Below, piece after piece: positions 1 to 64,000 of a DNA stretch of 64,000 nt. The notes beneath the pieces are model-generated. The model made no database searches, had not been told where the DNA came from, and saw nothing but the letters and a program-made list of their open reading frames with translations. Source of the stretch: Lachnospiraceae bacterium (GTDB taxonomy: Bacteria > Bacillota_I > Bacilli_A > RFN20 > CAG-826); the NCBI GenBank assembly GCA_963657245.1, contig CAVKLJ010000003.1, forward strand, positions 65,219 through 129,218, read 5' to 3'. Both the position numbers and the translations under genes were made by a program. How positions within the stretch are numbered: the stretch's first letter is position 1; each line of letters starts with the position of its first letter.

Positions 1-1
1 T

Positions 2-1777
2 CTTGCTGCTTGTGGAGAAGAGACAAACAGCAGTTCATCATCCTCGTCTTCGTCTTCTTCATCTAGCTCATCCGCTACTGAAGTCATCACTGAAGCTGAT
101 TTAGCAAAAGGAAAAACAACTTACACAAGCAGCGACGGATCCCAATTGAACTTAACCCGTTCGGGAATCTACAAAGCCTCTGGCGCCCCACATGTCAATT
201 CCCATCCAGACAATGGAGTTAAACAAAAATTGCTTGTTGCACCTATTTCCTTCAAATCAGACACGACAGACGAAAACTACATCGAGCCAACCGATGAGTT
301 ATTAACAAAGATTGATAAGACATTCACTGCAACAGATGACGAATTAAAGACTCTTTCCGGAGCTTCAATCACATCAGTTCAATCTTTCTATAACCAATCT
401 TCATTCGGCAAAGGCGCATTTGATGTTGTCGTTTTGCCATGCTGGATTGAATATGATGGCACAGCAAAAGAGTTCCAAAGTGCTTCTGGCGGACAAGCTG
501 GCGTTTCAATGTCCACTTACGTTCGTAGCTGGTATCTTGCCGAATATGAAAAAGCAGATCACGGTCAGTTAGGAAAAGACTGGGAATACACATGGTCCGA
601 TTTTGACACAGATGATGATGGCTATATTGATTTGATCTGGCAAGTCTATGCTTATAAATATTCATCAAATGACACTTCTTTCTGGTGGGCATATGTCACA
701 TATACGGGAAATCAAGCAAATCTTGCTAAGCCAAATATTATGACTCTTGCTTGGGCTTCAACCCAATTCATGAGCGATTACAATGGCTATGATCCACATA
801 CATTCATCCACGAAACTGGTCACACACTCGGTATCAACGACTTCTATGACTACACCAACACCTGGAAACCAATGGGTTCCATTGATTACATGGATCAAAA
901 CCTTGGCGATCACTCCGCTTATACGAAGTTCTGCTACGGATGGATTAACCCATACGTTCTCAAAGAAAGTGATTTAACAGGTGGCAAAACGGCCGAAATC
1001 ACCCTTCGTGCAGGAACAACTTCCGGCGACGCATTAGTCCTTGCCTCTCCTAACTACAACGGAACAGCATTTGACGAATATTTAATGGTCGAACTTATGG
1101 GTCCATATGGCCTTGCAGAACGTGATTATAAGTCTGGTTATTCCAGCACATCAGGATATACAGTTCCAGGCATTAGAATCACCCACGTTGATGCAAGAAT
1201 GTATCAAAACGACCATGATGCAGTCGTCACCGATCCAGATTCTCTCGGAGCAAACGGCGGAGATAACCGCACATGCAACACTTATGGTGGACGTATGGGC
1301 GTCAAATACGATTCTGATTTCTGGCCAAAAGAAAAAGAAAATAGCAGTATACCAACAAGCATCAGCAAAGATCATCCAAATGCAAAATTAGGATCAATTG
1401 GCACATTAAACGGTTCAAAGAATAGCAACGTCAACGCTTACTTCACAGAAGTTTCCTTAATGGAATCAACAATCAGTGATGAAAACTGGACAAACTCAGC
1501 TCACTACAACGCTTCAAGCAGCATAACCCTCTTTAAGAAGAATTCCCGTTTCTACCTCAAAGACACAAAAGGTAATGCTTCTGCATGGGCAAAGAGTTAT
1601 ATGCCAAGCGGTTCCAATCTCTGGAATAAGGCGAAAACAACCCTTGGTTGGAAAGGCAACGACGTCTATTATGAAATCGACGAGACTGCAACATGCAACT
1701 TCAGCATGAGAGTCACCGATATCACGACAGATGACACATACGGCGCAATTGCCAAACTCACAATTACGTTAAACTAA
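2..1777 (+). CDS. Surface lipoprotein with M6 (InhA-like) zinc metalloprotease domain; 5' end lies outside the window
   Basis: The reading frame is open from the window edge. Nt 2 onward reads LAAC-GEETN followed by a 16-residue Ser run, i.e. a lipobox Cys plus Ser linker. It carries the HEXXH motif FIHETGHTLGINDFYDY typical of M6 peptidases. The track ORF 146..1777 is only the TTG-initiated part. Confidence 0.75.
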   Translation, partial: LAACGEETNSSSSSSSSSSSSSSSATEVITEADLAKGKTTYTSSDGSQLNLTRSGIYKASGAPHVNSHPDNGVKQKLLVAPISFKSDTTDENYIEPTDELLTKIDKTFTATDDELKTLSGASITSVQSFYNQSSFGKGAFDVVVLPCWIEYDGTAKEFQSASGGQAGVSMSTYVRSWYLAEYEKADHGQLGKDWEYTWSDFDTDDDGYIDLIWQVYAYKYSSNDTSFWWAYVTYTGNQANLAKPNIMTLAWASTQFMSDYNGYDPHTFIHETGHTLGINDFYDYTNTWKPMGSIDYMDQNLGDHSAYTKFCYGWINPYVLKESDLTGGKTAEITLRAGTTSGDALVLASPNYNGTAFDEYLMVELMGPYGLAERDYKSGYSSTSGYTVPGIRITHVDARMYQNDHDAVVTDPDSLGANGGDNRTCNTYGGRMGVKYDSDFWPKEKENSSIPTSISKDHPNAKLGSIGTLNGSKNSNVNAYFTEVSLMESTISDENWTNSAHYNASSSITLFKKNSRFYLKDTKGNASAWAKSYMPSGSNLWNKAKTTLGWKGNDVYYEIDETATCNFSMRVTDITTDDTYGAIAKLTITLN

Positions 1778-1790
1778 CAGAATGGATAGA

Positions 1791-1820
1791 GCTGTTAAGG
1801 GAAATCCTTAGCAGCTTTTT
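1791..1820 (+). terminator. Rho-independent terminator after the metalloprotease gene
   Basis: GCTGTTAAGG-gaaat-CCTTAGCAGC stem (10 bp, one G.U pair) followed by TTTTT. Confidence 0.7.
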
Positions 1821-1939
1821 CATTTATGCTCATTTTTCAATTTAACAATCAATTTGATAATTCTATACCGGTAAAAATATACCTGTGTTAAACTTTCATA
1901 GTAATCGTCAACGACGATAAATATTAGAGAGGTAAAAGA

Positions 1940-3085
1940 ATGTCTTACAGATTCATGTTAAACGAGACTTCCTATCATGGACATGGCGCAATTGAAAACA
2001 TCGTCCCTGAAATTGAAGCAAGAGGATTTAAGAAAGCACTTGTCTGCTCCGATCCTGATTTAGTCAAATTCGGAGTTACAGCAAAAGTCACATCGTTATT
2101 AGATAAAGCTGGTGTCGCCTACACTTTATATGACAACATCAAACCAAATCCAACAATTGAAAACGTTACAAGCGGTGTTAAGGCTTGTAAAGAAGCGGGT
2201 GCTGATTTCATCATTGCTATCGGTGGAGGATCTAGCATGGATACCTCTAAGGCAATCGGTATCATCATGACAAACCCAGAATTTGAGGATGTCAGAAGCC
2301 TTGAAGGAGTTGCTCCAACAAAGAAACCATGCTTACCAATCATCGCTGTTTCCACAACCGCTGGCACAGCAGCTGAAGTTACAATCAACTACGTCATCAC
2401 TGATGTTGAAAGAAAGAGAAAATTCGTTTGTGTTGATGCTCACGATATGCCAATCATTGCCGTTGTTGACCCAGATATGATGTCCTCAATGCCAAAAGGC
2501 TTAACTGCCGCTACAGGCATGGATGCCCTTACCCACGCTATCGAAGGCTATATCACTCGTGGCGCTTGGACAATGTCCGATATGTTCCACATCAAAGCCA
2601 TCGAAATTATTGGCAAGAGCCTTAGAGATGCCGTTAAAAACACCCCAGAAGGCCGTGAAGGAATGGCTTTAGGACAATATATCGCCGGTATGGGTTTCTC
2701 CAATGTCGGTTTAGGTATTGACCACGCTATGGCACATACATTATCTGCATATTACGATGTCCCACACGGCGTTGCATGTGCTATGCTTCTTCCAATCGCC
2801 ATGGAATTCAATGCTGATGTCACTGGCACTAAATACAAAGATATTGCCATTGCTTTAGGTGTTAAAGGCGTAGAAGAAATGAGCCAAGAAGAATATCGCG
2901 CTGCAGCAATTAACGCCGTTAAACAACTCTCTGTCGATGTTGGCATCCCAACAAAATGCGAGAAAATCGTTGCAAGTGATTTAGATTCCCTTGCCACAGA
3001 TGCCCTTCATGATGCATGCTACCCAGGCAATCCAAAGGAAGCAACCCACGAAGAAGTCGTCGCTCTCTTTAAGAAATTAATGTAA
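1940..3085 (+). CDS. fucO: Lactaldehyde reductase / 1,2-propanediol oxidoreductase (group III Fe-dependent alcohol dehydrogenase)
   Basis: 381 aa, colinear with E. coli FucO as I recall it. Shared blocks include RFMLNETSYHGHGAI, GGGSSMDTSKAIG, TTAGTAAEVTINYVITD..KRKFVCVD, THAIEGYITRGAW and GNPKEAT. RBS GAGAGGTAAAAGA precedes the ATG. Confidence 0.85.
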   Translation: MSYRFMLNETSYHGHGAIENIVPEIEARGFKKALVCSDPDLVKFGVTAKVTSLLDKAGVAYTLYDNIKPNPTIENVTSGVKACKEAGADFIIAIGGGSSMDTSKAIGIIMTNPEFEDVRSLEGVAPTKKPCLPIIAVSTTAGTAAEVTINYVITDVERKRKFVCVDAHDMPIIAVVDPDMMSSMPKGLTAATGMDALTHAIEGYITRGAWTMSDMFHIKAIEIIGKSLRDAVKNTPEGREGMALGQYIAGMGFSNVGLGIDHAMAHTLSAYYDVPHGVACAMLLPIAMEFNADVTGTKYKDIAIALGVKGVEEMSQEEYRAAAINAVKQLSVDVGIPTKCEKIVASDLDSLATDALHDACYPGNPKEATHEEVVALFKKLM

Positions 3086-3093
3086 GCATTAGA

Positions 3094-3124
3094 AAAGGCT
3101 CCAGAGTTTGTTCTGGAGCTTTTC
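3094..3124. terminator. Bidirectional terminator between convergent fucO and the PIN-like gene
   Basis: GCTCCAGA-gtttgt-TCTGGAGC hairpin, flanked by an A-run upstream and a T-run downstream. Confidence 0.75.
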
Positions 3125-3126
3125 AT

Positions 3127-4674
3127 TTACTTTGATTTTGCTTTTTCAAGCCTCTCTAAGTCTGAGAGTTTCAATTGGAAAGATTTAAGATCTTTGGCAT
3201 CAAGTTTCTTTAATCTTTCTTTTTGTTTCTTGATTTCTAGAAGGGATTTCTCTTTTGGATAATTAGGGTTATTCAAGTTCGCGTTAAGGATACGGTCTGC
3301 AGCAATTGCTTCATCGAGTAAGCTGTTATTTTTAATTATTGCAACTTTTTCCTCTTTACGGACAGGTTTCTTCTTTGGTTCCCCTACCACAAGGATAATT
3401 CCTTCAGGTATGGCACTAGAAGATCCACCAGAGGTTACGCCTTTAACCTTGACGACTTTGATCTTTTTCTTCGAAAGAGATTCATCGATCAAAGGCTTTT
3501 CCTTCCCTTTTATTGGCGTTGCTTTTTTCTCTTTTGGAGATGTTGATGGTTTCTTGCTCTTTGTCTCCTTTGAAGAATTCCTAGAACAAGAGACTGAATA
3601 TTCATTTCCTTTGATGAAGGAATAAACGATTCCTCCTTTGGAATAGGTGAAATCACCTTTCTTTGAAGAGAGAAGATCAACATTCACCAAATCTTCCATC
3701 GTAAGGTTTAACTCACCATGGACCTCAGGAACGTAAGGAACGCTGTTATCTCTAACAATCGAATGATAATTCAAAGCAAGACGTTTTAAGGCCTCGCTTG
3801 CCTTCTTTCCTTTGGTGATGATTGTTTGAGGCTGGATTTCTGGTGTTTCCTTCTTATTCTCTTTTGCAGGCTTCTTAGAGCTTAGAAGTTCTGCCTTTTT
3901 CTTAAGAAGGTCTTCTTTTTGGAAATGAAGCTTTAAGTTTGTTAAGGATTCTTTTCCAATCTTGTTGATACGAAGAATCTGATCATCGATATCTCTGATT
4001 TTGTTTTTGAGTTTGTATTTTTGATCCAAAAGACTCTTAGCTAATTTCGAATCTTCTTGAATCAAAGTTCTTTGCGCCTTGGTTAGAGGCGTGACTTTGT
4101 TGTCTTTTTCTACCTTCTGAAAAGACGAAGCGTCATGTTTCTTGTTAAAAGGCTTTTCGCTATTTTCGCCAGGATTCTTTTCTAATTCTGATTGTTGATT
4201 CAAGCGATATACACTTAGATATCTCCCTTTTTGTGAATCAAGCTTATTCAATTTCAATAAATCCGTTGTTAAGGTTTTATCTTGGGTGATAACAAGGATT
4301 TTGTTATGAATCCGTAAGCTAGAAACTTTTGTGAATATGGCGTTATCCGCGAAGGAATCGCCATCACATTTAGTAATTGTTAATGTCTTAGAACGCCACT
4401 TATCGTGTTTGATTATCTTTAAAGCTCTTGTCGCGGCAATCTTACTACTGATACGTTCTTTGTCTTTTTCTTTTGAATGTTTCTTTAATTCTTCTAAACA
4501 TTCGCCAAGAACAATTACTTGTAGTTCATCTCTCCAATATTCTTTTGAGGATGTTAAGTGATCCATGAATAATGGGAATGAGTCTTCCATCAAGGAACAT
4601 GTGTCCACGAACACATAGTCGTAATCATTTAAGAATTTCGCTAAGTTCGAGGATTTTAATTCCTCTTGATACAT
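3127..4674 (-). CDS. PIN-like nuclease domain protein with a long Lys/Ser-rich, coiled-coil-like C-terminal region
   Basis: 515 aa. The N-terminal ~150 aa has spaced acidic residues in PIN-like contexts: FVDTCS, LGECLEEL, SFADNAI and VITQDKT. The remainder is low-complexity K/E/S-rich. I recognised no other family. Confidence 0.45.
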   Translation of the reverse strand: MYQEELKSSNLAKFLNDYDYVFVDTCSLMEDSFPLFMDHLTSSKEYWRDELQVIVLGECLEELKKHSKEKDKERISSKIAATRALKIIKHDKWRSKTLTITKCDGDSFADNAIFTKVSSLRIHNKILVITQDKTLTTDLLKLNKLDSQKGRYLSVYRLNQQSELEKNPGENSEKPFNKKHDASSFQKVEKDNKVTPLTKAQRTLIQEDSKLAKSLLDQKYKLKNKIRDIDDQILRINKIGKESLTNLKLHFQKEDLLKKKAELLSSKKPAKENKKETPEIQPQTIITKGKKASEALKRLALNYHSIVRDNSVPYVPEVHGELNLTMEDLVNVDLLSSKKGDFTYSKGGIVYSFIKGNEYSVSCSRNSSKETKSKKPSTSPKEKKATPIKGKEKPLIDESLSKKKIKVVKVKGVTSGGSSSAIPEGIILVVGEPKKKPVRKEEKVAIIKNNSLLDEAIAADRILNANLNNPNYPKEKSLLEIKKQKERLKKLDAKDLKSFQLKLSDLERLEKAKSK

Positions 4675-4804
4675 ATTTGTTGGTTATTTTTTCCTCCTTT
4701 ACGACTTATTTTAACTTAGAAATCAGGATTTGCAAAAAACAATTAGCAAGATATTTCCTTTTGCAGTAAGCGGGGAGAAAATCAAAAACTCGAATAGAGG
4801 AAAT

Positions 4805-4901
4805 CATCTTATGTCCAGTTACACTTGTTTCTTATGTCCTACTTATGTCATCATGCGGACATAAGATGAAAAAACATCGATAATTACTAATGTTTATCTT
4901 A
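4805..4901. repeat. 97-bp module, copy A of two, containing CTTATGTC words; lies upstream of the PIN-like gene and downstream of the AlbA_2 gene
   Basis: Near-identical to 6368..6465: a 63-nt perfect block, then a 1-nt indel plus 1 mismatch, then a 26-nt perfect block. CTTATGTC occurs at 4808, 4831 and 4842, with inverted GACATAAG at 4858. Confidence 0.9.
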
Positions 4902-4927
4902 ATCGCTTTAAGCTATAAACATCAAAT

Positions 4928-6316
4928 CTATTTCTTTGTGATGTATTTTTGATTCTTTGAATGTTTCTTTGCTGTTGTTAGCAACAATCCTGAATCAAGC
5001 AAGGGTTTTAAGACTCTCTTTGAAAAGTTGCTAGTGCTCGAATAGCCGATATAATTTTGGATTTCTTCTCTGCTTCTTGCGACCCCATCGCAAAAACTTA
5101 AAATCTTTGTATCGTAGTTATCAACGGTTTTTAGAACCGCTTCTTCGGTATTCAGCAAATCGTAGAGAGTTATCATGAAAAAATCTGAAGTATTGTACAA
5201 AGTAGGCTCTTTGGCGTTTAAGTTCTCATAAATGTTATATATCTTTCTCATTCCACTGCCACTTTTTTCCATCAAACCTATGACACTAAAACAATTGCAT
5301 ATTACCTTGTTTCTTCTAACGGACGGAATAGAATCAAATTTATATTCATCTGGTTCCTTGTCTAGAAGCCAAGAGCCAGGAGAGCGAATTTCTAACCTGT
5401 CTTTATAAATATCGACATCTATTTGAGTTCCATATATCGAATAATCTCTATGAGCCAAAGCATTAACGACGCTTTCTCTTAAAGCTTTTTCTGGATATGA
5501 ATATGTATCTAATCTCGATCCATCATCCATCTTGATAAAACCGCTACGAGAATTACGTTTTATAAAGGCCATTATGTTCTCGAAAACTTCGCCTAAGCAT
5601 CCTTTAAATTCTTTCTTATCGATTGCTTCATCAACCCCACGGTTAAATCCGTTCCACAATCTGCAAACAGCCAAAGTATCATCTGAATTGTAATTATCAG
5701 CAAACATCCCTAAGCCTTCTGTAATTCTTCCGTCCTGGCTTATTATTTCCTCATTTATCAACATTTTGATAGATGGTTCTTGATTGTCTATACGATACAT
5801 GCGTGCTAGTTTGTTAAATGAAATAAAGTTCTTCTTTTCGTATTGCTCGTTTAAAATTTGGCCATCTATGCCGTATTTTCTCTTGCTCATTTTTAAAATT
5901 TGATTAATACTTGCCGGCAACGTGGCTCCGTTTTCTCTTATGTATACTTTCTCGTTAAAATCCCCGGCTTTATAAATGACCATTTCATTCAAATAATCAA
6001 CAAAAACGGATAATACATTATTGCCATTGTGGCATTTGATTAGGTCAAACTTGACAGTAACGTGTGGAAAAATATATCTATTTATAGTTAACAAGATTAG
6101 ATTCTTTGTTTGGTCGATTTCTTTGTTGTTTAAGCCTTTGGCATACCCATCATTTGTAACGCCAACAAGCAAATATCCACCTGACGTATTTGCAAACCCG
6201 ACAATTGTTTTTGCCCATCTTTCTATTTTTTCTTTATCATCATCCAATGCTAGTTTGAATTCATAATTTTGGTTCTCTAAATCATCTGCCGGAATTAGTT
6301 CACTTATTTTTTCCAT
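4928..6316 (-). CDS. AlbA_2 (Schlafen-like) plus HATPase_c_4 putative DNA-binding ATPase/transcriptional regulator, paralog 1 of 3
   Basis: 462 aa. N-terminal motifs are ENQNYEFK and GFANTSGGYLLVGV. The central motif is ESVVNALAHRDYSIYGTQIDVDIYKDRLEIRSPG. The C-terminal part is wHTH-like. Paralogous to 23878..25329 and 27357..28799. Confidence 0.75.
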   Translation of the reverse strand: MEKISELIPADDLENQNYEFKLALDDDKEKIERWAKTIVGFANTSGGYLLVGVTNDGYAKGLNNKEIDQTKNLILLTINRYIFPHVTVKFDLIKCHNGNNVLSVFVDYLNEMVIYKAGDFNEKVYIRENGATLPASINQILKMSKRKYGIDGQILNEQYEKKNFISFNKLARMYRIDNQEPSIKMLINEEIISQDGRITEGLGMFADNYNSDDTLAVCRLWNGFNRGVDEAIDKKEFKGCLGEVFENIMAFIKRNSRSGFIKMDDGSRLDTYSYPEKALRESVVNALAHRDYSIYGTQIDVDIYKDRLEIRSPGSWLLDKEPDEYKFDSIPSVRRNKVICNCFSVIGLMEKSGSGMRKIYNIYENLNAKEPTLYNTSDFFMITLYDLLNTEEAVLKTVDNYDTKILSFCDGVARSREEIQNYIGYSSTSNFSKRVLKPLLDSGLLLTTAKKHSKNQKYITKK

Positions 6317-6367
6317 ATATTTTTCCTTCCTCTATGTTATTCTACTTACTTAATTTCAAAACATCAA

Positions 6368-6465
6368 CATCTTATGTCCAGTTACACTTGTTTCTTATGT
6401 CCTACTTATGTCATCATGCGGACATAAGATAAAGAAAACATCGATAATTACTAATGTTTATCTTA
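6368..6465. repeat. 98-bp module, copy B, immediately upstream of AlbA_2 paralog 1
   Basis: See 4805..4901. CTTATGTC occurs at 6371, 6394, 6405 and 6462, with inverted GACATAAG at 6421. CTTATGTC-atcatgcg-GACATAAG forms an 8-bp inverted repeat. Confidence 0.9.
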
Positions 6466-6588
6466 TGTCATCTTGTTAAAACACGTTAATCACACATGGT
6501 GAACAATGGGCACTCTCTTATAATCGCAAACAATGAAAATGACTATCTATTTCTTTTTTTGGAGACAAACGTTTAAAATATCTTAACG

Positions 6589-7218
6589 ATGAAAGATGTT
6601 GCTAAAAACGTTTCACATAATTTATCAACTCTAAGAAAAGCTAGAGGTCTAACACAAGGACAATTAGCAGAAAAGTTTTCTTATTCAGATAAATCGATCT
6701 CTAAATGGGAAACTGGCGATGGTTTGCCAGATATAAGCGTTTTAGCTGAATTGGCAGAATTTTATGGTGTCACATTAGATTATCTAATTAGTGAGCAAAC
6801 CGATGAAACATTGAAAAAAGACGGTAAAAATGACCCAAAAATCATAAAGAGAAACAAAATAATCGTCGTTGCTTTAGGCGTTGTCTTTATCTGGACTATT
6901 GCCGCGGTAATATTTGCCGCACTTATGCTAGCAAACATTCAATCTTGGAATCCTTGGCTAATCTTCCTTTGGGCAATACCTGCTTCATTCTTGGTTTTAA
7001 CGTATTTTGCCAAAAAATGGAATCGGAGATTTGATCTTCTAATTCACGTTCTTTGTTTCTTCTGGAGCACGGCCTTAGCAAGTTATATAGAACTTGGAAT
7101 GGATACAAATATTGGTTGGGGGCTATGGTTTATCTGGTTAACTCCAATACCTGCGACAATTGGTGCAATCTTCCTATATAGATACATTGCAGGAAAAGAC
7201 GATACGATTTTCTTCTAA
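6589..7218 (+). CDS. Membrane-anchored XRE-family HTH regulator
   Basis: The N-terminus LRKARGLTQGQLAEKFSYSDKSISKWETG...LAEFYGVTLDYLI matches HTH_3. It is followed by about four hydrophobic helices. Confidence 0.75.
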   Translation: MKDVAKNVSHNLSTLRKARGLTQGQLAEKFSYSDKSISKWETGDGLPDISVLAELAEFYGVTLDYLISEQTDETLKKDGKNDPKIIKRNKIIVVALGVVFIWTIAAVIFAALMLANIQSWNPWLIFLWAIPASFLVLTYFAKKWNRRFDLLIHVLCFFWSTALASYIELGMDTNIGWGLWFIWLTPIPATIGAIFLYRYIAGKDDTIFF

Positions 7219-7233
7219 TCATCTTTTATAAGC

Positions 7234-7265
7234 CGCTTTCCTTGTAAGAAAGCGTTTATTTTTTT
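7234..7265 (+). terminator. Rho-independent terminator
   Basis: CGCTTTC-cttgtaa-GAAAGCG stem followed by TTTATTTTTTT. Confidence 0.7.
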
Positions 7266-7297
7266 ACAATATCAAATAGTCAAAAGGAAGAAGATTT

Positions 7298-7972
7298 ATG
7301 GATGAAATTCGCGTTATAAAAGTAAAGCAAAGTGTATTTGCAAACAATAATTCCCGTGCTGAGGAAGTCAAAAAGAAACTCAAGGAAAAGAACGTCTATC
7401 TTGTTAACCTTATGTCCTCGCCAGGATCAGGAAAGACAACGTTCCTTGTTAATTTAATCAATCGTTTGAAGAATGATTTACGTATTGGTGTTATCGAAGC
7501 GGATATGGATGCCGTGGTCGATGCAGAGACAATCTCAAAAAACACTGGAGTTAAATCAATCCAAATTCACACCTCTGGCGAATGCCATCTTGATGCAAAA
7601 ATGGTTGATGATGCCCTCACTGGCTTTGGAATTGAAGATTTAGACTTAGTTTTCCTTGAGAATATCGGAAATCTTGTTTGCCCAGCCGAATTTAACACTG
7701 GAGCCACATCTTCTTTTGAACTCTTATCTATCCCCGAAGGAGATGACAAACCTCTTAAATACCCATTGATGTTCACGGTCGCAGATGTCGTCATCTTCAC
7801 AAAGCTTGATGCAATATCAGTATTTGATTTTGACATTCAAAAAGCCGAAGAACATATCCTAAAACTCAACCCAAATTCCAAATTCTTCCCTGTTTCTGCT
7901 AAAACTGGCGAAGGTATGGATAAGATTGCTGAATATCTTTTAAAGCAAGTCAAAGAGTACCAAGCTAAATAA
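7298..7972 (+). CDS. hypB: Nickel-incorporation GTPase HypB
   Basis: 224 aa. P-loop SSPGSGKTTF, the ENIGNLVCPAEF motif and TKLD are all characteristic of HypB/UreG-type G3E GTPases. Confidence 0.85.
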   Translation: MDEIRVIKVKQSVFANNNSRAEEVKKKLKEKNVYLVNLMSSPGSGKTTFLVNLINRLKNDLRIGVIEADMDAVVDAETISKNTGVKSIQIHTSGECHLDAKMVDDALTGFGIEDLDLVFLENIGNLVCPAEFNTGATSSFELLSIPEGDDKPLKYPLMFTVADVVIFTKLDAISVFDFDIQKAEEHILKLNPNSKFFPVSAKTGEGMDKIAEYLLKQVKEYQAK

Positions 7973-7973
7973 T

Positions 7974-8318
7974 ATGCACGAAATGAGTTATGTTTTGATG
8001 AGCATTGAGGAGCTCAATAACGTCATCAAAGAAAACAACGTCAAAGAGCTTATATCGGTAACCTTAGATATCGGAGAGTCTTCTGGCGTTGAAGAAAGCT
8101 ATTTCCGAGTTTGCTGGGATGCGGCAATAAAAGACACACCTTTAAAAAATACGAGGCTCAAAGTAAACATGTTGCCTTCCGAAGGAAGATGTTTATCTTG
8201 TGGAACAATCTTTAATCTCAAAGATAATAATTACACTTGCCCTAGTTGCAAGAGCAACAATGCGTATACGCCAATAAATGGTAAAGACATCGAAATAGTC
8301 GAAATAGAAGCGATATAA
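7974..8318 (+). CDS. hypA: Nickel metallochaperone HypA
   Basis: 114 aa. It has the MHEMS N-terminus and two CxxC pairs (CLSCG and CPSC), and starts 1 nt after the hypB stop. Confidence 0.8.
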   Translation: MHEMSYVLMSIEELNNVIKENNVKELISVTLDIGESSGVEESYFRVCWDAAIKDTPLKNTRLKVNMLPSEGRCLSCGTIFNLKDNNYTCPSCKSNNAYTPINGKDIEIVEIEAI

Positions 8319-8477
8319 AAGCCTTAAACCCATCAAACCTCAAGTCTAATCTTCATATTTTCGTTCTAAGTTTGATTTAACATAAATGAAATCGATTATT
8401 TAAAAACGAATGTCTTATCAATTATTTGGTTATTTTGCTCCAGTAACTTGCCTATAATTACAGTTAGTGGAGCAAAT

Positions 8478-9076
8478 ATGATAAGTACAACAAAAATATT
8501 GTTAGAAAAATACAACGCATTTGGCGATCCATTTAAACAAATAAAAAGGTTGGTTTCAAATGGCGAACTAACACCAATCATTAAAGGCCTATATGAAACA
8601 AATCGTAATGTTGATGGATATCTTTTGGCTGGAGCAATTATGGCCCATCATACCTATCGTTCGACTTTGCTCTATCCTATTACGGCTTAATCCCCTAAAG
8701 AGTTTATACATACACGTCCGCTACATGTTTAAAAAGAAAGTCTAAAGAATATATAACCAAATTCGGTAACTTTACATACCAAGACATTCCTTCTTCTGCA
8801 TTTTCATTGGGGGTTAAAATCAAAGAAGAAGACGGGTACACATATCTCATCGCAACACCAGAAAAGGCTTTATGTGACAAGTTATATTCGCTTAAGCCTG
8901 TTTCTAATCAACAAGAGCTAAAAACATTGTTGTTTGATGATTTGAGAATAGACGAAATTGAATTTAACAAATTAAATATCGAAGATATACGCATTTTAAC
9001 TGAGACTTATGGCTCAAAAAACATATCTCTTTTATACAAAATCATGAGGAAAAATCGAAAACAAAATTTGAAATAG
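8478..9076 (+). pseudogene. Decayed type IV TA antitoxin AbiEi-family gene
   Basis: Track ORFs 8448..8690 and 8807..9076 are the two halves of one AbiEi-like protein (...GELTPIIKGLYETN..., ...GVKIKEEDGYTYLIATPEKALCDKLY). A +1 shift near 8640 restores GPSYLSFDFALSYYGLIP. An in-frame TAA then sits where family members have Glu (IP*RVYTYTS). Confidence 0.7.
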
Positions 9077-9243
9077 ATGCAAATCCGCCACCATATGCGA
9101 CATTCGATTCTAAATACAGCTTAACCCCTACGCCATACGCATGCAGCTTATATGATATAAATTATTTTTGCCGAAAAAATAGCCTTGGTCTTATACCGTA
9201 ATTTGAAAGCAAGACTAAAACAATCGAAGTTTATAAACGATAA

Positions 9244-17897: not shown

Positions 17898-19691
17898 TTA
17901 TTTGCTTTCTACAAACATTGATAAAGATTTATCATTGTAGAAATATGCACGTTCTAAAGTGTAATCTGGATCAATGCCTGCATCATTGTCTTTGAATGAG
18001 CCATCGCTTGCCTTTGTTGATAAGCGTGATGTACCTGACATTTGGAATGGAGAGCCATCAGCAGTAACGGATGGGCGAACAACACACGCTCCTCCTCCAC
18101 TCTTTTCGCCAATGATTTTAGCAATGCCGCTTTCTTTGCAAACGGTTGGGAATAAGTTTGCACAAGAGAAAGAATAATTAGATGTTAAGACGAAGAACTT
18201 ATAATTGCTCTTCACGTCGTTTGCATCAACCTTGCCATCAAGGTTTGTGTCAACGGCATAATGAAGAGTTGTCTTGCTTCCGCTAAGTGGGTTATAGATA
18301 TTGATATTCACGGAATTAGTAAGGAAACCAAGCATAGCAATGCATGCATCTGCCGCTCCACCACCATTGATTGATAAATCAAGAACAACGTGAGTTATGC
18401 TATTCATGCTATCAATCTTTTTCATATAGGAATAGAGCATAGCGAAGGAATCTTCGGCAACATAGTTAGAAACTGTCGCGGAAGTAAAATTCTTATAAGT
18501 TGAAACGAAGGAATCAAAACGAATGATAGCCGTATGTCCATATGTGCTAAAAGCGGAAGGATTGTTTCCTAGGCTAGCTTTACGCATAAGTGCTAATGTG
18601 CTTCCGGTTTCAGAAAGAGTAATGTATCTATCGGAATAAACACTTGAAGAAACTTCATTTTGTCCATTGCCAAAGATCGAGGAAAAGCGAAGAGCACCAG
18701 TATGCCCATCACCCAATATGCCATAGAGAAGTTCATTTAACGCGTATTGGTAATCATCGTTATCTGTCGATTTCAAATTCTTTCTGATTGAGGAGTATTT
18801 ATTTGCTAAATATGTGTCTAATGGAGCAAATCCTTTGTCAGCAAAGCCATAGAAATAATCGATTTGGAAACAAAGGGCGTTGTAGTTATATGTCGCATAT
18901 TCACTTGTTCTGCCGCCTTTTTTCAATGATCCGTTATAGAAAGACTTAGCATAGGAGCTAAATTGATATTCATCACCTTTGAGGGGAATTAAATATGCAT
19001 CAGTAGTTACCGTATAGAAATCTTCACCGTTGTATGCAAAGGCAAGTCCTAAGGATGAGAAGAAGATATCCGATGCTGGAGCAAAAGGAATATATGTTTC
19101 TTTGCCATAAGCGATAACATCAAGAGAATGGCTCTTAAAATCAAAGACGGTTGCTTTGCTTGAAGTGTATTCACAAGGATTTGTCTCGCTATATGTGACA
19201 TAAGATCCTTTAGATTCGGCAAGAGAGGAAATTCCGTTAACCTCGGAATAATTGATGCTCATTGTCGTGAATCTATCATAGTCATCAAATGTTAATGTAT
19301 CGTTTTCCGTATCTGCGGTAACAACGTGTTTTGCAGATGTTGCCGTAGTAATCGTGTACTTATGGATAGAGCCATTTACTTCTTCTGTTATCTTCGAACC
19401 TTCTGGTCCAAGTAAAGGAAGAAGGGTTTCTAAAGAGACAAATGGAATGCTTCCCGATGTGCGATAAGAAATCTTGCTATCGTTTGATAAAATATTAGCG
19501 GCAACATAATCTGATCCTTGAACCTTTGCTTGAAGAAGTTTTCCTTCCTTTAAGCTAGATAAATCCTTCTCTGTTTTTTGTTCATATGAATTGGAATTGC
19601 TGCTATTGATGATGTCGTAAATGTTGATGTTACAGCCTGTAAGCAAACAAGCGCCTAATAATGGAAAAAGTAGTATTTTCTTATTCTTCAT
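17898..19691 (-). CDS. Lipoprotein with C-terminal S41-family peptidase-like domain
   Basis: Signal peptide plus lipobox LLTGC. The C-terminal part has LDLSINGGGAADA and TSNYSFSCANLF...IIGEKSGGG, resembling the S41 DLRxNxGG and SASAAE...IGE.T.GG blocks. Confidence 0.6.
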   Translation of the reverse strand: MKNKKILLFPLLGACLLTGCNINIYDIINSSNSNSYEQKTEKDLSSLKEGKLLQAKVQGSDYVAANILSNDSKISYRTSGSIPFVSLETLLPLLGPEGSKITEEVNGSIHKYTITTATSAKHVVTADTENDTLTFDDYDRFTTMSINYSEVNGISSLAESKGSYVTYSETNPCEYTSSKATVFDFKSHSLDVIAYGKETYIPFAPASDIFFSSLGLAFAYNGEDFYTVTTDAYLIPLKGDEYQFSSYAKSFYNGSLKKGGRTSEYATYNYNALCFQIDYFYGFADKGFAPLDTYLANKYSSIRKNLKSTDNDDYQYALNELLYGILGDGHTGALRFSSIFGNGQNEVSSSVYSDRYITLSETGSTLALMRKASLGNNPSAFSTYGHTAIIRFDSFVSTYKNFTSATVSNYVAEDSFAMLYSYMKKIDSMNSITHVVLDLSINGGGAADACIAMLGFLTNSVNINIYNPLSGSKTTLHYAVDTNLDGKVDANDVKSNYKFFVLTSNYSFSCANLFPTVCKESGIAKIIGEKSGGGACVVRPSVTADGSPFQMSGTSRLSTKASDGSFKDNDAGIDPDYTLERAYFYNDKSLSMFVESK

Positions 19692-19786
19692 TTCTTTTTC
19701 CTCCTAACTTGGTAAATTATCCGTACAGGAAAAGAAAAATACAATCTTATTTTTACAAAAATAAGTAATTGGTAACGATATGGTTT

Positions 19787-20191
19787 TTATCTTTTTCTTT
19801 TTTCGTAGAAATAAGACAAAATAGACTTTCTTGGAACGATGCCAATAAAGGTGTTTCGATCGTCAATTAGAGGGATGAAATTTTGTTCCATTAACAAAGC
19901 GAGAATCTCCTCAAATTCTCCATTGATATTCAAAGCCTTATAGGAGCGATATCTAGGAACATCCATAGCTTTGACGTTCTCTACCTTCTTTAAATCTAGA
20001 TCACCATTGTTTTTGATAAATGAAAGAAGGTCTCCCTCAGATATTGTGCCAATATATTTGCCATTTTTATCAAGCAATGGAACAGTCGAGTACTTATAAA
20101 AATCCATCTTTTCAAGCACTTGGCGAATGCTAACGTCATCTTCCAAAAACTTTGTCTGAGTCTTTGGTATTAAGAAAGCCAAAATATTCAT
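19787..20191 (-). CDS. CBS-pair domain protein
   Basis: 134 aa with two CBS-like repeats (VPLLDKNGKYIGTISEGDLL and IPLIDDRNTFIGIVPRKSIL). Confidence 0.7.
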   Translation of the reverse strand: MNILAFLIPKTQTKFLEDDVSIRQVLEKMDFYKYSTVPLLDKNGKYIGTISEGDLLSFIKNNGDLDLKKVENVKAMDVPRYRSYKALNINGEFEEILALLMEQNFIPLIDDRNTFIGIVPRKSILSYFYEKRKR

Positions 20192-20260
20192 CTAGGTAAC
20201 CCTCCTTTTCAACAAAACAATCTTATCAGTTATGAAGGATTTCTAGGATAAAAATTTTCA

Positions 20261-20959
20261 CTAAGCTTTATAGGTCGTTTTTCTTAAATTACGGACGTCG
20301 TGTTGAGAGATAAGAGAGAAGATAACAGGTGCTAAAGGAGCGGTTTGACTTAAGGTTTCTAAAACAGAGATGTATCCTTCAAAAGGAAGATAATCTTGAG
20401 CAATTGAGCAAGGAATAGAAAGGCCTATGCAAATGATGCCAATGGCCATAAGAATTCCCCACGTTTTCCCTTTCTTTGGGAAGAAAACGGTGATGAGGAA
20501 AAAGAATAAAGCTAAACCTAGCAATCCAAATTCCATGAAATAGAAAAGGTTATAAGCGGAAAATGATTCGTGTAGTTTTGCTGGCAAGGCAATAAGTTCA
20601 GGAGTGATAAGCGCTCCTCCAACAACTAGCCAAGCAAATAAATAGAAAGTAGAAATCGCTTGAAGACCAACATGTTCTTTCTCTTTGGCCATATCGGCGA
20701 TTCCATCGACAAAGGCAATAAGAATAAGAGCAAAAATAAGTTCGATTCCTTCATAGGCAATTGAATCATTGAGCTTATCTATCTCATCTTCGCTTGCGCC
20801 ATTCTTTTGCAAGGAATAAATAATAATGAAGGTGACACCGAAAATAATGTGCAGAACGTCAAAAATCGTAAAACCTAGGAAGTTATAGTTCTTTCCTGGG
20901 TGACGAATGTCTTTTCCTTCGAAATCGCGAACTATCTCTTCTTCTTTGCTTTCTTTCAT
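20261..20959 (-). CDS. Multi-pass membrane protein, unknown function
   Basis: 232 aa with about six hydrophobic segments. No motif recognised. Confidence 0.5.
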   Translation of the reverse strand: MKESKEEEIVRDFEGKDIRHPGKNYNFLGFTIFDVLHIIFGVTFIIIYSLQKNGASEDEIDKLNDSIAYEGIELIFALILIAFVDGIADMAKEKEHVGLQAISTFYLFAWLVVGGALITPELIALPAKLHESFSAYNLFYFMEFGLLGLALFFFLITVFFPKKGKTWGILMAIGIICIGLSIPCSIAQDYLPFEGYISVLETLSQTAPLAPVIFSLISQHDVRNLRKTTYKA

Positions 20960-20983
20960 AGCAAGAAGTATTCTAACTCAATT

Positions 20984-21751
20984 TCAGTTAGAATGCGCTT
21001 CTCTTCTTTGAAGAATGGTGTAATTGCTTAAATCGTCGAGTTTATTGAATTTTCTTGTCGCAAAATAAATAGGATAGAAGAAGAGAATAATCAAAATTAC
21101 AGTTATTGCTGATGTAAACAAGGCCGCAGGAAGTTTAGCAATTGAGGTTGCTAAAGCTGCTTCATAGGTTGTTCCAACAGCCAAAGAGAAAAGAATACGG
21201 AGGAAGAACTCCCCTGCTACATTCACGGCTAGAGATATTGTCAAAGAGAATAATAACGGCTTGCTTGATGAAGGCAGCCAGAAGGAAGCAATCGTTGAAA
21301 CCAACAAAATGCCAATAAGTGAGGATAGTCCAATTATTGTTACTATGGTATATCCTGATTTAGGAACGAAATACATATAGATTGAATATCCCAATAAACC
21401 TAGGAGGATAACAAAAGAAGAACCCATCAAAATCCAGCCATTTGATTTCTTCTTAAGACAGACTCTAAACAGCAAACCAGATAGGAATCCCATGAGAAAT
21501 TTCAAAATAAAGGTTCTAAGGAATGTCGTCCAAGCATAGCCTAACATAATATCGTTAAAGCCCATTCCTAAGGAACCAGCAAGACCTCCAATAAGCGGTC
21601 CGCATAAAAGGCCACAAAGGATGCAAACAAAGTTTCCTAAATGCACCTTGCTTGTTCCAAAGGGGATTGAAATAAATGTCGCCCCGAAACATAAGGCAAT
21701 GAAAATTGCCGTATATACCATCTTTATCAATAATGTTCTTTCTTTACTCAT
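20984..21751 (-). CDS. Multi-pass membrane protein, ECF-transporter S-component-like
   Basis: 255 aa. The hydrophobic profile and Gly-rich helix (LCGPLIGGLAGSLGMG) are reminiscent of ECF S components. Weak call. Confidence 0.4.
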   Translation of the reverse strand: MSKERTLLIKMVYTAIFIALCFGATFISIPFGTSKVHLGNFVCILCGLLCGPLIGGLAGSLGMGFNDIMLGYAWTTFLRTFILKFLMGFLSGLLFRVCLKKKSNGWILMGSSFVILLGLLGYSIYMYFVPKSGYTIVTIIGLSSLIGILLVSTIASFWLPSSSKPLLFSLTISLAVNVAGEFFLRILFSLAVGTTYEAALATSIAKLPAALFTSAITVILIILFFYPIYFATRKFNKLDDLSNYTILQRREAHSN

Positions 21752-21890
21752 AATTTTCGTCTTTCAGCAATTTCATATGATAGTCATTATTGGTCGTATA
21801 AGCAAAACTTGTTAGCGCTTTTAAACAAAAATAAATGTAAAAAAACCGTTATATAAGTTAATATGTAACAGTAGCGTATTTATTCAGTAA

Positions 21891-23618
21891 ATGATTAGTA
21901 ACACGATATTAGAAGCAACAACTGAGTCTCCGGTAATCCTTGTTTTATTAATGCTTGGCGGACTTGGCGCCCTTTTTGTTGGCATGAATATGTTGCAATC
22001 TTCGACTGAGAAACTTGCAACAAGTGGCTTAAAACGTCTTTTTGCTAAAACCGCTAAATCTAAATTAGCAGGCGTTGGTATCGGCACTTTGGTTACGATG
22101 ATCATGCAATCAAGTGGGGCAACTACAATCATGGTCGTTGGTTTTGTTAACGCTGGCGTTATGAGTTTAGCGCAAGCTGCAACCTACATCATGGGCGCGA
22201 ATATCGGAACAACAATCACCGCTCAAATTGTTGCGTTAGGTGGATTATCTTCCTCCGCTTTCCCTCTAACTGAAATCATCATCTCTTTAACTCTTATTGG
22301 CGTTATTATGCGTCTTATTTTCCATAAGAAGTTCCCTAAGGTTGCCTTTATTGGTGATATGATCACGGGTCTTGGCCTTCTTTTCTTAGGACTCGAGACA
22401 ATGACATCGAATATGCAAAGCATGTTCCTTTCTAATGAAGGATTAAAAAACGCTTTGATTTCCTTATCTAATCCATTCCTCTTACTACTTATTGGTATTG
22501 TTCTCACAGCAATCGCCCAATCATCAAGTGCGGTAACTTCTATCGTTTTAGCCTTAGCAATGGCTGGTGCAGTCATTGGCGGAAATGGCAATGGTGTCCT
22601 TTATTTGATCCTTGGTTCAAATATTGGTTCTTGTACGACAGCCCTTCTTTCAGCAATTGGTTCAACGGTTAACGGCAAAAGAGCTTCAATTATCCACTTA
22701 TTATTTAACGTCTTTGGCTCATTGATTTTCTTTATCATTCTTATTTGCTGGCCAAAAGCGATGGAAAGCACGTTTGCTAGATGGTTCCCAGATTCTCCTG
22801 CGACACAAATCGCAATGTTCCACACCTTCTTTAATGTTGTTGCCACGATTATTTTCTTACCACTAACAAAATTCTTAGTCATCTTAGCTGAAAAAATTGT
22901 TCCTGATAAAGGTAGGGATGTTGAATCCGATCTTCTTGATTCAAGATTTCTTTCTACCCCTGAACTTGCTTTATCACAAGCAGTTTCTTATTACCACATC
23001 ATGGCTAATTTGGCTTTGAACGACTTAAACATCGCTTTGAATGCCTTCTTAGATAAAAACGAAGGCAAGAAGGAAGAAATAGATCAATTAGAGAGCAAAG
23101 TTCTCCATATGTCTAAAGAGCTTTCTTCCTTTATCGTTCAAATTGCCTCAAAAGGCGTTAGTGAAGAATCCCAAAAGAGAATCTCTAGGATGCAACTTGA
23201 TATTGCTGATATCATCCGTTTCACAGAAGTCGCAGATAACATTACTGGATATACCCATCATGAAGTTAACGAAGACTTAACCTTCTCTCCTATCGTTATT
23301 TCCGATTTGAAAGATATGCAAATTAAAATCAACGATATGTTTAAAACGGTTGATGAAATCGTTGATAAGCAATCTCTTGAACGACTTGAGGAAGCAAGAA
23401 AGATGGAAGATGGAATTGATGAGAAACGTACATCAATGGTTCACGGACATCTTAAACGTTTAGAAGTTGGAGAATGCAAGCCTCAAAGCTCGAATGTCTT
23501 TATCAATCTTGTTGGTAACTTGGAACGTTGTGGTGACCACCTTAACTTTATTGCCGAACGTTCTTGTAATGATCTTCTTCCTAAGAACGAAGAAAATAAC
23601 ATCACATTGCATCCGTAG
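21891..23618 (+). CDS. Na+/phosphate cotransporter family protein with PhoU-like C-terminal domain
   Basis: 575 aa. It has duplicated Na_Pi_cotrans motifs (QSSGATTIMVVGFVNAG and QSSSAVTSIVLALA). The soluble helical C-terminus ends in the LERCGDHLNFIAE PhoU-like motif. Confidence 0.8.
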   Translation: MISNTILEATTESPVILVLLMLGGLGALFVGMNMLQSSTEKLATSGLKRLFAKTAKSKLAGVGIGTLVTMIMQSSGATTIMVVGFVNAGVMSLAQAATYIMGANIGTTITAQIVALGGLSSSAFPLTEIIISLTLIGVIMRLIFHKKFPKVAFIGDMITGLGLLFLGLETMTSNMQSMFLSNEGLKNALISLSNPFLLLLIGIVLTAIAQSSSAVTSIVLALAMAGAVIGGNGNGVLYLILGSNIGSCTTALLSAIGSTVNGKRASIIHLLFNVFGSLIFFIILICWPKAMESTFARWFPDSPATQIAMFHTFFNVVATIIFLPLTKFLVILAEKIVPDKGRDVESDLLDSRFLSTPELALSQAVSYYHIMANLALNDLNIALNAFLDKNEGKKEEIDQLESKVLHMSKELSSFIVQIASKGVSEESQKRISRMQLDIADIIRFTEVADNITGYTHHEVNEDLTFSPIVISDLKDMQIKINDMFKTVDEIVDKQSLERLEEARKMEDGIDEKRTSMVHGHLKRLEVGECKPQSSNVFINLVGNLERCGDHLNFIAERSCNDLLPKNEENNITLHP

Positions 23619-23623
23619 AGACT

Positions 23624-23675
23624 ACTTCTAGATCCTAGAAGTTTTCTAGAAGTGAACTAGAAGTTTTCTAGAAGT
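23624..23675. repeat. Word module 1: inverted ACTTCTAG followed by 4 x CTAGAAGT at 11-bp period
   Basis: ACTTCTAG is at 23624. CTAGAAGT occurs at 23635, 23646, 23657 and 23668. The module starts 6 nt after the upstream stop codon. Confidence 0.9.
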
Positions 23676-23697
23676 AATTGTAAAGATTTTATTTAGC

Positions 23698-23725
23698 AGT
23701 GACATCTTGTCACTTTTTTATTTTT
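23698..23725 (+). terminator. Rho-independent terminator of the Na/Pi gene
   Basis: AGTGACA-tct-TGTCACT stem followed by TTTTTTATTTTT. Confidence 0.75.
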
Positions 23726-23734
23726 CTTTATAAT
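23707..23734 (+). promoter_or_regulatory. Putative promoter of AlbA_2 paralog 2 (TTGTCA-N16-TATAAT)
   Basis: -35 at 23707..23712 and -10 at 23729..23734. The promoter lies between the two CTAGAAGT modules. Confidence 0.5.
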
Positions 23735-23769
23735 TTCAGTTTTATTTCGATATTTACTTAATTTCATCA

Positions 23770-23821
23770 ACTTCTAGATCAGAGAAGTTTTCTAGAAGTA
23801 GTCTAGAAGTTTTCTAGAAGT
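23770..23821. repeat. Word module 2, homologous to 23624..23675
   Basis: ACTTCTAG is at 23770 and a degenerate AGAGAAGT at 23781. CTAGAAGT occurs at 23792, 23803 and 23814. It has the same 11-bp phasing and sits 146 bp from module 1. Confidence 0.9.
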
Positions 23822-23877
23822 TGAACTTGATTTTTCAACTTTTAAATCTAAAATATAGAATGAAACGAGGTGAGAAT

Positions 23878-25329
23878 ATGTTGCTTGATGAATTGATAAA
23901 AGATAAATTCTTTGAAACTAAAACTGCAGAATTTAAGAGCGAGCTTAACCCGGTTAAACCCCTAAGTTGGCTTAAAACAGTAGACGCGTTTGCAAACTGT
24001 GAAGGCGGAACAATCTACATAGGTGTAAATAATGAAACCTATGAGCTGATCGGTTTAAAAAGAGAAGGTGTGGATTTTCAAGTTCAAACTTTTATAAAAA
24101 CCGTTAAAGAACATTTTCAATCAATCCCAACATATTCCTTTAAATACACAAAATTTAAGAACGAAAACAACGAGGAACGTTTCTTATTAGAGATAAAGAT
24201 TGAAGAATCTAGAGCAAAGCCGATTGTTTTGACCTACGATGGCATACCATCGATATACGTTAGAGATGAGGGAAGAACATCTTCTGCGACAAGCGAGCAG
24301 ATAAGACAAATGGTTCTATCCACTTCTTCTATTGATTTCGATTGTATTGAAACCGATATTCCATATAACAAAGGCGACTTTAAGCTCCTTTTTGCTACAT
24401 TCAAAGAGAAACACAAAGGAGAAGAATTAACCGAAAAAATCCTTCGCTCGGAAAACTTCTACTCCGAAAAGGGTTTTCTTTATAAGGGCTCCTTACTATT
24501 CAAAGACGATTTCGTGGGTCAAGAAACAAAAACCGTCTGCATCAAGTGGAATGGCATAAACAAAGGTGACTCAACTTATCTAAATGAGCAGGAATTCAGC
24601 GGCAACATTCTTCAAAATATTGAATCTGTCATCGATTATATCGAGAAGAATTCTGACAGTGGTTTCCTTAAAGAAGACCGTGGCAGAAAAACGATATATT
24701 CCTATCCAAAACGCTCTCTTTTTGAAGGAATGATTAACGCTTATGCACATAAAGATTATTTTATCGCCAATTCAGAAATACACGTGAATCTATTCAAAGA
24801 TAGATTGGAGATAACCTCCCCCGGATCTTTAGTTAATGGAGAAACTTTTTATCGAAATGAAAACCTCATCGAAATTGATCCAGTAAGAAGAAACGATAAA
24901 ATATGCGCCATATTAAAGGTTCTTTTGCTTATGGAAAAGAATGGAACAGGGTTCTCGAAAATAGAAGATGATTATTCCGGTTTCGGGAAGAAATACGCCC
25001 CACTCATCACATCAAATAAGATGTCGTTCACATTGACCTTGCCAAACCTTCTTTCTCCTACAGGAATCATCAATGAAGATACGACTGACCTTCCTCTCTT
25101 CTATGAAAACAAAGGCGAAGAAAAGAAAAACGACAAAACCATTCTTTCATATTGTTATTACAGTCCAAAAACCTTGGAAGAAATCGCCAACACTCTTTCT
25201 GTCAAAGTTTCTTCCTACCTTAGAAATGACATCAAAAACAGATTGGTGAATAATGGTTTATTGCTTGAAGGCAAGAACAGAAACGCCATAACTTATAAAA
25301 CAAACACAGAACTAGTTAAACTAATCTAG
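23878..25329 (+). CDS. AlbA_2 plus HATPase_c_4 putative DNA-binding ATPase/regulator, paralog 2
   Basis: I prefer the start at ATG 23878 over the track's TTG 23821, because it has the RBS GAGGTGA and aligns with the paralog N-termini (MLLDELIK...). Motifs are TKTAEFK, AFANCEGGTIYIGV and EGMINAYAHKDYFIANSEIHVNLFKDRLEITSPG. Confidence 0.75.
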   Translation: MLLDELIKDKFFETKTAEFKSELNPVKPLSWLKTVDAFANCEGGTIYIGVNNETYELIGLKREGVDFQVQTFIKTVKEHFQSIPTYSFKYTKFKNENNEERFLLEIKIEESRAKPIVLTYDGIPSIYVRDEGRTSSATSEQIRQMVLSTSSIDFDCIETDIPYNKGDFKLLFATFKEKHKGEELTEKILRSENFYSEKGFLYKGSLLFKDDFVGQETKTVCIKWNGINKGDSTYLNEQEFSGNILQNIESVIDYIEKNSDSGFLKEDRGRKTIYSYPKRSLFEGMINAYAHKDYFIANSEIHVNLFKDRLEITSPGSLVNGETFYRNENLIEIDPVRRNDKICAILKVLLLMEKNGTGFSKIEDDYSGFGKKYAPLITSNKMSFTLTLPNLLSPTGIINEDTTDLPLFYENKGEEKKNDKTILSYCYYSPKTLEEIANTLSVKVSSYLRNDIKNRLVNNGLLLEGKNRNAITYKTNTELVKLI

Positions 25330-25389
25330 CATGCCTTCTTTCTATTTAAGGAAGCAAAATGTACAATTATTCACCGTTGGAGGAGTTTT

Positions 25390-26121
25390 ATGTTTCTTTA
25401 CTATGTACGCCATGGCGAGCCAAATTACGAAAAAGATTGTCTAACCGAAAAAGGCCAAAAACAAGCTGAAGCAATTGCCAAAATATTCAAACAAATTGGC
25501 ATTGATAAAGTATATGCCTCAACAATGGGAAGAGCCCAAGAAACAGCCAAGCCTACTGCTAAAGAATTTAATCTTCCAATTATCCCTTGCCCATGGGCTA
25601 GAGAAGATAGAGGCTGGGAAGATTATTCCACCATCCTTTCTCCACATGAAAAGACCTGGATATTCTGGGATCCAAAATACGTTGAAGAATTTCTTTCTAA
25701 AGAAACTAGAGATGCTGGATACACCTTCTATAACTTACCAGCTTATAAAGACACCAACATCAAAAGAGGAATTGAATTTACCGATAACGCCGTAGATTCT
25801 TTTATGCTAGAACTTGGCTATAAGCATGATAGAGAACATGCTTGTTATCAAGAAATAAAGAAGAATGACGAGCATGTGGCTCTCTTTGCTCATCACGCTT
25901 TCGGATTAGCCTTTCTTTCTTCTTTACTTGATATCCCTTATTCTTTCTTTTCGATGAGATTTGATATGTGCCATACTGGATACACATTAATTGAATTCAA
26001 AGCGGATAAGAATGGCAGGGTCATACCAAATGTTGTTCATCTTTCTGATGATGCTCATCTTCATAAAGACGGTTTGTTCGTTAAAGAAATGCCATCAGAA
26101 GTATATATAGAGGTAAAATAA
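25390..26121 (+). CDS. Histidine phosphatase (phosphoglycerate-mutase-like) family protein
   Basis: 243 aa with an N-terminal YVRHGEP (RHG motif) and a later H in LFAHHAFG. Confidence 0.7.
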   Translation: MFLYYVRHGEPNYEKDCLTEKGQKQAEAIAKIFKQIGIDKVYASTMGRAQETAKPTAKEFNLPIIPCPWAREDRGWEDYSTILSPHEKTWIFWDPKYVEEFLSKETRDAGYTFYNLPAYKDTNIKRGIEFTDNAVDSFMLELGYKHDREHACYQEIKKNDEHVALFAHHAFGLAFLSSLLDIPYSFFSMRFDMCHTGYTLIEFKADKNGRVIPNVVHLSDDAHLHKDGLFVKEMPSEVYIEVK

Positions 26122-27231
26122 ATGGAAAACACAAGCGAAAAAGCGATTTCTGAAAACAAATGGAAATCATTTTGGAAATCATTTAAAGACAAATTGATGA
26201 CCACGACCAATGGTATGGCTATTGGTTTGTTTGGTACGTTAATTATTGGAACAATCCTTGATTTATTCACCCAAATCCCAGGTCTTTCTGCTTTATCTAG
26301 CTGGACCACTGTCATTAAAGGCTTGATGGGTGCGGGTATCGGATTAGGCGTTGCTTTATCTTTAAAGAAGAGTGGAGTCGTGGTTGTCGCCTCGATGGCT
26401 GCAGGCATGATAGGTAACTACGCCTTCTCTTTTGAAACAGGGAAAGTCTCTTCAATCAGCGATCCTCTTTCTTGTTACTTAAGCGCGGTTCTCTGCTTAC
26501 TTGCAATTAAATACATCATGAGAAAGAAGACCCCAGTTGATATTATTCTTCTCCCACTAGTTGGTTTGATATTCTCTTTGTTATATTCTTTCTTGCTTGC
26601 TAACTATATTCATTACATCACCATCGGTTTAGGATGGGTTATTGAAAAGACGTTCTCCGTTGTACCTTTCTTAATGTGCATCATTATTTCCGTCCTTGTT
26701 GGCATGGCTTTAACTGCACCTATATCGTCGGTTGCAATATGCGTTGCCATTTCAATTGGAAACGTTCCTTTAGCTGCTTATGCCGCATTAATTGGATGTT
26801 CAACTCAAATGGTTGGATTTGCTGTTCAAACAGCTTATGACAATAAATGGGGATCGGTTATTGCGGTTGGTATTGGAACATCAATGTTGCAATTTAAAAA
26901 TATTGTTAGAAAACCTCTTATTTGGTTACCAACAATCATTGCTTCAGCAATCTTAGGGCCTTTTGCAATGCTTATGCCAATTCAAGATGCGGCAACATAT
27001 GCCGAAAACGGCTTCACATCATCTTTATCAGTTGCTGGTGGCATGGGAACATCTGGTCTAGTTGGACCATTAAATGTATTAGCTGCAAATCAATATAACT
27101 GGGTGCTTATTATTGAGGTCATTGCTTTCTGCGTAATTGTTCCTGCAACATTGGTCTTCCTCATTGATTTCCTTTTTAGAAAACTTGGCTGGATAAAGAA
27201 AGGCGACTTGGCCTTATCTAGCGATTTATAA
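26122..27231 (+). CDS. Polytopic membrane protein, PTS EIIC_2-like permease
   Basis: 369 aa with about 10 TM segments. Gly-rich loops (MGAGIGLGVALSL) resemble the PTS_EIIC_2 family from memory. The start abuts the upstream stop. Confidence 0.4.
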   Translation: MENTSEKAISENKWKSFWKSFKDKLMTTTNGMAIGLFGTLIIGTILDLFTQIPGLSALSSWTTVIKGLMGAGIGLGVALSLKKSGVVVVASMAAGMIGNYAFSFETGKVSSISDPLSCYLSAVLCLLAIKYIMRKKTPVDIILLPLVGLIFSLLYSFLLANYIHYITIGLGWVIEKTFSVVPFLMCIIISVLVGMALTAPISSVAICVAISIGNVPLAAYAALIGCSTQMVGFAVQTAYDNKWGSVIAVGIGTSMLQFKNIVRKPLIWLPTIIASAILGPFAMLMPIQDAATYAENGFTSSLSVAGGMGTSGLVGPLNVLAANQYNWVLIIEVIAFCVIVPATLVFLIDFLFRKLGWIKKGDLALSSDL

Positions 27232-27290
27232 TCAACCATTTCAACTAGCTGAATATATTTTGATGTACAAAAAATGCATAAAATCTAGAC

Positions 27291-27330
27291 TTTGAACTAC
27301 TTCAAAGGTTGTTTGAAGTGCGTTTGAAGT
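27291..27330. repeat. TTTGAAGT-type words upstream of AlbA_2 paralog 3
   Basis: TTTGAACT is at 27291 and inverted ACTTCAAA at 27299. TTTGAAGT occurs at 27312 and 27323 (11 bp apart). The RBS AGGAGGA is at 27343. Confidence 0.8.
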
Positions 27331-27356
27331 AAGATATTTTTCAGGAGGAAATTTCT

Positions 27357-28799
27357 ATGATTTTATCTGATTTAATTCCTGAATTTATCTGTGAAGACGA
27401 AAAAAACGAATGCAAAGCAAGACTTGATAGAACAAATCTATTAGGATGGTTAAAAACAATCGATGGTTTTGCCAATAACGAAGGTGGAACCTTTTATTTA
27501 GGCGTTCAAGATAAATCATATGAGGTGATTGGTTTTGACACAAAGGAATTAGACTCAGAAAAACTTTTCCTTTTTAGCACGATAAATCAACATTTCCAAA
27601 TTGCCCCATTGATAACAACAAAAACTATTCCATATATAGTTCGTGATAAGGAACGTTACATACTTGCAGTTAACATCGAAGAATCGTCTGCAAAGCCTTT
27701 AATGTTCAAATACAAAGAGATGCCAATGATCTTTGTTAGACGTGATGGTTTTACGAATCCTGCAACAATAGAAGAAGTATTGAGCATGGCTAAAAGCAAC
27801 AATTCTCAATCCTTTGACACGCAACCAACAGATATAGATTTTAACATCAATGATTTCACAAAATTAGCCAAGTTTTATAAAGAAAAAACGGAAAATGAAA
27901 TAACAGAAAAAGGTTTGGCCTCAATTGGGTTTTTTGATAAAGACAAGAAACTTAGAAGAGGCGCTTTACTATTCAAAGATGATTACAAAGGCGAAGAAAC
28001 CCAAGTTACATGTACGACATTTAATGGCTTAACAAGAGGAGATGACTACATCATTTCCACTGCAACATTTGTCGGAAATTTGATTGATGCTTATTCCTTT
28101 ATTTGGGAATACATACAGCAACGTATGAATCATGGTTTTATCAAATATAACACTGGAAGAAAAGATATTGATGCCTATCCTTCTAGAGCTTTATTTGAAA
28201 CGATAATAAACGCTTTAGTTCATCGTGATTATCTTATTAGCGGAACGCAAATATCAGTGAATCTATTTAAGAATCGTTTAGCCATAACATCGCCAGGAAA
28301 TATAATTGATGGAAAGTCTTTTGAGCCAACTTATGATTTATCCTCCTTTGTATCAAGCAGAAGAAACGAGCTCTTATCAAGGGTTTTCGTTTATTGCAAA
28401 GCGATGGAAGCAAAAGGCACTGGATTTAAGAAAATAATAGAAGATTACAAAGATAAAGACGTTTATCATAAGCCTTTCATCTTTTCAAAGAACAACCAAT
28501 TTACCACTGTCTTACCAGATATAACCTATAGCGAGGGCGTTGTTCCTTCTGGCAGTATTATTACCATAATTGGCCATACAAATGTCTCAGAACACTATTC
28601 TTCGCCGATTCTTCTTTATTGCCTAAAAGAGAAAAGAACAGTTAATCAAATTACGACATATCTCAACGTTTCAAATTCAACATATTTCAGAACAAAAGTT
28701 CTTGATGAGTTGGTAAAAAGAAAATATCTCTTCTTAAGCAAAGAAGGTAACGTGTCTAAATATTTAACAAATAGAGAGATGATAAAGATAAATCAATAA
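27357..28799 (+). CDS. AlbA_2 plus HATPase_c_4 putative DNA-binding ATPase/regulator, paralog 3
   Basis: 480 aa with the motifs GFANNEGGTFYLGV and ETIINALVHRDYLISGTQISVNLFKNRLAITSPG. Confidence 0.75.
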   Translation: MILSDLIPEFICEDEKNECKARLDRTNLLGWLKTIDGFANNEGGTFYLGVQDKSYEVIGFDTKELDSEKLFLFSTINQHFQIAPLITTKTIPYIVRDKERYILAVNIEESSAKPLMFKYKEMPMIFVRRDGFTNPATIEEVLSMAKSNNSQSFDTQPTDIDFNINDFTKLAKFYKEKTENEITEKGLASIGFFDKDKKLRRGALLFKDDYKGEETQVTCTTFNGLTRGDDYIISTATFVGNLIDAYSFIWEYIQQRMNHGFIKYNTGRKDIDAYPSRALFETIINALVHRDYLISGTQISVNLFKNRLAITSPGNIIDGKSFEPTYDLSSFVSSRRNELLSRVFVYCKAMEAKGTGFKKIIEDYKDKDVYHKPFIFSKNNQFTTVLPDITYSEGVVPSGSIITIIGHTNVSEHYSSPILLYCLKEKRTVNQITTYLNVSNSTYFRTKVLDELVKRKYLFLSKEGNVSKYLTNREMIKINQ

Positions 28800-28930
28800 T
28801 GGTTTTAAATTTCTAGATTTGTATAAATCGAACTCGATCCATCTATCAGCATTTATCAGAACTACATAAATGATAATGGGTGTTTTTGCTATAAGTTTAT
28901 TCTTAGTTTATTGCATTTAATAGTGTTTTT

Positions 28931-28981
28931 TGTCGATTATAGTCGACAGAAATGTATTGTTTTTGTAGAATATAGTCGACA
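28931..28981. repeat. TATAGTCGACA x2 (33 bp apart) plus TGTCGA-N6-TCGACA palindrome upstream of the DUF4143 ATPase gene
   Basis: The 11-mer occurs at 28938..28948 and 28971..28981. The second copy abuts the RBS AAAGGAGAA. Confidence 0.8.
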
Positions 28982-28993
28982 AAGGAGAAAACC

Positions 28994-30253
28994 ATGGACC
29001 ACGAAATTCTCAAGCAAATTATCTTTGAACAACATGAAGTTATTAAAAAAGCTCAGATAGTAACTAGAGATTACACTTTCGATAAAAACGCTAACTACGT
29101 TTTGATAGGTCTTAGGCGCTCAGGAAAATCAACGCTCCTATATAAACGTGTTAAAGATCTCATCGAAGAAGGTGTTGATTGGGAACAAATAATTTACATA
29201 AACTTTGACGATGAGCGTTTGCTTGGCTTTCAAGCAAATGATTTCGAGGACATATTATTGACTGCCGAAGAAATAACAAACGATAAGCATTATTTCTATT
29301 TTGACGAGATTCAAAATATCGATGGTTGGGAAAAATTTGCCATAAGAATGGCTAATGCCATGGAAAAAGTCGATATAACAGGAAGCAATGCGAAAATGCT
29401 TTCAAGGGAAGTCTCGGCAAAATTAGGCGGACGTTATCTTACGAAGATAATCCATTCCTATTCCTTCAGAGAATTTCTCCGTGCAAAATCAATAGACGAA
29501 AGCTCTTCGTATTCCCTTTCTGAACGCGCAACAGTAACAAACGCTCTCCAAGAATTCTACAAGTTTGGTGGATTTCCAGAATCAATCAATTCCATGGATA
29601 AGCGCGAATACGTTTCAAGCATATACGAAAAGATTCTTCTTGGTGATATCATCACTCGCAACTCCATCCGTGGAGAGAACGGCATGAGAATCCTGATAAA
29701 GAAAATATCCACCACCGTCTCACAAGATGTCTCATATACAAATCTTTATAATGCTTTGAAAACGATTGGTTTTTCTCTTTCAAAAGACACGATCATTGAT
29801 TATTGCTCATATGCCACTAAAAGTTTCCTCTTATTTGCTTTGAAAAACTATTATGCTTCCTTTGTTGATAAGGAAAGCAATTCGAAATATTACTTTTCGG
29901 ACAATGGTATTTTGAATCTCTTTTTGGCTAAAGATGACACCTCTCTTTTCGAGAATTTAGTCGCAATAGCCTTAAATCAAAAATACCAAGAAAAACTTTA
30001 TTATTTGAAAAGCAGCAAAACTAAGATAGACATTGATTTTTTTGTTGATGTGGAAAACATCGCAATTCAAACTTGCTATTCCATGGAGAGTCCTACAACT
30101 TTCGAAAGAGAAGTTGGACAACTTAAAAAACTCGACGAAACAGATCCTGGAAAATATAAACTCATCATCGTGACTATGAACGAAACCAAGACAATCCCTT
30201 TAGAAAATAACGAAATCAGAGTGGTCAAATTGCAGGATTTCCTTCTTTCGTAA
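28994..30253 (+). CDS. AAA_14 ATPase with C-terminal DUF4143 (PD-(D/E)xK-like) domain
   Basis: 419 aa. Walker A is GLRRSGKST and Walker B is FYFDEIQ. The size and layout are typical of the widespread 'ATP-binding protein/DUF4143' family. Confidence 0.7.
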   Translation: MDHEILKQIIFEQHEVIKKAQIVTRDYTFDKNANYVLIGLRRSGKSTLLYKRVKDLIEEGVDWEQIIYINFDDERLLGFQANDFEDILLTAEEITNDKHYFYFDEIQNIDGWEKFAIRMANAMEKVDITGSNAKMLSREVSAKLGGRYLTKIIHSYSFREFLRAKSIDESSSYSLSERATVTNALQEFYKFGGFPESINSMDKREYVSSIYEKILLGDIITRNSIRGENGMRILIKKISTTVSQDVSYTNLYNALKTIGFSLSKDTIIDYCSYATKSFLLFALKNYYASFVDKESNSKYYFSDNGILNLFLAKDDTSLFENLVAIALNQKYQEKLYYLKSSKTKIDIDFFVDVENIAIQTCYSMESPTTFEREVGQLKKLDETDPGKYKLIIVTMNETKTIPLENNEIRVVKLQDFLLS

Positions 30254-30349
30254 GCATTTTTTCAAGGCAAAAAAGTTTGGTGACTATTTTATTTTGTCTT
30301 TTGATAGGTAAATGGCGATAAATATAACGTCGAAAATCTAAAAAGCCTA

Positions 30350-30378
30350 TATAAAAAGCCACCGTTTTCACGATGGCT
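30350..30378 (-). terminator. Terminator of lipoprotein gene 30398..32692
   Basis: Read on the minus strand: AGCCATCG-tgaaaa-CGGTGGCT followed by TTTTT. Confidence 0.65.
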
Positions 30379-30397
30379 TATAATTCAAAATAACGTT

Positions 30398-32692
30398 TTA
30401 AATCTTATCGAAAGATATTCCTTCTAAGACCGTTCCAAAGGAAATCTTAACACTACCTTTAACATATGAATTAGATGATAAGGTATATCCTGCTTCAGTT
30501 AACTTTGCCTTCATCTTATTAACGTAACTTGTCCAATATGTTTCATCGATATCCGCACCAGTATAAATGGTAACTTTGGTAATAATGGTTTCAGATCCAT
30601 TGTAACTAGTCTTTAAATCGACATACCATTCGCCAGAAATCTTGCCATCATAGACGAATGGAATCGTCTTTGCGACTTCTTCGCCATATAAAGATGTTAA
30701 GCTATTGGCTAGTTTAGATGTTAGTCCCTCATTTGGAGTGTTCTTTTCTTCTAACCAGTTTGTAGGTTCGCCTGCTGCAGTTAACGCGTCGATCTTTTCC
30801 TTAAGATCTGCATCAATGCTGATGTTATCATATGTGAATTCAATTGTTTCTTTTTGGCGAGATAGATTTGCCGTTAGTTTATAGTCATAAGAGAATGATG
30901 CAAGTCTCCCTTGGTCATCAACGTTAAAGACCAATGTATCATCAACGGCATAGCTGCTAAAGAAACCTGCGGTCAAAAATGGGCCAAAGCCTGTTGCAGC
31001 AGCAATAGGTTTAAACGTTTTTCCATCGCTTGATAATTCAAATACGGCTGGAGAACATGCAAAACCACAGTGATTCATTAATTTATCGCCATCAACAGGA
31101 GTTTTATCTGCAGTGACATTGTTATTTTCATCTATTGTGAAATATTGAACTCTGCCATCAGAAAGAACGTGATATCCTTCATAGGAATATAAAGTCTCAG
31201 TTTCTTCACCAATAAGCATTGATTTAATAAGGATTGTATCTGGCGTGACGGTTGTCTCAACATACGAGAGATTCTTCTCGTTGATATGAGATTTTGCTTT
31301 ATAGGAAACTCCATCATTTGTGATACCATCAATTGCTTTCTTAACCGCTGGATCAGAGGTTGTTATTGGGGAAAGATCCCAAGGTGCACTTGGATTTGAT
31401 GCAACATCAATTTCAACGCGGTAATATGTGCGTCTTCCATATGTATCTTGTCCGATTTGTGGGGTTTTAAGAGTAACGGAAGAAACAACGCCATTCGTAA
31501 GGTGTAAATCAACACTTGAAGCGTTGTTACCGAAAGAAAGATAGCTTAAGCCTCCCCCAATGCTTGCAGCATAATAACCATAATAATGGTAAGTGTTATC
31601 CGTTGTTTTTCTAAATGCTTCAGGTTCAACGGCTGCAGTGTTGTATCCGAAAGCAAGTTGACTCCACTTATAACCTGATATTGTTTGGGTTATCTTTTTA
31701 TTCTCTGGAGATAAACCTGCTTGGAGAATTCCGCCATTGCTGTCTTTTTCATAATGGATGAACTCTTTGACATCATCGATGGTGCTACTGATTTCAACGC
31801 TTGTTTCGTTGTATTTAAGCGTATATGTGCCAATTTGAGATTCTGTGCCATCGACGTTTAAATAAACCTTTGCATTTCCTTCAAAATTCTTTGAAGCAAG
31901 AGGGGCTAAAGCGTCTGTAGTAATTTGTGTTTTAGAAATGGAGAATTTTGATTTTGCATCCTCTACTTCTTTCGAAGATGCTTCACCAATGTTCTCTAAG
32001 ACTGCAGTTCTAGCAGATAAAGATGCCTTATATGAACTTGGTGTTGTGGCGGGTTGAGTTAAGGTGAAAACAAGGTTGTTGTCATCGTTGAAATAGAATT
32101 CAATGCTATCAATATAACCACTATCATATGTTTCGCTTAATTCGAGTAATGTGGAGAAGCCTTCAAGAAGGTTGGCATTCTTTGAAGAAAGCGATCCATT
32201 GGTTGTTTCTGTGAAATCTTTTTCTTTCAAATATGAAGCGCGAATACCAGAGAGAAGATTGAAAGAAGATATGCTTGTAACATATGGGTTCTTTGAATCT
32301 CCTGTTGGATATACGTCATGTATTGTTACTTTTCCTTCATCATCAACAGAGAAGAAATATAGGATTTTGCCAACATTCTCTTCATATGAATCAAGCAAGA
32401 TATAGCCTGATTTGCTAGAAGAGAATAAGACGTAGTCGCTAGCATAATAATCGCGTAAATTTGAGCCGTTTAAGGTATATACGAGTTCAAATATTCCTCT
32501 TTGAGCATTGACAAGTGATTCTTTGATGTTATCAAAGTTTGTTTCTAGTTGAATAATAGAAGAAGAACTAGATGAGGTGGATTCAGATTCTGAAGAAGAA
32601 GATGATGAGTCCGTAGAAGAACTATCTACTTTAGCGCATGATGCCATTATTAGTGGCATAAGAGATAAAAGAAGGATTTTTTGTTTTTTCAT
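30398..32692 (-). CDS. Large surface lipoprotein, unknown function
   Basis: 764 aa. Signal peptide plus lipobox IMASC, followed by an S/T/D/E-rich linker (about 30 residues, mostly Ser). Confidence 0.7.
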   Translation of the reverse strand: MKKQKILLLSLMPLIMASCAKVDSSSTDSSSSSSESESTSSSSSSIIQLETNFDNIKESLVNAQRGIFELVYTLNGSNLRDYYASDYVLFSSSKSGYILLDSYEENVGKILYFFSVDDEGKVTIHDVYPTGDSKNPYVTSISSFNLLSGIRASYLKEKDFTETTNGSLSSKNANLLEGFSTLLELSETYDSGYIDSIEFYFNDDNNLVFTLTQPATTPSSYKASLSARTAVLENIGEASSKEVEDAKSKFSISKTQITTDALAPLASKNFEGNAKVYLNVDGTESQIGTYTLKYNETSVEISSTIDDVKEFIHYEKDSNGGILQAGLSPENKKITQTISGYKWSQLAFGYNTAAVEPEAFRKTTDNTYHYYGYYAASIGGGLSYLSFGNNASSVDLHLTNGVVSSVTLKTPQIGQDTYGRRTYYRVEIDVASNPSAPWDLSPITTSDPAVKKAIDGITNDGVSYKAKSHINEKNLSYVETTVTPDTILIKSMLIGEETETLYSYEGYHVLSDGRVQYFTIDENNNVTADKTPVDGDKLMNHCGFACSPAVFELSSDGKTFKPIAAATGFGPFLTAGFFSSYAVDDTLVFNVDDQGRLASFSYDYKLTANLSRQKETIEFTYDNISIDADLKEKIDALTAAGEPTNWLEEKNTPNEGLTSKLANSLTSLYGEEVAKTIPFVYDGKISGEWYVDLKTSYNGSETIITKVTIYTGADIDETYWTSYVNKMKAKLTEAGYTLSSNSYVKGSVKISFGTVLEGISFDKI

Positions 32693-32796
32693 AATTGTTC
32701 CTTTGCTTGCAAAAAACGCACTTAGTTAAGGTATCCTATTTTCAAAAAACTTCAAGAATTATCATATGAAATTTGAAAAATGTAAAAATATTGCAT

Positions 32797-32822
32797 ATAA
32801 AAAGGCCACCTAGCGGCGGCCA
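32797..32822 (-). terminator. Terminator of lipoprotein gene 32841..34775
   Basis: GGCCGCC-gcta-GGTGGCC on the minus strand, followed by TTTTTAT. Confidence 0.65.
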
Positions 32823-32840
32823 TTCATATTTTTATGACTA

Positions 32841-34775
32841 TTAAGCTTGTTGATTGTTTGAAACTACGAATTTTAATGTTGCGTATCCATCTCCATCGGC
32901 AGAAAGTCCAAATGGTTTGCCCTCATCCTCAACGTATCTAACAATTCTTGCATCGCTAAGCCCGATAAAAGCATCAAATTCTGTGAATTCGATTTCGGCT
33001 CCATCAAGTTCCCAACTAAAGTCGTAATCAGACTTAACGGTGTAGTTTCCATCATCATCTTTTGTGTATATTGTGCAAACGCCATCACCATTTGTCTTGA
33101 ACGTTAAGTAAACGTCATAAGAATAGATCCTCCTGTTGCAATAGAAGGTATTGCTTGTTAAGAATGTTTCATAATTGGTATCTGCACTTAAAACATAGAA
33201 AGTTTTTGTAACAGTGACATTAGGGTCGTCTACGCTTGCTAAAGTAACAGTGACTTCGCCCTCTTTTATACCCTTTAACGTAACAACACCTTCTTTGGAA
33301 ACACTTGCTTCAAGGATTGAAGGATCACTAGATGTAGCTGTTACAAGTTGAGCAGCAACAGATGGTAAAACGTAGTAATTAAAGTTCTTTGTCGTGCCAG
33401 CCAAAATTCCATATTGAGCATCTCCGACAAGGCTCGTTTCGCTAAATATAACAGATTCAGGTTGGGCTTCAGTAATTGTTAAACCGGTATATTTAGCTGT
33501 TGTTAGATAATAAACGCCCTTGTTATCTCCAGAGCTACGTTTACGATAATAAGAGAAAGTCAAATCAACTGTGCCTGCACCTTTAATAACAAAGGTCCCA
33601 TCTTCCAATGCAACCACTTCTGAATTAGATGTTTCTTTTGGCGTTAAGTAGGTTTTCAAGGCTTTTGCTGGTTTTTTGCTTCCTGCATAACCATAAATTT
33701 CGGTTGACGCCTTTGAAAGAACTATTCCATCTTTGTACCCGTAGTCGGTGATATTAAATCCATTTTTCGCTTCAAGACCCACGAATAAAACATCTGTTAA
33801 GAAATAATCATTTGGGTCTAAAACATTATCTCCAAGACTATCTGCTCTTGTTCCATAGGTGATGCTGCCAGATTGAGCATATTTAGATGTATATGTGTCG
33901 CTTGCATCACCAATTCTTGTGTATGTGACAGAATTTGAATAATCAAACGAAAGAAGTTTCGTCTTTGTCGAATCCAAGACATAATCAAGATTGATAACTG
34001 TGGCAATTGTTTGCCCCTCTTCATCGTAGCTATATTTGAATTCTTGCTTATATTCGATATCACCATTGTCTTTCTTTGTTGGCTTGATGCCTGTTTTTCC
34101 TGTTTGAGAAATATAGGAACTGCTATAAAGATCGTTGATGATATAGGCTAATTTGGAAGTTAAGTTAACTGAAGCGTTTAATCCAAACTCGCTTGCAAGG
34201 ATGTATTCGCCATCTTCAAGATTTCCTTTATCATTTTCTGAAGCAATGATGAATTTTTTACTTGCAGAATCGCTATAAGCGTCTTGTGATCCGATATTCT
34301 TATCAAAGTCTGTGACTTCAACAAACATATCATATGAAGCGACACTAGAATCAACTTCATATTTATCAGTTATCTTGGTCGCAATTCTCTTAAAGGAATC
34401 TGTTTTGGTTTCCTTGCCTTCTTCTCCCTTGGTATAGGTACCAACTGAAGTTGTTGACCCATCCGCATATGTTGTATATGTTTCTTCTGTTATATCACTT
34501 TTAGCAGAAGTAACGTTTTCTTCTTTGTATGTCGTGCTTGAAGCACCGGAAATTTCTGCAGCTTGGGTTTTTGCTATTTCCTTATAAAGATTTTCAAAGC
34601 TAATTGTTCCATCATCAACTGAGGATGAACTGCTGCTAGATGAACTCGTTGACTCACTAGAAGATGAGGTAGATTCTGATTGTTGTTGGCTTGAAGAGCT
34701 GCTGTCAGAATGGTTATCACAACCAGTTAATAAGCCTGCTGCGGCTAGGATTAATATCAATTTAGATTTTTTCAT
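32841..34775 (-). CDS. Surface lipoprotein with Big_2-like Ig domain
   Basis: 644 aa. Lipobox LLTGC, then a poly-Ser linker. The C-terminal third contains VTATSSDPSILEASVSKEGVVTLKGIKEGEVTVTLAS, which is Big_2-like. Confidence 0.7.
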   Translation of the reverse strand: MKKSKLILILAAAGLLTGCDNHSDSSSSSQQQSESTSSSSESTSSSSSSSSSVDDGTISFENLYKEIAKTQAAEISGASSTTYKEENVTSAKSDITEETYTTYADGSTTSVGTYTKGEEGKETKTDSFKRIATKITDKYEVDSSVASYDMFVEVTDFDKNIGSQDAYSDSASKKFIIASENDKGNLEDGEYILASEFGLNASVNLTSKLAYIINDLYSSSYISQTGKTGIKPTKKDNGDIEYKQEFKYSYDEEGQTIATVINLDYVLDSTKTKLLSFDYSNSVTYTRIGDASDTYTSKYAQSGSITYGTRADSLGDNVLDPNDYFLTDVLFVGLEAKNGFNITDYGYKDGIVLSKASTEIYGYAGSKKPAKALKTYLTPKETSNSEVVALEDGTFVIKGAGTVDLTFSYYRKRSSGDNKGVYYLTTAKYTGLTITEAQPESVIFSETSLVGDAQYGILAGTTKNFNYYVLPSVAAQLVTATSSDPSILEASVSKEGVVTLKGIKEGEVTVTLASVDDPNVTVTKTFYVLSADTNYETFLTSNTFYCNRRIYSYDVYLTFKTNGDGVCTIYTKDDDGNYTVKSDYDFSWELDGAEIEFTEFDAFIGLSDARIVRYVEDEGKPFGLSADGDGYATLKFVVSNNQQA

Positions 34776-34879
34776 TACAATCTCCTTTAAAAGCCTTATG
34801 GCAAAACGACTTTTGCATTATAACTCAAAATTAAAATAAGAGTGCTTTTTTTATTTTTATGCGTATAATGAACGGCGTT

Positions 34880-35710
34880 ATGAAAACTAAATTAATCTTA
34901 TTGTTTACAGTTCCCTTCCTTCTAGCAGGGTGCCACGATATCGATGGCAGTTCTTCCTCAGTCGAGGAATCTGATACATCATCAAGTTCCGAAGAGGAAT
35001 CGTCTTCTGAAGAATCAACAGATATCGATCTTCACGTAACCGACAACATGGTTGGAACATGGTACATGTCTTCAACAACCAATGGTCTATTTGAAATCAA
35101 CAGCATTTTCAAAATCAACGCGAACGATACTCTTGAGTTTGGTACAAGAACACTTACGTTAAAAGGGCATTATGAGAATTTTGAAGAAACATATGAATTC
35201 GTCTATGGAACAATTCATTTCATTGCCTCATATGACGAAGATCACAAAGGAATAGACTGGGGATATAAAAACGGTGACAATGCTGATATGGGATTTGCCT
35301 TGAGCGAACCGGTTTCCGATGAAATCAAATATGATTATGAAGGAGATGAGTTCCCAATGAGTAAAATAAAGGAATTCCTTGGGACAACTTTAGATATTCC
35401 AACAGCCGAAAGCGATTCCTATCGTCTCCAACTATATGTATCACCTTTATACAGTGCTAATTGCGCTTACTTAGGCGTTCAAAATTTTACGGCTAAGCAA
35501 ACTTTAGCGTATTTAAAAGCATTGCAAGAAGCTGGGTATACATTCTATAAAGACATACCAAGTAAAACGGTCTCTGATGATACGTTCTACACTTGTTATG
35601 ATTCAACAAAGACATATTCCATCCGTGTTCATCACTGGGCAAAAAACGGTAGTGATCCAGAAGAGATGAGCTTACATATCTATAAGTATCAGGAACAAAT
35701 CAATAATTAA
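34880..35710 (+). CDS. Surface lipoprotein, unknown function
   Basis: I prefer the start at ATG 34880 (MKTKLILLFTVPFLLAGC) over the track start 34859. It has an S/E-rich linker. No obvious SD is present, and a TATAAT lies at 34864..34869. Confidence 0.65.
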   Translation: MKTKLILLFTVPFLLAGCHDIDGSSSSVEESDTSSSSEEESSSEESTDIDLHVTDNMVGTWYMSSTTNGLFEINSIFKINANDTLEFGTRTLTLKGHYENFEETYEFVYGTIHFIASYDEDHKGIDWGYKNGDNADMGFALSEPVSDEIKYDYEGDEFPMSKIKEFLGTTLDIPTAESDSYRLQLYVSPLYSANCAYLGVQNFTAKQTLAYLKALQEAGYTFYKDIPSKTVSDDTFYTCYDSTKTYSIRVHHWAKNGSDPEEMSLHIYKYQEQINN

Positions 35711-35723
35711 GGGGGATTTATCA

Positions 35724-36629
35724 ATGAAATCGCGTATTTTACTTCTATTAGCATCAGTAACATTGCTTGCTTCATGTGGTGAAAGAGTAGATTCGTCATC
35801 TTCGGAGGAATCATCTTCTACAAGCGAAAGTTCTTCTTATGACTCAGATTCTAGTTCATCTGAATCAAGCTCAAGTTCTTCATCTACCGAAGAGACGGAA
35901 TTAGACGCAGATCTTCTTGATAAACTCGGAAAGAAGCTTCTTTCCCTCGAAGGCAATGTTGTCAAAAGCAAAACCAACATGATCAGAGAGTTTGATTATG
36001 GCTCTGGATTTGCGATGTATGTAACAGACGAATACGAGACAACTAGATATACAAAAGATTCATCATTCGTTAAAGAAACGGTTGGCACACAAAAGATTGG
36101 TACAACCACTTCTTCTTATAAAACGCAAACGTTTGATAACGAAAAGAAATTTTATCGTATCCAAGTTTATGATGAAGATTCAGAAACAAGAACCCAAGCG
36201 TCTCAAAAATATTCATCAGCTAGTGTCGAATCCATATACGATGTTGGTCAAGCATATACAGAAATTGCAAACTTCAACTATATGCTTACTCAATCAAAAA
36301 CTGAGTATGACAATTATCTCGTTAAGTGCCAATTCAACAACATGGAAGGCATTGAAGAAAACGGAAAACTTTCATATGCTTATGCTATATCCTTATATGA
36401 AAAGGACTCTAGCACGACCGAATACGTTCTAACTCAATACATGGCGTATGAGAATGTCTTCACCATCCAAAACGATCTAATAACTCATCTTTCTCAGAAA
36501 TACGTCACCAAGACAATTGCCGGTGCCGCAGAGAATTCTGTCACGGTCAATCTTGAAGAAGACTATACTCAAGGTGAATATCAAGAATTCAGTGGTGAAT
36601 TATATACAATCGGTAAAGATACTAACTAA
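35724..36629 (+). CDS. Surface lipoprotein, unknown function
   Basis: 301 aa. Lipobox LLASC followed by a ~45-aa Ser-rich linker. RBS AAGGGGGA. Confidence 0.7.
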   Translation: MKSRILLLLASVTLLASCGERVDSSSSEESSSTSESSSYDSDSSSSESSSSSSSTEETELDADLLDKLGKKLLSLEGNVVKSKTNMIREFDYGSGFAMYVTDEYETTRYTKDSSFVKETVGTQKIGTTTSSYKTQTFDNEKKFYRIQVYDEDSETRTQASQKYSSASVESIYDVGQAYTEIANFNYMLTQSKTEYDNYLVKCQFNNMEGIEENGKLSYAYAISLYEKDSSTTEYVLTQYMAYENVFTIQNDLITHLSQKYVTKTIAGAAENSVTVNLEEDYTQGEYQEFSGELYTIGKDTN

Positions 36630-36711
36630 ATTGTAAAAATTCTTATTGACATTTTCGAAGTCTATTTTAATCTTATTTTCCGTTAAGGCGAAAAGCCTAT
36701 AAAGGAGAATT

Positions 36712-38565
36712 ATGACTAAAAAGAAGTTATTAAGTCTTTCAGTCCTTGGAACTGGTGCTCTCTTAGCATTAGCAGGCTGTAAGGGTCATGAACACACTGC
36801 CGGAACAGAGTGGGAACATGACGAAACAAATCACTGGCATCTTTGCACAGGCTGTGGAGAAAAGATGGACGTTGCTGCTCATTCATTTGAAGACCACGTC
36901 GTCGCTCCAACAGATGATGCCCAAGGCTACACAGAGCACGTTTGTTCTTGTGGTTATACTGTGAAAGACACATATGTGGACAAAGAATACGAAATCACCT
37001 TCGAGGGGGGGGATTATGCATTCGCTTTAGGGCTTGCAGAGAAATCCAAAGCTGGCGCAACAGTCAGCTTCAAAGTTACCCTTGAATCTGGTTACGAAGC
37101 CTATAGCGTTACCGCTTCCTATGGCGAAGGAGAAAGCGCAACAGCCGTTGCTCTTACTGGTTCCTTACAAGAAGGATTTACCTTCACAATGCCAAAGGCT
37201 GCTGTAACCATAAAAGCAGAAACACGTGGAGCTTACTTCGAAGTTGCTCCAGCCGATGAAGAAAAAGCCATCGTCACACCAGAATACAAGAACGCTACAG
37301 CTAAGACCATCTCCAACTTTATTGGTGGTTATATCGTTGATGATAAAATCTACACCGGAGACACAACAATCTATGCAAGAGCAGGCGCAACAGTCCACCT
37401 TCTTAGAAATTATGTCCACATTGCCGATAACATTGTTTACACAATCGACGGCGTCGAATGTGAACCAACACAATATTCCATAATCGAAGAAGTTGAAGTT
37501 GATGATGACGGTGAAACAACAACAGAAGGCGAAACCAAGAAAACAGAAGAAGTCAAACATACATATAACACAATTGATTTCGTTATGCCTGCTCACTCTG
37601 TCAGCGTCGATGTAACAGCTGTCGAAAGGGAATTCCAATTCGATGTCGTAGCACCTGACTATGTCATCACAGAGCTCTACACCGTAGATGCAGAAGGCAA
37701 CAAAACCGATGTTACAGGAAGAAAAGGTGCAAGCGGAAGTTCATCTACCGATACCGACAAGATCTTCTTAGATGTAAAGCTTGATGCAGAACACAGTAAT
37801 GGAAACTACAAGATCAGCAATGTCACCGTCGAATACGAAACTAGATCTGGTTATGAAGACAAAAAAGGAACAGTTGTGCCAACGTCCGCAAAAGCCGAAA
37901 CAGCTGGCAAGACCTATTCCTACTCTCCAAACACATACACTGCATATTATGGAAATATCAAACTCAAAGTTGATGTATTAGAGGCAAAATATAAAGACGC
38001 AACATGGGTTGGCGAATATGGTGGAACAGAATTCTATGGTGGCAGCATGGGATCATCCTATAGCATAACTGCAGATGCATTCGGACAATTGACAATGCCT
38101 GGTTATTGGTCTGATACCACATACGCCGTTCTTAGTGATGATGGCGAAGGCAAATTAGGAGTTAACTCCTCAGCTTCTGCCGAAGCCCCATCTACATACG
38201 CATTCTATGATGGCGATGTGCTTATTCTTAACTACTACTCAACAAGACTTGATAACTTTACAGATGTTTATTGTTTCATCAGAGGAAAGAAGAACTCCGA
38301 AATCACTTGGAGCAGATCTACCGGTGGTAGAATGGATGATACAGCCGCTATCTATGTCGTTGCTAAGGATTCCGATGGAAAAGAATTAGGTAACTTCTTA
38401 AAGGCCGGAAAAGATTTCTATTTCAACGTTACAGTTAAGAATGAAGACGGCACAACAGAAGGCGTCAACGTAAACGCAAACTCCAACTTTGTTATCTACA
38501 AAGCAGGAACAAAAGTTGCTCACTATGGCGTTGTTGATGGCGAGTTCGGAAAGATCGAAGACTAA
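36712..38565 (+). CDS. Surface lipoprotein with Cys/His-rich N-terminal module
   Basis: 617 aa. Lipobox LALAGC is followed by KGHEHTAGTEWEHDETNHWHLCTGCGEKMDVAAHSFEDH...HVCSCGY. RBS AAAGGAGAA. The gene appears more GC-rich than its neighbours. Confidence 0.7.
   Translation: MTKKKLLSLSVLGTGALLALAGCKGHEHTAGTEWEHDETNHWHLCTGCGEKMDVAAHSFEDHVVAPTDDAQGYTEHVCSCGYTVKDTYVDKEYEITFEGGDYAFALGLAEKSKAGATVSFKVTLESGYEAYSVTASYGEGESATAVALTGSLQEGFTFTMPKAAVTIKAETRGAYFEVAPADEEKAIVTPEYKNATAKTISNFIGGYIVDDKIYTGDTTIYARAGATVHLLRNYVHIADNIVYTIDGVECEPTQYSIIEEVEVDDDGETTTEGETKKTEEVKHTYNTIDFVMPAHSVSVDVTAVEREFQFDVVAPDYVITELYTVDAEGNKTDVTGRKGASGSSSTDTDKIFLDVKLDAEHSNGNYKISNVTVEYETRSGYEDKKGTVVPTSAKAETAGKTYSYSPNTYTAYYGNIKLKVDVLEAKYKDATWVGEYGGTEFYGGSMGSSYSITADAFGQLTMPGYWSDTTYAVLSDDGEGKLGVNSSASAEAPSTYAFYDGDVLILNYYSTRLDNFTDVYCFIRGKKNSEITWSRSTGGRMDDTAAIYVVAKDSDGKELGNFLKAGKDFYFNVTVKNEDGTTEGVNVNANSNFVIYKAGTKVAHYGVVDGEFGKIED
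37005..37012 (+). repeat. G8 homopolymer inside lipoprotein gene 36712..38565
   Basis: ttcgaGGGGGGGGat encodes F-E-G-G-D and is in frame as sequenced. It is the longest G/C run I saw in this AT-rich window. Confidence 0.9.
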
Positions 38566-38580
38566 CATCTAACATCTCAA

Positions 38581-38612
38581 AACGTCGCATTTAATCGTGC
38601 GGCGTTTTTTCT
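38581..38612 (+). terminator. Rho-independent terminator
   Basis: AACGTCGCA-tttaatcg-TGCGGCGTT followed by TTTTT. Confidence 0.75.
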
Positions 38613-38670
38613 TTTGCCAAAATAAGGCTGTTTTAATATAGATATTTCAATAATTAGAAAAATAAACGCT

Positions 38671-39915
38671 TTATTTCTCAGCCTGTGTTCCTGATAAGAA
38701 ATCACTTACCGCATCATCGAAGTTGATAACTATATGGACTTGTTTTCCATAACGATTGTTGATGAAAGAATATAAATCAGTCTTTATTTTCTTATGCCCT
38801 TCTGGATTGTCCATCTCAGAAGGAACGATCATATCGAATACTAAGTTAACATTCTCTTTTCCAGAGATGATTCTAAAGTCATGGTAACGGATTTCTTTAT
38901 TTGTTTTGGAAATAAACTCTTCAAGTAGTTTCTTGTATTTATCCGTATCAGGATCATCTACAAGAACCGGATCCATATGAACGGTTAGATGGATGTGTAG
39001 CAAAGAAAATACTTCTTTTTCGAGTTGATCACATAACTCATGAGATAACATGACATCTTCTTTTGCATCCACTTCAACATGGATGACGCCAAATATTGCT
39101 TTGCCATAGGTATGAAGTTCTAAATCATGGATACCAAGCACTCCTTTATGTTTGAGCAATAAAGAAACCAAGGAATCAATTAATTCTTGGCTTGGTTTTT
39201 CTCCAACAAGAGAATTGGCTGCTTCCTTGATAATGCCTATGCCTGAGATTGTAACCAATATGGCAACAAAGAGAGTAAAGAAACAATCCACATCATATCC
39301 AGTGAAATAAGAAATAAGGATGCCAACAATAACTAAAGAGGTCGATATGCAATCATTTAACGCATCCTTGCCTAAGGCTTTTAATTGTTGAGAAGAAATC
39401 TTCTTTCCATAAGAGAAATATATCGATGATTGAGTTACCTTGACAAGAATTGCAAGAGACAATAAGCAAAGAGAAGTCACGTACATTGTATAAGAGAATC
39501 CTCTAGATAATGGTTTTCCTGTTTCAATCATTGATTTACAAAACGAAATAAGATCAGTGATTCCTTGATAGGCCATCACTGCACCAAGAGCAATAATTAC
39601 GCAGCCAATAATAAGAGAAATAATATATTCCGTTCTTTGATGACCATAAGGATGTTCTTTATCCGCTGGTTTGAAAGTTACCTTCACTCCAAACACGCTT
39701 AAAAGATTGTTTCCAAAGTCACTTAAGTTGTTGATGGAATCGGATACCAAAGAAAACAATCCAAGAATAATGCCAATAACAATCTTCGAAATAAACAAAA
39801 GAAAATTAGTGACCAGTCCGAAAAGAGACGCGACAAATCCGTATTTCTTTTGAACAAGTGGGTCGTTGACTTTCTTATAATCCTTAACAAATAATTTCAG
39901 TAATAAATTTCCCAT
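38671..39915 (-). CDS. Cation diffusion facilitator (CDF) family metal efflux transporter
   Basis: 414 aa with six TM segments, the HPYGHQRTEY motif after TM2 and a cytoplasmic C-terminal domain. Confidence 0.8.
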   Translation of the reverse strand: MGNLLLKLFVKDYKKVNDPLVQKKYGFVASLFGLVTNFLLFISKIVIGIILGLFSLVSDSINNLSDFGNNLLSVFGVKVTFKPADKEHPYGHQRTEYIISLIIGCVIIALGAVMAYQGITDLISFCKSMIETGKPLSRGFSYTMYVTSLCLLSLAILVKVTQSSIYFSYGKKISSQQLKALGKDALNDCISTSLVIVGILISYFTGYDVDCFFTLFVAILVTISGIGIIKEAANSLVGEKPSQELIDSLVSLLLKHKGVLGIHDLELHTYGKAIFGVIHVEVDAKEDVMLSHELCDQLEKEVFSLLHIHLTVHMDPVLVDDPDTDKYKKLLEEFISKTNKEIRYHDFRIISGKENVNLVFDMIVPSEMDNPEGHKKIKTDLYSFINNRYGKQVHIVINFDDAVSDFLSGTQAEK

Positions 39916-40059
39916 AGATACGATTCTATTTCCTTTTTTAGAGTATGTATAAATTAACTCTAAAGCAAATAAAAACAGCCAAGAAATACATAACCTAAAA
40001 AATAATTATATTTATTTACTTAAATGTCGTATAATAGATGCATAAGGAAAGAGTGGAAT

Positions 40060-41346
40060 ATGATTTGTCCTAAATGCGGTAAAGAAAATACATCAGATGC
40101 CTCATTCTGCAAGAACTGCGGCTTCTCCTTTAAAGAGAATTGCTGCCCTAAGTGTGGAAAGGTGAATAGCCCTTCTTCTAAGTTTTGTCAGTCTTGTGGG
40201 GCTTCATTAGAAAGTAAAAAGAAAACAGTAAACAATAACGCCAGAGAAAATGTATCTAAGATATTCGCTAAAATCATCTCGATAATGATGATTGTCTATT
40301 TCTCTATATGCATTATTTTTAGTTTTTGCCCATATTTAAAGATAACATCTAGTTATGATACTTATTACTATGGCATTTGGAATGTTTTTAACCTATTCGG
40401 TTATAACAGCAATGATCAAACAGGACTAAGAATCTATGAAATAAACAACGTTACTAACGTGAGTGTTGTTATTATCTTAGTAACAAGCATGTTGTTATAT
40501 AACCTTGCTATAGCTGCATTAAGCATTTATGGCATTGCAAAAGAAGGAAGTTCCTTATCTCATAAGAGGGCATCATCAACTGACATCGTTTTAATTGCTG
40601 TCCTCTTTGCTAGCTACTTATTACAAACAATCTTGATTTCTTCATTTCCATCTAAATATCTCTACGGCTATAACTCGGTAAGACCTGGATTTGGATTAAA
40701 TACAATAAAGATCCTTGGTATCATCCTTCTCTTATTCAAGTTAACATATCGCCTCGTATTCACCTTCGATAAAAACAAAGGATATTGCTTTGCCTCTTAT
40801 ATTTGCTTAGCGGCAATAATATTCCAATATTTCAGAGTTCTTAATGATTTATCAGGATTTGTAACTATCATTCCAACAAAGAGCAATGAACAATTTACGC
40901 AAATAGGATTTATTGCCTTCTTCCGTGTAACAATGGAAAACCTCGTAAATCACATCAATGCGGGTAATGTTACCTTACAAGCATCAAGATTTATAATGAC
41001 TCTCTCTGACGTATTTATGTATCTTAACTTCTTTATGATTGTAGCAATCATGGCTTTAGGAATCTTAACTGCCAAGACATTATTCTTAGAGCATCCTACC
41101 AAAGCTTCAATCGTCTACCCAGCAATAATTGTCGGTCTAACTTTAATTCTTTCCCTTGGCGGATGGTTTAACGTCTCATTTATGAGTGCTGAAATCCATG
41201 GCTGTTTTGGAAAAGATACGGGTTATCTATATATCATTGGCATTGGCTCAATACTTTCCTTTATCTCTGCTTTAGCTGCTCTTGGTGCGGGAATCGCTTC
41301 CTACGTTCTAAAGAAAAAGGCAGGCAATAACACCTACCTTTTATAA
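40060..41346 (+). CDS. Double zinc-ribbon membrane protein
   Basis: I prefer the start MICPKCGKEN... at 40060, because a TATAAT at 40030 lies inside the longer track ORF. Two CxxC...CxxC ribbons are followed by about 10 TM segments. Confidence 0.6.
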   Translation: MICPKCGKENTSDASFCKNCGFSFKENCCPKCGKVNSPSSKFCQSCGASLESKKKTVNNNARENVSKIFAKIISIMMIVYFSICIIFSFCPYLKITSSYDTYYYGIWNVFNLFGYNSNDQTGLRIYEINNVTNVSVVIILVTSMLLYNLAIAALSIYGIAKEGSSLSHKRASSTDIVLIAVLFASYLLQTILISSFPSKYLYGYNSVRPGFGLNTIKILGIILLLFKLTYRLVFTFDKNKGYCFASYICLAAIIFQYFRVLNDLSGFVTIIPTKSNEQFTQIGFIAFFRVTMENLVNHINAGNVTLQASRFIMTLSDVFMYLNFFMIVAIMALGILTAKTLFLEHPTKASIVYPAIIVGLTLILSLGGWFNVSFMSAEIHGCFGKDTGYLYIIGIGSILSFISALAALGAGIASYVLKKKAGNNTYLL

Positions 41347-41363
41347 GCAAAAATCTAAATATC

Positions 41364-41708
41364 CTACTCAAAATCAGTATATTTTGTAGAATTTCCTTTA
41401 GCTTTTTCCATTGGATATTTCTTTTCGTTCTTCGCCATTTTCGAATTAACGATCTCGTCTTCATCAAGACCAAGTTTATCTAAAAGATCTCTGCAATAGA
41501 TGATGACGTCCGCTAATTCTTCTTTAACGTGTTCTAAATCATATCCATCATCAGACCATTGAAAACATTCTAAAAGTTCGTTTGCTTCGATAGAGATACT
41601 TTTAGCTAGATTTGCTGGAGAATGGAACTTCGACCAATCTCTATCATCGATAAATTTATGTATTCTCTCTACTGTTTCTTTTTTCATATCCACTCCTCGT
41701 TTATTCAT
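41364..41708 (-). CDS. MazG-like nucleotide pyrophosphohydrolase
   Basis: 114 aa with FHSPANLAKSISIEANELLECFQW and ELADVIIYC, which is the EExxE/D pattern of the all-alpha NTP-PPase fold. Confidence 0.7.
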   Translation of the reverse strand: MNKRGVDMKKETVERIHKFIDDRDWSKFHSPANLAKSISIEANELLECFQWSDDGYDLEHVKEELADVIIYCRDLLDKLGLDEDEIVNSKMAKNEKKYPMEKAKGNSTKYTDFE

Positions 41709-41747
41709 ATCAATTATACAAACGATGAAGAATAGCGATTAGCCTAT

Positions 41748-41782
41748 TTGAAAAGGCTCTCTTTATTTGTTCGAAGAGAGCC
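41748..41782 (-). terminator. Terminator of the GPH/MFS symporter gene
   Basis: GGCTCTCTT-N10-AAGAGAGCC 9-bp stem with a T-run on the minus strand. Confidence 0.7.
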
Positions 41783-41788
41783 TTGATT

Positions 41789-43300
41789 TTATTTAGGTGA
41801 TTCTTTGCTTTCCATTTCAGCTAAGACCCTTTGTTCAAATTCTTGTTGCTTAGCTAAATGCTTATCAGATAACTCTTTCTTCTTATCGTCCCATTCCTTG
41901 CCATGTAATGGATAGAACCACATAGCAATAAAGGAAAGAACAAGTAAGATGCCCGTAATTAAGAACCAACAGATGAATAAACCATTCTTTGCTTGCATAG
42001 TTTGTGAAGCGTAGTCGATAACTTCAACAACATTGCCAGCATCATTTGTCGTTGTGGTTTTTAAATCTTTGTTGAAGCCAAATAAAGAGGCAATCATCAA
42101 AGGGAAGAGAGCTGTTGCAATTGATCCAGCTGGTTTGGTGATAAGAGAGTTAATACCGGCATAAACGCCTTCTCTTCTTGTTCCGTTATCCGCTTCATCT
42201 TTATCAATAACATCGCCATTGACCATTGGAACAAGATATAAGCCACCGGCTAAGCCAATACCGCAAAGGAAGAAAGTCAGAACACAAACATAGAAATATT
42301 GTCCTAAGAATGCGCCAAGCAAACACCCTGCGCCCATTGCGCCAGTAAGAATTAACATTTCCACACGTAAGCCAAGTTTATTTCTCGTGAAATTAAAGAA
42401 AATAATACCTAAAATGACACCAACAGCCAAAGCGGCGTAAAGAACTGTAATCGAGCTTCCGCCAATCCAGCCATTAGGCGCGCCATCAATTGCCCACATA
42501 CCTGAAGCGTAGGTCAAACCAACCATCAAAGCGTTTTGAGCGAAAATAACCGTCCAGGAAACGACTTCAAATAAAAGGAATGATTTATTCTTCAAACAAA
42601 GTTTTAACCCTTCAAAGAACTTAGGCTGTTCTTCTTCAATAACATAGCCATTTTCTTTGTAGAAGAAAGTTGAAATAAAGACAACCGCTCCACAAACAAG
42701 CCCCATGCCCGCCATAATGAGAGGGAATATTTGCGCATTATGCTCAATCAATTTGTCTAATTGAGAATTCAAGATCATTGGAGCGCCGTAACTAATTAGT
42801 GAGAAAAGGATATTGAAGAGAAATATCTTATTTCTTGCTTTGTTTGTAACCGCCATCTCATAAGGCATAACATAAATCGCCGAAGCAATTGCCGTATAAA
42901 GAAGGTCATAAAGGAACAAGCCAAGAAGTTCTTGAACAAAGAGTAGTCCTTGGTTAACGCCATTGCTTTCAAGGGCTGGTAGCCACATAAGCGCATAGAT
43001 AAGCGCCATAATTGGTGCGCCATATCTTATCCATGGAATTCTACGGCCAAGCTTCGAATGAGTCCTATCTGCCAAGAATCCATAAATCGGATCGTTAATC
43101 GCATTCCAAACGCCAAAGATGATCCATACGATCATATTTAGGGTTTCATTCAATCCTAGTTTGTTAACAAAGAGATATTGGAATGCCGCACCTTCCGCAA
43201 AAGCACACAACAATCCCGTACCAGCATTTGCTGCACCTAGCCAAACCGCACTAGATGTTTTTACTTTTTCCTCTCTGAGAGGTAATCTTTCATCTGCCAT
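41789..43300 (-). CDS. GPH-family (MelB/YicJ-like) MFS glycoside:cation symporter
   Basis: 503 aa with 12 TM segments. The N-terminal motif is LADRTHSKLGRRIPWI, i.e. the GPH D-R-T..GR.RP signature. Confidence 0.7.
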   Translation of the reverse strand: MADERLPLREEKVKTSSAVWLGAANAGTGLLCAFAEGAAFQYLFVNKLGLNETLNMIVWIIFGVWNAINDPIYGFLADRTHSKLGRRIPWIRYGAPIMALIYALMWLPALESNGVNQGLLFVQELLGLFLYDLLYTAIASAIYVMPYEMAVTNKARNKIFLFNILFSLISYGAPMILNSQLDKLIEHNAQIFPLIMAGMGLVCGAVVFISTFFYKENGYVIEEEQPKFFEGLKLCLKNKSFLLFEVVSWTVIFAQNALMVGLTYASGMWAIDGAPNGWIGGSSITVLYAALAVGVILGIIFFNFTRNKLGLRVEMLILTGAMGAGCLLGAFLGQYFYVCVLTFFLCGIGLAGGLYLVPMVNGDVIDKDEADNGTRREGVYAGINSLITKPAGSIATALFPLMIASLFGFNKDLKTTTTNDAGNVVEVIDYASQTMQAKNGLFICWFLITGILLVLSFIAMWFYPLHGKEWDDKKKELSDKHLAKQQEFEQRVLAEMESKESPK

Positions 43301-43303
43301 TTG

Positions 43304-44230
43304 TTATTTCCTTTCAAATGTCTTATTTATAAAACTCATGCATATCTCTTCATATGCCTGAGGATTTACCTGATATGATTCTGCATGATTGGCCCCTTCA
43401 ACTAAATGAATTACGGCATGATCTTTGCAAGCTTCGTATACTTCTTCTCCTTCACATGTAGGAACAAAATTATCCTTTGCTCCATGAATTATGAGAATTG
43501 GCTTATCGCTAACTTTTGCTGAATCTAGAGGAATGACGTCTTCCATTGAAAACTTATAAAAACATTTGAGCATTTGATTTATGCCATGAATAAAAATAGT
43601 TGATATGTGAGCTTGTTTCATTTTATGAAGGAGAACTTTTCTTAATGAAGAATATCCACAGTCCTCAATAGCAAAAGAAACATTTGGATGATATTGCAAG
43701 GATTGGAGAATGCTTGCTGCACCCATTGATTCTCCATGTAAGCCAATAATTGCATCTTCACCAAATCTTTGATGGCAATAATTAACTATGTCAACAACGT
43801 CTCTTCCTTCTTTATATCCCATCGTTGTGAATTTGGTTTTGTTCTCCCCATGTCCCCTTTCATCATATAGGAGAATAGAAAAGCCGTTCTTAAAAAAGAA
43901 TTGGGCGTATTTCAAGGAACCTTCCCTATTCCATGTATATCCATGGGCTATGATCATAATTTTCTCGTTGTCTTTATTTGGGGAGAAATCAGCGCAAATA
44001 AAAGAGCCATCGCTCATTTTAATTGAGATTGGTTCTCTTTTTAAATAAGACATATCCGCAGGAATTAGCCCTTTATCTACATCAACTTTATGAGTAAATT
44101 CCTTCTTAAATCTTTTTGGATGCGTCAAAAAATGAGCCAAGCCAAAAGATAAAGCGAAATATGCGATAAGCAAAAACGCTAAAACAGAAAATAAAATGAT
44201 TAAAGCTATAACCCAAGGTGTCATCTTCAA
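43304..44230 (-). CDS. Membrane-anchored alpha/beta hydrolase
   Basis: 308 aa with an N-terminal TM helix, the nucleophile elbow GESMGA, and HG/GANH motifs. Confidence 0.65.
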   Translation of the reverse strand: MKMTPWVIALIILFSVLAFLLIAYFALSFGLAHFLTHPKRFKKEFTHKVDVDKGLIPADMSYLKREPISIKMSDGSFICADFSPNKDNEKIMIIAHGYTWNREGSLKYAQFFFKNGFSILLYDERGHGENKTKFTTMGYKEGRDVVDIVNYCHQRFGEDAIIGLHGESMGAASILQSLQYHPNVSFAIEDCGYSSLRKVLLHKMKQAHISTIFIHGINQMLKCFYKFSMEDVIPLDSAKVSDKPILIIHGAKDNFVPTCEGEEVYEACKDHAVIHLVEGANHAESYQVNPQAYEEICMSFINKTFERK

Positions 44231-44307
44231 AGGGAATTATATAGCAGTAATATGAAAGTTAAAAATAGTTTTTTAAACGACTTAAATAATTTATATGTAT
44301 TTGAGTT

Positions 44308-44520
44308 TTATTGATTATTCTTGTTATATTCTTCAATAGCCTTCATATATTCGTCGATGGCTTTTTTAATTGTCTCCGATTTGTTATCCTGGCTTTCCAA
44401 AAAACCAGCAATAGCCTTATCTCTATCATTAGATCCAACATTTAATGTTACCTTGATGTTTCTAATGTTTTTTTCGTTCCAACGTCTTTTACGATTTGTT
44501 TCTTTTTTAACGTCTCTCAT
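44308..44520 (-). CDS. Small ribbon-helix-helix (Arc/CopG-like) DNA-binding protein
   Basis: 70 aa from ATG 44520: MRDVKKETNRKRRWNEKNIRNIKVTLNVGS...AIAGFLE...IKKAIDEYM. It follows the basic arm, beta strand, two helices pattern. The track's 84-aa version extends into the upstream RNA hairpin. Confidence 0.55.
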   Translation of the reverse strand: MRDVKKETNRKRRWNEKNIRNIKVTLNVGSNDRDKAIAGFLESQDNKSETIKKAIDEYMKAIEEYNKNNQ

Positions 44521-44670
44521 AATTATTTCCCATGGTGGAGGCTCGGGCCTCCTTGACGCCAACGGATTAAAGAACTAAACTAAGTATGCAATTGATGAGT
44601 TCCAGCAAGAGCGCGAGAAGTGGCGACCACTTCAAGAGCCACGCTAGAACTCTTTTTATTTGCATTTTCG

Positions 44671-44736
44671 CTAAGGTGGTTTTCCCACAAAATCCATTTG
44701 CGTCTCAGAAACCCTTGCCCCCATTGGTGCGATCAT
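44671..44736 (-). CDS. Candidate 21-codon leader sORF (MIAPMGARVSETQMDFVGKPP*)
   Basis: AAAGGAGGG lies 11 nt upstream of the ATG. Length and 13/21 residues are conserved with copy 2, and 4 of the identical residues use different codons. It ends KPP-stop. Confidence 0.5.
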   Translation of the reverse strand: MIAPMGARVSETQMDFVGKPP

Positions 44737-44790
44737 TTGGGTATTGCCCTCCTTTTCGCATCAGCAGCAAGGTTCTCTTGCCACATACAT

Positions 44791-44819
44791 ATTATAAACC
44801 ATACTAGTATTAGTATCAA
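44791..44819 (-). promoter_or_regulatory. Consensus sigma-70 promoter of module 1
   Basis: On the minus strand: TTGATA (44819..44814), N17, TATAAT (44796..44791). Confidence 0.7.
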
Positions 44820-45062
44820 TATCTATTTGATTAAATTTAATTCACCACTAATTTTCTAATCATTTAAAACAATGAGTTGCCCAAACCACGTTAAAGTAAT
44901 CCAAATTTTTAGATTTTAACCATGGTGGAGGCTCGGGCCTCCTTGACACAAACAGGTTAATTAACTAGAATATAAATGCTTTTATGAGTTCTAGCAGTAG
45001 CGCGAGAAGTGGCGACCACTTCAAGAGCCACGCTAGAATCTTTTTTAATCGCATGGCATCAG

Positions 45063-45128
45063 TTATGGCGGTTTAAACCAAAAACCTGTTGTTGTCTCAG
45101 AAGCCTTCGCCCCCATTTTTGCGATCAT
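45063..45128 (-). CDS. Candidate 21-codon leader sORF (MIAKMGAKASETTTGFWFKPP*)
   Basis: Same SD and spacing as the copy 1 sORF. Confidence 0.5.
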   Translation of the reverse strand: MIAKMGAKASETTTGFWFKPP

Positions 45129-45181
45129 TTGGGTATTGCCCTCCTTTTCGCATCAATGGCAGGGTTATTTGCCATGTTTCA

Positions 45182-45210
45182 ATTATAAACCGTACTAGTA
45201 TTAGTATCAA
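45182..45210 (-). promoter_or_regulatory. Consensus sigma-70 promoter of module 2
   Basis: On the minus strand: TTGATA (45210..45205), N17, TATAAT (45187..45182). Confidence 0.7.
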
Positions 45211-45267
45211 GGCTTATTTATGATTTTTTTGCTTAACAACACTGCTATTCAATCAGCTGATTCGACG

Positions 45268-45398
45268 TTAGTTAATTAAAGAACTAAACTAATCATGCGC
45301 CTTATGAGTTCTAGAAGTAACACAAGAGCTGATGACCACTTAAAAATATTGCTAGAACTTTTTATTACGATGCACTTATTGCACAACCTCATTATACA
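45268..45398 (-). repeat. Degenerate third copy; only the central hairpin region is retained
   Basis: 45268..45365 aligns to 44565..44660 of copy 1 (aaagaactaaactaa...gagttc.ag...gctagaact.tttttatt). It lacks the sORF and the terminal hairpin. A TGTATAAT extended -10 lies on the minus strand at 45398..45391. Confidence 0.6.
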
Positions 45399-45426
45399 TT
45401 ATCTATAAGACGCCAGATGCCCTATT

Positions 45427-48400
45427 TTAGAATAATGATAATTGTTCCATTTCATCGATATTTTTATATCCTTCAATTAGCTTTTTCAAAAACTCATAAT
45501 CTTTTGAATAGGAGTTAGGCAAACGAATCAATTGCAGACCTTTTGATTGGCATATTTCCATCTTCTTTTTATCTGATTTTATTCTTTTTGCGTCGGAAAA
45601 GTGTTCTCCACCATCGAATTCGAATGCGTACTTAGCCTTGAAAGCCCCTAACGCTCCACGTTCATATATCACTGAATCAAATTCTTGCAAAGAATTAGCG
45701 TATTCCTCACCGAATACATCTTTTAGAGGAACGTTTCTAACAACCTTTAGTTTTCTTTTTGTAGAGACTATCTGTTTTATGGTTTCGTAAAATTCATCTT
45801 CACTAAGAGAGCCATTGGATTTGCCAATTGCTAGATTTGAATAATTTGGTGGAACGACTTCGCAAGATCCGTTGCTATCACAATAACTTACTAGTTCATT
45901 CCAAACATCATCACCCGTGTCTATTTTCTTTAAGGCTTCTTTGTCAGAAAACACCACTAATTTCTTTTTTGCTCTCGAAACTGCAACATTGGCAATCTCA
46001 CCATGGTTATGAAGCCAACTTAATGCGCCCTTAGAGGAATACTTAGAGATTCCCGTCGATACGATTATCGTTTCTTTTTCATCCCCTTGAACACTATGTA
46101 TTGTTGAAGCCTTTACCCCCGTTACCCCGCTTCTTTCTAGCAATGAGTTAATTAAGTTTGCTTGATTGATAAAGGGTGTGATTATCGCACAATTATCTAA
46201 ATTAGCCTTCTTACAATACTCCACTACATTTGCTGCTTCTTGATAGTTTTGATTCCTTAAAGGAGTCTTCACGTAATTTATTGTCTTATAACACTCAACA
46301 TCACCTGATATTAAGTCTTTTTGCAAACGTAGCTTATTCTGATAGAAATATTTGTTGCTGAAATTAATGATCTTTTTACCACAACGATAATGATCTCTAA
46401 GTAAAACTCTATTACTTACTTTATCCGCTTCTTTCATCGTGGAAAGAATTGAATTTGTAAGGTAGTCATATCCATCTGAAATTTCAAATTTCTCCTTTAA
46501 ATCCTCATTCGTTTTATCATCTATGTTAACAACTGGCGTTAATTGGTCTTCATCTCCAACTAATAACAACGCCTTGCCACGAGATAAAGGCAATAAGGAA
46601 TGAGCAATATCTGCTTGGCCCGCTTCATCCATGATAATTAGATCAAAAAGAAAATCTCCACTGCCTAATCTTGCTGAAGAAATATTAGTCGTAAAAATGA
46701 TTGGAAAAACATTTGTAAGCAGTTCCATGTTTTTATCTTCGCTTATAAACGAATTGAATCTCATTCTTCTTTTTGCTTCATCGGAACAATTAATAATGTC
46801 TAATAGTTCTTCATATCTATGAGTTCTTAATCTCTTAAGCCTATTCAAAGACGAGTAATAAAGATATTTCATCGCATCTTCATCGTTTTTTAGTGAAACA
46901 AAAGAAGAAATTAATTCATCCTCGCTTATGTCTGGTAAGGCGTTTAATTCTTCTTCAAGTTTTTCTCTTTGTCTTTTAACGATGCTTGTTTTTGCGCCAA
47001 AAGAAGAAACCCTATCGAGGAAAGAAAGATTTTCTATCACTGTTTTTCTTCTTTGGAAGTTGGTTAAAGAAAGAACTGCCTCTTTGTTACTTGCAAGAAG
47101 CTTTGTTTTTAGCTTATCAAGCTCAGTATTGGATATAGCATCATCAAGATCGATATCTAACATTTCTTTCATTCTTAAAAGGCTCTCTTGAACCTTTGCG
47201 GAATTCCCTAAACGTAAATATGGGAAATCAATTTTCTTCCCTTGGTATTTGAAATCTATTTTGCTAATTATGCCTTCTAAGGGGCGATTGTTGTTTGTTG
47301 ATACCAAAACGCTTTTATCAGCAAAGTAGGCAGATAAAATCGTATTGAATATCGTTTGAGTTTTCCCTGTTCCTGGTGGACCTTGAACATAGGTTATTTT
47401 GTTCTTCAAAGAGTTATAGATTAATAAAGCTTGATCAGAATTAACTCGATCGTCAAAAAGAACTATTCCAGGTAAAGATCTTCCATTATTTGAAAGGCTA
47501 GAGTTGCCAAAGAACGCTTTAAGAGGAACATTTAGTTCTCCTTTTGCCCACTTATCTTCTATCTTATCAAAAAGAGGATTTAGATTTATCTGAACATCTC
47601 TTTGTAGGCAAAAGAAATCCGGACGGGTATTTATCTTTTCTCGGTAATATAAGTTCTCTCTTATTATCTCCACGGCATTATCAAAATCGGTCTTCAAAAG
47701 GCCTTTGAATTCAATCGCACTTAGTTCAGTATAAGCAGACAAAGAATGTTTTTTACCATCGATAAGAAAGGTTGGATTAACCTTGACTTCACCGATGATT
47801 TTCATTTTTCTATCTTCTGGGGAAAAACAAACCTTTTGATACGCGACAATGTATTTCTTATCTCCATCATCAATAGATAGTCTTGATATCGCCAGTTCAG
47901 ATTGTTTCTTTTCCCATTCCTCTAAATCTAGTTTTACGACCTTTCGAACTAGAGAATGAATTTGTGAATCGGATAAAAGGTATTCACCATTTTCTTTAAG
48001 CGATTCTACATCAATACCTTCAACCATTGAGTAATTAGAGGTAAACGGGTCTGAATCCGCATTCGAGCAGCATTCAAGATAACGAAGAATATTGTTGCTA
48101 AAGTTTTCATACTTGAGCCAACTATATTCTTCAATATTTGAGTTGATCTTTTTGTTCAACTCTTCGTTATATCTGCCAGTTGTAAAATTAATGACTTTTG
48201 CTTCTTTGATCTTGTTAAATGAAAGATTGCATTCGATAACATCAATTCCCTTAAAATCATTAAAAGCAAGTGCCCTTAAAATTTGTTTCTTTGGATTGAT
48301 ATCTTTGATGAAACACCAAAATGATGTATCTCTTTTTTCTTTAGATGAATCATAGACAACAGAAAGCCATTTGCCTTCTTTTATCGAAAGAGATATTTCT

Positions 48401-48429
48401 TTAGCAATGGTGTTTTGATTCATATCCAA
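45427..48429 (-). CDS. SF1 (Upf1/DNA2-like, AAA_11/AAA_12) helicase with C-terminal DUF559/Vsr-like endonuclease-fold domain
   Basis: 1000 aa. Helicase motifs are GPPGTGKT, IIMDEAGQA, VGDEDQL, TIHSVQGDEKETIIVS and NVAVSRAKKKLVVF. The C-terminus has YAFEFDGGEHF...D..K...C...GLQLIRLP. The N-terminal ~330 aa is unassigned (possibly WYL/SH3-like at residues 10-60, weak). Confidence 0.75.
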   Translation of the reverse strand: MDMNQNTIAKEISLSIKEGKWLSVVYDSSKEKRDTSFWCFIKDINPKKQILRALAFNDFKGIDVIECNLSFNKIKEAKVINFTTGRYNEELNKKINSNIEEYSWLKYENFSNNILRYLECCSNADSDPFTSNYSMVEGIDVESLKENGEYLLSDSQIHSLVRKVVKLDLEEWEKKQSELAISRLSIDDGDKKYIVAYQKVCFSPEDRKMKIIGEVKVNPTFLIDGKKHSLSAYTELSAIEFKGLLKTDFDNAVEIIRENLYYREKINTRPDFFCLQRDVQINLNPLFDKIEDKWAKGELNVPLKAFFGNSSLSNNGRSLPGIVLFDDRVNSDQALLIYNSLKNKITYVQGPPGTGKTQTIFNTILSAYFADKSVLVSTNNNRPLEGIISKIDFKYQGKKIDFPYLRLGNSAKVQESLLRMKEMLDIDLDDAISNTELDKLKTKLLASNKEAVLSLTNFQRRKTVIENLSFLDRVSSFGAKTSIVKRQREKLEEELNALPDISEDELISSFVSLKNDEDAMKYLYYSSLNRLKRLRTHRYEELLDIINCSDEAKRRMRFNSFISEDKNMELLTNVFPIIFTTNISSARLGSGDFLFDLIIMDEAGQADIAHSLLPLSRGKALLLVGDEDQLTPVVNIDDKTNEDLKEKFEISDGYDYLTNSILSTMKEADKVSNRVLLRDHYRCGKKIINFSNKYFYQNKLRLQKDLISGDVECYKTINYVKTPLRNQNYQEAANVVEYCKKANLDNCAIITPFINQANLINSLLERSGVTGVKASTIHSVQGDEKETIIVSTGISKYSSKGALSWLHNHGEIANVAVSRAKKKLVVFSDKEALKKIDTGDDVWNELVSYCDSNGSCEVVPPNYSNLAIGKSNGSLSEDEFYETIKQIVSTKRKLKVVRNVPLKDVFGEEYANSLQEFDSVIYERGALGAFKAKYAFEFDGGEHFSDAKRIKSDKKKMEICQSKGLQLIRLPNSYSKDYEFLKKLIEGYKNIDEMEQLSLF

Positions 48430-48451
48430 GAACTATTTTAGGATATTTCTA

Positions 48452-49198
48452 TCAGGAAACAAAACTAGTGATGTATTCTACGATTTCTTTTCTTTGTTCC
48501 TTAACCGTGATCTTAGGCTCTCCATCACCACTTTGAATACCGTAGTCACCAAAATAGGAATGTATTCCGCCTTCAATAGTTTTTTCTACAAGATTTGGTA
48601 AGTTCTTTTTGTTTGATTCGTATTTATCTTTTTTGAGAACCTTATCATTGCTTGCAAGCAAGGAAAGAGTTTTCAAATCTTTGTTACTAGTTAGATCCTC
48701 TGTCGAATATGCAGCAAAAAGAATAACTCCTTTATAATCTGTTAGATGCTTACTTACATATGAGCACGCCATCGCTCCACCAAGAGAATGTCCACCAATA
48801 TACCAATTAGAGATATTAGGATATAGATTTTGTTTGTTATCAGCACCGTTCATATTAAAGACAGCAAGATTGAATGGCATCTTAACTAAAACCGATGTGA
48901 TTCCAACTTCGCTAGAAAGTTCGCTTAATATTGGCGCATAGGCTTTATATTCAACCTTTCCACCAGGATAAAAGATAAAGCCAACATTCTTATCGTTCTT
49001 CTTTGGTGAAAAACTAACGTAAGAATTAGTATCCTCGACTTTAACTGTTTCAGAGTCCTTAAGATATTCCAACGCTTCATTTGTCGCATGGTTATAGATT
49101 CCAACATATATAAAGAAAGCGCAAACGCAGGCAATTAAAAAACCTCCGATTGAACTGAAAACGATAATCAATTTCTTACGGTGTTTTTTCTTTTCCAT
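48452..49198 (-). CDS. Membrane-anchored alpha/beta hydrolase
   Basis: 248 aa with an N-terminal TM helix and the nucleophile elbow GGHSLGG. Confidence 0.65.
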   Translation of the reverse strand: MEKKKHRKKLIIVFSSIGGFLIACVCAFFIYVGIYNHATNEALEYLKDSETVKVEDTNSYVSFSPKKNDKNVGFIFYPGGKVEYKAYAPILSELSSEVGITSVLVKMPFNLAVFNMNGADNKQNLYPNISNWYIGGHSLGGAMACSYVSKHLTDYKGVILFAAYSTEDLTSNKDLKTLSLLASNDKVLKKDKYESNKKNLPNLVEKTIEGGIHSYFGDYGIQSGDGEPKITVKEQRKEIVEYITSFVS

Positions 49199-49362
49199 AA
49201 CAAATATCCTCCCCTAAGTTTTATTTATTTGAACACGCCCAAGATAAAATAATAACATTTGTTTCTAAAGATATATAGTAGAAAGCGCTTTAGATAAAAA
49301 TAGATAGTTTTTGACTTGCTAAGGGTATAAAGTAACCGAAATATTTTCTAAAAGGAGTTCAA

Positions 49363-50496
49363 ATGAAATTAGAAAACATCAAATTAGGACTTACCTATGA
49401 TGACTTGCTCCTCATCCCGCAAGAATCGAGTGTCGTACCAAACGAAGTTAAACTCGAGACATGCTTAACAAAGAAAATCAAACTCAACATCCCTCTCCTC
49501 TCTGCGGCCATGGATACCGTCAGTGAGCACGAAATGGCCATAGCCTTAGCTAGATTAGGCGGAATATCTATTATCCATAAGAACTTAAACATCGAAAAAC
49601 AAGCAAATGAAGTAAAACTAGTAAAAGAAGCCTCATACGAAGGATATCCAAATGCCGCTTTAGATGAAAACGGAAAATTACTTGTTGGGGCAGCAATTGG
49701 AGCTAACGATGAGGCGGTAGAACGTGCGAGTAAGTTACTTGAAGCCGGAGCTAACGTCTTAGTTCTTGATTCAGCACACGGACATTCGAAAAATGTTATC
49801 GAAACAACAAAGAAAATCAAAAAATCATTTGCAAATGTCCAGTTAATTGTCGGAAACATCGTTACTAAAGAAGCGGCAAAAGATCTTATTGAAGCAGGCG
49901 CTGATGCCGTGAAAGTAGGTATAGGACCTGGATCAATATGTACCACTCGTATTGTCGCTGGAGTTGGATATCCTCAAGCAAGCGCCGTTGATGAGGTTGT
50001 CTCATATTGTAAGGGTAAGGGCGTTTGCGTCATTGCTGATGGTGGCATCAAATATTCTGGCGATATCGTTAAAGCGTTGGCTCTTGGAGCAGATACAGTA
50101 ATGCTTGGTTCGATGCTTGCTGGTACTCTTGAAGCGCCAGGCGAAATCATCGAAAAAGATGGCAAGAAATATAAGTCATATGTTGGAATGGGGTCGCTAG
50201 TCGCCATGAAAAGAGGCTCTGCAGATAGATATTTCCAATCAAAGGAAACAAAACAAGAAAAACTCGTTCCAGAAGGAATTGAAGGAGTCGTTTTATACAA
50301 AGGAAGTGTTGAAAATGTCGTCTATCAGCTTCTTGGTGGCTTAAGAAGCGGAATGGGCTATTGCGGTTCAAAAAATATAGCGGAACTAAAAGAAAAGGCA
50401 CGTTTCATAAGAACAACATCAAATGGTTTGAAAGAAAATCATCCACATGACGTAAGAATTATTAAAGACGCGCCAAATTATTCAGCAAAGAACTAA
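49363..50496 (+). CDS. guaB: IMP dehydrogenase lacking the CBS/Bateman subdomain
   Basis: 377 aa. It has the catalytic loop [11 protein letters not shown] and the IMPDH flap GSADRYFQ...[14 protein letters not shown]. The sequence goes directly from ...[31 protein letters not shown], so the ~115-aa CBS pair is absent. Confidence 0.85.
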
Positions 50497-50499
50497 AGA

Positions 50500-50529
50500 A
50501 TGGGCATCAATCGATGCCCATATTTTTTA
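50500..50529 (+). terminator. Terminator of guaB; overlaps the convergent guaA stop
   Basis: ATGGGCATC-aatc-GATGCCCAT followed by ATTTTTT. Confidence 0.75.
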
Positions 50530-52062
50530 TTCTAGTTCAATAGTGCTCGGTGGTTTTGAAGTAAAGTCATAAACAACACGATTAACCCCTTTGACCTCAT
50601 TAACGATTCTGTTAGAAATGTTAGTGATTATCTCATAAGGGATATTTGCAGGTTTAGCGGTCATAAAGTCATCGGTTGTAACTGCACGAAGAACTATTGC
50701 ATAATCATAGGTTCTTCCATCTCCCATGACTCCGACAGAACGCATGTTGGATAAAGCTGCAAAATATTGATTTATCTTTTTGTCATATCCAGCATTTTTT
50801 ATTTCTTCTCTAAAAATTGCGTCCGCGTCTTGAACGATCTTAATTTTTTCTCTTGTGACTTCACCAATGATACGGATTCCAAGTCCTGGGCCAGGGAATG
50901 GCTGGCGGTAAATAAGCTCAGCCGGTAATCCTAAAAGAAGACCTAATTCTCTAACCTCGTCTTTGAACAAATCTTTTAAAGGCTCAACGATTCCTTCGAA
51001 TCCAATATCTTTTGGAAGACCACCAACGTTGTGGTGAGACTTGATTGTTTGAGAAATTCCTAAACCAGATTCAATACGGTCTGGGTAGATTGTTCCTTGA
51101 GCAAGATATTCACACGTTGGAATGTTTTCCTTGGTTTGTTTAAAGACATCGATGAAGGATTTACCGATGATTTTTCTCTTTTGCTCAGGATCAGTAACTC
51201 CAGAAAGTCTTTCTAAGAATAAATCTGATGCATCAACAGGAATAAAATTGAAAGAGAATTTTTCTTTATTACTAAAAGTGGCAATAACTTGCTTTGCTTC
51301 ATCTTTTCTTAATAAACCATGATCAACAAAGACACAGGTTAATTGAGGACCAACAGCCTTACCAATCAAGGCTGCGACAACAGAAGAATCGACTCCACCA
51401 GATAAGGCGCATATGACTTTCTTATCACCGACTTGTTGGCGAATTTCAGCAATCTTGTCATCAATAAATGATGATGGTTTCCAGGATGGAGAACAACCAC
51501 AGATATTAAGGACAAAGTTCTCTAACATCTTTTGACCATATTCGCTATGTTCGACCTCTGGATGGAACTGCGTGGCGTAAAGTTTTCTCTCTTCATTTGC
51601 AAAAGCAGCATTTTTACAATGCAGGCTGCTAGCAACACATTTGAAACCATTAGGAAGTTCCACTACTTCGTCATTATGTGACATAAAGACGTTATTGAGG
51701 CTAGGGACATCATTTGTAAGAAGACATTTATCGTGGATGGAAATTTCAATATTCCCATATTCGGTGTTTCCACGGTTTTCTACCTTCCCTCCAAGTGTGT
51801 ATGCCATAAGTTGGGCACCATAACATATTCCTAGAATCGGTTTCCCCAAGGAGAATATGTCCTTGCTGATGTGTGGGGATTTTTCATCGTAGACACTATT
51901 TGGTCCACCAGTGAAGATAATTCCCTTAACTTCTGGTGAGGAAAGAAGATCAAGTGAAGTCGTATAAGGAAGGACCTCACTATAAACATGGGTTTGTCTA
52001 ACCCTTCTGGCGATCAATTGGTTATATTGTCCGCCAAAGTCTAAAACAATTATTTTTTCCAT
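50527..52062 (-). CDS. guaA: Glutamine-hydrolysing GMP synthase
   Basis: 511 aa. It has an N-terminal GATase (GICYGAQ), the ATP-PPase motif SGGVDSSV, and a C-terminal dimerisation domain ending PPSTIELE. Confidence 0.9.
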
Positions 52063-52130
52063 ACTAAGTTATTTAAACACGGATAGACTTTTTAAGCATT
52101 CTTTTCTTTTATGAAACCAGTTACTTTGTC

Positions 52131-52172
52131 TAAAAAAGAAAAGAGCCAGTAAGTTACTTTCTTATTGGCTCT
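52131..52172 (-). terminator. Terminator of the ABC operon
   Basis: AGAGCCA-N17-TGGCTCT followed by TTTCTTTTTT on the minus strand. Confidence 0.6.
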
Positions 52173-52182
52173 TAACGTTTTA

Positions 52183-54654
52183 TTAAAGAGGTAAATCTTT
52201 CTTCTTGAAGTCGAATCCGCCAACGATGTAGGTTACAAAGGCAATGATCAACAAGAACATGAGTTTGAACCAGTATGTTTCATAATCTTGATTCATAACC
52301 GCTAAGGCATCGAAGAGAGAATCGATTGTCATGTAGTTGAATATCGACATCATATTGATACGAATTGTTCCTGGGATTGCTTTGGTGGCGAATAAGCCAA
52401 GGATTGAGCAAATGAAGAAGAAGATTGTAAGTCCTCCACCAACGCCAATGGATTCGCTTGTCTTGTTGAAGTGACAAGAAGTTAAGAAGTTGATTCCTGA
52501 GACGGCAAGCGCGACCATGAAGTTACCAAGGGCATAGAGGCAAAGGTCAACAACAGGTAAGGACGTTGACAAATCAGTTGAACCAGCCATGATGCCAACT
52601 TGTCTAGTAACGATGCTAGCAAGAAGTAATGACGCAGCCATAATAACTTCAGAGAAAACCAAATAGCAGCCTTGAGTGAAGATGAAGGAGTTTCTTGTTG
52701 TTGGAGTAGAAAGGGTAAAGGCAAGGGAACCTGTTTCGACTTTTTCGGCAACAAGGCTCTTAGAAAGAAGGATTGTGTAAACCATTGGAATAAGGAGGGC
52801 GGCCATACCGAAGGCAACAACGCCAACGATAATTCCATAAGTGTTCATATCGCCCATTTCCTTAAGAGATTCGTCAACGCTTGTAGGTAATTGAGCCATA
52901 ACGCCTTGGCTACCTTTGTTCATGGCAAGGAGGTTGCAATCGGTTGTTGAATAGCCTTTTTTAGCAAATTCTTCGTAATATGTTTCATAGGAGGAAATAC
53001 CACTTGCTGCATATCCTCTAACCAACGTCATCATTTCTGATCCAGACATTGAGGAGTTTTCAACGGTGATTTCTTCAATGCTAGAGATCTTAGGATCGTT
53101 CTTTTCGTTATATGAGCTAATTAATGTCGCTTTAGCCATTTCAGAAACTTCGTTAACGGCCAATGAAGCAATGTTATCTGTATTGACGTTTGTTCCATCG
53201 AAATAAGCATTCTTTCCATCTTCTCTTGTGAGATATGTATTCATGAAGTTGCTTAAGTTGAGAGAAATCGTTACAAGATTTTCTTTAGCCTCTTCTTTAG
53301 CTGCCTCTATTTCTTCATCAGTATATGGCTCGCCAGTGAGAACTTCCTTTCTCATCTTTTGAAGCATATTAGATGTCTTTCCCATCTTTTCGGATTCTTT
53401 GATGTAGACATCAGGATTGTAGGTTGTAACAGCAATTTCTTCTTTGATTTCGTTACCGTTTTCAGCATATCTTCCTGTGCCAACGAGCCTTACTGGATAG
53501 CCAAGGTCGTTGGTCTTATATTCAACTGTGAAATCTGGAAGATATTGATAATAAGCAAAGGAAGCAAGGGTTTCCATGACTACTTCTTGGCAAGCAGTAG
53601 AAACATAGGATTCTCTGATTCCATCATCATTGATATAAGCTGATTTATCAGCGTTGTATTTTTCTTCCAAACCATTGCAGATATTTCCAATGATTTCGCT
53701 ATTTTCTCCAGCCAAAACAGGAAGAAGTTTTAAGGAAGAATCAACTTTGACTTCTTTGATGTCTTCTGAAGAATCATAGACGCGAGTTATTGCTTCGCTA
53801 AAGAGAGAAGAGGTTGTTTCTTTTTGTGTTTCGTCTAAGTTATATGTCGTAACAACAGCATCGGTGAAGGCACTAGGTATTGCAACCTTTAAGATTTCTT
53901 TGGTCGTCTTGCTTGTGTCGTTTCCATAGATGTCGAAGTAGTAAGAGATGATGCTCTTAGCGACTTTCTTTTCGTCATCTGTGTATGTTGAAGAGTTATC
54001 GATTGTGGTGTTAACAACTGCCATTGTGGCGGATTTTGCCGTGGATTTTTTAGTTTCTGCGTCACCTTGTGTTGCAGCATATGTTAAATCATAAAGTCTT
54101 TTTGCTGTAGAGATGGAGCTATTTAAAGTGCTATCTTCAACCTTCTCTACTTCTTGTGCAAATAAGTTTTGAGCTTGATCATCTGCGGCAATAAACGATT
54201 CATATGTTTCTGCCGTGTTATCGTAGGCGGAATAAAGAGAGATTGCTCCACTCTTAACGGTATTTTCATAATCAGCATTGCTGAATAAATCAGCTAAAGC
54301 CGTTGCAGTTGAGTTGATATGCAAAGTTGAAAGAATGGAAATGATAATGACCATGATAATAGCATTACCAATCGAGACAACACTCAATCCTAAACGATTT
54401 GAGTGAAGAGACTCTTTGAATAAGGCAGAAGAGAATAAATGATTCTTTTTAGCTCTCTTTTTACCTTTGCCATTCTTTAATTCTGGAGCAGAGGCCATCA
54501 CGACATCTTCTTTAGGATCCACCGTAACTTTTTCTGTTACAGTTTCTTCTTTGGCTTCCTCTACTTTTTTGGCTTTCTTCTTTGTTGCTTTAACTTCTTT
54601 TACGTCTTTCTTTTCTTCAGCAACTTTTTCTTCTTTGTTAATTTTCTTTTTCAT
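52183..54654 (-). CDS. Large ABC-2-type permease with K/E-rich N-terminal tail and ~500-aa extracytoplasmic domain
   Basis: 823 aa. The layout is a Lys-rich first ~75 aa, one TM helix, a long soluble region, then about 5 C-terminal TM helices. It directly follows two ABC ATPase genes. Confidence 0.6.
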   Translation of the reverse strand: MKKKINKEEKVAEEKKDVKEVKATKKKAKKVEEAKEETVTEKVTVDPKEDVVMASAPELKNGKGKKRAKKNHLFSSALFKESLHSNRLGLSVVSIGNAIIMVIIISILSTLHINSTATALADLFSNADYENTVKSGAISLYSAYDNTAETYESFIAADDQAQNLFAQEVEKVEDSTLNSSISTAKRLYDLTYAATQGDAETKKSTAKSATMAVVNTTIDNSSTYTDDEKKVAKSIISYYFDIYGNDTSKTTKEILKVAIPSAFTDAVVTTYNLDETQKETTSSLFSEAITRVYDSSEDIKEVKVDSSLKLLPVLAGENSEIIGNICNGLEEKYNADKSAYINDDGIRESYVSTACQEVVMETLASFAYYQYLPDFTVEYKTNDLGYPVRLVGTGRYAENGNEIKEEIAVTTYNPDVYIKESEKMGKTSNMLQKMRKEVLTGEPYTDEEIEAAKEEAKENLVTISLNLSNFMNTYLTREDGKNAYFDGTNVNTDNIASLAVNEVSEMAKATLISSYNEKNDPKISSIEEITVENSSMSGSEMMTLVRGYAASGISSYETYYEEFAKKGYSTTDCNLLAMNKGSQGVMAQLPTSVDESLKEMGDMNTYGIIVGVVAFGMAALLIPMVYTILLSKSLVAEKVETGSLAFTLSTPTTRNSFIFTQGCYLVFSEVIMAASLLLASIVTRQVGIMAGSTDLSTSLPVVDLCLYALGNFMVALAVSGINFLTSCHFNKTSESIGVGGGLTIFFFICSILGLFATKAIPGTIRINMMSIFNYMTIDSLFDALAVMNQDYETYWFKLMFLLIIAFVTYIVGGFDFKKKDLPL

Positions 54655-54655
54655 C

Positions 54656-55579
54656 TTACTTTCCCTCCGTAATGATGTTTTTTCTTCTTTCCGTGAAATA
54701 TGTTGATAAGTTGTATTTCACTTCGGAAATGAATCTAACTTCGTATTTTTCTAATTCATCAAACAATTTAGGTATCTTCGTTTTCTCTATCCTCAGAGTC
54801 ACTTGGTTGTATTGAGGTTGTTTTCTTAGGATATCTTTTCTTCCTTTTATGAAGGAATCGAAGTCTTTCTTGTTTTTGAACTCGATTTTTAAGTCTCTTT
54901 CTTTACGATTCTGAATTTCGTGGACATCGGCAATATCGATGATTTTTCCTTGAGACATGTAGGCAACCTTGTCACAAACCCTTTCTAATTCCTCGATCGT
55001 GTTTGAGGACATTAGCATCGTTGCTCCTCTTTCTTTTTGTTCTAAGATAAGTTTTAGCAATTCCTCTCTCATAAGTGGATCAAGGCCAATGGATGGTTCA
55101 TCCATGATGAGGATTGGTGCTTTAAGCATCATGGCTGCGACAATGCTTGTCTTTTGTTTCATGCCTTTACTCATTCTCTTTGGATAGGCACGGATATCAA
55201 GTTGCATTCTTGAGATGATTTCATCCGCATAGGAGAAATCGTCTTCTTTCATTCCTAGGCTTCGACCATAGTTATGAAGGAATTCGTTTCCACTTTTAAC
55301 ATCAGGGAAGTTGATTTCTCCAGGAATGTAACCGATATATGATTTTGTTAAGGCTGAATCTTTGTAAGCGTCGAAGTTATATATTTTAATACTCCCTTCA
55401 TCCGATTTGATGAAGCCCATTAATTGGCGGATGAGAGTTGTTTTCCCTGCGCCATTTTCTCCGACTATTCCAAGCGTTTCTCCTTCTTTTATCTTTAAGG
55501 ATATATCGAAGTTTCCACGGCCTTGGCCATAATCTTTGCTAACATTATTAACATTTATTACCGTTTTCTTTTCGTTCAT
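54656..55579 (-). CDS. ABC transporter ATP-binding protein
   Basis: Walker A GENGAGKTT, signature MSKGMKQK and Walker B ILIMDEPSIGLD. Confidence 0.85.
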   Translation of the reverse strand: MNEKKTVINVNNVSKDYGQGRGNFDISLKIKEGETLGIVGENGAGKTTLIRQLMGFIKSDEGSIKIYNFDAYKDSALTKSYIGYIPGEINFPDVKSGNEFLHNYGRSLGMKEDDFSYADEIISRMQLDIRAYPKRMSKGMKQKTSIVAAMMLKAPILIMDEPSIGLDPLMREELLKLILEQKERGATMLMSSNTIEELERVCDKVAYMSQGKIIDIADVHEIQNRKERDLKIEFKNKKDFDSFIKGRKDILRKQPQYNQVTLRIEKTKIPKLFDELEKYEVRFISEVKYNLSTYFTERRKNIITEGK

Positions 55580-56505
55580 TTCTTAACCCCTCCGTAAGTC
55601 TTATCCTCCTTATAGAAAGACATGAAGTAATCTTCCAAGGTTTCTTTCTTTTCAGAGAAATCCACAAATCCATCTCTTGGCATTTCCTTGATAAATTTGT
55701 TCACGTTTTTCTCTTCGATGAATACTGAGAGCCTATTTGGATTTATTGAACTATCAGCAGTTTTGTATTTGTGGGCAGTTAGGAATTTCTTTGCTGCATT
55801 TTTATCTTTCAATGAGGAATAGGTGATGTGATATTGTTTGATGCTCTTATGTTTTAGGTCGCTAGCAACAAAGTTAGAAACAATTTTGCCATCCTTTATG
55901 ACCGCGATACGGTCACAACAAGCATCAACCTCTTGGAAGATGTGGCTAGAAAGAAGAATTGTTTTTCCTCTTTGTTTTTCCTTTTCAACAAGAGAGACGA
56001 ATCTTTCTTGCATCTCAGGATCAAGTCCGCTAGATGGTTCGTCCATGATGATGACGTCTGGATCAGACATAAAGGCACAAATGATTGCAGTTTTACGTTT
56101 CATTCCAAGCGACATTTCCTTACAACGAAGTTTTGGATCGTATTCAAATTCTTTAATTAGCCAATCAAGCAATGTTCTATCGCTCATGCCTTTGAGTTTC
56201 ATTTGTTCTTCGATGACCTCTTCTCCTCTTAAAGCGAGAGGAAGAGCAACTTCACCAGGAATATAGGAAACGCCTTGCATGATTACTTCACGATTCTTTA
56301 ATGAGTTTTGTCCCCTAAGCAAAGTTTCACCAGAGTCTGGCACACTAAATCCCATAAGATGTCTTATTGTGGTAGATTTACCAGCACCATTAGGTCCTAA
56401 GAATCCAAAACATTCCCCTTCTCTAACAGAAAATGAAACGTCAAAAATTCCACGGCCTTCCCCATAATCCTTTGTTAAATTTTTGATTTCGATTATATCC
56501 GCCAT
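55576..56505 (-). CDS. ABC transporter ATP-binding protein
   Basis: Walker A GPNGAGKST, signature MSLGMKRK and Walker B VIIMDEPSSGLD. It overlaps the next gene by 4 bp. Confidence 0.85.
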   Translation of the reverse strand: MADIIEIKNLTKDYGEGRGIFDVSFSVREGECFGFLGPNGAGKSTTIRHLMGFSVPDSGETLLRGQNSLKNREVIMQGVSYIPGEVALPLALRGEEVIEEQMKLKGMSDRTLLDWLIKEFEYDPKLRCKEMSLGMKRKTAIICAFMSDPDVIIMDEPSSGLDPEMQERFVSLVEKEKQRGKTILLSSHIFQEVDACCDRIAVIKDGKIVSNFVASDLKHKSIKQYHITYSSLKDKNAAKKFLTAHKYKTADSSINPNRLSVFIEEKNVNKFIKEMPRDGFVDFSEKKETLEDYFMSFYKEDKTYGGVKK

Positions 56506-56632
56506 ATTTAGTCTCCTTAGAAGTTATTGCACTATAGTCCAATATCTTCCGTGCAGTATATTATTACTACTCTATTCCATTTACAATACTTTTGTGATAA
56601 TATTTTTTGCGTTCGAGGTTAAATGAACAAAA

Positions 56633-57229
56633 ATGGAAGAAAATGAACAATTAACAATTAAAGAAGACGCGCGCATTGTGCGTACGAAAAGAGATTTAGC
56701 AAACGCTTTAGAAGAACTCTTAAAAGAAAAAAGCATTGATGATATATCTATAAAGGATATAACAGACCGTGCGCTTATATCGAAAAACACTTTCTATAAC
56801 AATTTTAACGACAAGAACGAATTGCTTGTTTTCCTTTTTGAAAGATATGAAGCAGCTCTTCTTAAAGAAATAAAACCAATCTTAGATAAAGCCTTCTATG
56901 CGACAAGGATCTTTTCTTTCAAAAAAGCCGTTGAGACAATTGTTCATTTCTTCTATACGACAAGTCTTCCAATCAAAGAAATCGTCAAACACGATTCATC
57001 GAAAGTTCTTTTCTATACCTTAGACGTATTCATCCAAGACGTATTCAAAAGATTAGAAAAAAATTATGAGAAATTCCTCACGAAAAAAGTGAATAGCAAG
57101 ATAACCGCACCATTCTATGCTGGTGCTTTTGCTAGCACGATATATTTTGCCTATGTAAACGATTTTGAAATGGATGAAAAAGAAATATCTCGTGATCTAG
57201 TTAGATTGTCCTTGCCTATCGTTGAATAG
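56633..57229 (+). CDS. TetR/AcrR-family transcriptional regulator
   Basis: 198 aa. The N-terminal HTH is RTKRDLANALEELLKEKSIDDISIKDITDRALISKNTFYNNF. It is divergent from the ABC operon. Confidence 0.8.
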   Translation: MEENEQLTIKEDARIVRTKRDLANALEELLKEKSIDDISIKDITDRALISKNTFYNNFNDKNELLVFLFERYEAALLKEIKPILDKAFYATRIFSFKKAVETIVHFFYTTSLPIKEIVKHDSSKVLFYTLDVFIQDVFKRLEKNYEKFLTKKVNSKITAPFYAGAFASTIYFAYVNDFEMDEKEISRDLVRLSLPIVE

Positions 57230-57230
57230 T

Positions 57231-58568
57231 TTAGTCTTTCATTTCTTCTGGATGATGCAATAAATGAACATCCAAGAAGGTTGATAAAAGAAGGCCAAAG
57301 AAAGCCAATAAAGACATAATAAAGAAGGCTATATATAACGTATCGTTTAAATAAGGATAGCTTAGTTGCAAAACAGAGTTAACAAGTTGGAAAACTAACG
57401 GAGCAATAAAGACCGCTTTTCGACGTAACTTAGGTCCTAAGATGTGGTTCAGGATCATTAGGTTACTAGTCACATATAGACCACTAGCCATACCCTTTAA
57501 TGAATGTATGAAAATAATACCTATAGCTAAAGATAATGTCGCATGTTCTTCTCCAACAAAATTATAGGAGAAAATGCCTAGTAACATTGTTTCAACAAAC
57601 AAGAGTATCAAGGCTAGGCTTAAAGAAAAACGTATCTTTTTTCCGATGCCAAAATGAGTGTTGATAAAGATGATTGCAAACTCAAATAAAGATGAGATAC
57701 CTAAATAAAGACCCCAGGTAAAAGAGTTAAAGGAATTCATTACTTGGATATTTTCGTATGAAGACCATAAGGAAGAAGATAATGAATCGCTAGCCCATAT
57801 AAGAGGGATCCATAAAGAAGCTAGGAACAAATAAAACACATAAGTCTTATTCTTGAAAAGCAGTTTTGTCGGCACGTGCTCATCAGAATCTGAATGATAT
57901 AACGATGAAGGAAATGGTTTAAACATATAAGTAAGACCAAATAACAACAACGTTAAAGGCGAGGCGACTAAGAATAAAAACAAATAACCTTTATATCCAG
58001 TAAAGAAACACTCGGCAATATAACCAGCCAAAGGAGAAGCAAGGGCAGGAAGCAAACTACCATATAAAACTATATGACCGTAACGGCTCTTCTCAGCAAA
58101 GTTAATATCTGCCGAACAAGACGCGTGATAAGAAAGAAAAGCCCAATATAAGCCCATCAAAACTGATGGAAAAATTAAGAAAATCAAAAATAACGCGTAA
58201 AACTGGCCTGAATTTGTTATTTGGCCGTTAGAATCCAAACCATTTGGCAAGAATATGCCTAGTAACGACATCAAAACAATCACAAAAAAGGAAATTAACA
58301 ATAGAATCCTCATTATTTTTAGATTTTGTTTTTGATGGGATACAAAGAAGGAACAAATGAATATACCTATCGCCGCGCCAAATGGTGGCATGAATAAACT
58401 AAATGAGGACATCAAAGACGACCATCCCAATTGGTTCCTACATTCATTCAAGAAAATGGTTAAGAAGGAGATCGTCATACCTTCAAACAAACAAATACAG
58501 GCGTAGAATATCTGAGCCTTTGCTGTTTCTGGTTTCTCATTTCTATCTAAGAAGAATGTTGCGCGCAT
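57231..58568 (-). CDS. 12-TM MFS-like transporter
   Basis: 445 aa and uniformly hydrophobic. No sharp signature recognised. Confidence 0.5.
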   Translation of the reverse strand: MRATFFLDRNEKPETAKAQIFYACICLFEGMTISFLTIFLNECRNQLGWSSLMSSFSLFMPPFGAAIGIFICSFFVSHQKQNLKIMRILLLISFFVIVLMSLLGIFLPNGLDSNGQITNSGQFYALFLIFLIFPSVLMGLYWAFLSYHASCSADINFAEKSRYGHIVLYGSLLPALASPLAGYIAECFFTGYKGYLFLFLVASPLTLLLFGLTYMFKPFPSSLYHSDSDEHVPTKLLFKNKTYVFYLFLASLWIPLIWASDSLSSSLWSSYENIQVMNSFNSFTWGLYLGISSLFEFAIIFINTHFGIGKKIRFSLSLALILLFVETMLLGIFSYNFVGEEHATLSLAIGIIFIHSLKGMASGLYVTSNLMILNHILGPKLRRKAVFIAPLVFQLVNSVLQLSYPYLNDTLYIAFFIMSLLAFFGLLLSTFLDVHLLHHPEEMKD

Positions 58569-58571
58569 ACA

Positions 58572-59252
58572 TTATAAATATAAAGAAATATCCGCTAGGT
58601 CGTTAAGCACAAAATCCACTTTAACGTTTGTAAGTTCTACTTTCTTTTTATTGTATAAACAAGTCTTGATGCCAGCGTTCTTCCCACCAGCCATATCAGA
58701 CGTTAAAGAATCGCCAATAATTAACATTTCTTCTCTTGAAATATCTTCTTTGATTTCATTAATTGCCTTATCAAAGAATCCCTTAGCCGGTTTAGCAAAT
58801 CCAAGCTTTTCGGAGATAAAGAAATAAGAAAAATAGTCTTTCAATTTTCCTATCTCCAAACGATTTAATTGTTGCTTATATGGGCCATTACTCGCAACAG
58901 CAAGAATGTATCCCTTCTTTTTTAGATACTCTAACATTTCATATGAATGAGAAATGGGGATTGCGCTGCTAAAGAGTTCTTCACGATAATACGCTTCAAA
59001 TACTTCGCCATCAAAAGATATATTCAAGGCGGCAAAAACCTTGTTGAAACGTATTTTTTGTAATTCTTCAAATGTCAGATTCCCCTTCTCTATCTCTCTC
59101 CACAGGAGATCATTTTCCTTATGAAAAGTATCAATAACGTGTTGATTAAACTCGCCCAAATCAAAACGTTTAAAACCATCTCTTAATGTTTTTTCAGTAT
59201 ATGCGTCGTAATCAAGTAAGGTGTTGTCTACATCGATAAAAATCAGTTTCAT
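58572..59252 (-). CDS. HAD-IA family hydrolase (YjjG-like nucleotidase/phosphatase)
   Basis: I prefer the start MKLIFIDVDNTLLDY (motif I DxDxT) over the track's GTG at 59288. Motif II is VASNG and motifs III/IV are K...GDSLTSD. Confidence 0.75.
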   Translation of the reverse strand: MKLIFIDVDNTLLDYDAYTEKTLRDGFKRFDLGEFNQHVIDTFHKENDLLWREIEKGNLTFEELQKIRFNKVFAALNISFDGEVFEAYYREELFSSAIPISHSYEMLEYLKKKGYILAVASNGPYKQQLNRLEIGKLKDYFSYFFISEKLGFAKPAKGFFDKAINEIKEDISREEMLIIGDSLTSDMAGGKNAGIKTCLYNKKKVELTNVKVDFVLNDLADISLYL

Positions 59253-59310
59253 ACTCAAAGATTTTATAACATAGCATATTTCTGTCACTAAATATCGATT
59301 CTTTAGTGAA

Positions 59311-59367
59311 GTTCTAAAGAGTTCTAAATATTGAAAAAAGTTCTAAAATGTTCTAAAATGTTCTAAA
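59311..59367. repeat. Array of 5 x GTTCTAAA overlapping the promoter of 59381..60418
   Basis: Exact 8-mers start at 59311, 59321, 59340, 59350 and 59360, giving spacings of 10, 19, 10 and 10. The last copy abuts the RBS AAGGAGGG. Confidence 0.9.
59331..59359 (+). promoter_or_regulatory. Putative promoter of 59381..60418 (TTGAAA-N17-TAAAAT)
   Basis: The -35 lies in the 19-bp gap between words. The -10 is formed by the 3' end of the word at 59350. Confidence 0.5.
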
Positions 59368-59380
59368 AGGAGGGCATCCC

Positions 59381-60418
59381 ATGTCAAACCCATTTTCCAC
59401 CACATTCGGAATTGAACCAATCAATTTAATAAAAAGGACCGAAGAAACCGAAAAAATAATCTCTGATTTTTCAGATGAAAATATTGCAAATTACGTTTAT
59501 ATCATCACAGGATTAAGGGGAAGCGGTAAGACGGTTCTCCTATCAACCATAGCCAATAAGCTAAAAGACGATGATAATTGGGTCGTCGTCGATCCGGGAC
59601 CAAAAGATAATATTTTAGAAAACATTGCTTCGGAGATTTATGAAACGTGTAACCTAAAGAAACTATTTATCAAAGGAGAATTCTCATTTTCCTTTCAAGG
59701 CATAACTTTTTCTTTAAAGGGAAAGGAACCTACTACCACAGTCATGAGTCTTTTAAAGAAAATGATCGGCTACATCAACAAAAAGGGCAAAAGAGTTTTA
59801 ATAACAATTGATGAAGCTGATAACAGTGAACAAATGAAAATATTTATTGAAGCGTATCAAACACTCATCAGACAAGGCTATAAAGTTCTCTTGCTGATGA
59901 CTGGCTTATATGAAAATATTTCAAAACTTCAAGATGATAAATCTTTAACGTTTCTGTATAGGGCTCCAAAAATTGTTCTTGGCCCACTCAACATTTCTTC
60001 GATTTCTTTGGCCTATCAAAAATACTTAGAGGTCGATGAAGAAATTGGCCTAAAACTTGCTAAATTAACCCGTGGATACGCATACGCATATCAGGTTCTC
60101 GGTTATTTAATGTACACATACAAAACAAAAGACATAAACAAAGACATCCTTGGAGAATTCGATCAATATCTTGCTGATTATGTCTACGGCAAATTATTCT
60201 CTAAACTTAGCTCTAAAGAGCAAGACATAATCATCTCAATGCTTGATGACTCTCCGATAAAAAACGAAGCATTAAGAGAAAAGGTTGGCTGTGACATAAA
60301 GACTTTGAGCGTCTATCGGGACAGGCTTATAAAGAAAGGCATTCTTTATTCTCCTAAGTATGCATATTTGGATTATGCTTTGCCAAGATTCCGTTATTTC
60401 TTGCTAACTAAGATATAA
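59381..60418 (+). CDS. AAA/ORC-like ATPase with C-terminal wHTH, paralog 2 of 2
   Basis: 345 aa and colinear with 9244..10293. Shared blocks are NPFS..FG, GLRGSGKT, EFSFSFQG.TFS.KG, DD.SLTFLYRAPKI and LTRGYAYAYQ. Confidence 0.7.
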   Translation: MSNPFSTTFGIEPINLIKRTEETEKIISDFSDENIANYVYIITGLRGSGKTVLLSTIANKLKDDDNWVVVDPGPKDNILENIASEIYETCNLKKLFIKGEFSFSFQGITFSLKGKEPTTTVMSLLKKMIGYINKKGKRVLITIDEADNSEQMKIFIEAYQTLIRQGYKVLLLMTGLYENISKLQDDKSLTFLYRAPKIVLGPLNISSISLAYQKYLEVDEEIGLKLAKLTRGYAYAYQVLGYLMYTYKTKDINKDILGEFDQYLADYVYGKLFSKLSSKEQDIIISMLDDSPIKNEALREKVGCDIKTLSVYRDRLIKKGILYSPKYAYLDYALPRFRYFLLTKI

Positions 60419-60469
60419 CATTCATTTATTGCCTTTTTCTTAAAGAAAAGATATTCTTTCCATGTTTTT

Positions 60470-61654
60470 ATGAGAACGAATGCGAAAGTAACAATGACAG
60501 CCTGCTTCATCGGCTATATCGTTCAAGCAATCGTAAATAACTTTGTTCCATTGCTTTTCGTCACGTTTCAAAACACATATCAAATACCGCTAGAAAACAT
60601 CACTTTATTGATAACAATTAATTTCGTCATTCAGTTATTAATCGATATGTTTTCGGCATATTTCGTTGATAAGATTGGTTACCGCACTTCAATAATAATT
60701 GCTCATGTGTGTGCGATATTGGGCTTTGTTATGCTAACTATCTTGCCCGATGTTATGCCAAACGCTTTCGTAGGAATTTTGCTTGGCGTAATCATCTACG
60801 CGATAGGTGGAGGATTAATTGAGGTTCTCATTAGTCCAATCATGGAAGCCTGTCCTTCAAAAAACAAAGAAAAAGCTATGAGTCTTCTTCATTCTTTCTA
60901 TTGTTGGGGACATGTAGGAGTCGTTCTTTTATCAACCGTGTTCTTTGCTGTTTTTGGCACAGCAAATTGGAAAATACTCACGCTTATTTGGTTAATTGTA
61001 CCTTTAGCCAATCTTGTCATTTTCATATTTGCTCCGATTTATCCTGTAACTGAAGAGGGAGAAAAGGGTGCTAGCATACTTGATTTGGTGAAGATGCCTA
61101 TTTTTTGGGTATTAATGCTCATGATGCTTTGCTCAGGAGCAAGTGAGCAAGCAGTGAGCCAATGGGCATCTACTTTCGCTGAACAAGGATTAGGCGTTTC
61201 TAAGACGGTTGGAGATCTAGCAGGACCAATGTCTTTTGCTCTTTTGATGGGAATATCAAGGCTTATATATGGCAAATTTGGCGATAAGATGAATCTAAAC
61301 CGTTTTATGGTATTTAGCACAATACTTTGCATTATCTCATATTTGATGATTGCTTTAGTTCCTGTGCCCGCAATAAGTCTTATTGGCTGTGGAATCTGTG
61401 GGTTTTCCGTTGGTATCCTTTGGCCAGGAACATTCTCTAAAGCCTCTTCTACCATCAAAAATGGAGGAACCGTTCTTTTTGCTATGCTAGCTCTAGCAGG
61501 AGATCTTGGTTGCTCTGGTGGACCAACGCTTGCCGGTTTCATATCAGGATTATTCGGAAACAATCTACGTATGGGAACTCTTTTTGCCATAATATTCCCA
61601 GTTTTGATGTTAATAAGTCTCTTCCTTTCTAATAAGAAAAATGCCCAACGATAA
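60470..61654 (+). CDS. MFS transporter
   Basis: 394 aa with 12 TM segments and a loop 2-3 D-K-I-G-Y-R motif (FVDKIGYR). Confidence 0.6.
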   Translation: MRTNAKVTMTACFIGYIVQAIVNNFVPLLFVTFQNTYQIPLENITLLITINFVIQLLIDMFSAYFVDKIGYRTSIIIAHVCAILGFVMLTILPDVMPNAFVGILLGVIIYAIGGGLIEVLISPIMEACPSKNKEKAMSLLHSFYCWGHVGVVLLSTVFFAVFGTANWKILTLIWLIVPLANLVIFIFAPIYPVTEEGEKGASILDLVKMPIFWVLMLMMLCSGASEQAVSQWASTFAEQGLGVSKTVGDLAGPMSFALLMGISRLIYGKFGDKMNLNRFMVFSTILCIISYLMIALVPVPAISLIGCGICGFSVGILWPGTFSKASSTIKNGGTVLFAMLALAGDLGCSGGPTLAGFISGLFGNNLRMGTLFAIIFPVLMLISLFLSNKKNAQR

Positions 61655-61671
61655 GTTAGGCATTTCCTTTA

Positions 61672-64000: not shown

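What the first reader, a model, noticed from the sequence alone, without database searches (positions are those of the whole stretch)
4805..60418. Window-wide pattern: each 'orphan' ATPase or DNA-binding gene has its own private array of helically phased short words over its promoter
Six genes each have 3-7 copies of a gene-specific 7-10 bp word directly upstream, spaced 10-12 bp or multiples thereof. They come from three families that combine an NTPase with a DNA-binding or nuclease domain.
- AlbA_2 paralog 1: GACATAAG.
- AlbA_2 paralog 2: CTAGAAGT.
- AlbA_2 paralog 3: TTTGAAGT.
- AAA-HTH paralog 1: AAGTACAA.
- AAA-HTH paralog 2: GTTCTAAA.
- AAA_14/DUF4143 gene: TATAGTCGACA.

The HTH-Fic gene has CTTTACTT. 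None of the roughly 40 housekeeping genes in the window shows anything similar.

Inference: these are autoregulatory operator arrays, and the paralogs have diversified their DNA specificity together with their own operators, like an expanding family of insulated switch genes. An alternative is that the arrays are iteron- or recombination-type sites marking mobile gene cassettes. I know of no description of this arrangement for these families.
Basis: partly seen in the sequence, partly recalled or inferred. Interest (0 to 1): 0.75.

Follow-up and report, generated by a model that had tools for sequence, protein, structure and literature searches.

The report
Self-operator repeat arrays on stand-alone defence-like genes
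Several stand-alone, immunity-like genes in this window each sit behind a row of short DNA words spaced one helical turn apart, and the same holds for their relatives in many other bacteria, so the words are most likely docking sites through which each protein controls its own gene.

Summary
The window has 8 clusters of at least 4 copies of a 7-mer, against 0.31 expected. All lie beside the named genes, except one orphan array.

The pattern is general. Across 160 loci from other genomes, 44/75 Schlafen(AlbA_2)-GHKL-winged-helix genes and 55/77 Orc1/Cdc6-like ATPase_2-winged-helix genes carry at least 4 exact word copies upstream. Only 21/499 neighbouring ORFs do, and 12 of those merely share a family gene's array.

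- The period is 10-11 bp.
- A sigma-70-like promoter is usually embedded in the array.
- Words track protein subfamily and residues of the predicted recognition helix.
- Gene plus array occurs as a discrete unit in unrelated genomic contexts.

Best reading: these are cooperative auto-operator arrays on portable, candidate single-gene defence cassettes.

- Words are specific to a subfamily, not private to one gene.
- The GACATAAG array is duplicated upstream of a second gene.
- A TTGAAGT-type array stands alone.
- The DUF4143 and Fic genes in this window have ordinary 2-3-site operators, not arrays.

Unexplained: in about 10% of loci the array is duplicated right after the stop codon, giving array-gene-array. 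Protein binding was not tested.

The parts
4928..6316 (-). AlbA_2 paralog 1: Schlafen-type nuclease domain, GHKL-like HATPase_c_4 and a C-terminal winged helix (462 aa)
   Evidence: Pfam. AF2 model with pLDDT 85 and a C-terminal helix-helix-helix-wing at residues 402-460. Foldseek matches 3lmm, Schlafen N-domains and GHKL kinases.
6368..6465 (-). Array segment R1 upstream of paralog 1. GACATAAG occurs 5 times (one inverted). It ends at the -35 of the predicted promoter at 6367..6339. A divergent HTH_3 gene (6589..7218) shares this intergenic region.
4805..4901 (-). Array segment R2, a 96/98-identical direct repeat of R1. It starts 27 nt after the paralog 1 stop codon and lies upstream of ORF 3127..4674.
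3127..4674 (-). 515-aa ORF behind R2. It has only a weak, sub-threshold PIN_4 match at the N-terminus and a Lys-rich C-terminal half. It may be co-regulated with paralog 1.
9244..10293 (-). AAA-HTH paralog 1: ATPase_2 with a C-terminal winged helix (349 aa)
10318..10393 (-). AAGTACAA array, 6 copies at spacing 10/19/10/10/19. The predicted promoter TTGAAT-17-TACAAT (10345..10317) lies inside it.
10558..10621 (-). Orphan array of 6 copies of (A/G)TTGAAGT at 11-12 bp. No adjacent gene or gene remnant.
10784..10843 (+). CTTTACTT, 3 copies (two direct, one inverted), upstream of the HTH-Fic gene. This looks like an operator, not an array.
10847..11757 (+). XRE-HTH plus Fic gene (matches PADLOC PDC-S04). 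The reading frame is broken in an A7 run at 10868-10874.
23624..23675 (+). CTAGAAGT array A1 (one inverted and four direct copies, 11-bp period). It starts 6 nt after the stop codon of the Na/Pi transporter gene.
23698..23734 (+). Terminator-like hairpin (23698-23714) and the strongest predicted promoter, TTGTCA-16-TATAAT (23707..23734). Both lie between arrays A1 and A2.
23770..23821 (+). CTAGAAGT array A2, the same layout as A1 with one degenerate copy
23878..25329 (+). AlbA_2 paralog 2. The start is taken from the called 483-aa gene; the mechanically listed ORF starts at 23821.
27299..27330 (+). TTTGAAGT array: one inverted and two direct copies, plus a degenerate copy just upstream
27357..28799 (+). 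AlbA_2 paralog 3 (480 aa)
28927..28981 (+). DUF4143 operator-promoter. A TGTCGAT half-site and TATAGTCGACA (which supplies the -35, TCGACA), then 17 bp, then TAGAAT, then a second TATAGTCGACA at about +1.
28994..30253 (+). AAA_14 plus DUF4143 gene (PADLOC PDC-S01, E 1.5e-87)
59311..59367 (+). GTTCTAAA array, 5 copies at spacing 10/19/10/10. The predicted promoter TTGAAA-17-TAAAAT (59331..59359) lies inside it, and the last word abuts the Shine-Dalgarno sequence.
59381..60418 (+). AAA-HTH paralog 2: ATPase_2 with a winged helix, Orc1/Cdc6-like fold (345 aa)

Best explanation
Each of these genes is a self-contained cassette: a promoter set in, or abutting, an array of short words, followed by one ORF. 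The ORF's product ends in a winged-helix DNA-binding domain.

**Proposed mechanism (inferred)**
- Winged-helix domains of successive protomers bind successive words on one face of the DNA (10-11-bp period).
- The N-terminal NTPase or GHKL modules supply contacts between protomers, so binding is cooperative.
- The bound oligomer covers the spacer, -10 and +1 of the promoter. The protein thereby represses its own gene and holds itself at a low set-point, wherever the cassette has landed.

**Why this would matter for these proteins (inferred)**
- They are Schlafen-type RNase-GHKL-HTH, Orc1/Cdc6-like ATPase-wHTH and AAA_14-PD-(D/E)xK proteins.
- These are candidate single-gene immune effectors, where tight dosage control and independence from context would be valuable.
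- Word and recognition helix change together, so paralogs in one genome do not cross-regulate.

**What is shown:** the arrays, their family-wide association, their geometry relative to predicted promoters, word-helix covariation, and the portability of the unit.

**What is inferred:** binding by the cognate protein, cooperativity, repression rather than activation, and an immune role.
For: **Enrichment**
- At least 4 exact 7-mer copies within 220 nt upstream: 44/75 AlbA_2 homologs against 14/308 neighbouring ORFs, and 55/77 ATPase_2-wHTH homologs against 7/191.
- Of the 21 control positives, 12 simply adjoin a family gene's array.
- With HMM-corrected start codons and 8-mers allowing one mismatch, at least 6 copies occur in 49/77 against 17/309, and in 48/75 against 8/187.
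- In 1.23 Mb, 94 of 128 phased arrays lie upstream of the 174 family ORFs and none lies inside another ORF.
- At least three of the remaining arrays lie upstream of AAA_14/DUF4143 genes (L004, L061, L089), and several more (L091-L093, L159) are orphan arrays of family-type words.

**Geometry**
- Spacing peaks at 11 bp (range 10-12) in the AlbA_2 family and at 10, 19 and 29 bp in the ATPase_2 family.
- The median gap between the last word and the start codon is 25 nt.
- The best sigma-70-like promoter lies within the array span in 34/38 and 31/42 loci.
- In the window, promoters are embedded at 59331..59359, 10345..10317 and 28943..28971.

**DNA-binding domain**
- AF2 models show a C-terminal winged helix in both families.
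- The ATPase_2 model matches DNA-bound archaeal Orc1/Cdc6 structures (2qby, 2v1u) and PABY2304.

**Covariation of word and protein**
- Word classes follow clades and the residues preceding the conserved SVYRDRL helix.
- At equal N-terminal identity, C-terminal identity is 7-9 points lower for pairs with different words.
- In the xAATGT clade, Arg in SRS[R]FL goes with GGC-AATGT in 6/8 sequences against 0/21 without Arg, spread over at least 3 separated lineages.
- The same word GACATAAG is kept at 72% protein identity in an unrelated context (L174).
- GTTCTAAA is kept in the syntenic 85% ortholog (L173).
- Within arrays of related loci, words are 88% identical and spacers 74% (with an alignment-bias caveat).

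**Unit character**
- No synteny exists between the window and the 160 loci.
- Nucleotide homology between genomes covers only array plus ORF and stops at the stop codon.

**Defence-like identity**
- The DUF4143 gene matches PDC-S01 and the Fic gene matches PDC-S04.
- pSlfn-HisKinase-HTH is the second commonest architecture among prokaryotic Schlafens (PMC13056530).
- E14, E19 and K21 are invariant in the Schlafen domain.
Against: - No binding or expression data exist. Promoters are consensus predictions only.
- In AlbA_2 paralogs 1 and 2 of the window, the arrays lie upstream of, or flank, the best predicted promoter rather than covering it. Activation or looping is therefore not excluded.
- In the ATPase_2 family, many words fall downstream of the predicted transcription start. 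This would also fit a roadblock or an RNA-level site.
- Covariation is confounded by phylogeny. One word class, GTTATAAA, goes with several different helix sequences.
- A purely autoregulatory role does not explain why the array is duplicated after the stop codon in about 10% of loci, nor the orphan arrays.
- About a third of family genes lack an array by the strict criterion.
Confidence: 0.7

Rival explanations
1. The arrays are primarily ends or landing pads of mobile gene cassettes. Recombination between two array copies, possibly brought together by the encoded protein, loops out or inserts an ORF-plus-array circle and leaves solo arrays behind. Autoregulation would be secondary.
For: - Array-ORF-array structures, with the downstream copy starting -3 to +27 nt from the stop codon, occur in 8/72 AlbA_2 loci (1/284 controls) and 5/70 ATPase_2 loci (2/169 controls).
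- The genes after the second copy are unrelated housekeeping genes: mraZ-mraW, merR with Fe-ADH, and an integrase/HAD gene.
- Homology between L051 and L056 spans exactly R1-ORF-R2 although the flanks differ. The arrays are 96-97% identical while the ORF is 75% identical.
- Orphan arrays exist in the window (10558-10621) and in L091-L093 and L159.
- The syntenic genome L162 lacks paralog 2 but keeps a CTAGAAGT-type array at that site, and it has an LRR gene in place of paralog 3.
Against: - About 85-90% of loci have only the upstream array.
- Array position and orientation are fixed relative to the promoter and start codon. That is expected of an operator, not of an element end.
- No recombinase or transposase is associated with these genes.
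- The window's paralog 2 has both arrays upstream. Recombination between them could neither insert nor delete the gene.
- The L162 array abuts a run of 10 N, so its structure is uncertain.
- The same structures would arise if a second operator were selected for looping or insulation.
Confidence: 0.12
2. The arrays are assembly platforms rather than repressor sites. Oligomerisation templated by the DNA on the phased words activates transcription, or loads and activates the NTPase or nuclease itself, as MalT boxes, DnaA boxes or Orc1/Cdc6 origin repeats do.
For: - The ATPase_2 protein has an Orc1/Cdc6-like and STAND-like fold, with MalT and DnaA also among the Foldseek matches.
- In AlbA_2 paralog 1 the array ends exactly at the -35, a typical activator position.
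- Second array copies lie upstream of other genes.
Against: - In most loci, words cover the spacer, -10 and +1.
- There are several paralogous copies per chromosome with no origin features, which argues against a replication role.
- The AlbA_2 family lacks an AAA+ module yet shows the same arrays.
Confidence: 0.1
3. The repeats act at the RNA level. They would be repeated motifs in the 5' UTR, bound by the protein (the Schlafen/AlbA_2 domain binds RNA) or forming alternative hairpins that control translation.
For: - In AlbA_2 paralog 2 the strongest predicted promoter (23707..23734) lies upstream of array A2, which would place A2 in the 5' UTR.
- In 9/42 ATPase_2 loci and 3/38 AlbA_2 loci the best predicted promoter lies upstream of the array.
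- Inverted copies could pair with direct copies.
Against: - The ATPase_2 family has no RNA-binding domain but has the same arrays.
- Both families share a winged helix, which binds duplex DNA.
- Most arrays contain the promoter, so much of the array is not transcribed.
- A period of 10-11 bp is meaningful for duplex DNA, not for RNA.
- No Rfam family matches the window.
Confidence: 0.05
4. The arrays are chance or low-complexity repeats, or sites for a general host factor unrelated to the adjacent gene.
For: The sequence is AT-rich, and the ATPase_2 words carry A-tracts phased at 10 bp, which alone would bend DNA.
Against: - Eight clusters are observed against 0.31 expected.
- Enrichment is restricted to three protein families across more than 150 genomes from several phyla.
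- Words differ between paralogs in one genome and follow protein clades.
Confidence: 0.02

Closest known systems
ParR-parC of plasmid R1 (and pSK41), and the omega repressor with its heptad arrays on pSM19035. This comparison rests on my own knowledge.
   Same: - Tandem direct repeats (11 bp in parC, 7 bp for omega) span or flank the protein's own promoter.
- Binding is cooperative and polymer-like on one face of the DNA, and it autoregulates the gene.
- AlbA_2 paralog 2 has two 5-copy arrays flanking a promoter, which mirrors the 5+5 layout of parC.
   Different: - Those proteins are small ribbon-helix-helix adaptors on plasmids, working with a separate motor gene as centromere binders.
- Here the DNA-binding domain is a winged helix fused to a large NTPase or nuclease.
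- The genes are single, chromosomal and present as several paralogs.
MalT and other STAND NTPase-HTH regulators binding arrays of MalT boxes. This comparison rests on my own knowledge; MalT appears among the fold matches.
   Same: An NTPase and an HTH sit in one polypeptide. Nucleotide-dependent oligomerisation drives cooperative binding to several direct-repeat boxes.
   Different: - MalT is a large activator of other operons, with sensor repeats and a LuxR-type HTH.
- Here the protein is minimal, the arrays sit on its own promoter, and the geometry suggests repression.
Archaeal Orc1/Cdc6 with origin recognition boxes next to its own gene, and bacterial DnaA with DnaA boxes
   Same: - The AAA+ plus winged-helix architecture is the best structural match for the ATPase_2 paralog (2qby, 1fnn, 2v1u).
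- Repeated recognition elements lie immediately upstream of the gene that encodes the binding protein.
   Different: - No origin features are present.
- There are several paralogs per chromosome, each with a different word.
- Words are 7-10 bp at a 10-bp period, not ORB elements.
- By sequence the proteins belong to Pfam ATPase_2, not to Cdc6/ORC.
Prokaryotic Schlafens of the pSlfn-HisKinase-HTH architecture (Nat Microbiol 2026, PMC13056530)
   Same: The domain order is identical to the three AlbA_2 paralogs: a Schlafen nuclease, a GHKL/HisKinase-like domain and an HTH. That architecture makes up 19.2% of the 5,930 pSlfns surveyed, which the paper proposes as phage-defence effectors.
   Different: The paper does not mention upstream repeats or autoregulation. 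It treats the fused domains as sensors, and it did not test the HTH-bearing class.
PADLOC candidate systems PDC-S01 (AAA_14 with a PD-(D/E)xK domain) and PDC-S04 (Fic)
   Same: Both genes give full-length HMM matches (E 1.5e-87 and 2.4e-93). PDC-S01 is reported as the fourth most common defence candidate in prokaryotes (PMC12988326).
   Different: Neither candidate is experimentally validated, and their cis-elements have not been described in what I could search.
Stand-alone winged-helix regulators of defence islands, such as BrxR/CapW-type WYL proteins. This comparison rests on my own knowledge.
   Same: A winged-helix protein binds upstream of a defence gene and represses it until infection.
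   Different: Those are separate regulator genes that bind one or two inverted repeats. Here the wHTH is fused to the effector and binds 4-13 phased direct repeats.

Membership tests
Prokaryotic Schlafen, pSlfn-HisKinase-HTH architecture | N-terminal Schlafen/AlbA_2 nuclease domain | tested here: met
   PF04326 matches with E 4e-13 to 5e-19 in all three paralogs. A profile of the family hits SLFN5/11/12/13/14 and Cash structures. Foldseek matches Schlafen N-domains and the SAMD9 DNA-binding domain.
Prokaryotic Schlafen, pSlfn-HisKinase-HTH architecture | Conserved acidic catalytic residues of the Schlafen nuclease | tested here: inconclusive
   E14, E19 and K21 are invariant in 17 sequences. 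Their spacing resembles E15/D20, the residues mutated in RorSlfn5. I did not establish the equivalence by alignment.
Prokaryotic Schlafen, pSlfn-HisKinase-HTH architecture | GHKL/HisKinase-like middle domain | tested here: met
   PF13749 HATPase_c_4 is present in all three paralogs. Foldseek matches PDK/BCK kinases and histidine-kinase catalytic cores.
Prokaryotic Schlafen, pSlfn-HisKinase-HTH architecture | C-terminal helix-turn-helix | tested here: met
   The AF2 model has H402-408, H416-423, H428-441 and a two-strand wing. Close homologs carry PF21247.
Prokaryotic Schlafen, pSlfn-HisKinase-HTH architecture | tRNA cleavage and protection from phage | not testable with these tools
   This needs an experiment. 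The published tests did not include the HTH-bearing class.
PADLOC PDC-S01 | Full-length match to the PDC-S01 model, with AAA_14 plus DUF4143 | tested here: met
   PDLC04787 matches with E 1.5e-87, covering residues 27-418 of 419. Pfam finds AAA_14 and DUF4143.
PADLOC PDC-S01 | Anti-phage function | not testable with these tools
   The literature describes it as an unvalidated candidate.
PADLOC PDC-S04 / HTH-Fic | Match to the PDC-S04 model and an intact reading frame | tested here: inconclusive
   PDLC04836 matches the Fic part with E 2.4e-93. The XRE-HTH part is out of frame at an A7 run. This could be a sequencing error, a pseudogene or slippage.
Orc1/Cdc6-type initiators | AAA+ plus lid plus winged-helix fold | tested here: met
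   Foldseek top hits are 2qby_A (E 5.7e-12), 1fnn, 1w5t and 2v1u. The model has pLDDT 86 and pTM 0.80.
Orc1/Cdc6-type initiators | Sequence membership and a replication-origin context | tested here: not met
   - The best Pfam family is ATPase_2, not Cdc6/ORC.
- No PDB sequence hit was found.
- There are two paralogs in 64 kb, set in housekeeping surroundings.
- The family has thousands of members, in varied contexts.
ParR/parC-type partition centromere | Tandem direct repeats of about one helical turn spanning the protein's own promoter | tested here: met
ParR/parC-type partition centromere | A small adaptor protein with a separate motor NTPase gene, on a plasmid or other segregating replicon | tested here: not met
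   These are single genes flanked by chromosomal housekeeping genes. Two chromosomal relatives are syntenic with the window.
Plasmid iterons with a Rep initiator | 17-22-bp iterons at an origin next to a rep gene | tested here: not met
   The period is 10-11 bp. No Rep domain is present, and several arrays occur per chromosome. The 22-23-bp repeats upstream of some DUF4143 genes (L004, L089) resemble iterons in length only.
MalT-like STAND regulators | An NTPase and an HTH in one protein, binding several direct-repeat boxes | tested here: inconclusive
   - The architecture and arrays are present.
- There are weak, sub-threshold hits to nSTAND5, NB-ARC and KAP.
- No sensor repeats and no LuxR-type HTH are present.
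- Binding was not tested.

The most novel reading that the evidence does not exclude
The array plus the wHTH-NTPase forms a DNA-templated protein filament that does more than set expression. Bound arrays at both ends of the gene (array-ORF-array) would be brought together by the protein's own oligomer. That would make these single genes self-mobilising cassettes without a recombinase. They would excise, leave solo arrays, and re-enter at solo arrays used as landing pads. Alternatively, or in addition, the filament on the array could be the resting state of an immune effector that is released on infection.
Probability: 0.12. Interest if true: 0.85.

Novelty: new variant of a known kind. Interest (0 to 1): 0.68.

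Why it matters
- **Unstudied HTH domains.** pSlfn-HisKinase-HTH proteins and PDC-S01 are among the commonest candidate single-gene defence systems. The role of their HTH domains is unknown.
- **Testable hypothesis.** A family-wide cis-signature that co-evolves with the protein suggests the HTH is an auto-operator reader that sets effector dosage and makes the gene portable.
- **Specificity code.** There is a ready-made readout to test, for example Arg with GGC and Gln with TA.
- **Annotation.** The signature helps find true start codons, promoters and relics of lost genes.
- **Synthetic biology.** It could supply a large natural library of mutually orthogonal repressor-operator pairs.
- **Open question.** The array-ORF-array structures and solo arrays point to an unstudied route of gene turnover in defence loci.

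Tried and rejected
- **Literature.** Searches for AlbA_2, HATPase_c_4, COG2865, DUF4143, PF01637, DUF234 and 'divergent AAA' found no description of upstream repeats for these families. Absence from this library is not proof.
- **Solved structures.** PDB sequence searches for the ATPase_2 family and the DUF4143 protein gave nothing.
- **RNA genes.** Rfam and tRNA scans of the window were empty. No known RNA explains the orphan array.
- **Orphan array.** tblastn of all six proteins against the orphan-array region found no gene remnant.
- **Strain comparison.** An exact-sequence look-up of the Na/Pi transporter returned only the window's own genome, so no strain-level comparison was possible.
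- **Viral contigs.**
  - The scan for DUF4143 relatives found none.
  - Scans for TTGAAGT and AGTTATAAA triplets gave many hits. Half lay inside ORFs and none lay near a family gene, so they say nothing about phage decoys.
- **C-terminal classification.** Sorting AlbA_2 homologs by whether the profile's C-terminal winged helix aligned did not separate array-bearing from array-less members cleanly. The array-less members nonetheless cluster in the most distant subgroup.
- **Paralog 2 presence/absence.** I considered recombination between its two arrays as the cause, and rejected it. Both arrays lie upstream of the gene.

Full report
**1. The observation**

- A blind scan for any 7-mer occurring at least 4 times within 120 nt, on either strand, finds eight regions in the 64-kb window: 4808-4865, 6370-6469, 10318-10394, 10558-10623, 10722-10842, 23624-23675, 23769-23822 and 59311-59367.
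- One hundred second-order Markov shuffles give a mean of 0.31 such regions and a maximum of 3.
- No other gene in the window has more than three irregularly spaced copies upstream.
- Pfam confirms the gene identities: three SLFN_AlbA_2+HATPase_c_4 proteins, two ATPase_2 proteins, one AAA_14+DUF4143 protein and one Fic protein.

Three details differ from the finding.
- The GACATAAG segment is a roughly 98-bp direct repeat present twice (6368-6465 and 4805-4901, 96/98 identical). It brackets AlbA_2 paralog 1, and the second copy lies upstream of an unrelated 515-aa ORF.
- A six-copy (A/G)TTGAAGT array at 10558-10621 has no gene or gene remnant beside it.
- The DUF4143 gene has two copies plus a half-site, 33 bp apart. 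The Fic gene has three copies. These are operator-like sites, not arrays.

**2. The pattern is a family trait, not a quirk of this genome**

AlbA_2 family:
- I collected homologs of AlbA_2 paralog 1 (471 at E <= 1e-10).
- I fetched 80 loci from 80 different species' genomes: Lachnospiraceae, Treponema, Erysipelotrichaceae, Bacilli MAGs and others.
- 44 of 75 homologs have at least 4 exact copies of some 7-mer in the 220 nt upstream. Only 14 of 308 other ORFs in the same loci do.

ATPase_2-winged-helix family (more than 5,000 hits; 80 metagenome loci):
- The figures are 55/77 against 7/191.

Across both families:
- Twelve of the 21 control positives are genes that merely adjoin a family gene's array.
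- With start codons corrected by the family HMM, and 8-mers allowed one mismatch, at least 6 copies occur in 49/77 against 17/309, and in 48/75 against 8/187.

Census of 1.23 Mb (the window plus 175 loci):
- It found 128 phased arrays.
- 94 lie upstream of the 174 family ORFs.
- 5 lie just downstream of a family ORF.
- 5 fall inside mis-called 5' ends.
- None lies inside another ORF.
- The remaining 24 are mostly family-related as well. At least three independent ones lie upstream of AAA_14/DUF4143 genes (L004, L061, L089, with 22-23-bp or 11/21-bp periods). Several are orphan arrays of family-type words (L091-L093, L159).

**3. Anatomy**

Spacing and position:
- In the AlbA_2 family, spacing between adjacent words peaks at 11 bp (71 cases), then 10 (41) and 12 (20), with multiples at 21-22.
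- In the ATPase_2 family it is 10 (104 cases), 19 (61) and 29 (16).
- The last word ends a median of 25 nt before the start codon in both families.
- Word orientation relative to the gene is conserved. In the ATPase_2 family the words read AGT(T/A)NTA(A/T)A in the gene's direction.
- Many AlbA_2 arrays begin with a dyad, such as TTGAAGTtACTTCAA or ACTTCTAGatcCTAGAAGT, followed by direct copies.

Relation to promoters:
- A sigma-70-like promoter is usually embedded in the array. The best predicted promoter lies within the array span in 34/38 AlbA_2 loci and 31/42 ATPase_2 loci.
- In the window: TTGAAA-17-TAAAAT at 59331..59359, TTGAAT-17-TACAAT at 10345..10317, and TCGACA-17-TAGAAT at 28943..28971. 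In the last, word 1 supplies the -35 and word 2 sits at +1.
- In the ATPase_2 family the 19-bp gap holds the -35, and a word plus one base forms the -10.
- Two window genes differ. For AlbA_2 paralog 1 the array ends at the -35. For paralog 2 two arrays flank a terminator-like hairpin and the strongest promoter.

**4. The proteins**

- **ATPase_2 paralog.** The AF2 model (pLDDT 86, pTM 0.80) is an AAA+ module, a lid and a C-terminal winged helix. Its best PDB matches are archaeal Orc1/Cdc6 initiators, including DNA-bound forms, and PABY2304. Apaf-1/CED-4/NLR, MalT and DnaA follow.
- **AlbA_2 paralog 1.** The AF2 model (pLDDT 85) shows a Schlafen-like N-domain, a GHKL-like middle domain and a C-terminal winged helix at residues 402-460.
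- **AlbA_2 architecture.** This is the pSlfn-HisKinase-HTH architecture. A 2026 study counts it as 19.2% of 5,930 prokaryotic Schlafens and proposes these as phage-defence tRNases. That study does not mention repeats or autoregulation.
- **DUF4143 gene.** It is a full-length PADLOC PDC-S01 match. The Fic gene matches PDC-S04.
- **PDC-S01.** It is described as the fourth most common, but unvalidated, defence candidate, and as an ATPase fused to a PD-(D/E)xK nuclease (PMC3424549 for the DUF4143 fold).

**5. Words track the proteins**

- Words are shared across genomes within a subfamily and differ between subfamilies.
  - Relatives of paralogs 2 and 3 use TTGAAGT, GTGAAGT, GCGAAGT or CTAGAAGT.
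  - A large 40%-identity clade uses (GC/TA/GA/GT)AATGT(T).
  - Relatives of paralog 1 use GACATAAG, TGAACATGAT or GGGCTCATGATG.
  - The ATPase_2 family uses GTTATAAA, GTTATATA, GTTATAAC, GTTCTAAA, GTAATAAA, GTATAAA, GTACAA, CTAACAA or ATGACAA.
- The variable residues lie at the N-terminal end of the predicted recognition helix.
- In the xAATGT clade, Arg in SRS[R]FL accompanies GGC-AATGT in 6 of 8 sequences. None of the 21 sequences with another residue has it. The Arg sequences are spread over at least three separated positions in a tree built from the N-terminal domain.
- At equal N-terminal identity, C-terminal identity is 7-9 points lower when the words differ.
- Between related loci, words are 88% identical and spacers 74%. 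Aligners favour matching repeats, so this figure is only suggestive.
- GACATAAG is kept at 72% protein identity in an unrelated context (L174). GTTCTAAA is kept in the syntenic 85% ortholog (L173).
- Co-resident paralogs always differ in word (the window; L057, L085).

All covariation evidence is confounded by shared ancestry to some degree.

**6. Gene plus array is a portable unit**

- None of the 160 loci shares flanking genes with the window.
- Many pairs from different genomes share 80-90% nucleotide identity only from the start of the array to the stop codon.
- The DUF4143 gene shares exactly 28927-30253 with L163 and L164, that is operator plus ORF.
- A related genome (L162, GCA_963611905.1) is syntenic with window 19541-39959 at 74-81% identity, with two differences.
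  - It lacks AlbA_2 paralog 2. A CTAGAAGT-type array remains right after the Na/Pi transporter's stop codon, followed by a run of 10 N. I think this run is an assembly break within the repeat, but that is an inference.
  - It carries an LRR protein where paralog 3 sits in the window.
- By contrast, AAA-HTH paralog 2 is conserved in synteny in L173.

**7. An unexplained layer: array-ORF-array**

- In 8/72 AlbA_2 loci (1/284 controls) and 5/70 ATPase_2 loci (2/169 controls), the array-bearing segment is duplicated immediately after the stop codon. The segment is 40-200 bp long and the copies are 80-98% identical.
- The downstream copy starts -3 to +27 nt from the stop codon. The upstream copy ends 14-51 nt before the start codon.
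- L005 and L063 bracket two or three genes in this way.
- The genes after the second copy are unrelated: mraZ-mraW, merR with Fe-ADH, an integrase/HAD gene and a DUF4143 gene.
- L051 and L056 share homology exactly from the first array to the end of the second, although their flanks differ. Their arrays are 96-97% identical while the ORF is 75% identical.

This fits either of two readings, and I cannot separate them:
- a second operator used for looping, insulation or control of the next gene; or
- direct-repeat-bounded cassettes that can be lost, or re-inserted, by recombination between arrays, which would leave solo arrays.

**8. Most likely mechanism**

- The arrays are cognate sites for the winged helix of the adjacent gene's product.
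- Protomers bind successive words on one face of the helix.
- Their NTPase or GHKL domains give cooperativity.
- The complex covers the promoter and represses it.
- Each potentially toxic effector would then be held at a set-point that travels with the gene. Divergence of word and helix keeps paralogs independent.

I rate this at 0.70. The arrays, their association with the families, their geometry, the covariation and the portability are shown. Binding, cooperativity, the sign of regulation and an immune role are inferred.

Rivals:
- cassette ends or landing pads, 0.12 (not exclusive of the main model);
- an activating or loading platform, 0.10;
- RNA-level motifs, 0.05;
- chance or a general host factor, 0.02.

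**9. Novelty**

- Tandem operator arrays that autoregulate a gene are known (ParR-parC, omega, MalT boxes, DnaA boxes, Orc1/Cdc6 with ORB elements).
- I found no description of such arrays for these three families in the searchable literature.
- What is new is the family-wide scale, the fusion of the reader domain to the effector, the co-diversifying specificities, and the array-ORF-array and solo-array structures.
- I file it as a new variant of a known kind.

Noticed in passing
window 10558-10621: Orphan six-copy (A/G)TTGAAGT array at an 11-12-bp period, sitting between the AAA-HTH paralog 1 array and the Fic gene. There is no ORF, no gene remnant and no Rfam hit. It may be a relic of a lost AlbA_2 cassette, or a second regulatory input to the neighbouring gene.
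   Followed up: partly
window 10847-11757: The XRE-HTH and Fic parts of this gene are in different frames. The break is in a run of seven A at 10868-10874. It could be a sequencing error, a pseudogene or slippage-prone phase variation.
   Followed up: partly
window 3127-4674 (-): A 515-aa ORF with no significant family hit, preceded by the second copy of the GACATAAG array. It has a weak PIN_4-like N-terminus (E 0.004, below threshold) and a long Lys-rich C-terminal half.
   Followed up: partly
window 8448-9076: Two adjacent short ORFs (80 and 89 aa) in different frames look like pieces of one disrupted gene, possibly an AbiEi-type antitoxin or regulator. I judged this by eye only.
   Followed up: no
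window 44530-45344: A tandem repeat of about 390 bp, two to three copies at 67-88% identity, between a hydrolase-like gene and the 1000-aa helicase. It overlaps an 84-aa ORF on the minus strand.
   Followed up: partly
window 45427-48429 (-): A 1000-aa AAA_11/AAA_12 helicase with a C-terminal DUF2726 domain. This is another stand-alone, defence-like gene, and it has no upstream array.
   Followed up: no
window 6589-7218 (+): A 209-aa XRE-type HTH_3 protein, transcribed divergently from AlbA_2 paralog 1. It shares the intergenic region that holds the array.
   Followed up: no
L162 4439-4592 and 6447-9932: A syntenic relative lacks AlbA_2 paralog 2 and keeps only an array followed by a run of 10 N. 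It has a 1064-aa LRR_5 protein in place of paralog 3. These slots are variable between related genomes.
   Followed up: yes
L098, L104, L105, L113 (about 220 bp upstream of the gene at 2995): A MITE-like insertion of about 220 bp, with terminal inverted repeats and a 9-bp target duplication (ATATATTTG), separates the GTTATAAA array from the -10 region in one group of otherwise 95%-identical loci.
   Followed up: partly
L091 2931-2996, L092 2418-2473, L093 1984-2038, L159 4328-4384: Orphan arrays of family-type words (GTTCTAAA type and AATGACAAA type) lie on the opposite strand, downstream of a family gene that uses a different word. No ORF follows them.
   Followed up: partly
L004 2193-2275 and L089 4324-4410: AAA_14/DUF4143 genes in other genomes carry 22-23-bp-period direct repeats (4 copies) upstream. 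The window's DUF4143 gene has a different layout, with two sites.
   Followed up: partly
L120, L125, L126, L127, L130 (upstream of the gene at 3001): Closely related loci (88-97% nt identity) differ in the number and spacing of AAAGTTATATA words. The arrays expand and contract quickly.
   Followed up: no

What the first reader, a model, noticed from the sequence alone, without database searches (positions are those of the whole stretch)
4805..6465. A 97-bp near-identical module precedes both the AlbA_2 gene and the adjacent PIN-like gene
4805-4901 and 6368-6465 are direct repeats: a 63-nt perfect block, then a 1-nt indel plus 1 mismatch, then a 26-nt perfect block. Each contains three direct CTTATGTC words (spacings of 23 and 11) and an 8-bp perfect inverted repeat, CTTATGTC-N8-GACATAAG.

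One copy lies 52 bp upstream of AlbA_2 paralog 1. The other lies 131 bp upstream of the next gene on the same strand, a 515-aa PIN-like protein.

There are two readings.
- The AlbA_2 protein controls both itself and the PIN nuclease through a shared operator, making a two-gene regulator-effector unit with a toxin- or defence-like flavour.
- The repeats bracket the AlbA_2 gene as a cassette inserted by duplication or recombination.

The very high identity of non-coding DNA in an otherwise unique region argues for either recent duplication or strong constraint.
Basis: partly seen in the sequence, partly recalled or inferred. Interest (0 to 1): 0.65.

Follow-up and report, generated by a model that had tools for sequence, protein, structure and literature searches.

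The report
Schlafen defence-gene cassette flanked by its operator
The 97-bp repeat is real: it is the array of short DNA words that bacterial Schlafen-type (AlbA_2) genes carry in front of themselves, and here it brackets one such gene as a 1.56-kb cassette that four related genomes lack.

Summary
Observation confirmed. 4805-4901 and 6368-6465 differ at 2 of 98 aligned positions. CTTATGTC occurs 12 times in the window against 1.6 expected.

Four relatives have the PIN-like and XRE genes directly divergent, with no AlbA_2 gene. The closest keeps one solo module onto which both window copies map.

The module belongs to the AlbA_2 family, not to the PIN or XRE gene. Homologs 70-75% identical, in unrelated contexts, carry the same or one-base-variant words (GACATAAG, GACATATG, GACATAGG) upstream. 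More distant subfamilies and the window's two paralogs carry other words in the same layout. Spacing peaks at 11 bp. Of 76 homolog upstream regions, 32 pass the array test, against 10 of 145 controls.

The protein is a prokaryotic Schlafen: intact Ex4ExK nuclease motif, HATPase_c_4 domain and a C-terminal ArsR-like winged helix. Autoregulation through the array is the likeliest function, but binding is untested.

A dedicated AlbA_2-PIN unit is not supported, because the two genes are never co-conserved, although the PIN fold is confirmed.

Two further homologs also show module-gene-module. How the duplication arose remains unresolved.

The parts
4805..4901 (.). Module copy 1 (97 bp). It begins 26 nt after the AlbA_2 stop and lies 130 nt upstream of the PIN-like ATG. 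Words: CTTATGTC at 4808, 4831 and 4842; GACATAAG at 4858-4865.
6368..6465 (.). Module copy 2 (98 bp). It ends 51 nt upstream of the AlbA_2 ATG and lies in the divergent intergenic region shared with the XRE gene. Words: CTTATGTC at 6371, 6394 and 6405; GACATAAG at 6421-6428.
6462..6469 (+). Fifth CTTATGTC word. It is cut by the right border of the duplication (CTTA|TGTC) and is present once in L026.
4902..6367 (-). The 1,466 bp of unique DNA between the two module copies: 26-nt trailer, AlbA_2 gene and 51-nt leader. It has no counterpart in relatives L026, L029, L030, L031 or L032. No terminal inverted repeats.
4928..6316 (-). 462-aa prokaryotic Schlafen. It has an AlbA_2/Slfn nuclease domain (E14-x4-E19-x-K21), a HATPase_c_4 domain and a C-terminal ArsR-like winged HTH (about residues 400-462).
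6339..6367 (-). Promoter-like site TTGATG-17-TAGAAT for AlbA_2. It starts 3 nt after the last word, directly at the module border. This is a consensus match only.
3127..4674 (-). 515-aa protein with an N-terminal PIN domain and a long Lys-rich tail. It is a conserved neighbour of the XRE gene in all relatives and is not part of the cassette.
4708..4735 (-). Promoter-like site TTGCAA-16-TAAAAT for the PIN-like gene. It starts 73 bp beyond the last word of copy 1, and this stretch is conserved in L026 and L031.
6589..7218 (+). 209-aa XRE-type HTH_3 protein. Its C-terminal half is hydrophobic and was read by eye as membrane-spanning; no topology tool was run. It is divergent from the cassette and syntenic with HypB and HypA in all relatives.
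23624..23821 (+). Arrays of AlbA_2 paralog 2: ACTTCTAG-N3-(CTAGAAGT N3)x4, present twice (23624-23675 and 23770-23821, 90% identical), upstream of the gene at 23878-25329.
27299..27330 (+). Array of AlbA_2 paralog 3: ACTTCAAA-N5-TTTGAAGT-N3-TTTGAAGT, ending 26 nt before the ATG at 27357.

Best explanation
The 462-aa gene encodes a prokaryotic Schlafen (pSlfn). It combines an AlbA_2 nuclease domain, a HisKinase-like HATPase_c_4 domain and a C-terminal winged HTH. The 97-bp module is this gene family's own cis element: an array of 8-bp words (GACATAAG in gene orientation) placed one or two helical turns apart, with one inverted copy, directly upstream of the gene's promoter.

Inferred mechanism: the protein's own winged HTH binds the words, several protomers on one face of the helix, and autoregulates the gene. 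Repression is the likelier direction. It would keep a potentially toxic nuclease low.

Shown: the gene plus one module copy (1,563 bp) is an accessory cassette. It sits in the intergenic region between a conserved PIN-like gene and a conserved XRE gene. It is absent from four relatives, and the closest relative keeps a single solo module.

Inferred: the two near-identical copies come from a recent duplication or gene conversion of the resident module, linked to gain or turnover of the cassette. Recombination between the copies would delete the gene and leave a solo module.

Copy 1 puts the same sites about 73 bp upstream of the PIN-like promoter. This looks like a by-product. It may or may not couple PIN-like expression to AlbA_2.
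For: Indel
- Window 1-4901 and 6368-8362 are collinear with L026. Both overlap the same 98 bp of L026.
- L026, L029, L030, L031 and L032 all show HypA-HypB-XRE divergent from PIN-like, then Fe-ADH, with no AlbA_2.
- The module is intact in L026, decayed in L031, and absent from L029, L030 and L032.

Recent duplication
- The two copies differ at 2 of 98 positions. Each differs from L026 at 10 of 98.
- Each copy carries one private change.

The module belongs to AlbA_2
- Homologs 70-75% identical, in unrelated contexts, carry the same or a one-base-variant word in gene orientation, 20-200 bp upstream: L033 and L035 GACATAAG, L036 GACATATG, L137 GACATAGG.
- The 40% and 30% identity tiers use other words: GYAATGTT types, and TTTGAAGT, ATTGAAGT or AGTGAAGT.
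- The window's two paralogs have their own arrays, CTAGAAGT and TTTGAAGT.
- 32 of 76 homolog upstream regions pass an array test, against 10 of 145 controls. Four of those ten controls are the window's own AlbA_2 arrays and two are arrays of its ATPase_2 genes. No shuffle out of 1,520 passed.
- Word spacing over 28 arrays: 10 bp 30 times, 11 bp 61 times, 12 bp 12 times.
- Only seven such arrays exist in the 64-kb window. Six lie next to AlbA_2 or ATPase_2 genes and one stands alone.

Protein
- Pfam SLFN_AlbA_2 69.5 bits and HATPase_c_4 78.6 bits.
- E14, E19 and K21 are invariant across the alignment. This matches the Ex4(E/D)xK motif of pSlfn in PMC13056530.
- The C-terminal model is helix-helix-helix-strand-strand and matches ArsR, SmtB, CzrA and HlyU winged HTH domains.

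Recurrence
- Module-gene-module also occurs in L036 (43 bp identical) and L137 (90 bp, 97%).
Against: - No binding, transcription or phenotype data exist, so autoregulation is inferred from position and co-variation only.
- Co-variation of word and protein cannot be separated from shared descent of a gene with its upstream region.
- The solo module in L026 and the decayed one in L031 show the array was at this site without, or before, the present gene. That is awkward for a simple 'array arrived with the gene' story. It requires an earlier cassette at the site, gene conversion, or array-targeted integration.
- The mechanism that produced two copies differing at only 2 of 98 positions is not identified. 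There are no terminal inverted repeats, no recombinase nearby and no significant microhomology.
- 44 of 76 homolog upstream regions show no clear array under my test.
- The same word architecture occurs 22 times in Cloacimonetes genomes next to housekeeping genes. The only AlbA_2-like gene found in those 22 stretches is a 386-aa homolog (26% identity) ending about 470 bp upstream of the L024 array. Another binder is therefore possible.
Confidence: 0.7

Rival explanations
1. Array-mediated mobile cassette. This extends the best explanation rather than excluding it. The array doubles as a recombination site. Recombination between the flanking copies excises a circle made of the gene plus one array. 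Solo arrays are footprints and landing pads. Single-gene Schlafen cassettes would then move in a way that resembles integron cassettes, but without a dedicated integrase. The recombination would be RecA-driven, or provoked by replication stalling at protein-bound arrays.
For: - There are three independent module-gene-module cases with different word variants: the window, L036 and L137.
- A solo module sits at exactly the occupied site in L026.
- A solo AlbA_2-type array lies at 10558-10625 with no gene beside it.
- Arrays are duplicated with other DNA between them at paralog 2 and in L062.
- Many homologs are known only from gene-sized contigs that break in repeats.
- The family is patchy. Its closest homologs are only 72-75% identical and sit in unrelated contexts.
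Against: - No circular form has been seen, and no identical gene has been found at two different sites.
- No recombinase was found among the called genes between 1 and 15.8 kb. This rests, where one upstream gene has no Pfam hit.
- Both window copies derive from the resident sequence. They share all eight differences from L026 that neither copy carries alone. An incoming foreign array is therefore excluded, and only a donor from the same lineage would fit.
- Only 4 of about 28 arrays show any duplication.
- 97 bp of homology gives rare RecA events.
Confidence: 0.25
2. The module is the operator of the divergent XRE-type repressor, which would control itself and the PIN-like gene. On this view AlbA_2 landed in the module by chance and copied it.
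For: - In the ancestral arrangement (L026) the module lies midway between the divergent XRE and PIN-like genes.
- XRE HTH_3 proteins commonly autoregulate from such regions (established knowledge; domain assignment).
- A plus-strand promoter-like site, CGGACA-17/18-GATAAT, lies inside the module and points towards the XRE gene.
Against: - The XRE gene and the PIN-like gene are conserved in L029, L030 and L032, where the module is absent. In L031 the palindrome is decayed.
- The same words occur upstream of AlbA_2 homologs that have no such XRE neighbour in the loci examined.
- The window's other AlbA_2 paralogs have arrays of the same layout and no XRE partner.
Confidence: 0.08
3. AlbA_2 and the PIN-like protein form a dedicated regulator-effector or toxin-antitoxin-like pair under one shared operator.
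For: - The same module precedes both genes.
- The PIN fold is confirmed.
- No terminator was predicted between the two genes, so read-through is possible.
Against: - The two genes are never co-conserved. Four relatives have PIN-like without AlbA_2.
- AlbA_2 homolog loci have no PIN-like neighbour.
- The PIN-like gene has 361 word-indexed homologs and 399 representative homologs of its N-terminal domain. In the four relatives examined its synteny is fixed.
- PADLOC finds no defence-system match for the PIN-like protein.
Confidence: 0.05
4. Transposition-type insertion of the 1,466-bp segment through staggered cuts at the two ends of the module, producing a 97-bp target-site duplication.
For: - Both copies derive from the resident sequence and are near-identical.
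- The borders fall at or in the outermost words: 3 nt before word 1 and inside word 5.
Against: - There are no terminal inverted repeats and no transposase or integrase.
- 97 bp is far outside the 2-15 bp typical of known target duplications, or the roughly 30 bp of CRISPR repeats (established knowledge).
- After the event the array sits at the family's normal distance upstream of the gene. That fits homology-guided placement better than random insertion.
- In L036 and L137 the flanking copies are only partly co-extensive.
Confidence: 0.05

Closest known systems
Prokaryotic Schlafen (pSlfn) antiphage effectors, HisKinase-HTH class (Nat Microbiol 2026, PMC13056530)
   Same: - It has the PF04326 domain with an Ex4ExK motif.
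- It is fused to a HisKinase-like (HATPase_c_4) domain and a C-terminal HTH. The paper reports this as one of the most frequent architectures (HisKinase 34%, HisKinase-HTH 19%).
- Its distribution is accessory and patchy, near defence-candidate genes.
   Different: - The defence characterised in detail in that paper is RorSlfn5, whose C-terminal sensor is an Ig-like domain, not the HisKinase-HTH class.
- My term searches of the paper's main text found no mention of upstream word arrays, autoregulation or flanking repeats.
- Antiphage and tRNase activity of this protein are untested.
Autoregulated HTH-containing defence or toxin genes, and classical operators built from helically phased repeats (for example ArsR/SmtB-type repressors on their own promoters)
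   Same: - An ArsR-like winged HTH.
- Repeated sites directly at its own promoter, including an inverted pair.
- Phasing of about 10.8 bp.
   Different: - The array holds up to nine head-to-tail words rather than one or two palindromes.
- The HTH is a domain of the effector itself, not a separate small repressor.
- Binding has not been shown.
Iteron-type organisation of plasmid Rep genes (direct repeats plus an inverted repeat at the rep promoter, bound by winged-helix Rep)
   Same: - Direct repeats plus one inverted copy lie next to the gene for a winged-helix protein.
- The word sequence is specific to each protein variant.
   Different: - The words are 8-10 bp at an 11-bp period, not 17-22 bp at about 22 bp.
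- There is no Rep domain. An AT-rich or DnaA-box origin was not looked for.
- The context is chromosomal, with several paralogs per genome.
Integron gene cassettes and solo-LTR formation (a single gene bracketed by direct repeats, with loss leaving one repeat)
   Same: - A single gene is flanked by near-identical direct repeats.
- A related genome has exactly one repeat at the same site.
- The pattern recurs in L036 and L137.
   Different: - No integrase was found among the neighbouring genes examined.
- The repeat is made of direct words. An attC-type folded structure was not tested by folding.
- No array of cassettes is present.
- The direction of the event and its enzymology are unknown.

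Membership tests
Prokaryotic Schlafen (pSlfn), HisKinase-HTH architecture | Slfn/AlbA_2 domain (PF04326) above the curated threshold | tested here: met
   69.5 bits against a cut-off of 25.3, residues 14-134
Prokaryotic Schlafen (pSlfn), HisKinase-HTH architecture | Catalytic Ex4(E/D)xK motif | tested here: met
   E14-NQNY-E19-F-K21. E14, E19 and K21 are invariant in an 18-sequence alignment reaching down to 30% identity. The motif definition comes from PMC13056530.
Prokaryotic Schlafen (pSlfn), HisKinase-HTH architecture | Fusion to a HisKinase-like ATPase domain | tested here: met
   HATPase_c_4 at 78.6 bits against a cut-off of 26, residues 296-384
Prokaryotic Schlafen (pSlfn), HisKinase-HTH architecture | C-terminal HTH domain | tested here: met
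   - Pfam gives only sub-threshold hits: Fic-like_C E 0.002 for this protein; Sigma70_r4, HTH_20 and HTH_5 for the paralogs' C-termini.
- The AlphaFold2 model of the last 85 residues is helix-helix-helix-strand-strand, with pLDDT 83-91 across the domain.
- Foldseek top hits are ArsR, SmtB, CzrA and HlyU winged HTH domains and a Fic C-terminal domain. Probability is about 1.0 and TM about 0.6, with E-values of 0.016 or weaker.
Prokaryotic Schlafen (pSlfn), HisKinase-HTH architecture | Antiphage activity or phage-triggered tRNA cleavage | not testable with these tools
   Needs phage challenge and RNA-end mapping.
Self-operator (autoregulated DNA-binding protein) | Repeated sites at its own promoter that travel with the gene across genomic contexts | tested here: met
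   - Arrays lie 20-200 bp upstream in L033, L035, L036, L136, L137 and 20 or more metagenome loci with unrelated neighbours.
- 32 of 76 against 10 of 145 controls.
Self-operator (autoregulated DNA-binding protein) | Site sequence changes with the protein | tested here: met
   Three identity tiers map onto three word classes. Within the 70% tier the words are GACATAAG, GACATATG and GACATAGG. This is confounded with shared descent.
Self-operator (autoregulated DNA-binding protein) | Direct binding and a regulatory effect | not testable with these tools
   Needs EMSA, footprinting, or a reporter.
Toxin-antitoxin or regulator-effector gene pair (AlbA_2 with PIN) | Co-conservation of the two genes as neighbours | tested here: not met
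   - PIN-like occurs without AlbA_2 in L026, L029, L030, L031 and L032.
- AlbA_2 homologs occur without PIN-like in L033, L035, L036 and L137.
Toxin-antitoxin or regulator-effector gene pair (AlbA_2 with PIN) | Effector has a PIN nuclease fold with the acidic residues | tested here: met
   - Model pLDDT 93.7.
- Foldseek top hits are the PIN domains of SMG6/EST1A, Utp24 and AF0591, E from 2e-5.
- D24, E62, D110 and D132 are invariant.
- The N-terminal domain alone scores 22.2 bits on PIN_4 against a cut-off of 21.9, and 12 of 20 relatives hit PIN_4.
Transposon, IS or MITE | Terminal inverted repeats, a transposase, and a short target duplication | tested here: not met
   - The ends of 4902-6367 give a TIR alignment score of 16, against a shuffle mean of 13.2 and maximum of 25.
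- The only ORF is the Schlafen gene.
- The duplication is 97 bp.
Integron cassette | IntI integrase with attI nearby, and an attC site with folded imperfect inverted repeats | tested here: not met
   - No recombinase family appears among the genes from 1 to 15.8 kb that were scanned or carry precomputed Pfam hits.
- The module is made of direct words plus one 8-bp inverted pair.
- attC folding was not modelled.
Iteron replicon | Rep initiator gene, 17-22-bp iterons, and an AT-rich or DnaA-box origin | tested here: not met
   - There is no Rep domain.
- The words are 8 bp at an 11-bp period.
- Three paralogs lie on one chromosomal window.
- An origin was not searched for.

The most novel reading that the evidence does not exclude
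Schlafen-HTH genes and their word arrays may form a self-contained cassette system. The array would be both the operator and the recombination site. Genes would be gained and lost by array-by-array recombination, leaving solo arrays as footprints or landing pads. This could be promoted by the tightly bound protein itself, for example through replication stalling at the array.

A further possibility concerns the dispersed CTTATGTCCAG arrays of Cloacimonetes. They could be the same kind of site, used genome-wide as a regulon or as a field of landing pads.
Probability: 0.2. Interest if true: 0.8.

Novelty: new variant of a known kind. Interest (0 to 1): 0.55.

Why it matters
Prokaryotic Schlafens were recently shown to be widespread antiphage nucleases. 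The HisKinase-HTH class, one of the most frequent architectures, has no known regulation or trigger.

A subfamily-specific array of words directly upstream of these genes gives three things:
- a concrete, testable operator;
- a ready data set for reading a winged-helix recognition code (word against recognition helix);
- an explanation for why these genes fragment short-read assemblies.

The presence or absence of the cassette, bracketed by its own operator, also offers a simple route for gain and loss of single-gene defence systems. The solo copy in a sister genome and two further independent cases support this.

For this window, the result removes the idea of an AlbA_2-PIN toxin-like pair.

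Tried and rejected
- **Rfam scan of the whole window:** no family found, so the module is not a known RNA.
- **Terminator reading of the palindrome:** no T-run follows it on either strand, and the scan found no terminator between the two genes.
- **Cloacimonetes loci as orthologous context:** tblastx and blastn of the window against them showed no relationship. The window is from a Bacillota or 'Mollicutes' MAG lineage.
- **Cloacimonetes arrays as AlbA_2-linked:** their neighbours are housekeeping genes. The only AlbA_2-like hit is a 386-aa protein at 26% identity whose gene ends about 470 bp upstream of the L024 array. This was left as a lead.
- **The 48 extra bp in L031 as a relic of the AlbA_2 leader:** the alignment score is within the shuffle range, so this was rejected.
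- **Phage DNA carrying the arrays:** a scan of viral contigs for GACATAAG-N3-GACATAAG gave 17 hits, mostly a coding-sequence coincidence in one phage protein.
- **Terminal inverted repeats or microhomology at the insert ends:** none is significant. The 9-bp AAACATCAA repeat is within the shuffle range.
- **PADLOC and NCBIfam:** no named system for AlbA_2 or the PIN-like protein. There are only partial pAgo and Aga matches over the Schlafen region.
- **PDB sequence search:** no match for the PIN-like protein. AlbA_2 gave only 3LMM, an uncharacterised protein.
- **Literature:** searches for AlbA_2, HATPase_c_4, COG2865, PF04326 and PF13749 found no paper whose title or abstract points to the upstream arrays. 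Only PMC13056530 was opened.
- **Caps reached:** Cloacimonetes genomes therefore could not be searched for a matching Schlafen gene, and more relatives of the window could not be fetched.
Full report
**1. The observation**

4805-4901 and 6368-6465 are a direct repeat.
- 63 nt are identical. Then come one mismatch and a 1-nt indel, then 31 identical nt.
- The copies differ at 2 of 98 aligned positions.
- The 39-nt core occurs exactly twice in the window, against 0 expected.
- CTTATGTC occurs 12 times, against 1.56 +/- 1.12 expected. Nine of these lie in or at the two copies.
- A fifth word (6462-6469) straddles the right border of copy 2.

The genes are on the minus strand.
- Copy 2 ends 51 nt upstream of the 462-aa AlbA_2 gene (4928-6316).
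- Copy 1 starts 26 nt after the AlbA_2 stop and lies 130 nt upstream of the 515-aa gene (3127-4674).
Its C-terminal half is hydrophobic and was read by eye as membrane-spanning.

Independent short-read assemblies break inside the repeat and show both junctions, so the duplication is not an artefact.

**2. The cassette test**

The window comes from an uncultured Bacillota or 'Mollicutes' MAG lineage.

A contig from another sample (L026, about 92% nt identity) carries the XRE gene and the PIN-like gene directly divergent. The 350-bp spacer between them holds one module and no AlbA_2. By blastn, window 1-4901 and window 6368-8362 are collinear with L026. Both overlap the same 98 bp.

Three more distant relatives show the same synteny (HypA, HypB, XRE, then divergent PIN-like, then Fe-ADH) without AlbA_2. 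They are L029/L030 (PIN-like 86% aa), L031 (82%) and L032 (64%).

The state of the module varies:
- L031 holds a decayed module. One 11-bp unit is missing and the inverted word has degenerated to GAGACAAA.
- L029, L030 and L032 have no module.

So the gene is lineage-specific at this site. The module is older than the present duplication, and neither the PIN-like gene nor the XRE gene needs it.

The two window copies differ from each other at 2 positions, but each differs from L026 at 10 of 98. Each copy carries one private change. The duplication, or the last homogenisation, is therefore much younger than the split from L026, and both copies descend from the resident sequence.

**3. Whose element is the module?**

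The closest AlbA_2 homologs are only 72-75% identical and lie in unrelated contexts. They still carry the same word, in gene orientation, just upstream:
- L033 has six TGACATAAGAT words.
- L035 has five GACATAAG-type words, four exact and one with a mismatch. They include a 23-mer identical to the window.
- L136 has four GACATAAG words.
- L036 uses GACATATG.
- L137 uses GACATAGG.

The window's two paralogs (31% identical) have arrays of the same layout: one inverted word, then tandem words at 11 bp. Their words differ, CTAGAAGT and TTTGAAGT.

In 80 metagenome loci:
- The 40%-identity tier uses GYAATGTT-like words. The 30% tier uses TTTGAAGT, ATTGAAGT or AGTGAAGT.
- 32 of 76 upstream regions pass a simple array test, against 10 of 145 control upstream regions. 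Four of those ten are the window's own AlbA_2 arrays and two are arrays of its ATPase_2 genes. No shuffle out of 1,520 passed.
- Spacing peaks sharply at one helical turn: 10 bp 30 times, 11 bp 61 times, 12 bp 12 times. 15 of 28 arrays have an inverted copy.
- Words are almost confined to positions -20 to -200 in gene orientation.

In the whole 64-kb window only seven such arrays exist. Six lie next to AlbA_2 or ATPase_2 genes, and one stands alone. The array travels with the gene family and changes with the protein.

**4. The proteins**

AlbA_2 protein:
- It scores 69.5 bits on SLFN_AlbA_2 and 78.6 bits on HATPase_c_4.
- It keeps E14-x4-E19-x-K21, invariant across the alignment. This is the Ex4(E/D)xK motif of the prokaryotic Schlafen antiphage nucleases described in PMC13056530. 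That paper reports HisKinase and HisKinase-HTH fusions as the commonest architectures.
- Its last 65 or so residues model as a winged HTH that matches ArsR, SmtB, CzrA and HlyU repressors.

The 515-aa protein:
- Its N-terminal domain models at pLDDT 93.7. Its best structural matches are the PIN domains of SMG6, Utp24 and AF0591.
- D24, E62, D110 and D132 are invariant. The PIN assignment therefore holds.

**5. How it most likely works**

Shown:
- the indel;
- the family-specific array;
- the domain make-up.

Inferred:
- The winged HTH binds the words on one face of the helix.
- This autoregulates the gene. The last word ends 3 nt from a TTGATG-17-TAGAAT promoter-like site. In homologs the arrays reach to within 20-40 nt of the ATG.
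- Repression is the likelier direction for a nuclease that may be toxic.

Copy 1 places the same sites 73 bp upstream of the PIN-like promoter-like site. Because that gene runs without the module in relatives, this looks like a by-product of the duplication.

**6. The unresolved step**

The origin of two near-identical copies is not explained.
- No terminal inverted repeats, recombinase or significant microhomology were found.
- Module-gene-module recurs independently in L036 (43 bp identical) and L137 (90 bp, 97%, starting 25 nt after the stop, plus a second 264-bp repeat).
- Arrays are duplicated with other DNA between them at paralog 2 and in L062.
- A solo AlbA_2-type array lies at 10558-10625.

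This pattern suggests that the arrays are prone to recombination, and that recombination between copies removes the gene and leaves a solo array. Whether cassettes also re-enter at solo arrays is open.

**7. Rivals**

- An XRE operator is unlikely. The XRE gene persists where the module is absent.
- A dedicated AlbA_2-PIN pair fails on co-conservation.
- A 97-bp target duplication by transposition lacks every other hallmark of transposition.

**8. Comparison and novelty**

The gene is a new member of the known pSlfn family. I did not find the array architecture, its co-variation with the protein, or the repeat-bracketed cassette state described in the searchable literature. I file the finding as a new variant of a known kind, of moderate interest.

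Noticed in passing
L004-L025 (Cloacimonetes genomes: Ca. Syntrophosphaera thermopropionivorans W5, ADurb.Bin211, UBA3541): The pattern CTTATGTC-N3-CTTATGTC-N8-GACATAAG hit only three Cloacimonetes genomes among the 185,579 species representatives, at 22 loci. Each locus has 3-7 or more tandem CTTATGTCCAG units, then CTTATGTCC-N6-GGACATAAG, then a -10-like box about 18 nt further on. The flanks are unique and sit next to housekeeping genes such as glycogen phosphorylase, ComEC, EF-P, cmk and nadE. Many arrays lie at contig ends. The only AlbA_2-like gene in these stretches is a 386-aa homolog ending about 470 bp upstream of the L024 array, so the binder is unknown.
   Followed up: partly
window 10318-10393 and 59311-59367: The two ATPase_2 (PF01637) paralogs each have their own word array running up to the ribosome-binding site. 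The gene at 9244-10293 (-) has six TTGTACTT words. The gene at 59381-60418 (+) has five GTTCTAAA words. This is the same design as the AlbA_2 arrays but in a different protein family. L026 breaks inside the AAGTACAA array.
   Followed up: partly
window 10558-10625: A solo array of six ACTTCAA(T/C) words at an 11-12 bp period. Its reverse complement, (A/G)TTGAAGT, is the word class of the 30%-identity AlbA_2 subfamily. No AlbA_2 gene lies next to it.
   Followed up: no
window 28927-28981: The AAA_14 + DUF4143 gene (28994-30253, PADLOC candidate PDC-S01) is preceded by two copies of TTTTTGT(C/A)GA(T/A)TATAGTCGACA, 33 bp apart. L137 has five 33-bp tandem units (496-665) upstream of a truncated ATPase fragment with a Walker A motif (GARQVGKT).
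   Followed up: no
window 23624-23821: The array of AlbA_2 paralog 2 is duplicated 146 bp apart at 90% identity. The 94 bp between the copies holds a terminator-like hairpin (GTGACAtctTGTCAC followed by a T-run) for the upstream Na/Pi-cotransporter gene, which ends at 23618.
   Followed up: no
window 8320-11830 compared with L026, L029, L031 and L032: The stretch between HypA and the ClpB-like gene is a variable island.
- In the window it holds ATPase_2 and a Fic protein (PADLOC candidate PDC-S04).
- In L026 it holds AbiEii and ATPase_2.
- In L029 it holds AbiEii and HipA_C.
- In L031 and L032 it holds no called gene.
The AlbA_2 cassette lies 2 kb away, on the other side of the XRE-HypB-HypA block.
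   Followed up: partly
window 3127-4674 (-): The PIN-like protein belongs to an unnamed family with 399 representative homologs of the N-terminal domain. The motifs are IDTCS, ELKKH, NFADN and LITQDKxLAxDxLxLN, followed by long, variable Lys-rich tails. It has no Pfam family of its own and no PDB sequence match.
   Followed up: partly
L137 1071-1334 and 3028-3290: Besides the 90-bp module, a 264-bp segment is also repeated on both sides of the AlbA_2 homolog (162 bp at 99%, then 109 bp at 87%). This segment is the upstream region of the next ATPase gene. The order is A-x-M-gene-M-A', which a single simple duplication does not explain.
   Followed up: no
window 4856-4884 and 6419-6448 (+): Each module contains a plus-strand promoter-like site, CGGACA-17/18-GATAAT. 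It has the same position relative to the palindrome as the -10-like boxes after the Cloacimonetes arrays. From copy 1 it would drive transcription antisense into the 3' end of AlbA_2.
   Followed up: no

Follow-up and report, generated by a model that had tools for sequence, protein, structure and literature searches.

Tandem modules with a leader reading frame and a predicted antisense RNA resemble type I toxin–antitoxin loci in a low-GC Bacillota-like host

Two tandem repeats on the minus strand of the 64-kb stretch of DNA analysed here (the window) most likely represent an unusual variant of type I toxin–antitoxin system and not a novel type of leader-peptide attenuator. Each repeat is probably, although far from certainly, a self-contained type I toxin–antitoxin-like module that would be opened by translation of a leader ORF and silenced by an antisense RNA. 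Sequence and comparison of four intact copies establish the ORFs, promoters, terminator, fold and covariation; transcription, toxicity, coupling, the role of Lys-Pro-Pro and the repressor role are inferences. The features of modules 1 and 2 are collected in Table 1.

The copies and their genomic setting

An earlier note on this DNA had placed two copies 391 bp apart on the minus strand, and the block spacing measured here (389–392 nt) agrees with it. Modules 1 and 2 of the window (W1 and W2) were compared with two intact copies from a second species (L3A and L3B, at locus L003); as these four copies (n = 4) come from two closely related species only, the statistics derived from them are weak. 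The decayed third copy that had also been reported was recovered by nhmmer. It has neither the SD block nor the leader ORF and its hydrophobic ORF is degenerate; on the plus strand an antisense-RNA-like unit with a basal stem and a T-run (45297–45363) is retained.

As had been observed for copy 2, W2 has no gene behind it, and the same is true of L3A. In the alignment of the four modules both are nevertheless conserved to the same degree as the copies with a downstream gene, which indicates that the module is self-contained. The modules are located in a ∼ 4-kb insertion/deletion segment that is absent from a related species and that also carries an S33 hydrolase and an MFS_2 transporter. Toxin–antitoxin loci are frequent in accessory segments.

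The element was seen solely in a narrow clade, comprising this genome and the L003 species. A four-module nhmmer profile found no module at loci L006–L011, which had been fetched via helicase homologues. The helicase is thus conserved as a neighbour on the chromosome and not as a partner of the module. The region gave no blastn match in phage and plasmid collections, and the pattern TTCTAGC..AAGTGGTC..GAACTCAT was absent from genome contigs and viral contigs. The SD-block pattern had no match in metagenome contigs, and a back-translated AWLLKWSPLLA pattern had none in metagenome contigs or viral contigs. The 20-mer CTTGAAGTGGTCGCCACTTC was likewise without a match among viral contigs, and in genome contigs it occurred only in the L003 contig and once in L005. 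Inspection placed the L005 match inside a Saccharibacteria coding region and it was rejected as chance.

Table 1. Positions of the features in the window
Feature	Positions	Strand	Remarks
Module 1, whole copy	44529–44819	-	∼ 291 nt
Module 2, whole copy	44920–45210	-	∼ 291 nt
Decayed third module	45274–45398	-	nhmmer match 45274–45363, E 3.5e-8
Module 1 sense promoter	44791–44819	-	TTGATA-17-TATAAT; aligned with promoters of the other three modules
Module 2 sense promoter	45182–45210	-	TTGATA-17-TATAAT; palindrome as in module 1 at 45192–45207
Palindrome ATACTAATACTAGTAT in module 1 promoter spacer	44801–44816		Candidate operator
Module 1 predicted sense mRNA core	44530–44784	-	Predicted start site to CCACCAUGG
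Module 2 predicted sense mRNA core	44920–45175	-	Fold -91 kcal/mol, z -5.28
Module 1 5' hairpin (P1)	44764–44784	-	Core GCAAG/CUUGC; from fold
Module 1 SD/AUG hairpin (P2)	44728–44760	-	UGCGA-AAAGGAGGGCAAUACCCAAAUGA-UCGCA; identical in W1 and W2, two differences in L003
Module 1 leader ORF	44671–44736	-	MIAPMGARVSETQMDFVGKPP-stop; 21 codons
Module 2 leader ORF	45063–45128	-	MIAKMGAKASETTTGFWFKPP-stop; 21 codons
Module 1 second ORF	44567–44665	-	MQIKRVLAWLLKWSPLLALLLELINCILSLVL-stop; toxin-like peptide, without SD
Module 2 second ORF	44965–45054	-	MRLKKILAWLLKWSPLLALLLELIKAFIF-stop; toxin-like peptide
Module 1 long-range helix, 5' strand	44691–44722	-	Within leader ORF; helices 4–6, five compensatory pairs
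Module 1 long-range helix, 3' strand	44530–44568	-	Includes GUCAAGGAGGCCCGAGCCUCCACCAUGG; from fold and covariation
Module 1 central stem-loop	44599–44650		mRNA apical domain; on plus strand, antisense terminator hairpin
Module 1 antisense promoter	44553–44581	+	TTGACG-17-TAAACT; same aligned position in all four modules
Module 2 antisense promoter	44943–44971	+	TTGACA-17-TAGAAT; 11/12
Module 1 predicted antisense RNA	44588–44657	+	∼ 70 nt, candidate antitoxin; ends in stem-loop and TCTTTTT
Module 2 predicted antisense RNA	44978–45046	+	69 nt; ends in stem-loop and TCTTTTTT
Gene for 70-aa basic protein	44308–44520	-	Directly behind module 1; no promoter of its own or clear SD

Two short reading frames within a covarying fold

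The sense promoters had been described as perfect, and the TTGATA-17-TATAAT arrangement is indeed present in both copies of the window; with 11 of 12 positions matching the consensus, the adjective is slightly generous. Transcription would start about 7 nt past the -10 box, and the predicted mRNA core of module 1 has no intrinsic terminator after CCACCAUGG. The 5' hairpin is found in all four copies, although the stems in the other three (UGGCA/UGCCA, GGAG/CUCC and GACGG/CCGUC) are unrelated to that of module 1.

The leader ORF was found as previously described. In both copies of the window the SD AAAGGAGGG is followed 11 nt later by an ATG, and the two 21-codon ORFs share 13 identical residues, of which Ala7, Thr12, Pro20 and Pro21 are encoded by different codons. 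Moreover, the start, the length, the MIA beginning and the Lys-Pro-Pro-stop ending are kept in 4/4 copies from the two species, and the 9-nt SD is invariant across the copies. Of its GGAGGG, the first three bases are predicted to be free and the last three to be paired. The leader has a pN/pS ratio of 0.55 in frame and of 0.91 and 0.94 out of frame; the excess of changes at third codon positions is non-significant (Fisher p 0.29).

All four intact copies carry a second ORF, which encodes a hydrophobic peptide of 29–32 aa beginning M(R/Q)IK(K/R)VLAWLLKWSPLLALLLELIKAF. This ORF begins 5–18 nt past the leader stop codon and no SD precedes its AUG. Its pN/pS is 0.38 in frame versus 1.23 and 6.35 in the other frames, and its replacements are conservative (I/L, K/R and V/I); here too the third-position excess is non-significant (Fisher p 0.12). 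The conserved second ORF, together with the antisense promoter and terminator described below, was overlooked in the earlier note.

The fold of both copies is far beyond chance, at -107.3 kcal/mol (z -7.35) for copy 1, whose mRNA core gives -106 to -107 kcal/mol, and -91.0 kcal/mol (z -5.28) for copy 2. That the diverged blocks keep their pairing is borne out by the four-copy consensus structure, in which 95.5% of cells are paired compared with 40–45% in slid controls. Double-sided changes were found in 8 pairs, 5 of which lie in the helix that joins the leader-ORF body to the 3' segment, with the caveat that covariation counts among related sequences can top controls without any structure. 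The leader-ORF body is thus one strand of a covarying helix, and translation of the leader must therefore open it, in keeping with the earlier proposal that the progress of a ribosome does so. The central stem-loop (helix 9) comprises 19 pairs and is 100% paired. The AUG of the second ORF is predicted to be paired in three of the four copies (P 0.76–1.0; 0.89–1.0 in module 1) and weakly paired in L3A.

The terminal GGAGGC/GCCUCC hairpin proposed previously fared less evenly. It is not formed in the minimum-energy fold, where GCCUCC pairs long-range with GGGGGC of leader codons 5–7 and GGAGG pairs with UUUCU, but it does form when the leader ORF is held single-stranded.

Could such a structure be a non-coding RNA, or a sense/antisense RNA pair, in which both small ORFs are incidental? 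The very stable, covarying fold speaks for this explanation. So does the core of the second ORF, a stretch of 32 nt that is nucleotide-invariant with zero synonymous change and that would fit a constraint on the RNA or on the antisense RNA as well as one on coding, and the middle codons of the leader show no codon-position bias (10, 10, 10). However, the start, stop and length of both ORFs are kept in 4/4 copies, changes in the second ORF outside the core are synonymous or conservative, and the varying sites of AAACCNCCNTAR are three wobble positions and no others. To these may be added the invariant SD 11 nt before the leader AUG and the outcome of the Rfam searches, in which the window gave no match at the gathering score and positions 43000 to 47000 none of relevance at E up to 1, as the earlier note had anticipated. 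Purely non-coding function is, on balance, very unlikely.

The predicted antisense unit, the peptide and the downstream gene

A promoter of the form TTGACn-17-TAnAnT, convergent to the sense promoter, is present at the same aligned position in 4/4 copies. Within an otherwise diverged block the T1, A2, A4 and T6 of its -10 box are kept, and 68–70 nt downstream of the promoter each of the four copies has a terminator consisting of a stem-loop and T5-6. The region contains 7 promoter-like matches against a shuffled expectation of 4.9, which is not above chance, and the case rests on positional conservation. Together, these elements predict a cis-antisense RNA of ∼ 68–70 nt lying over the second ORF. 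Two other candidates on this strand were set aside: an antisense-strand ORF (MSSS...), whose ATG is missing from the L003 copies, and the 5' hairpin as antisense terminator, since a T-run follows it in W2 alone.

The peptide encoded by the second ORF has a GRAVY of 1.26–1.49 (1.49 in module 1), and 12 of 15 residues are hydrophobic (IVLFCMA), above the membrane threshold of 10/15 used by Fozo et al. (2010; PMC2887945). It gave no match in Pfam and NCBIfam at E up to 10. A peptide profile run against 1.84 billion representative proteins returned only its own ORF and a repetitive junk protein, and a protein search with a 76-aa extension of the toxin frame returned itself alone.

These properties leave room for a small peptide that acts on membranes without being an addiction or stasis toxin and that would still be under antisense and leader control, either as a regulatory membrane protein for the neighbouring MFS transporter or as a leaderless cytolysin or bacteriocin-like peptide. 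A peptide of this length that is cationic (+2 to +4) and Trp/Leu-rich would suit such a role, as would its place on the same insertion/deletion segment as the S33 hydrolase and MFS_2 transporter. Its charges are N-terminal and its C-terminus is hydrophobic (…LIKAFIF, …SLVL), so that the charged or bulky C-terminal tail listed for many type I toxins by Fozo et al. (PMC2887945), a frequent and not universal trait, is absent. On the other hand, the hydrophobic moment is low (0.24–0.36) and hydrophobicity is at the transmembrane level, within the range of TisB, DinQ and ZorO, which sets the peptide apart from delta-lysin. An SD-less start, predicted to be sequestered, with predicted antisense cover over the full length is, moreover, typical of a tightly silenced toxin and not of an abundant secreted peptide, and no export or immunity genes were recognised. 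We therefore consider this non-toxin alternative unlikely.

Directly behind module 1 lies the small gene that the earlier note had seen there and labelled RHH; the ORF, for a basic protein of 70 aa, was confirmed, and the small gene also follows L3B. The protein has only three homologues among 5.8 billion proteins, no match in Pfam, NCBIfam or PADLOC, and only non-significant matches in PHROGs, of which the best (E 0.0015) was to a family without known function. A phmmer search of the PDB found nothing, hhalign gave a probability of 1.2% against CopG, and two AlphaFold2 runs, each with one long helix at pTM 0.34–0.38, were uninformative. A strand-helix-helix pattern of residues hints at RHH and is only suggestive.

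The spacer palindrome of the sense promoters may be a site of protein binding, and the 70-aa protein may act there as a repressor. At zero mismatches the motif ACTANNACTAGTA occurs in the window and L003 only in the four module promoters. With one mismatch allowed it has 5 matches in the window versus 0.76 expected, and 4 in L003 versus 0.15 expected.

The presence of this gene bears directly on the earlier interpretation of the repeats as an attenuator of the erm/cat type, in which stalling at Lys-Pro-Pro-stop opens the helix and so controls the gene downstream. A conserved leader with a strong SD and this ending, whose body is one strand of a covarying helix, speaks for such a switch; holding the leader open does let the 3' segment refold to the GGAGGC/GCCUCC hairpin, and the small gene after module 1 and L3B lacks a promoter or good SD of its own. 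Nevertheless, W2 and L3A are fully conserved with no gene to control. The 3' GGAGG precedes the ATG of the small gene by 29 nt and is for this reason not its SD; nor is the hairpin, which has no U-tract, a terminator. From CCAUGG to the ATG of the small gene, both distance and frame vary between species, and the hydrophobic ORF and the antisense promoter and terminator are left unexplained. With the SD and AUG of the gene not sequestered, no terminator and two modules without the gene, the attenuator interpretation fits poorly, and we regard it as quite improbable.

A proposed leader-opened, antisense-silenced module compared with known systems

The toxin–antitoxin-like reading can be set out as follows. 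The sense promoter would give rise to an mRNA of at least 255 nt, probably stabilised by its 5' hairpin, that carries two ORFs, first the leader with its strong SD and then an SD-less, N-terminally basic hydrophobic peptide as the putative toxin. In the resting fold, the coding body of the leader would be paired to the 3' UTR, a 5'–3' lock like those of hok (tac/fbi) or aapA, and the toxin AUG would be engaged in pairing at the foot of the apical domain. Leader translation would unzip the lock and bring the terminating ribosome beside the toxin AUG, so that the toxin ORF may be reached by termination–reinitiation coupling, mok-like in function. Stop codons following Pro are decoded slowly (PMC3082878), and slow termination at Pro-Pro-stop would set the time for which the region stays open or occupied. 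From the convergent promoter in the 3' UTR, an antisense RNA of ∼ 70 nt, perfectly complementary to toxin codons ∼ 4–26 and with a terminator hairpin that mirrors the apical hairpin of the mRNA, would block toxin translation, trigger cleavage of the duplex, or both. The small basic protein behind the last module may in addition repress the module promoters via the spacer palindrome.

A stronger version of this scheme, which we think rather unlikely, would make the Lys-Pro-Pro-stop leader a true sensor, in which the time that a ribosome spends at Pro-Pro-stop, set by release factor, EF-P or translation status, decides both whether the lock stays open and whether reinitiation on the SD-less toxin ORF follows. 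An arrest-peptide-type switch would thereby be joined to a type I pair, and the co-transcribed small protein, if it binds DNA, would supply a third, transcriptional layer. Such three-layer working is not known from any described type I system.

Several traits of the modules are those of established type I loci. The peptide is hydrophobic and shorter than 70 aa, with a predicted membrane segment, and initiation of the putative toxin ORF is predicted in silico to be occluded on the mRNA. The earlier note had thought the tandem duplication of a promoter-plus-leader unit unusual; for type I loci it is not, tandem duplication in one intergenic region being a recognised trait that has been used as a search criterion (PMC2887945). 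Leader-dependent toxin translation and 5'–3' locks are, furthermore, represented by hok/mok, the proposed ldrX and aapA (PMC4147584, PMC6733600).

A close parallel is offered by hok/sok (with mok) from plasmid R1 and related chromosomal loci, where the mRNA for a small membrane toxin is highly folded and its full-length form is inert through 5'–3' long-range pairing, where toxin translation needs an upstream leader ORF with a functional ribosome-binding site, and where the antitoxin is a short cis-antisense RNA (PMC4147584, PMC6733600), here a predicted one. However, the peptide has no homology to Hok and there is no Rfam hok/sok match. Whereas mok overlaps hok, the leader here, with its conserved Lys-Pro-Pro-stop ending, leaves 5–18 nt to the toxin AUG; whereas the antisense RNA of hok/sok targets the mok initiation region, the predicted one here covers the toxin ORF only. 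The host is low-GC Bacillota-like and not a proteobacterium.

The ibs/sib, ldr/rdl and zorO/orzO loci of Escherichia coli likewise consist of promoter–toxin–antisense units in tandem in one intergenic region; their toxins are hydrophobic and of 19–35 aa, and Sib RNAs lie directly opposite the whole ibs ORF, as the predicted antisense RNA would here (PMC2887945). For ldrD, the existence of a leader ORF (ldrX) has been suggested (PMC4147584). The modules differ from all three in having no sequence or Rfam similarity to them, a toxin ORF without its own SD, and a long-range helix built of leader coding sequence. In aapA/IsoA of Helicobacter pylori, a toxin of ∼ 30 aa is encoded on a primary transcript that is locked by long-distance 5'–3' pairing and passes through successive alternative hairpins, and a long duplex is formed with the cis-antisense RNA (PMC6733600). 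AapA, however, has its own SD, sequestered by a 3' anti-SD, and lacks a leader ORF; the overlap of IsoA is with the 5' part of the mRNA, and there is no sequence similarity. Erm/cat leaders resemble the modules in that a short ORF preceded by an SD is set in alternative helices, the position of the ribosome picking the helix, but here there is no resistance gene, 2/4 modules have no downstream gene at all, the SD and AUG of the gene that does occur are not sequestered by the switch, and there is a second, internal ORF with a predicted antisense RNA. Among Bacillota type I families, Fst/RNAII, TxpA/RatA, BsrG/SR4, SprA1 and the other known ones gave no peptide or RNA profile match.

If confirmed, the modules would form a new type I toxin–antitoxin family in an uncultured low-GC Bacilli/'Tenericutes'-like lineage, from which we know of no described type I system. 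They would also provide a second, independent case besides hok/mok of toxin translation that depends on a leader ORF, with a different coupling geometry: leader and toxin ORF do not overlap, the latter is SD-less, and the leader ends in Pro-Pro-stop. More generally, within what looks like a covarying RNA structure with a leader peptide, a small protein gene and an antisense RNA can lie concealed, and annotation pipelines and Rfam-style searches miss both. Finally, whether the modules help to stabilise the surrounding ∼ 4-kb segment is made testable by the way in which that segment is lost or gained.

The repeat unit and its two reading frames

The direct observations of the earlier note (two tandem copies of one unit, their promoters, the AAAGGAGGG block, the 21-codon ORFs, a decayed copy and the RNA fold) were all re-found. 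Blocks of modules 1 and 2 (W1 and W2) are spaced by 389-392 nt and are 78-88% identical, with common perfect stretches of 28-40 nt. Each module has a TTGATA-17-TATAAT sense promoter and then AAAGGAGGG, followed 11 nt later by the 21-codon leader ORF. Two intact tandem modules are again present at L003, a locus of a second species (GCA_963655775.1) whose helicase and small protein are 82% and 75% identical to those of the window.

Coordinates of the modules and associated features in the window
Feature	Position	Strand	Description
Module 1 (W1)	44529-44819	minus	copy of one unit
Module 2 (W2)	44920-45210	minus	copy of one unit
Third module	~45274-45398		decayed
Antisense RNA, W1	44588-44657		predicted, ~70 nt, cis
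Antisense RNA, W2	44978-45046		predicted, ~70 nt, cis
Antisense-RNA-like unit, decayed copy	45297-45363	plus	possible orphan antisense RNA
Small protein-hydrolase intergenic region	44231-44307	minus	possible promoter and operator
Module/hydrolase/transporter block	41789-45400		between helicase and MazG-like gene
Helicase	45427-48429	minus	1000 aa, SF1

In all four intact copies the leader ORF keeps its start, its length, MIA, F16 and the KPP-stop. Variation within AAACCNCCNTAR is limited to the three wobble positions, and pN/pS is 0.55 in the leader frame versus 0.91 and 0.94 in the other frames. In the twelve middle codons the first, second and third positions vary to the same extent, which indicates constraint at the RNA level, not on the peptide. 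At codon 20, which encodes Pro throughout, the third base and its pairing partner change together (U-A, U-G, C-G, A-U), so that coding and pairing constraints fall on one base. Judged from these substitutions the leader is probably translated, and we conclude that selection appears to act on translation itself and on the C-terminal KPP-stop, not on the whole peptide. Decoding of stop codons after Pro is slow (PMC3082878).

The feature list of the earlier note was right, but it lacked a second ORF and an antisense RNA unit, both of which occur in all four intact copies. The second ORF begins at an ATG without an SD, 5-18 nt past the KPP stop, and is 29-32 codons long in every intact copy (MQIKRVLAWLLKWSPLLALLLELINCILSLVL, MRLKKILAWLLKWSPLLALLLELIKAFIF, MVRIKRILAWLLKWSPLLALLLEILKAFIL and MRIKKVLAWLLKWSPLLALLLELIKAFLL). 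Its pN/pS, summed over six pairs, is 0.38 versus 1.23 and 6.35 for the alternative frames; the replacements are I/L, K/R and V/I, and Leu codons vary synonymously. Set against these two reading frames, a purely non-coding RNA, to which the constraint on the middle leader codons might point, is highly improbable.

The second-ORF peptides are strongly hydrophobic, with GRAVY values of 1.26-1.49, 12/15 hydrophobic residues and a low hydrophobic moment. In hydrophobicity measures they are similar to TisB, DinQ and ZorO and unlike delta-lysin. They also fall within the membrane criterion of Fozo et al. for type I toxins (PMC2887945). A rival reading, in which the second ORF encodes a small membrane peptide that is not toxic but is controlled in the same way, we regard as unlikely.

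The predicted antisense unit and the RNA fold

Read on the opposite strand, the invariant sense block GUCAAGG supplies a promoter -35 hexamer (TTGACn). The corresponding -10 box, 17 nt away (TAAACT, TAGAAT, TACAAT or TATAAT), keeps T1, A2, A4 and T6 in all copies amid an otherwise diverged block. In 4/4 copies the antisense strand has, 68-70 nt past the inferred start, a long central stem-loop and then T5-6, a predicted intrinsic terminator. The predicted antisense RNA would pair without a mismatch to codons ~4-26 of the hydrophobic ORF, and it is probably non-coding since the ORF that it carries in W1 and W2 is missing from L003.

In the decayed copy the SD block and the leader are gone and the hydrophobic ORF is no longer intact. 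A promoter-like site (TCGACG-17-TAAACT), the basal stem and a T-run are retained on its plus strand, which may specify an orphan antisense RNA. With W1 or W2 mRNA this RNA is predicted to form a much weaker duplex than the cognate RNAs do (-55 versus ~-135 to -142 kcal/mol).

No Rfam family matches the modules. The predicted W1 and W2 RNAs fold at -107.3 (z -7.35) and -91.0 kcal/mol (z -5.28), respectively, far more stably than shuffled sequences. The four-sequence consensus comprises a 5' hairpin with a different stem in each copy, an invariant SD/AUG hairpin, a long-range helix between the leader-ORF body and the 3' UTR, a small hairpin across leader codons 17-20, a 4-bp helix of the second-ORF AUGC with a downstream GCAU, and an invariant apical stem-loop. 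In this consensus 95.5% of cells are paired, versus 40-45% with slid partners, and eight pairs change on both sides, versus 1-4 in slid controls; five of the eight lie in the leader-body/3'-UTR helix. Coming from four related sequences, this covariation is suggestive rather than conclusive. The second-ORF AUG is predicted to be paired (P 0.76-1.0) in three of the four copies, and the leader SD to be half free. The terminal hairpin of the earlier note forms only with the leader held open; in the minimum-energy structure the partner of the terminal GCCUCC is GGGGGC in the leader, not the neighbouring GGAGGC.

Proposed mechanism and the downstream gene

With moderate confidence, we propose that the modules are a new family resembling type I toxin-antitoxin systems, in which the leader ORF ends in KPP and does not overlap the putative toxin ORF. 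Pairing between its 5' and 3' parts would lock the full-length mRNA, as happens in hok and aapA (PMC6733600). Translation of the leader would unzip the lock and land the terminating ribosome beside the SD-less AUG, and toxin would be made through termination-reinitiation, equivalent in function to the mok-dependent translation of hok (PMC4147584). The antisense RNA would pair with the toxin ORF, blocking or destroying the mRNA. The whole-unit tandem duplication, previously called unusual, is not anomalous, since it is characteristic of ibs/sib, ldr/rdl and zor/orz (PMC2887945).

The earlier interpretation, an erm/cat-type attenuator of the downstream small gene, is only partly supported, in that the leader is probably translated and its body forms one strand of the long-range helix. 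No terminator ends the sense RNAs, and transcription of the last module therefore probably continues into the gene for the 70-aa basic protein. The type I-like reading is nevertheless the best explanation, and attenuation of this gene is improbable. An RHH fold of the 70-aa protein was not confirmed by any method applied. A palindromic TACTAnnACTAGTA lies in the spacer of all four sense promoters and, without mismatch, at no other site in the window or L003; it is a plausible candidate operator for this protein.

In the region between the small-protein and hydrolase genes (L003 3244-3332), the two species share a conserved block, TTAAGTCG(G)TT(T)AAAAAACTATTTTTAACT. A TATAAT box follows it in the window, ahead of the hydrolase start; the L003 comparison covers the block only. 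This region is possibly the hydrolase promoter and operator.

Genomic setting and distribution

In the window genome and L003, the modules, the 70-aa protein, an S33-type alpha/beta hydrolase and an MFS_2 transporter lie between the helicase and a MazG-like gene. The block is absent in L006, a related-species locus (helicase 75% identical) where the MazG-like gene starts 25 nt past the helicase stop (L006 3820-3880), which indicates that the ~4-kb block is an insertion/deletion segment. The helicase itself belongs to the conserved chromosomal surroundings and is not a module partner. It has AAA_11/AAA_12 and a C-terminal DUF2726 nuclease-like domain, and matches the Mokosh MkoA and MkoC defence profiles (E 1e-44). 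Its conservation at 40-64% identity in many genomes of Bacilli and Clostridia, where its neighbouring genes vary, makes it look like a lineage-wide chromosomal gene.

The 12 nt after the module 2 end (window 44920-44931, CCATGGTTAAAA) equal the start of the L003 small-protein gene region (3020-3031, CCATGGTTAAAAAGCATATG); this identity suggests that the unit duplicated in the ancestor extended into the 5' end of the small-protein gene. The L003 spacer between modules carries an inverted repeat, GTGACGTTTTTTTCAAATGTCAC (2655-2680), with no counterpart in the window spacer.

Only three homologues of the 70-aa protein were found among 5.8 billion proteins, with the same gene order on their contigs. 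Nothing else came from blastn against phages and plasmids, from two additional protein searches, or from pattern scans of the genome, metagenome and viral collections. The family is confined so far to a narrow clade of low-GC bacteria (35-37% GC); named helicase relatives, at 41-45% identity, carry the labels 'Tenericutes', Bacilli and Clostridia. The record with the second-species locus (L003/L004, CAVKFY010000087.1) is titled Alistipes communis, but the contig is probably mis-binned, given its 35% GC, strong Bacillota-style SD sites and a gene order common to Bacilli/'Tenericutes'-like genomes.

Three Logan contigs of this locus from independent assemblies (L001 1-20; L002 1-20; L012 4260-4298) end exactly inside invariant module blocks. 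Assemblers break contigs at repeats, and these ends are consistent with repeat-induced breaks, meaning that tandem module copies would be systematically lost from short-read assemblies.

What the first reader, a model, noticed from the sequence alone, without database searches (positions are those of the whole stretch)
59290..59380. The two AAA-HTH paralogs share one promoter/operator architecture, but the repeated word differs at two positions
At 59311-59367, GTTCTAAA occurs 5 times with spacings of 10, 19, 10 and 10. At 10318-10393, the paralog's array has AAGTACAA (gene orientation) 6 times with spacings of 10, 19, 10, 10 and 19.

In both arrays the 19-bp gap holds a -35 box (TTGAAA and TTGAAT respectively). 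Exactly 17 bp further on, the -10 box (TAAAAT and TACAAT) is built from the 3' end of a word.

Aligned, the words read AGT-T-C-T-AA versus AGT-A-C-A-AA, so only two positions differ. The C-terminal HTH recognition regions of the two proteins also differ (DIKTLSVYRDRLIKKG versus ITKGYLAIYKKKLSDEG).

This is the signature expected for co-divergence of a repressor and its operator after duplication.
Basis: partly seen in the sequence, partly recalled or inferred. Interest (0 to 1): 0.7.

Follow-up and report, generated by a model that had tools for sequence, protein, structure and literature searches.

The report
ATPase regulators with private operator arrays
Two related ATPase/DNA-binding genes in this window each sit behind a promoter built into a phased array of their own private 7-8 bp word. 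The same layout occurs across hundreds of uncharacterised relatives in gut bacteria, which points to a large family of self-regulating, probably ATP-driven DNA-binding proteins whose word changes with their DNA-reading helix.

Summary
GTTCTAAA occurs 5 times at 59311-59367. AAGTACAA occurs 6 times at 10318-10393 on the minus strand. Each array encloses a sigma-70-like promoter for a 345/349-aa paralog (42% identical).

The proteins are not classical AAA. They are PF01637 "ATPase_2" proteins whose fold is a minimal Orc1/Cdc6-STAND module: P-loop domain, helical domain and C-terminal winged helix.

Upstream regions were compared in 109 non-redundant homolog loci, down to about 23% identity. In most of them a 7-mer is repeated 4-10 times, and the dominant spacings are 10 bp (48%) and 19 bp (23%). 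None of 447 control upstream regions does this.

Orthologs of at least 60% identity mostly keep the word. Other lineages, and even adjacent tandem paralogs, use different words. Word differences track the recognition helix:
- Lys307 with TCTA: 13/13 versus 0/57.
- Partial Mantel test: r=0.34, p=0.0005.

In 47 of 60 loci a word pair fills the -35/-10 spacer, which suggests autorepression. No conserved neighbour gene and no second target were found.

DNA binding, ATP dependence and the sign of regulation are all inferred. No published description was found.

The parts
59311..59367 (+). Array A: five GTTCTAAA words starting at 59311, 59321, 59340, 59350 and 59360. The 10-bp unit is (A/T)GTTCTAAAN.
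59331..59336 (+). -35 hexamer TTGAAA of the paralog A promoter, inside the 19-bp gap.
59354..59359 (+). -10 hexamer TAAAAT, 17 bp after the -35. It is formed by the 3' end of word 4.
59369..59374 (+). Shine-Dalgarno sequence GGAGGG. The predicted leader is only about 15 nt.
59381..60418 (+). Paralog A, 345 aa. It is a PF01637 ATPase_2 protein with an Orc1/Cdc6-STAND-like fold and a C-terminal winged helix.
59510..59533 (+). Walker A motif of paralog A (residues 44-51, GLRGSGKT). G44, G47, G49 and K50 are invariant in both family alignments; R46 and T51 are invariant in A1 and nearly so in A2.
60296..60334 (+). Predicted recognition helix of paralog A (residues 306-318, IKTLSVYRDRLIK). Residues 306, 307 and 313 co-vary with word bases.
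10318..10393 (-). Array B: six AAGTACAA words on the minus strand. Their + strand starts are 10318, 10328, 10347, 10357, 10367 and 10386. The array is a 2 x 39-bp tandem module.
10340..10345 (-). -35 hexamer TTGAAT of the paralog B promoter, inside a 19-bp gap.
10317..10322 (-). -10 hexamer TACAAT, 17 bp after the -35. It is formed by the 3' end of the last word.
10300..10305 (-). Shine-Dalgarno sequence AAGGAG of paralog B.
9244..10293 (-). Paralog B, 349 aa, of the same family and 42% identical to A.
9343..9381 (-). Predicted recognition helix of paralog B (residues about 305-317, KGYLAIYKKKLSD). Coordinates are taken from the alignment with A.
   Evidence: inferred from the alignment

Best explanation
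Each paralog is a small ATP-binding DNA-binding protein. It consists of an Orc1/Cdc6-STAND-type nucleotide-binding and oligomerisation module whose own C-terminal winged helix is the DNA reader.

Proposed mechanism:
- The recognition helix (residues about 306-318) reads a 7-8 bp word.
- Protomers load head-to-tail on direct repeats set 10 bp apart, usually as pairs. Pairs are separated by a further 19 bp, giving a 29-bp module.
- One pair always lies between the -35 and -10 of the gene's own strong promoter, with the -10 partly made of a word. The occupied array therefore blocks RNA polymerase, so the gene represses itself.
- Extra pairs lie upstream (Bacilli type, including both window genes) or downstream in the leader (Lachnospiraceae type). 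They provide cooperative, probably nucleotide-gated, oligomerisation.
- After duplication, recognition-helix residues and the word changed together. Each paralog therefore owns a private operator and the two do not cross-talk.

What is shown: the arrays, their grammar, their family-wide conservation, their placement relative to predicted promoters, the fold, and the residue-word covariation.

What is inferred: that the protein binds the words, that binding represses, that ATP controls assembly, and any function beyond autoregulation.
For: - Arrays and promoters are at the stated coordinates.
- Arrays are family-wide. 47/78 family upstream regions score >=3 against 0/447 control upstream regions. 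Across 109 loci the spacings are 48% at 10 bp and 23% at 19 bp. Arrays are still present at 23-40% identity and in plasmid homologs from Pseudobutyrivibrio, L. crispatus and B. subtilis.
- In 47/60 loci at least 2 words lie between the best -35/-10 pair, centred near -24/-14. These are often near-consensus TTGACA-17-TATAAT promoters that should need no activator.
- Words are conserved within lineages: AAGTACA in all B orthologs at 61-96% identity, and AGTTCTA in most A orthologs. They differ between lineages and between adjacent tandem paralogs.
- Covariation localises to the start of the predicted recognition helix. The highest residue-base mutual information of the whole protein is I306, and K307 is in the top four. 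The contingency tables are and the partial Mantel test.
- The AF2 model (pLDDT 88) has a canonical C-terminal wHTH. Foldseek matches DNA-bound archaeal Orc1/Cdc6, PABY2304, Apaf-1, NRC4 and MalT.
- Walker A, Walker B D144 and R194 are conserved, as is the N-terminal NPF..FG..R19 segment. In MalT the equivalent N-loop residue R19 contacts P-loop G44 and is needed for oligomerisation, and oligomerisation is needed for DNA binding (PMC10427625).
Against: - There is no binding or expression data of any kind.
- The covariation statistics are not phylogenetically corrected, and many NTPase-domain columns also show high mutual information.
- Array placement is not universal. In the Pseudobutyrivibrio plasmid homolog the array lies wholly upstream of the -35 and abuts it, which is an activator-like position. 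The window arrays also have words at about -42/-52.
- 13 of 60 loci have fewer than two words between the best predicted -35/-10, and a few loci have no clear array (L030, L032, L080).
- A gene that regulates only itself makes little biological sense, and no other target was found. The picture is therefore incomplete.
- In STAND proteins the WHD normally packs against the nucleotide and does not bind DNA.
Confidence: 0.7

Rival explanations
1. The protein binds its words but acts as an activator, or as a concentration-dependent dual regulator. Upstream pairs would recruit RNA polymerase, and the core pair would only limit the maximum output.
For: - Window array A has words centred near -52/-42, and array B has words near -78 to -39.
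- The Pseudobutyrivibrio plasmid homolog has all 7 words upstream of the -35 and abutting it.
- The known STAND regulators MalT, AfsR and GutR are activators (reference list; PMC10427625).
Against: - The one feature conserved across most loci is a word pair inside the spacer and -10 (47/60 loci).
- In the Lachnospiraceae type the remaining words lie downstream of the predicted start site.
- The core promoters are near consensus.
Confidence: 0.15
2. The arrays are iterons, that is origin- or centromere-like sites, and the protein is an Orc1/Cdc6-like initiator or partition factor of a mobile element. Promoter overlap would then be secondary.
For: - The best structural matches are archaeal Orc1/Cdc6 bound to origin DNA.
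- Direct-repeat arrays next to the initiator gene are typical of iteron replicons and archaeal origins (own knowledge).
- Distant homologs occur on 31 plasmids.
- Abi/TA genes lie nearby in some loci.
Against: - Two copies lie 49 kb apart in one chromosome-like window.
- No integrase, relaxase or other mobile-element gene is conserved next to the family. No neighbour is conserved at all.
- The register with the -35/-10 is exact in most loci.
- There is essentially no presence in phages.
- The TIGR02928 Orc1/Cdc6 model scores 13.9 against a cut-off of 181.
Confidence: 0.05
3. The arrays are read by some other factor, or act only through DNA shape as phased A-tracts or UP-like curved DNA. The adjacent protein would not bind them.
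For: - The units carry AAA every 10 bp, which would give intrinsic curvature.
- No binding data exist.
Against: - The specific, non-A-tract part of the word changes with the adjacent protein's recognition helix.
- The word stays fixed among orthologs while the gaps diverge.
- Tandem paralogs have different words.
- Upstream regions of neighbouring genes lack such arrays.
Confidence: 0.06
4. The arrays are chance events or replication-slippage repeats with no function.
For: - The genome is AT-rich.
- The B array shows a recent 39-bp tandem duplication.
Against: - 0/447 control upstream regions show the pattern.
- The grammar is conserved down to about 23% protein identity.
Confidence: 0.01

Closest known systems
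MalT and other STAND transcription regulators (AfsR, GutR)
   Same: - The fold includes a P-loop NOD module (Foldseek hit 8bob).
- An N-terminal loop is conserved before Walker A. R19 and G44 are invariant here. In MalT, R19 contacts G44 and is needed for oligomerisation (PMC10427625).
- Several same-orientation binding sites occur per promoter. In MalT, oligomerisation is required for DNA binding.
   Different: - These proteins have 345 aa against about 900. There is no sensor repeat domain and no separate LuxR/SARP effector. The WHD of the NOD module itself appears to be the DNA reader.
- The sites overlap the core promoter, a repressor-like position, whereas MalT activates.
- These proteins are self-targeted.
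Archaeal Orc1/Cdc6 initiators bound to ORB repeats
   Same: - They are the best structural matches and share the three-domain layout ending in a DNA-binding winged helix (1fnn, 2qby, 2v1u, 1w5s).
- Repeated recognition elements lie next to the protein's own gene (own knowledge).
   Different: - There is no sequence-level membership. TIGR02928 scores 13.9 bits against a 181 cut-off.
- The words are short (7-8 bp), strictly direct and phased at 10/19 bp inside a promoter.
- The hosts are bacteria, the genes are multi-copy, and there is no link to replication genes.
PF01637 'ATPase_2' archaeal ATPases, e.g. PABY2304 of Pyrococcus abyssi (PDB 2qen)
   Same: - Both window proteins pass the Pfam gathering threshold.
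- 2qen is the best global structural match, with TM 0.69.
- The family is known for many paralogs per genome (Pfam description, own knowledge).
   Different: No function, DNA target or operator grammar was found for PF01637 proteins in the literature searched. Whether the archaeal members carry such arrays was not tested.
DnaA at its own promoter and at arrays of same-orientation low-affinity boxes in oriC
   Same: - An ATP-bound P-loop/AAA+ protein with a C-terminal HTH forms head-to-tail oligomers on closely spaced direct sites, about 11 bp apart.
- It autorepresses its own gene.
Both points rest on own knowledge and were not tested here.
   Different: The sequence family is unrelated. No Bac_DnaA hit was found. 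DnaA has one universal box, whereas this family has many private words.
Iteron-binding plasmid Rep proteins
   Same: They use direct-repeat arrays, show autoregulation, and have specificities that diverge between related elements (own knowledge).
   Different: Rep proteins have no ATPase domain. Their iterons are 17-22 bp and in helical phase. Here the gene is solitary and chromosomal, with no replicon context.

Membership tests
Pfam PF01637 ATPase_2 | The whole-protein HMM score reaches the gathering threshold of 33.2 bits. | tested here: met
   A scores 35.2 bits and B scores 40.1 bits. Most homologs carry a precomputed PF01637 hit.
STAND NTPases | A P-loop NBD with Walker A and Walker B, plus a conserved segment N-terminal to Walker A. 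| tested here: met
   The invariant residues include G44/G47/G49/K50, D144, and P4/F5/F9/G10/R19. The role of the N-loop in MalT is described in PMC10427625.
STAND NTPases | The NBD is followed by a helical domain and a winged-helix domain (NOD fold). | tested here: met
   The AF2 model has pLDDT 88. Foldseek hits include Apaf-1 3sfz, NRC4 9cc8 and MalT 8bob with probability 1.0.
STAND NTPases | A C-terminal sensor or repeat domain (TPR, WD40, LRR or SUPR) and a separate effector domain. | tested here: not met
   The protein ends about 25 residues after the winged helix. No repeat-domain hits were found.
STAND NTPases | Nucleotide-dependent oligomerisation. | not testable with these tools
   This needs biochemistry, such as SEC or cryo-EM with and without ATP.
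Orc1/Cdc6 (AAA+ initiator clade) | Sequence membership in NCBIfam TIGR02928. | tested here: not met
   B scores 13.9 bits against a cut-off of 181.3. A has no hit.
Orc1/Cdc6 (AAA+ initiator clade) | A fold of AAA+ base, lid and C-terminal DNA-binding WHD. | tested here: met
   1fnn has E=9e-12 and 2qby_A has E=4.5e-11, with TM about 0.5.
Orc1/Cdc6 (AAA+ initiator clade) | Binding sites mark a replication origin. | tested here: inconclusive
   The sites coincide with the gene's promoter. Two loci lie 49 kb apart, and no replication genes are conserved nearby. No origin assay is possible with these tools.
LuxR/LAL-type STAND regulators (MalT family) | A C-terminal GerE/LuxR HTH. | tested here: not met
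   GerE scores 16.7 bits against a 23.5 cut-off, in B only. The model shows a winged helix.
Known anti-phage defence proteins (PADLOC) | A full-length match to a defence-system model. | tested here: not met
   Only weak matches confined to the ATPase/P-loop region were found, with E>=1e-5.
Autoregulated transcription factor with a direct-repeat operator (functional class) | Cognate sites overlap the factor's own core promoter. | tested here: met
   The predicted -35/-10 lie inside both arrays. 47/60 homolog loci have at least 2 words within the core promoter. The promoters are predictions only.
Autoregulated transcription factor with a direct-repeat operator (functional class) | The protein binds the sites and changes transcription. 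| not testable with these tools
   This needs EMSA or footprinting and reporter assays.

The most novel reading that the evidence does not exclude
These are minimal NOD-only STAND/Orc-like ATPases in which the winged helix of the oligomerisation module has become a sequence-specific DNA reader. They would assemble as ATP-gated head-to-tail filaments on phased direct repeats (10 bp within pairs, 29-bp modules), giving a nucleoprotein switch not described before.

The family would then be a natural library of hundreds of mutually orthogonal protein-operator pairs with a readable residue-base code: 306 with base 3, 307 with base 5, and 313 with the AC(A/G)A core. Its real cellular role is still unknown. 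Candidates include control of variable downstream cargo such as polysaccharide clusters, or of distant targets.
Probability: 0.35. Interest if true: 0.8.

Novelty: new variant of a known kind. Interest (0 to 1): 0.62.

Why it matters
- Size of the family. It is large and entirely uncharacterised. It has 617 clusters at 50% identity with E<=1e-30, and over 5000 clusters at 90% identity. It is common in gut and rumen Bacilli, Erysipelotrichaceae and Lachnospiraceae, often with several paralogs per genome. Databases call its members only 'ATP-binding protein', 'KAP NTPase' or 'NB-ARC domain protein'.
- A functional handle. A fixed cis-regulatory grammar, conserved down to about 23% protein identity, gives these proteins their first one.
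- A new use of the module. If confirmed, the NOD module of STAND/Orc-type ATPases can act as a sequence-specific transcription factor on its own.
- A model for specificity evolution. The family offers a clean natural system for how a regulator and its operator diverge together after duplication, with candidate specificity residues already identified.
- A practical use. The family could supply orthogonal repressor/operator pairs for engineering Gram-positive and gut bacteria.

Tried and rejected
- Second targets in the window. Pair patterns allowing up to 3 mismatches hit only the genes' own promoters.
- Second targets in 433 kb flanking 64 homolog loci. Only 2 extra exact pairs turned up. One is an extension of its own array. 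The other is a plausible but non-conserved site upstream of an FBPase-like gene in L029.
- Conserved neighbour or operon partner. None exists. 44/97 genes are followed by a convergent gene. The HAD-A-MFS synteny is shared only with the closest relative, L001.
- Phage or plasmid origin. There is essentially nothing in phages. Only distant homologs occur on plasmids.
- Viral-contig scan for the AGTTATA pair. It gave only single, chance-like matches and no arrays.
- Metagenome scan with a B-centred alignment. It returned only 27 mostly distant relatives. B orthologs were then fetched one by one.
- Sequence search of the PDB. It gave only P-loop noise.
- NCBIfam and PADLOC. No family-level match was found.
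- Rfam. Nothing was found in the window, so an RNA element is not supported.
- Literature. Seven searches and two papers turned up no description of this family or its arrays. The library is incomplete, so this is not proof of absence.

Full report
OBSERVATION. GTTCTAAA starts at 59311, 59321, 59340, 59350 and 59360 on the + strand. AAGTACAA lies on the minus strand at 10318, 10328, 10347, 10357, 10367 and 10386. The two 8-mers are expected about 4.8 and 2.7 times in the whole window on both strands. Five and six copies within 57 and 76 bp are therefore far beyond chance.

The independent promoter scan returns TTGAAA-17-TAAAAT at 59331-59359 (+). It also returns TTGAAT-17-TACAAT at 10345-10317 (-). 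Each is the best-scoring match on the gene's own strand near its start codon. In both, the -35 lies in a 19-bp gap and the -10 is completed by the end of a word. A Shine-Dalgarno sequence and the ATG follow within about 20 nt, so the predicted leaders are only 15-17 nt.

In gene orientation the two layouts are similar but not identical. A reads [w w]-35[w w w] and B reads [w][w w w]-35[w w]. The B array is a tandem duplication of a 39-bp module. Within the 64-kb window, word pairs occur only at these two promoters.

THE PROTEINS. A (59381-60418, 345 aa) and B (9244-10293 minus, 349 aa) are 42% identical end to end. Both pass the Pfam threshold for PF01637 'ATPase_2'. They also give sub-threshold hits to AAA_16, nSTAND5, NB-ARC and KAP, and weak C-terminal wHTH hits. 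NCBIfam and PADLOC give nothing at family level.

An AlphaFold2 model of A (pLDDT 88, pTM 0.86) has a P-loop domain, a helical domain and a canonical C-terminal winged helix. The helices are 278-285, 295-302 and the recognition helix 306-318, followed by a wing. The only low-confidence segment is residues 98-109, which nevertheless carries the conserved EFSFSFxG motif.

Foldseek against the PDB returns several groups of matches:
- archaeal Cdc6/Orc1, including DNA-bound complexes (1fnn, 2qby, 2v1u, 1w5s);
- the PF01637 protein PABY2304 (2qen), which is the best global match at TM 0.69;
- Apaf-1, plant NRC resistosomes and MalT.

The label 'AAA-HTH' is therefore loose. These are minimal Orc1/Cdc6-STAND-type NOD modules with nothing after the winged helix. 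Walker A, Walker B D144, R194 and an N-terminal NPF..FG..R19 segment are conserved. In MalT the corresponding N-loop residue R19 contacts P-loop G44 and is required for oligomerisation. Oligomerisation is in turn required for DNA binding (PMC10427625).

THE FAMILY-WIDE TEST. The family is large. Over 5000 90%-identity clusters match A. A profile search finds 617 50%-identity clusters at E<=1e-30 and 1877 at E<=1e-10. Almost all members are 340-370 aa and carry only generic names.

I fetched the following loci:
- 80 genomic loci at 41-86% identity to A, from Bacilli, Erysipelotrichaceae, Lachnospiraceae, Butyrivibrio, Acholeplasmatales, Ligilactobacillus murinus and Lachnospira eligens;
- 27 metagenomic loci, mostly at 23-44% identity;
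- 11 loci for B-lineage proteins;
- four plasmid homologs from isolates.

In most of them the most frequent 7-mer in the 150-160 bp before the start codon occurs 4-10 times, as direct repeats on the coding strand. The words were chosen by count alone. Even so, 48% of successive spacings are exactly 10 bp and 23% are exactly 19 bp, with 5% at 20 bp and 4% at 9 bp.

A periodic-word score of >=3 is reached by 47/78 family upstream regions. It is reached by 0/447 upstream regions of other genes in the same loci.

The grammar persists in homologs of only 23-40% identity, with quite different words:
- AATGACA
- ACAGTAA
- TCGTGAA, 9 copies
- TTACACA
- GACTAAA

It also persists on plasmids of Pseudobutyrivibrio xylanivorans (ATACTAAAG, 7 copies), Lactobacillus crispatus (AGTAAAA, 5-6 copies) and Bacillus subtilis (TATAAAC, 4 copies).

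PROMOTER GEOMETRY. For 60 loci with a clear array and a recognisable sigma-70 match, 47 have at least two words between the -35 and -10, centred near -24/-14. 55 have at least one.
- Bacilli-type loci, including both window genes, place the -35 in a 19-bp gap and add further pairs upstream, at about -42/-52 and -71/-81.
- Lachnospiraceae-type loci start with a near-consensus TTGACA, followed by a pair that supplies the -10. Further pairs lie downstream at about +5/+15 and +34/+44, in the transcribed leader.

The common denominator is a pair occupying the core promoter. This is the classical repressor position. The promoters are strong enough not to need activation. This is the main basis for inferring autorepression.

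Exceptions exist. The Pseudobutyrivibrio plasmid homolog has its whole array upstream of the -35 and abutting it.

CO-DIVERGENCE.
- All B-lineage orthologs fetched, at 61-96% identity, keep AAGTACA with the same grammar and a -35 in the gap.
- Relatives at 45-48% identity use AGTATAA, ATTACAA or ATGATAA.
- A-lineage proteins at >=60% identity mostly keep AGTTCTA. Two at 62-64% identity have switched to AGTTATA, together with changes at the start of the recognition helix.
- Adjacent tandem paralogs carry different private words: TTGATAA versus AGTTCTA in L010, and another pair in L103.

For 70 non-redundant proteins with clear units:
- Lys at position 307 coincides with TCTA in the word in 13/13 cases, against 0/57 otherwise.
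- Thr306 coincides with AGATATA in 10/11 cases.
- Lys313 (Y-K instead of Y-R) coincides with an AC(A/G)A core in 8/8 cases, against 3/62.
- The highest residue-base mutual information in the whole protein is I306 with base 3. K307 with base 5 is among the top four.
- Word distance correlates with recognition-helix distance after controlling for NTPase-domain distance (partial r=0.34, permutation p=0.0005). The reverse partial correlation is 0.17.

These statistics are not corrected for shared ancestry, and many NTPase columns also score high. They are supportive rather than decisive.

The window paralogs fit the pattern. A has K307/R313 with GTTCTAAA. B has G at the aligned position and K313 with AAGTACAA.

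CONTEXT AND FUNCTION. No neighbouring gene is conserved across the 80 loci. 44/97 genes are followed by a convergent gene. Only 31/97 have a same-strand gene within 150 bp. The HAD-A-MFS arrangement in the window is shared only with the closest relative, L001.

Some Butyrivibrio and Pseudobutyrivibrio members head glycosyltransferase or polysaccharide clusters. Outside the genes' own promoters, 433 kb of flanking DNA contains only two extra exact word pairs. One is a 10/19-spaced AGTTATA triplet 48 bp upstream of an FBPase-like gene in L029, and it is not conserved in two relatives.

The gene-plus-array is therefore a self-contained module. What it controls besides itself remains unknown. This is the main gap in the explanation.

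MECHANISM. The best-supported reading has five elements:
- The winged helix reads the word.
- Protomers sit head-to-tail on direct repeats 10 bp apart.
- Pairs are linked over a 29-bp module.
- Assembly is probably nucleotide-gated, as in STAND, Orc and DnaA-type proteins.
- Occupancy of the core-promoter pair represses the gene.

The 29-bp module equals 2.76 helical turns, so successive pairs are out of phase on relaxed B-DNA. The strong preference for 19 bp over 20-21 bp (113 versus 23 cases at 20 bp) is unexplained. It hints at wrapped or overwound DNA in the complex.

Upstream gaps look like decayed copies of the -35-bearing gap, and the B array is a recent 39-bp duplication. Arrays therefore appear to grow by tandem duplication of whole modules.

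RIVALS. Four alternatives were considered:
- Activator or dual function. This is possible, especially for arrays upstream of the -35.
- Iteron, origin or centromere function. The fold resemblance to Orc1/Cdc6 supports it. The promoter register, the lack of mobile-element context, the two copies 49 kb apart and the failed TIGR02928 membership all argue against it.
- Another factor, or DNA shape alone. The covariation with the adjacent protein argues against it.
- Chance or slippage. This is excluded by the controls.

NOVELTY. Autoregulation through direct repeats and ATP-dependent oligomerising DNA binders (MalT, Orc1/Cdc6, DnaA) are known kinds. This family is not described in any source I could search. 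That gap covers its NOD-only architecture with the WHD as reader, its fixed 10/19 grammar and its many private words. I rate it a new variant of a known kind.

LIMITS.
- Everything about binding, nucleotide dependence and the sign of regulation is inference.
- Promoters are consensus matches only.
- Start codons in the loci were assigned by a simple rule.
- Most loci come from MAGs.

Noticed in passing
window 10558-10621 (+): A separate array of six ACTTCAA words with spacings 11/12/11/12/11 (23-bp period). It lies in the same ~550-bp intergenic region as array B, about 170 bp beyond it. Its grammar differs from the 10/19 family arrays and its owner is unknown.
   Followed up: partly
window 23625-23675 and 23775-23822; ORF 23878-25329 (+): Two ~50-bp copies of a CTAGAAGTTTTCTAGAAGT-type repeat (period 11). 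They lie upstream of a 483-aa SLFN_AlbA_2 + HATPase_c_4 protein. This is a second, unrelated putative regulator with its own repeat array.
   Followed up: partly
window 8448-9076 (+); L115 1134-2003; L240 544-1374; L118 1616-2506: Short broken ORFs next to paralog B lie where its 96%-identical ortholog has an intact AbiEii gene. They were guessed to be AbiE remnants from that synteny and from their sequence, but a Pfam scan of two of them gave no hit. AbiEii or Abi_2 genes also flank two distant homologs. This is an occasional defence/TA-island context, not a conserved one.
   Followed up: partly
window 10846-11757 (+): A Fic-domain gene (11122-11757). It is preceded in frame by an HTH-like segment that is interrupted by a stop near 10858. 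The gene may be frameshifted or have a mis-set start.
   Followed up: no
L029 1832-1870: AGTTATA occurs three times with 10/19 spacing, 48 bp upstream of an FBPase-class-3-like gene. This is 2 kb from a family gene that uses the same word. It is the only candidate non-self target found, and it is absent from relatives L044 and L057.
   Followed up: yes
L010 2817-5017; L103 3001-5718: Tandem family paralogs about 1.2-2.1 kb apart (start to start) each have a different private word array. L010 has TTGATAA versus AGTTCTA.
   Followed up: yes
window 59672-59722 (residues 98-114 of paralog A): The motif EFSFSFxGxxFSxKG has several invariant positions across the family (F101, S104, F105, G107, G114), yet residues 98-109 within it are the only low-confidence (pLDDT <50) part of the model. 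It may be an oligomerisation or DNA-contact element that folds only in the complex.
   Followed up: no
L001 (CAVKFY010000029.1): This contig is labelled Alistipes communis. However, it is syntenic with this low-GC Bacilli-like window (TetR, HAD, paralog A, MFS at 74-88% protein identity). It is probably mis-binned.
   Followed up: partly
L239 15190-15413 and downstream; L025/L027: In Pseudobutyrivibrio and Butyrivibrio the family gene heads glycosyltransferase or polysaccharide clusters. In the plasmid copy the array (10/29 spacing) lies wholly upstream of the -35.
   Followed up: partly
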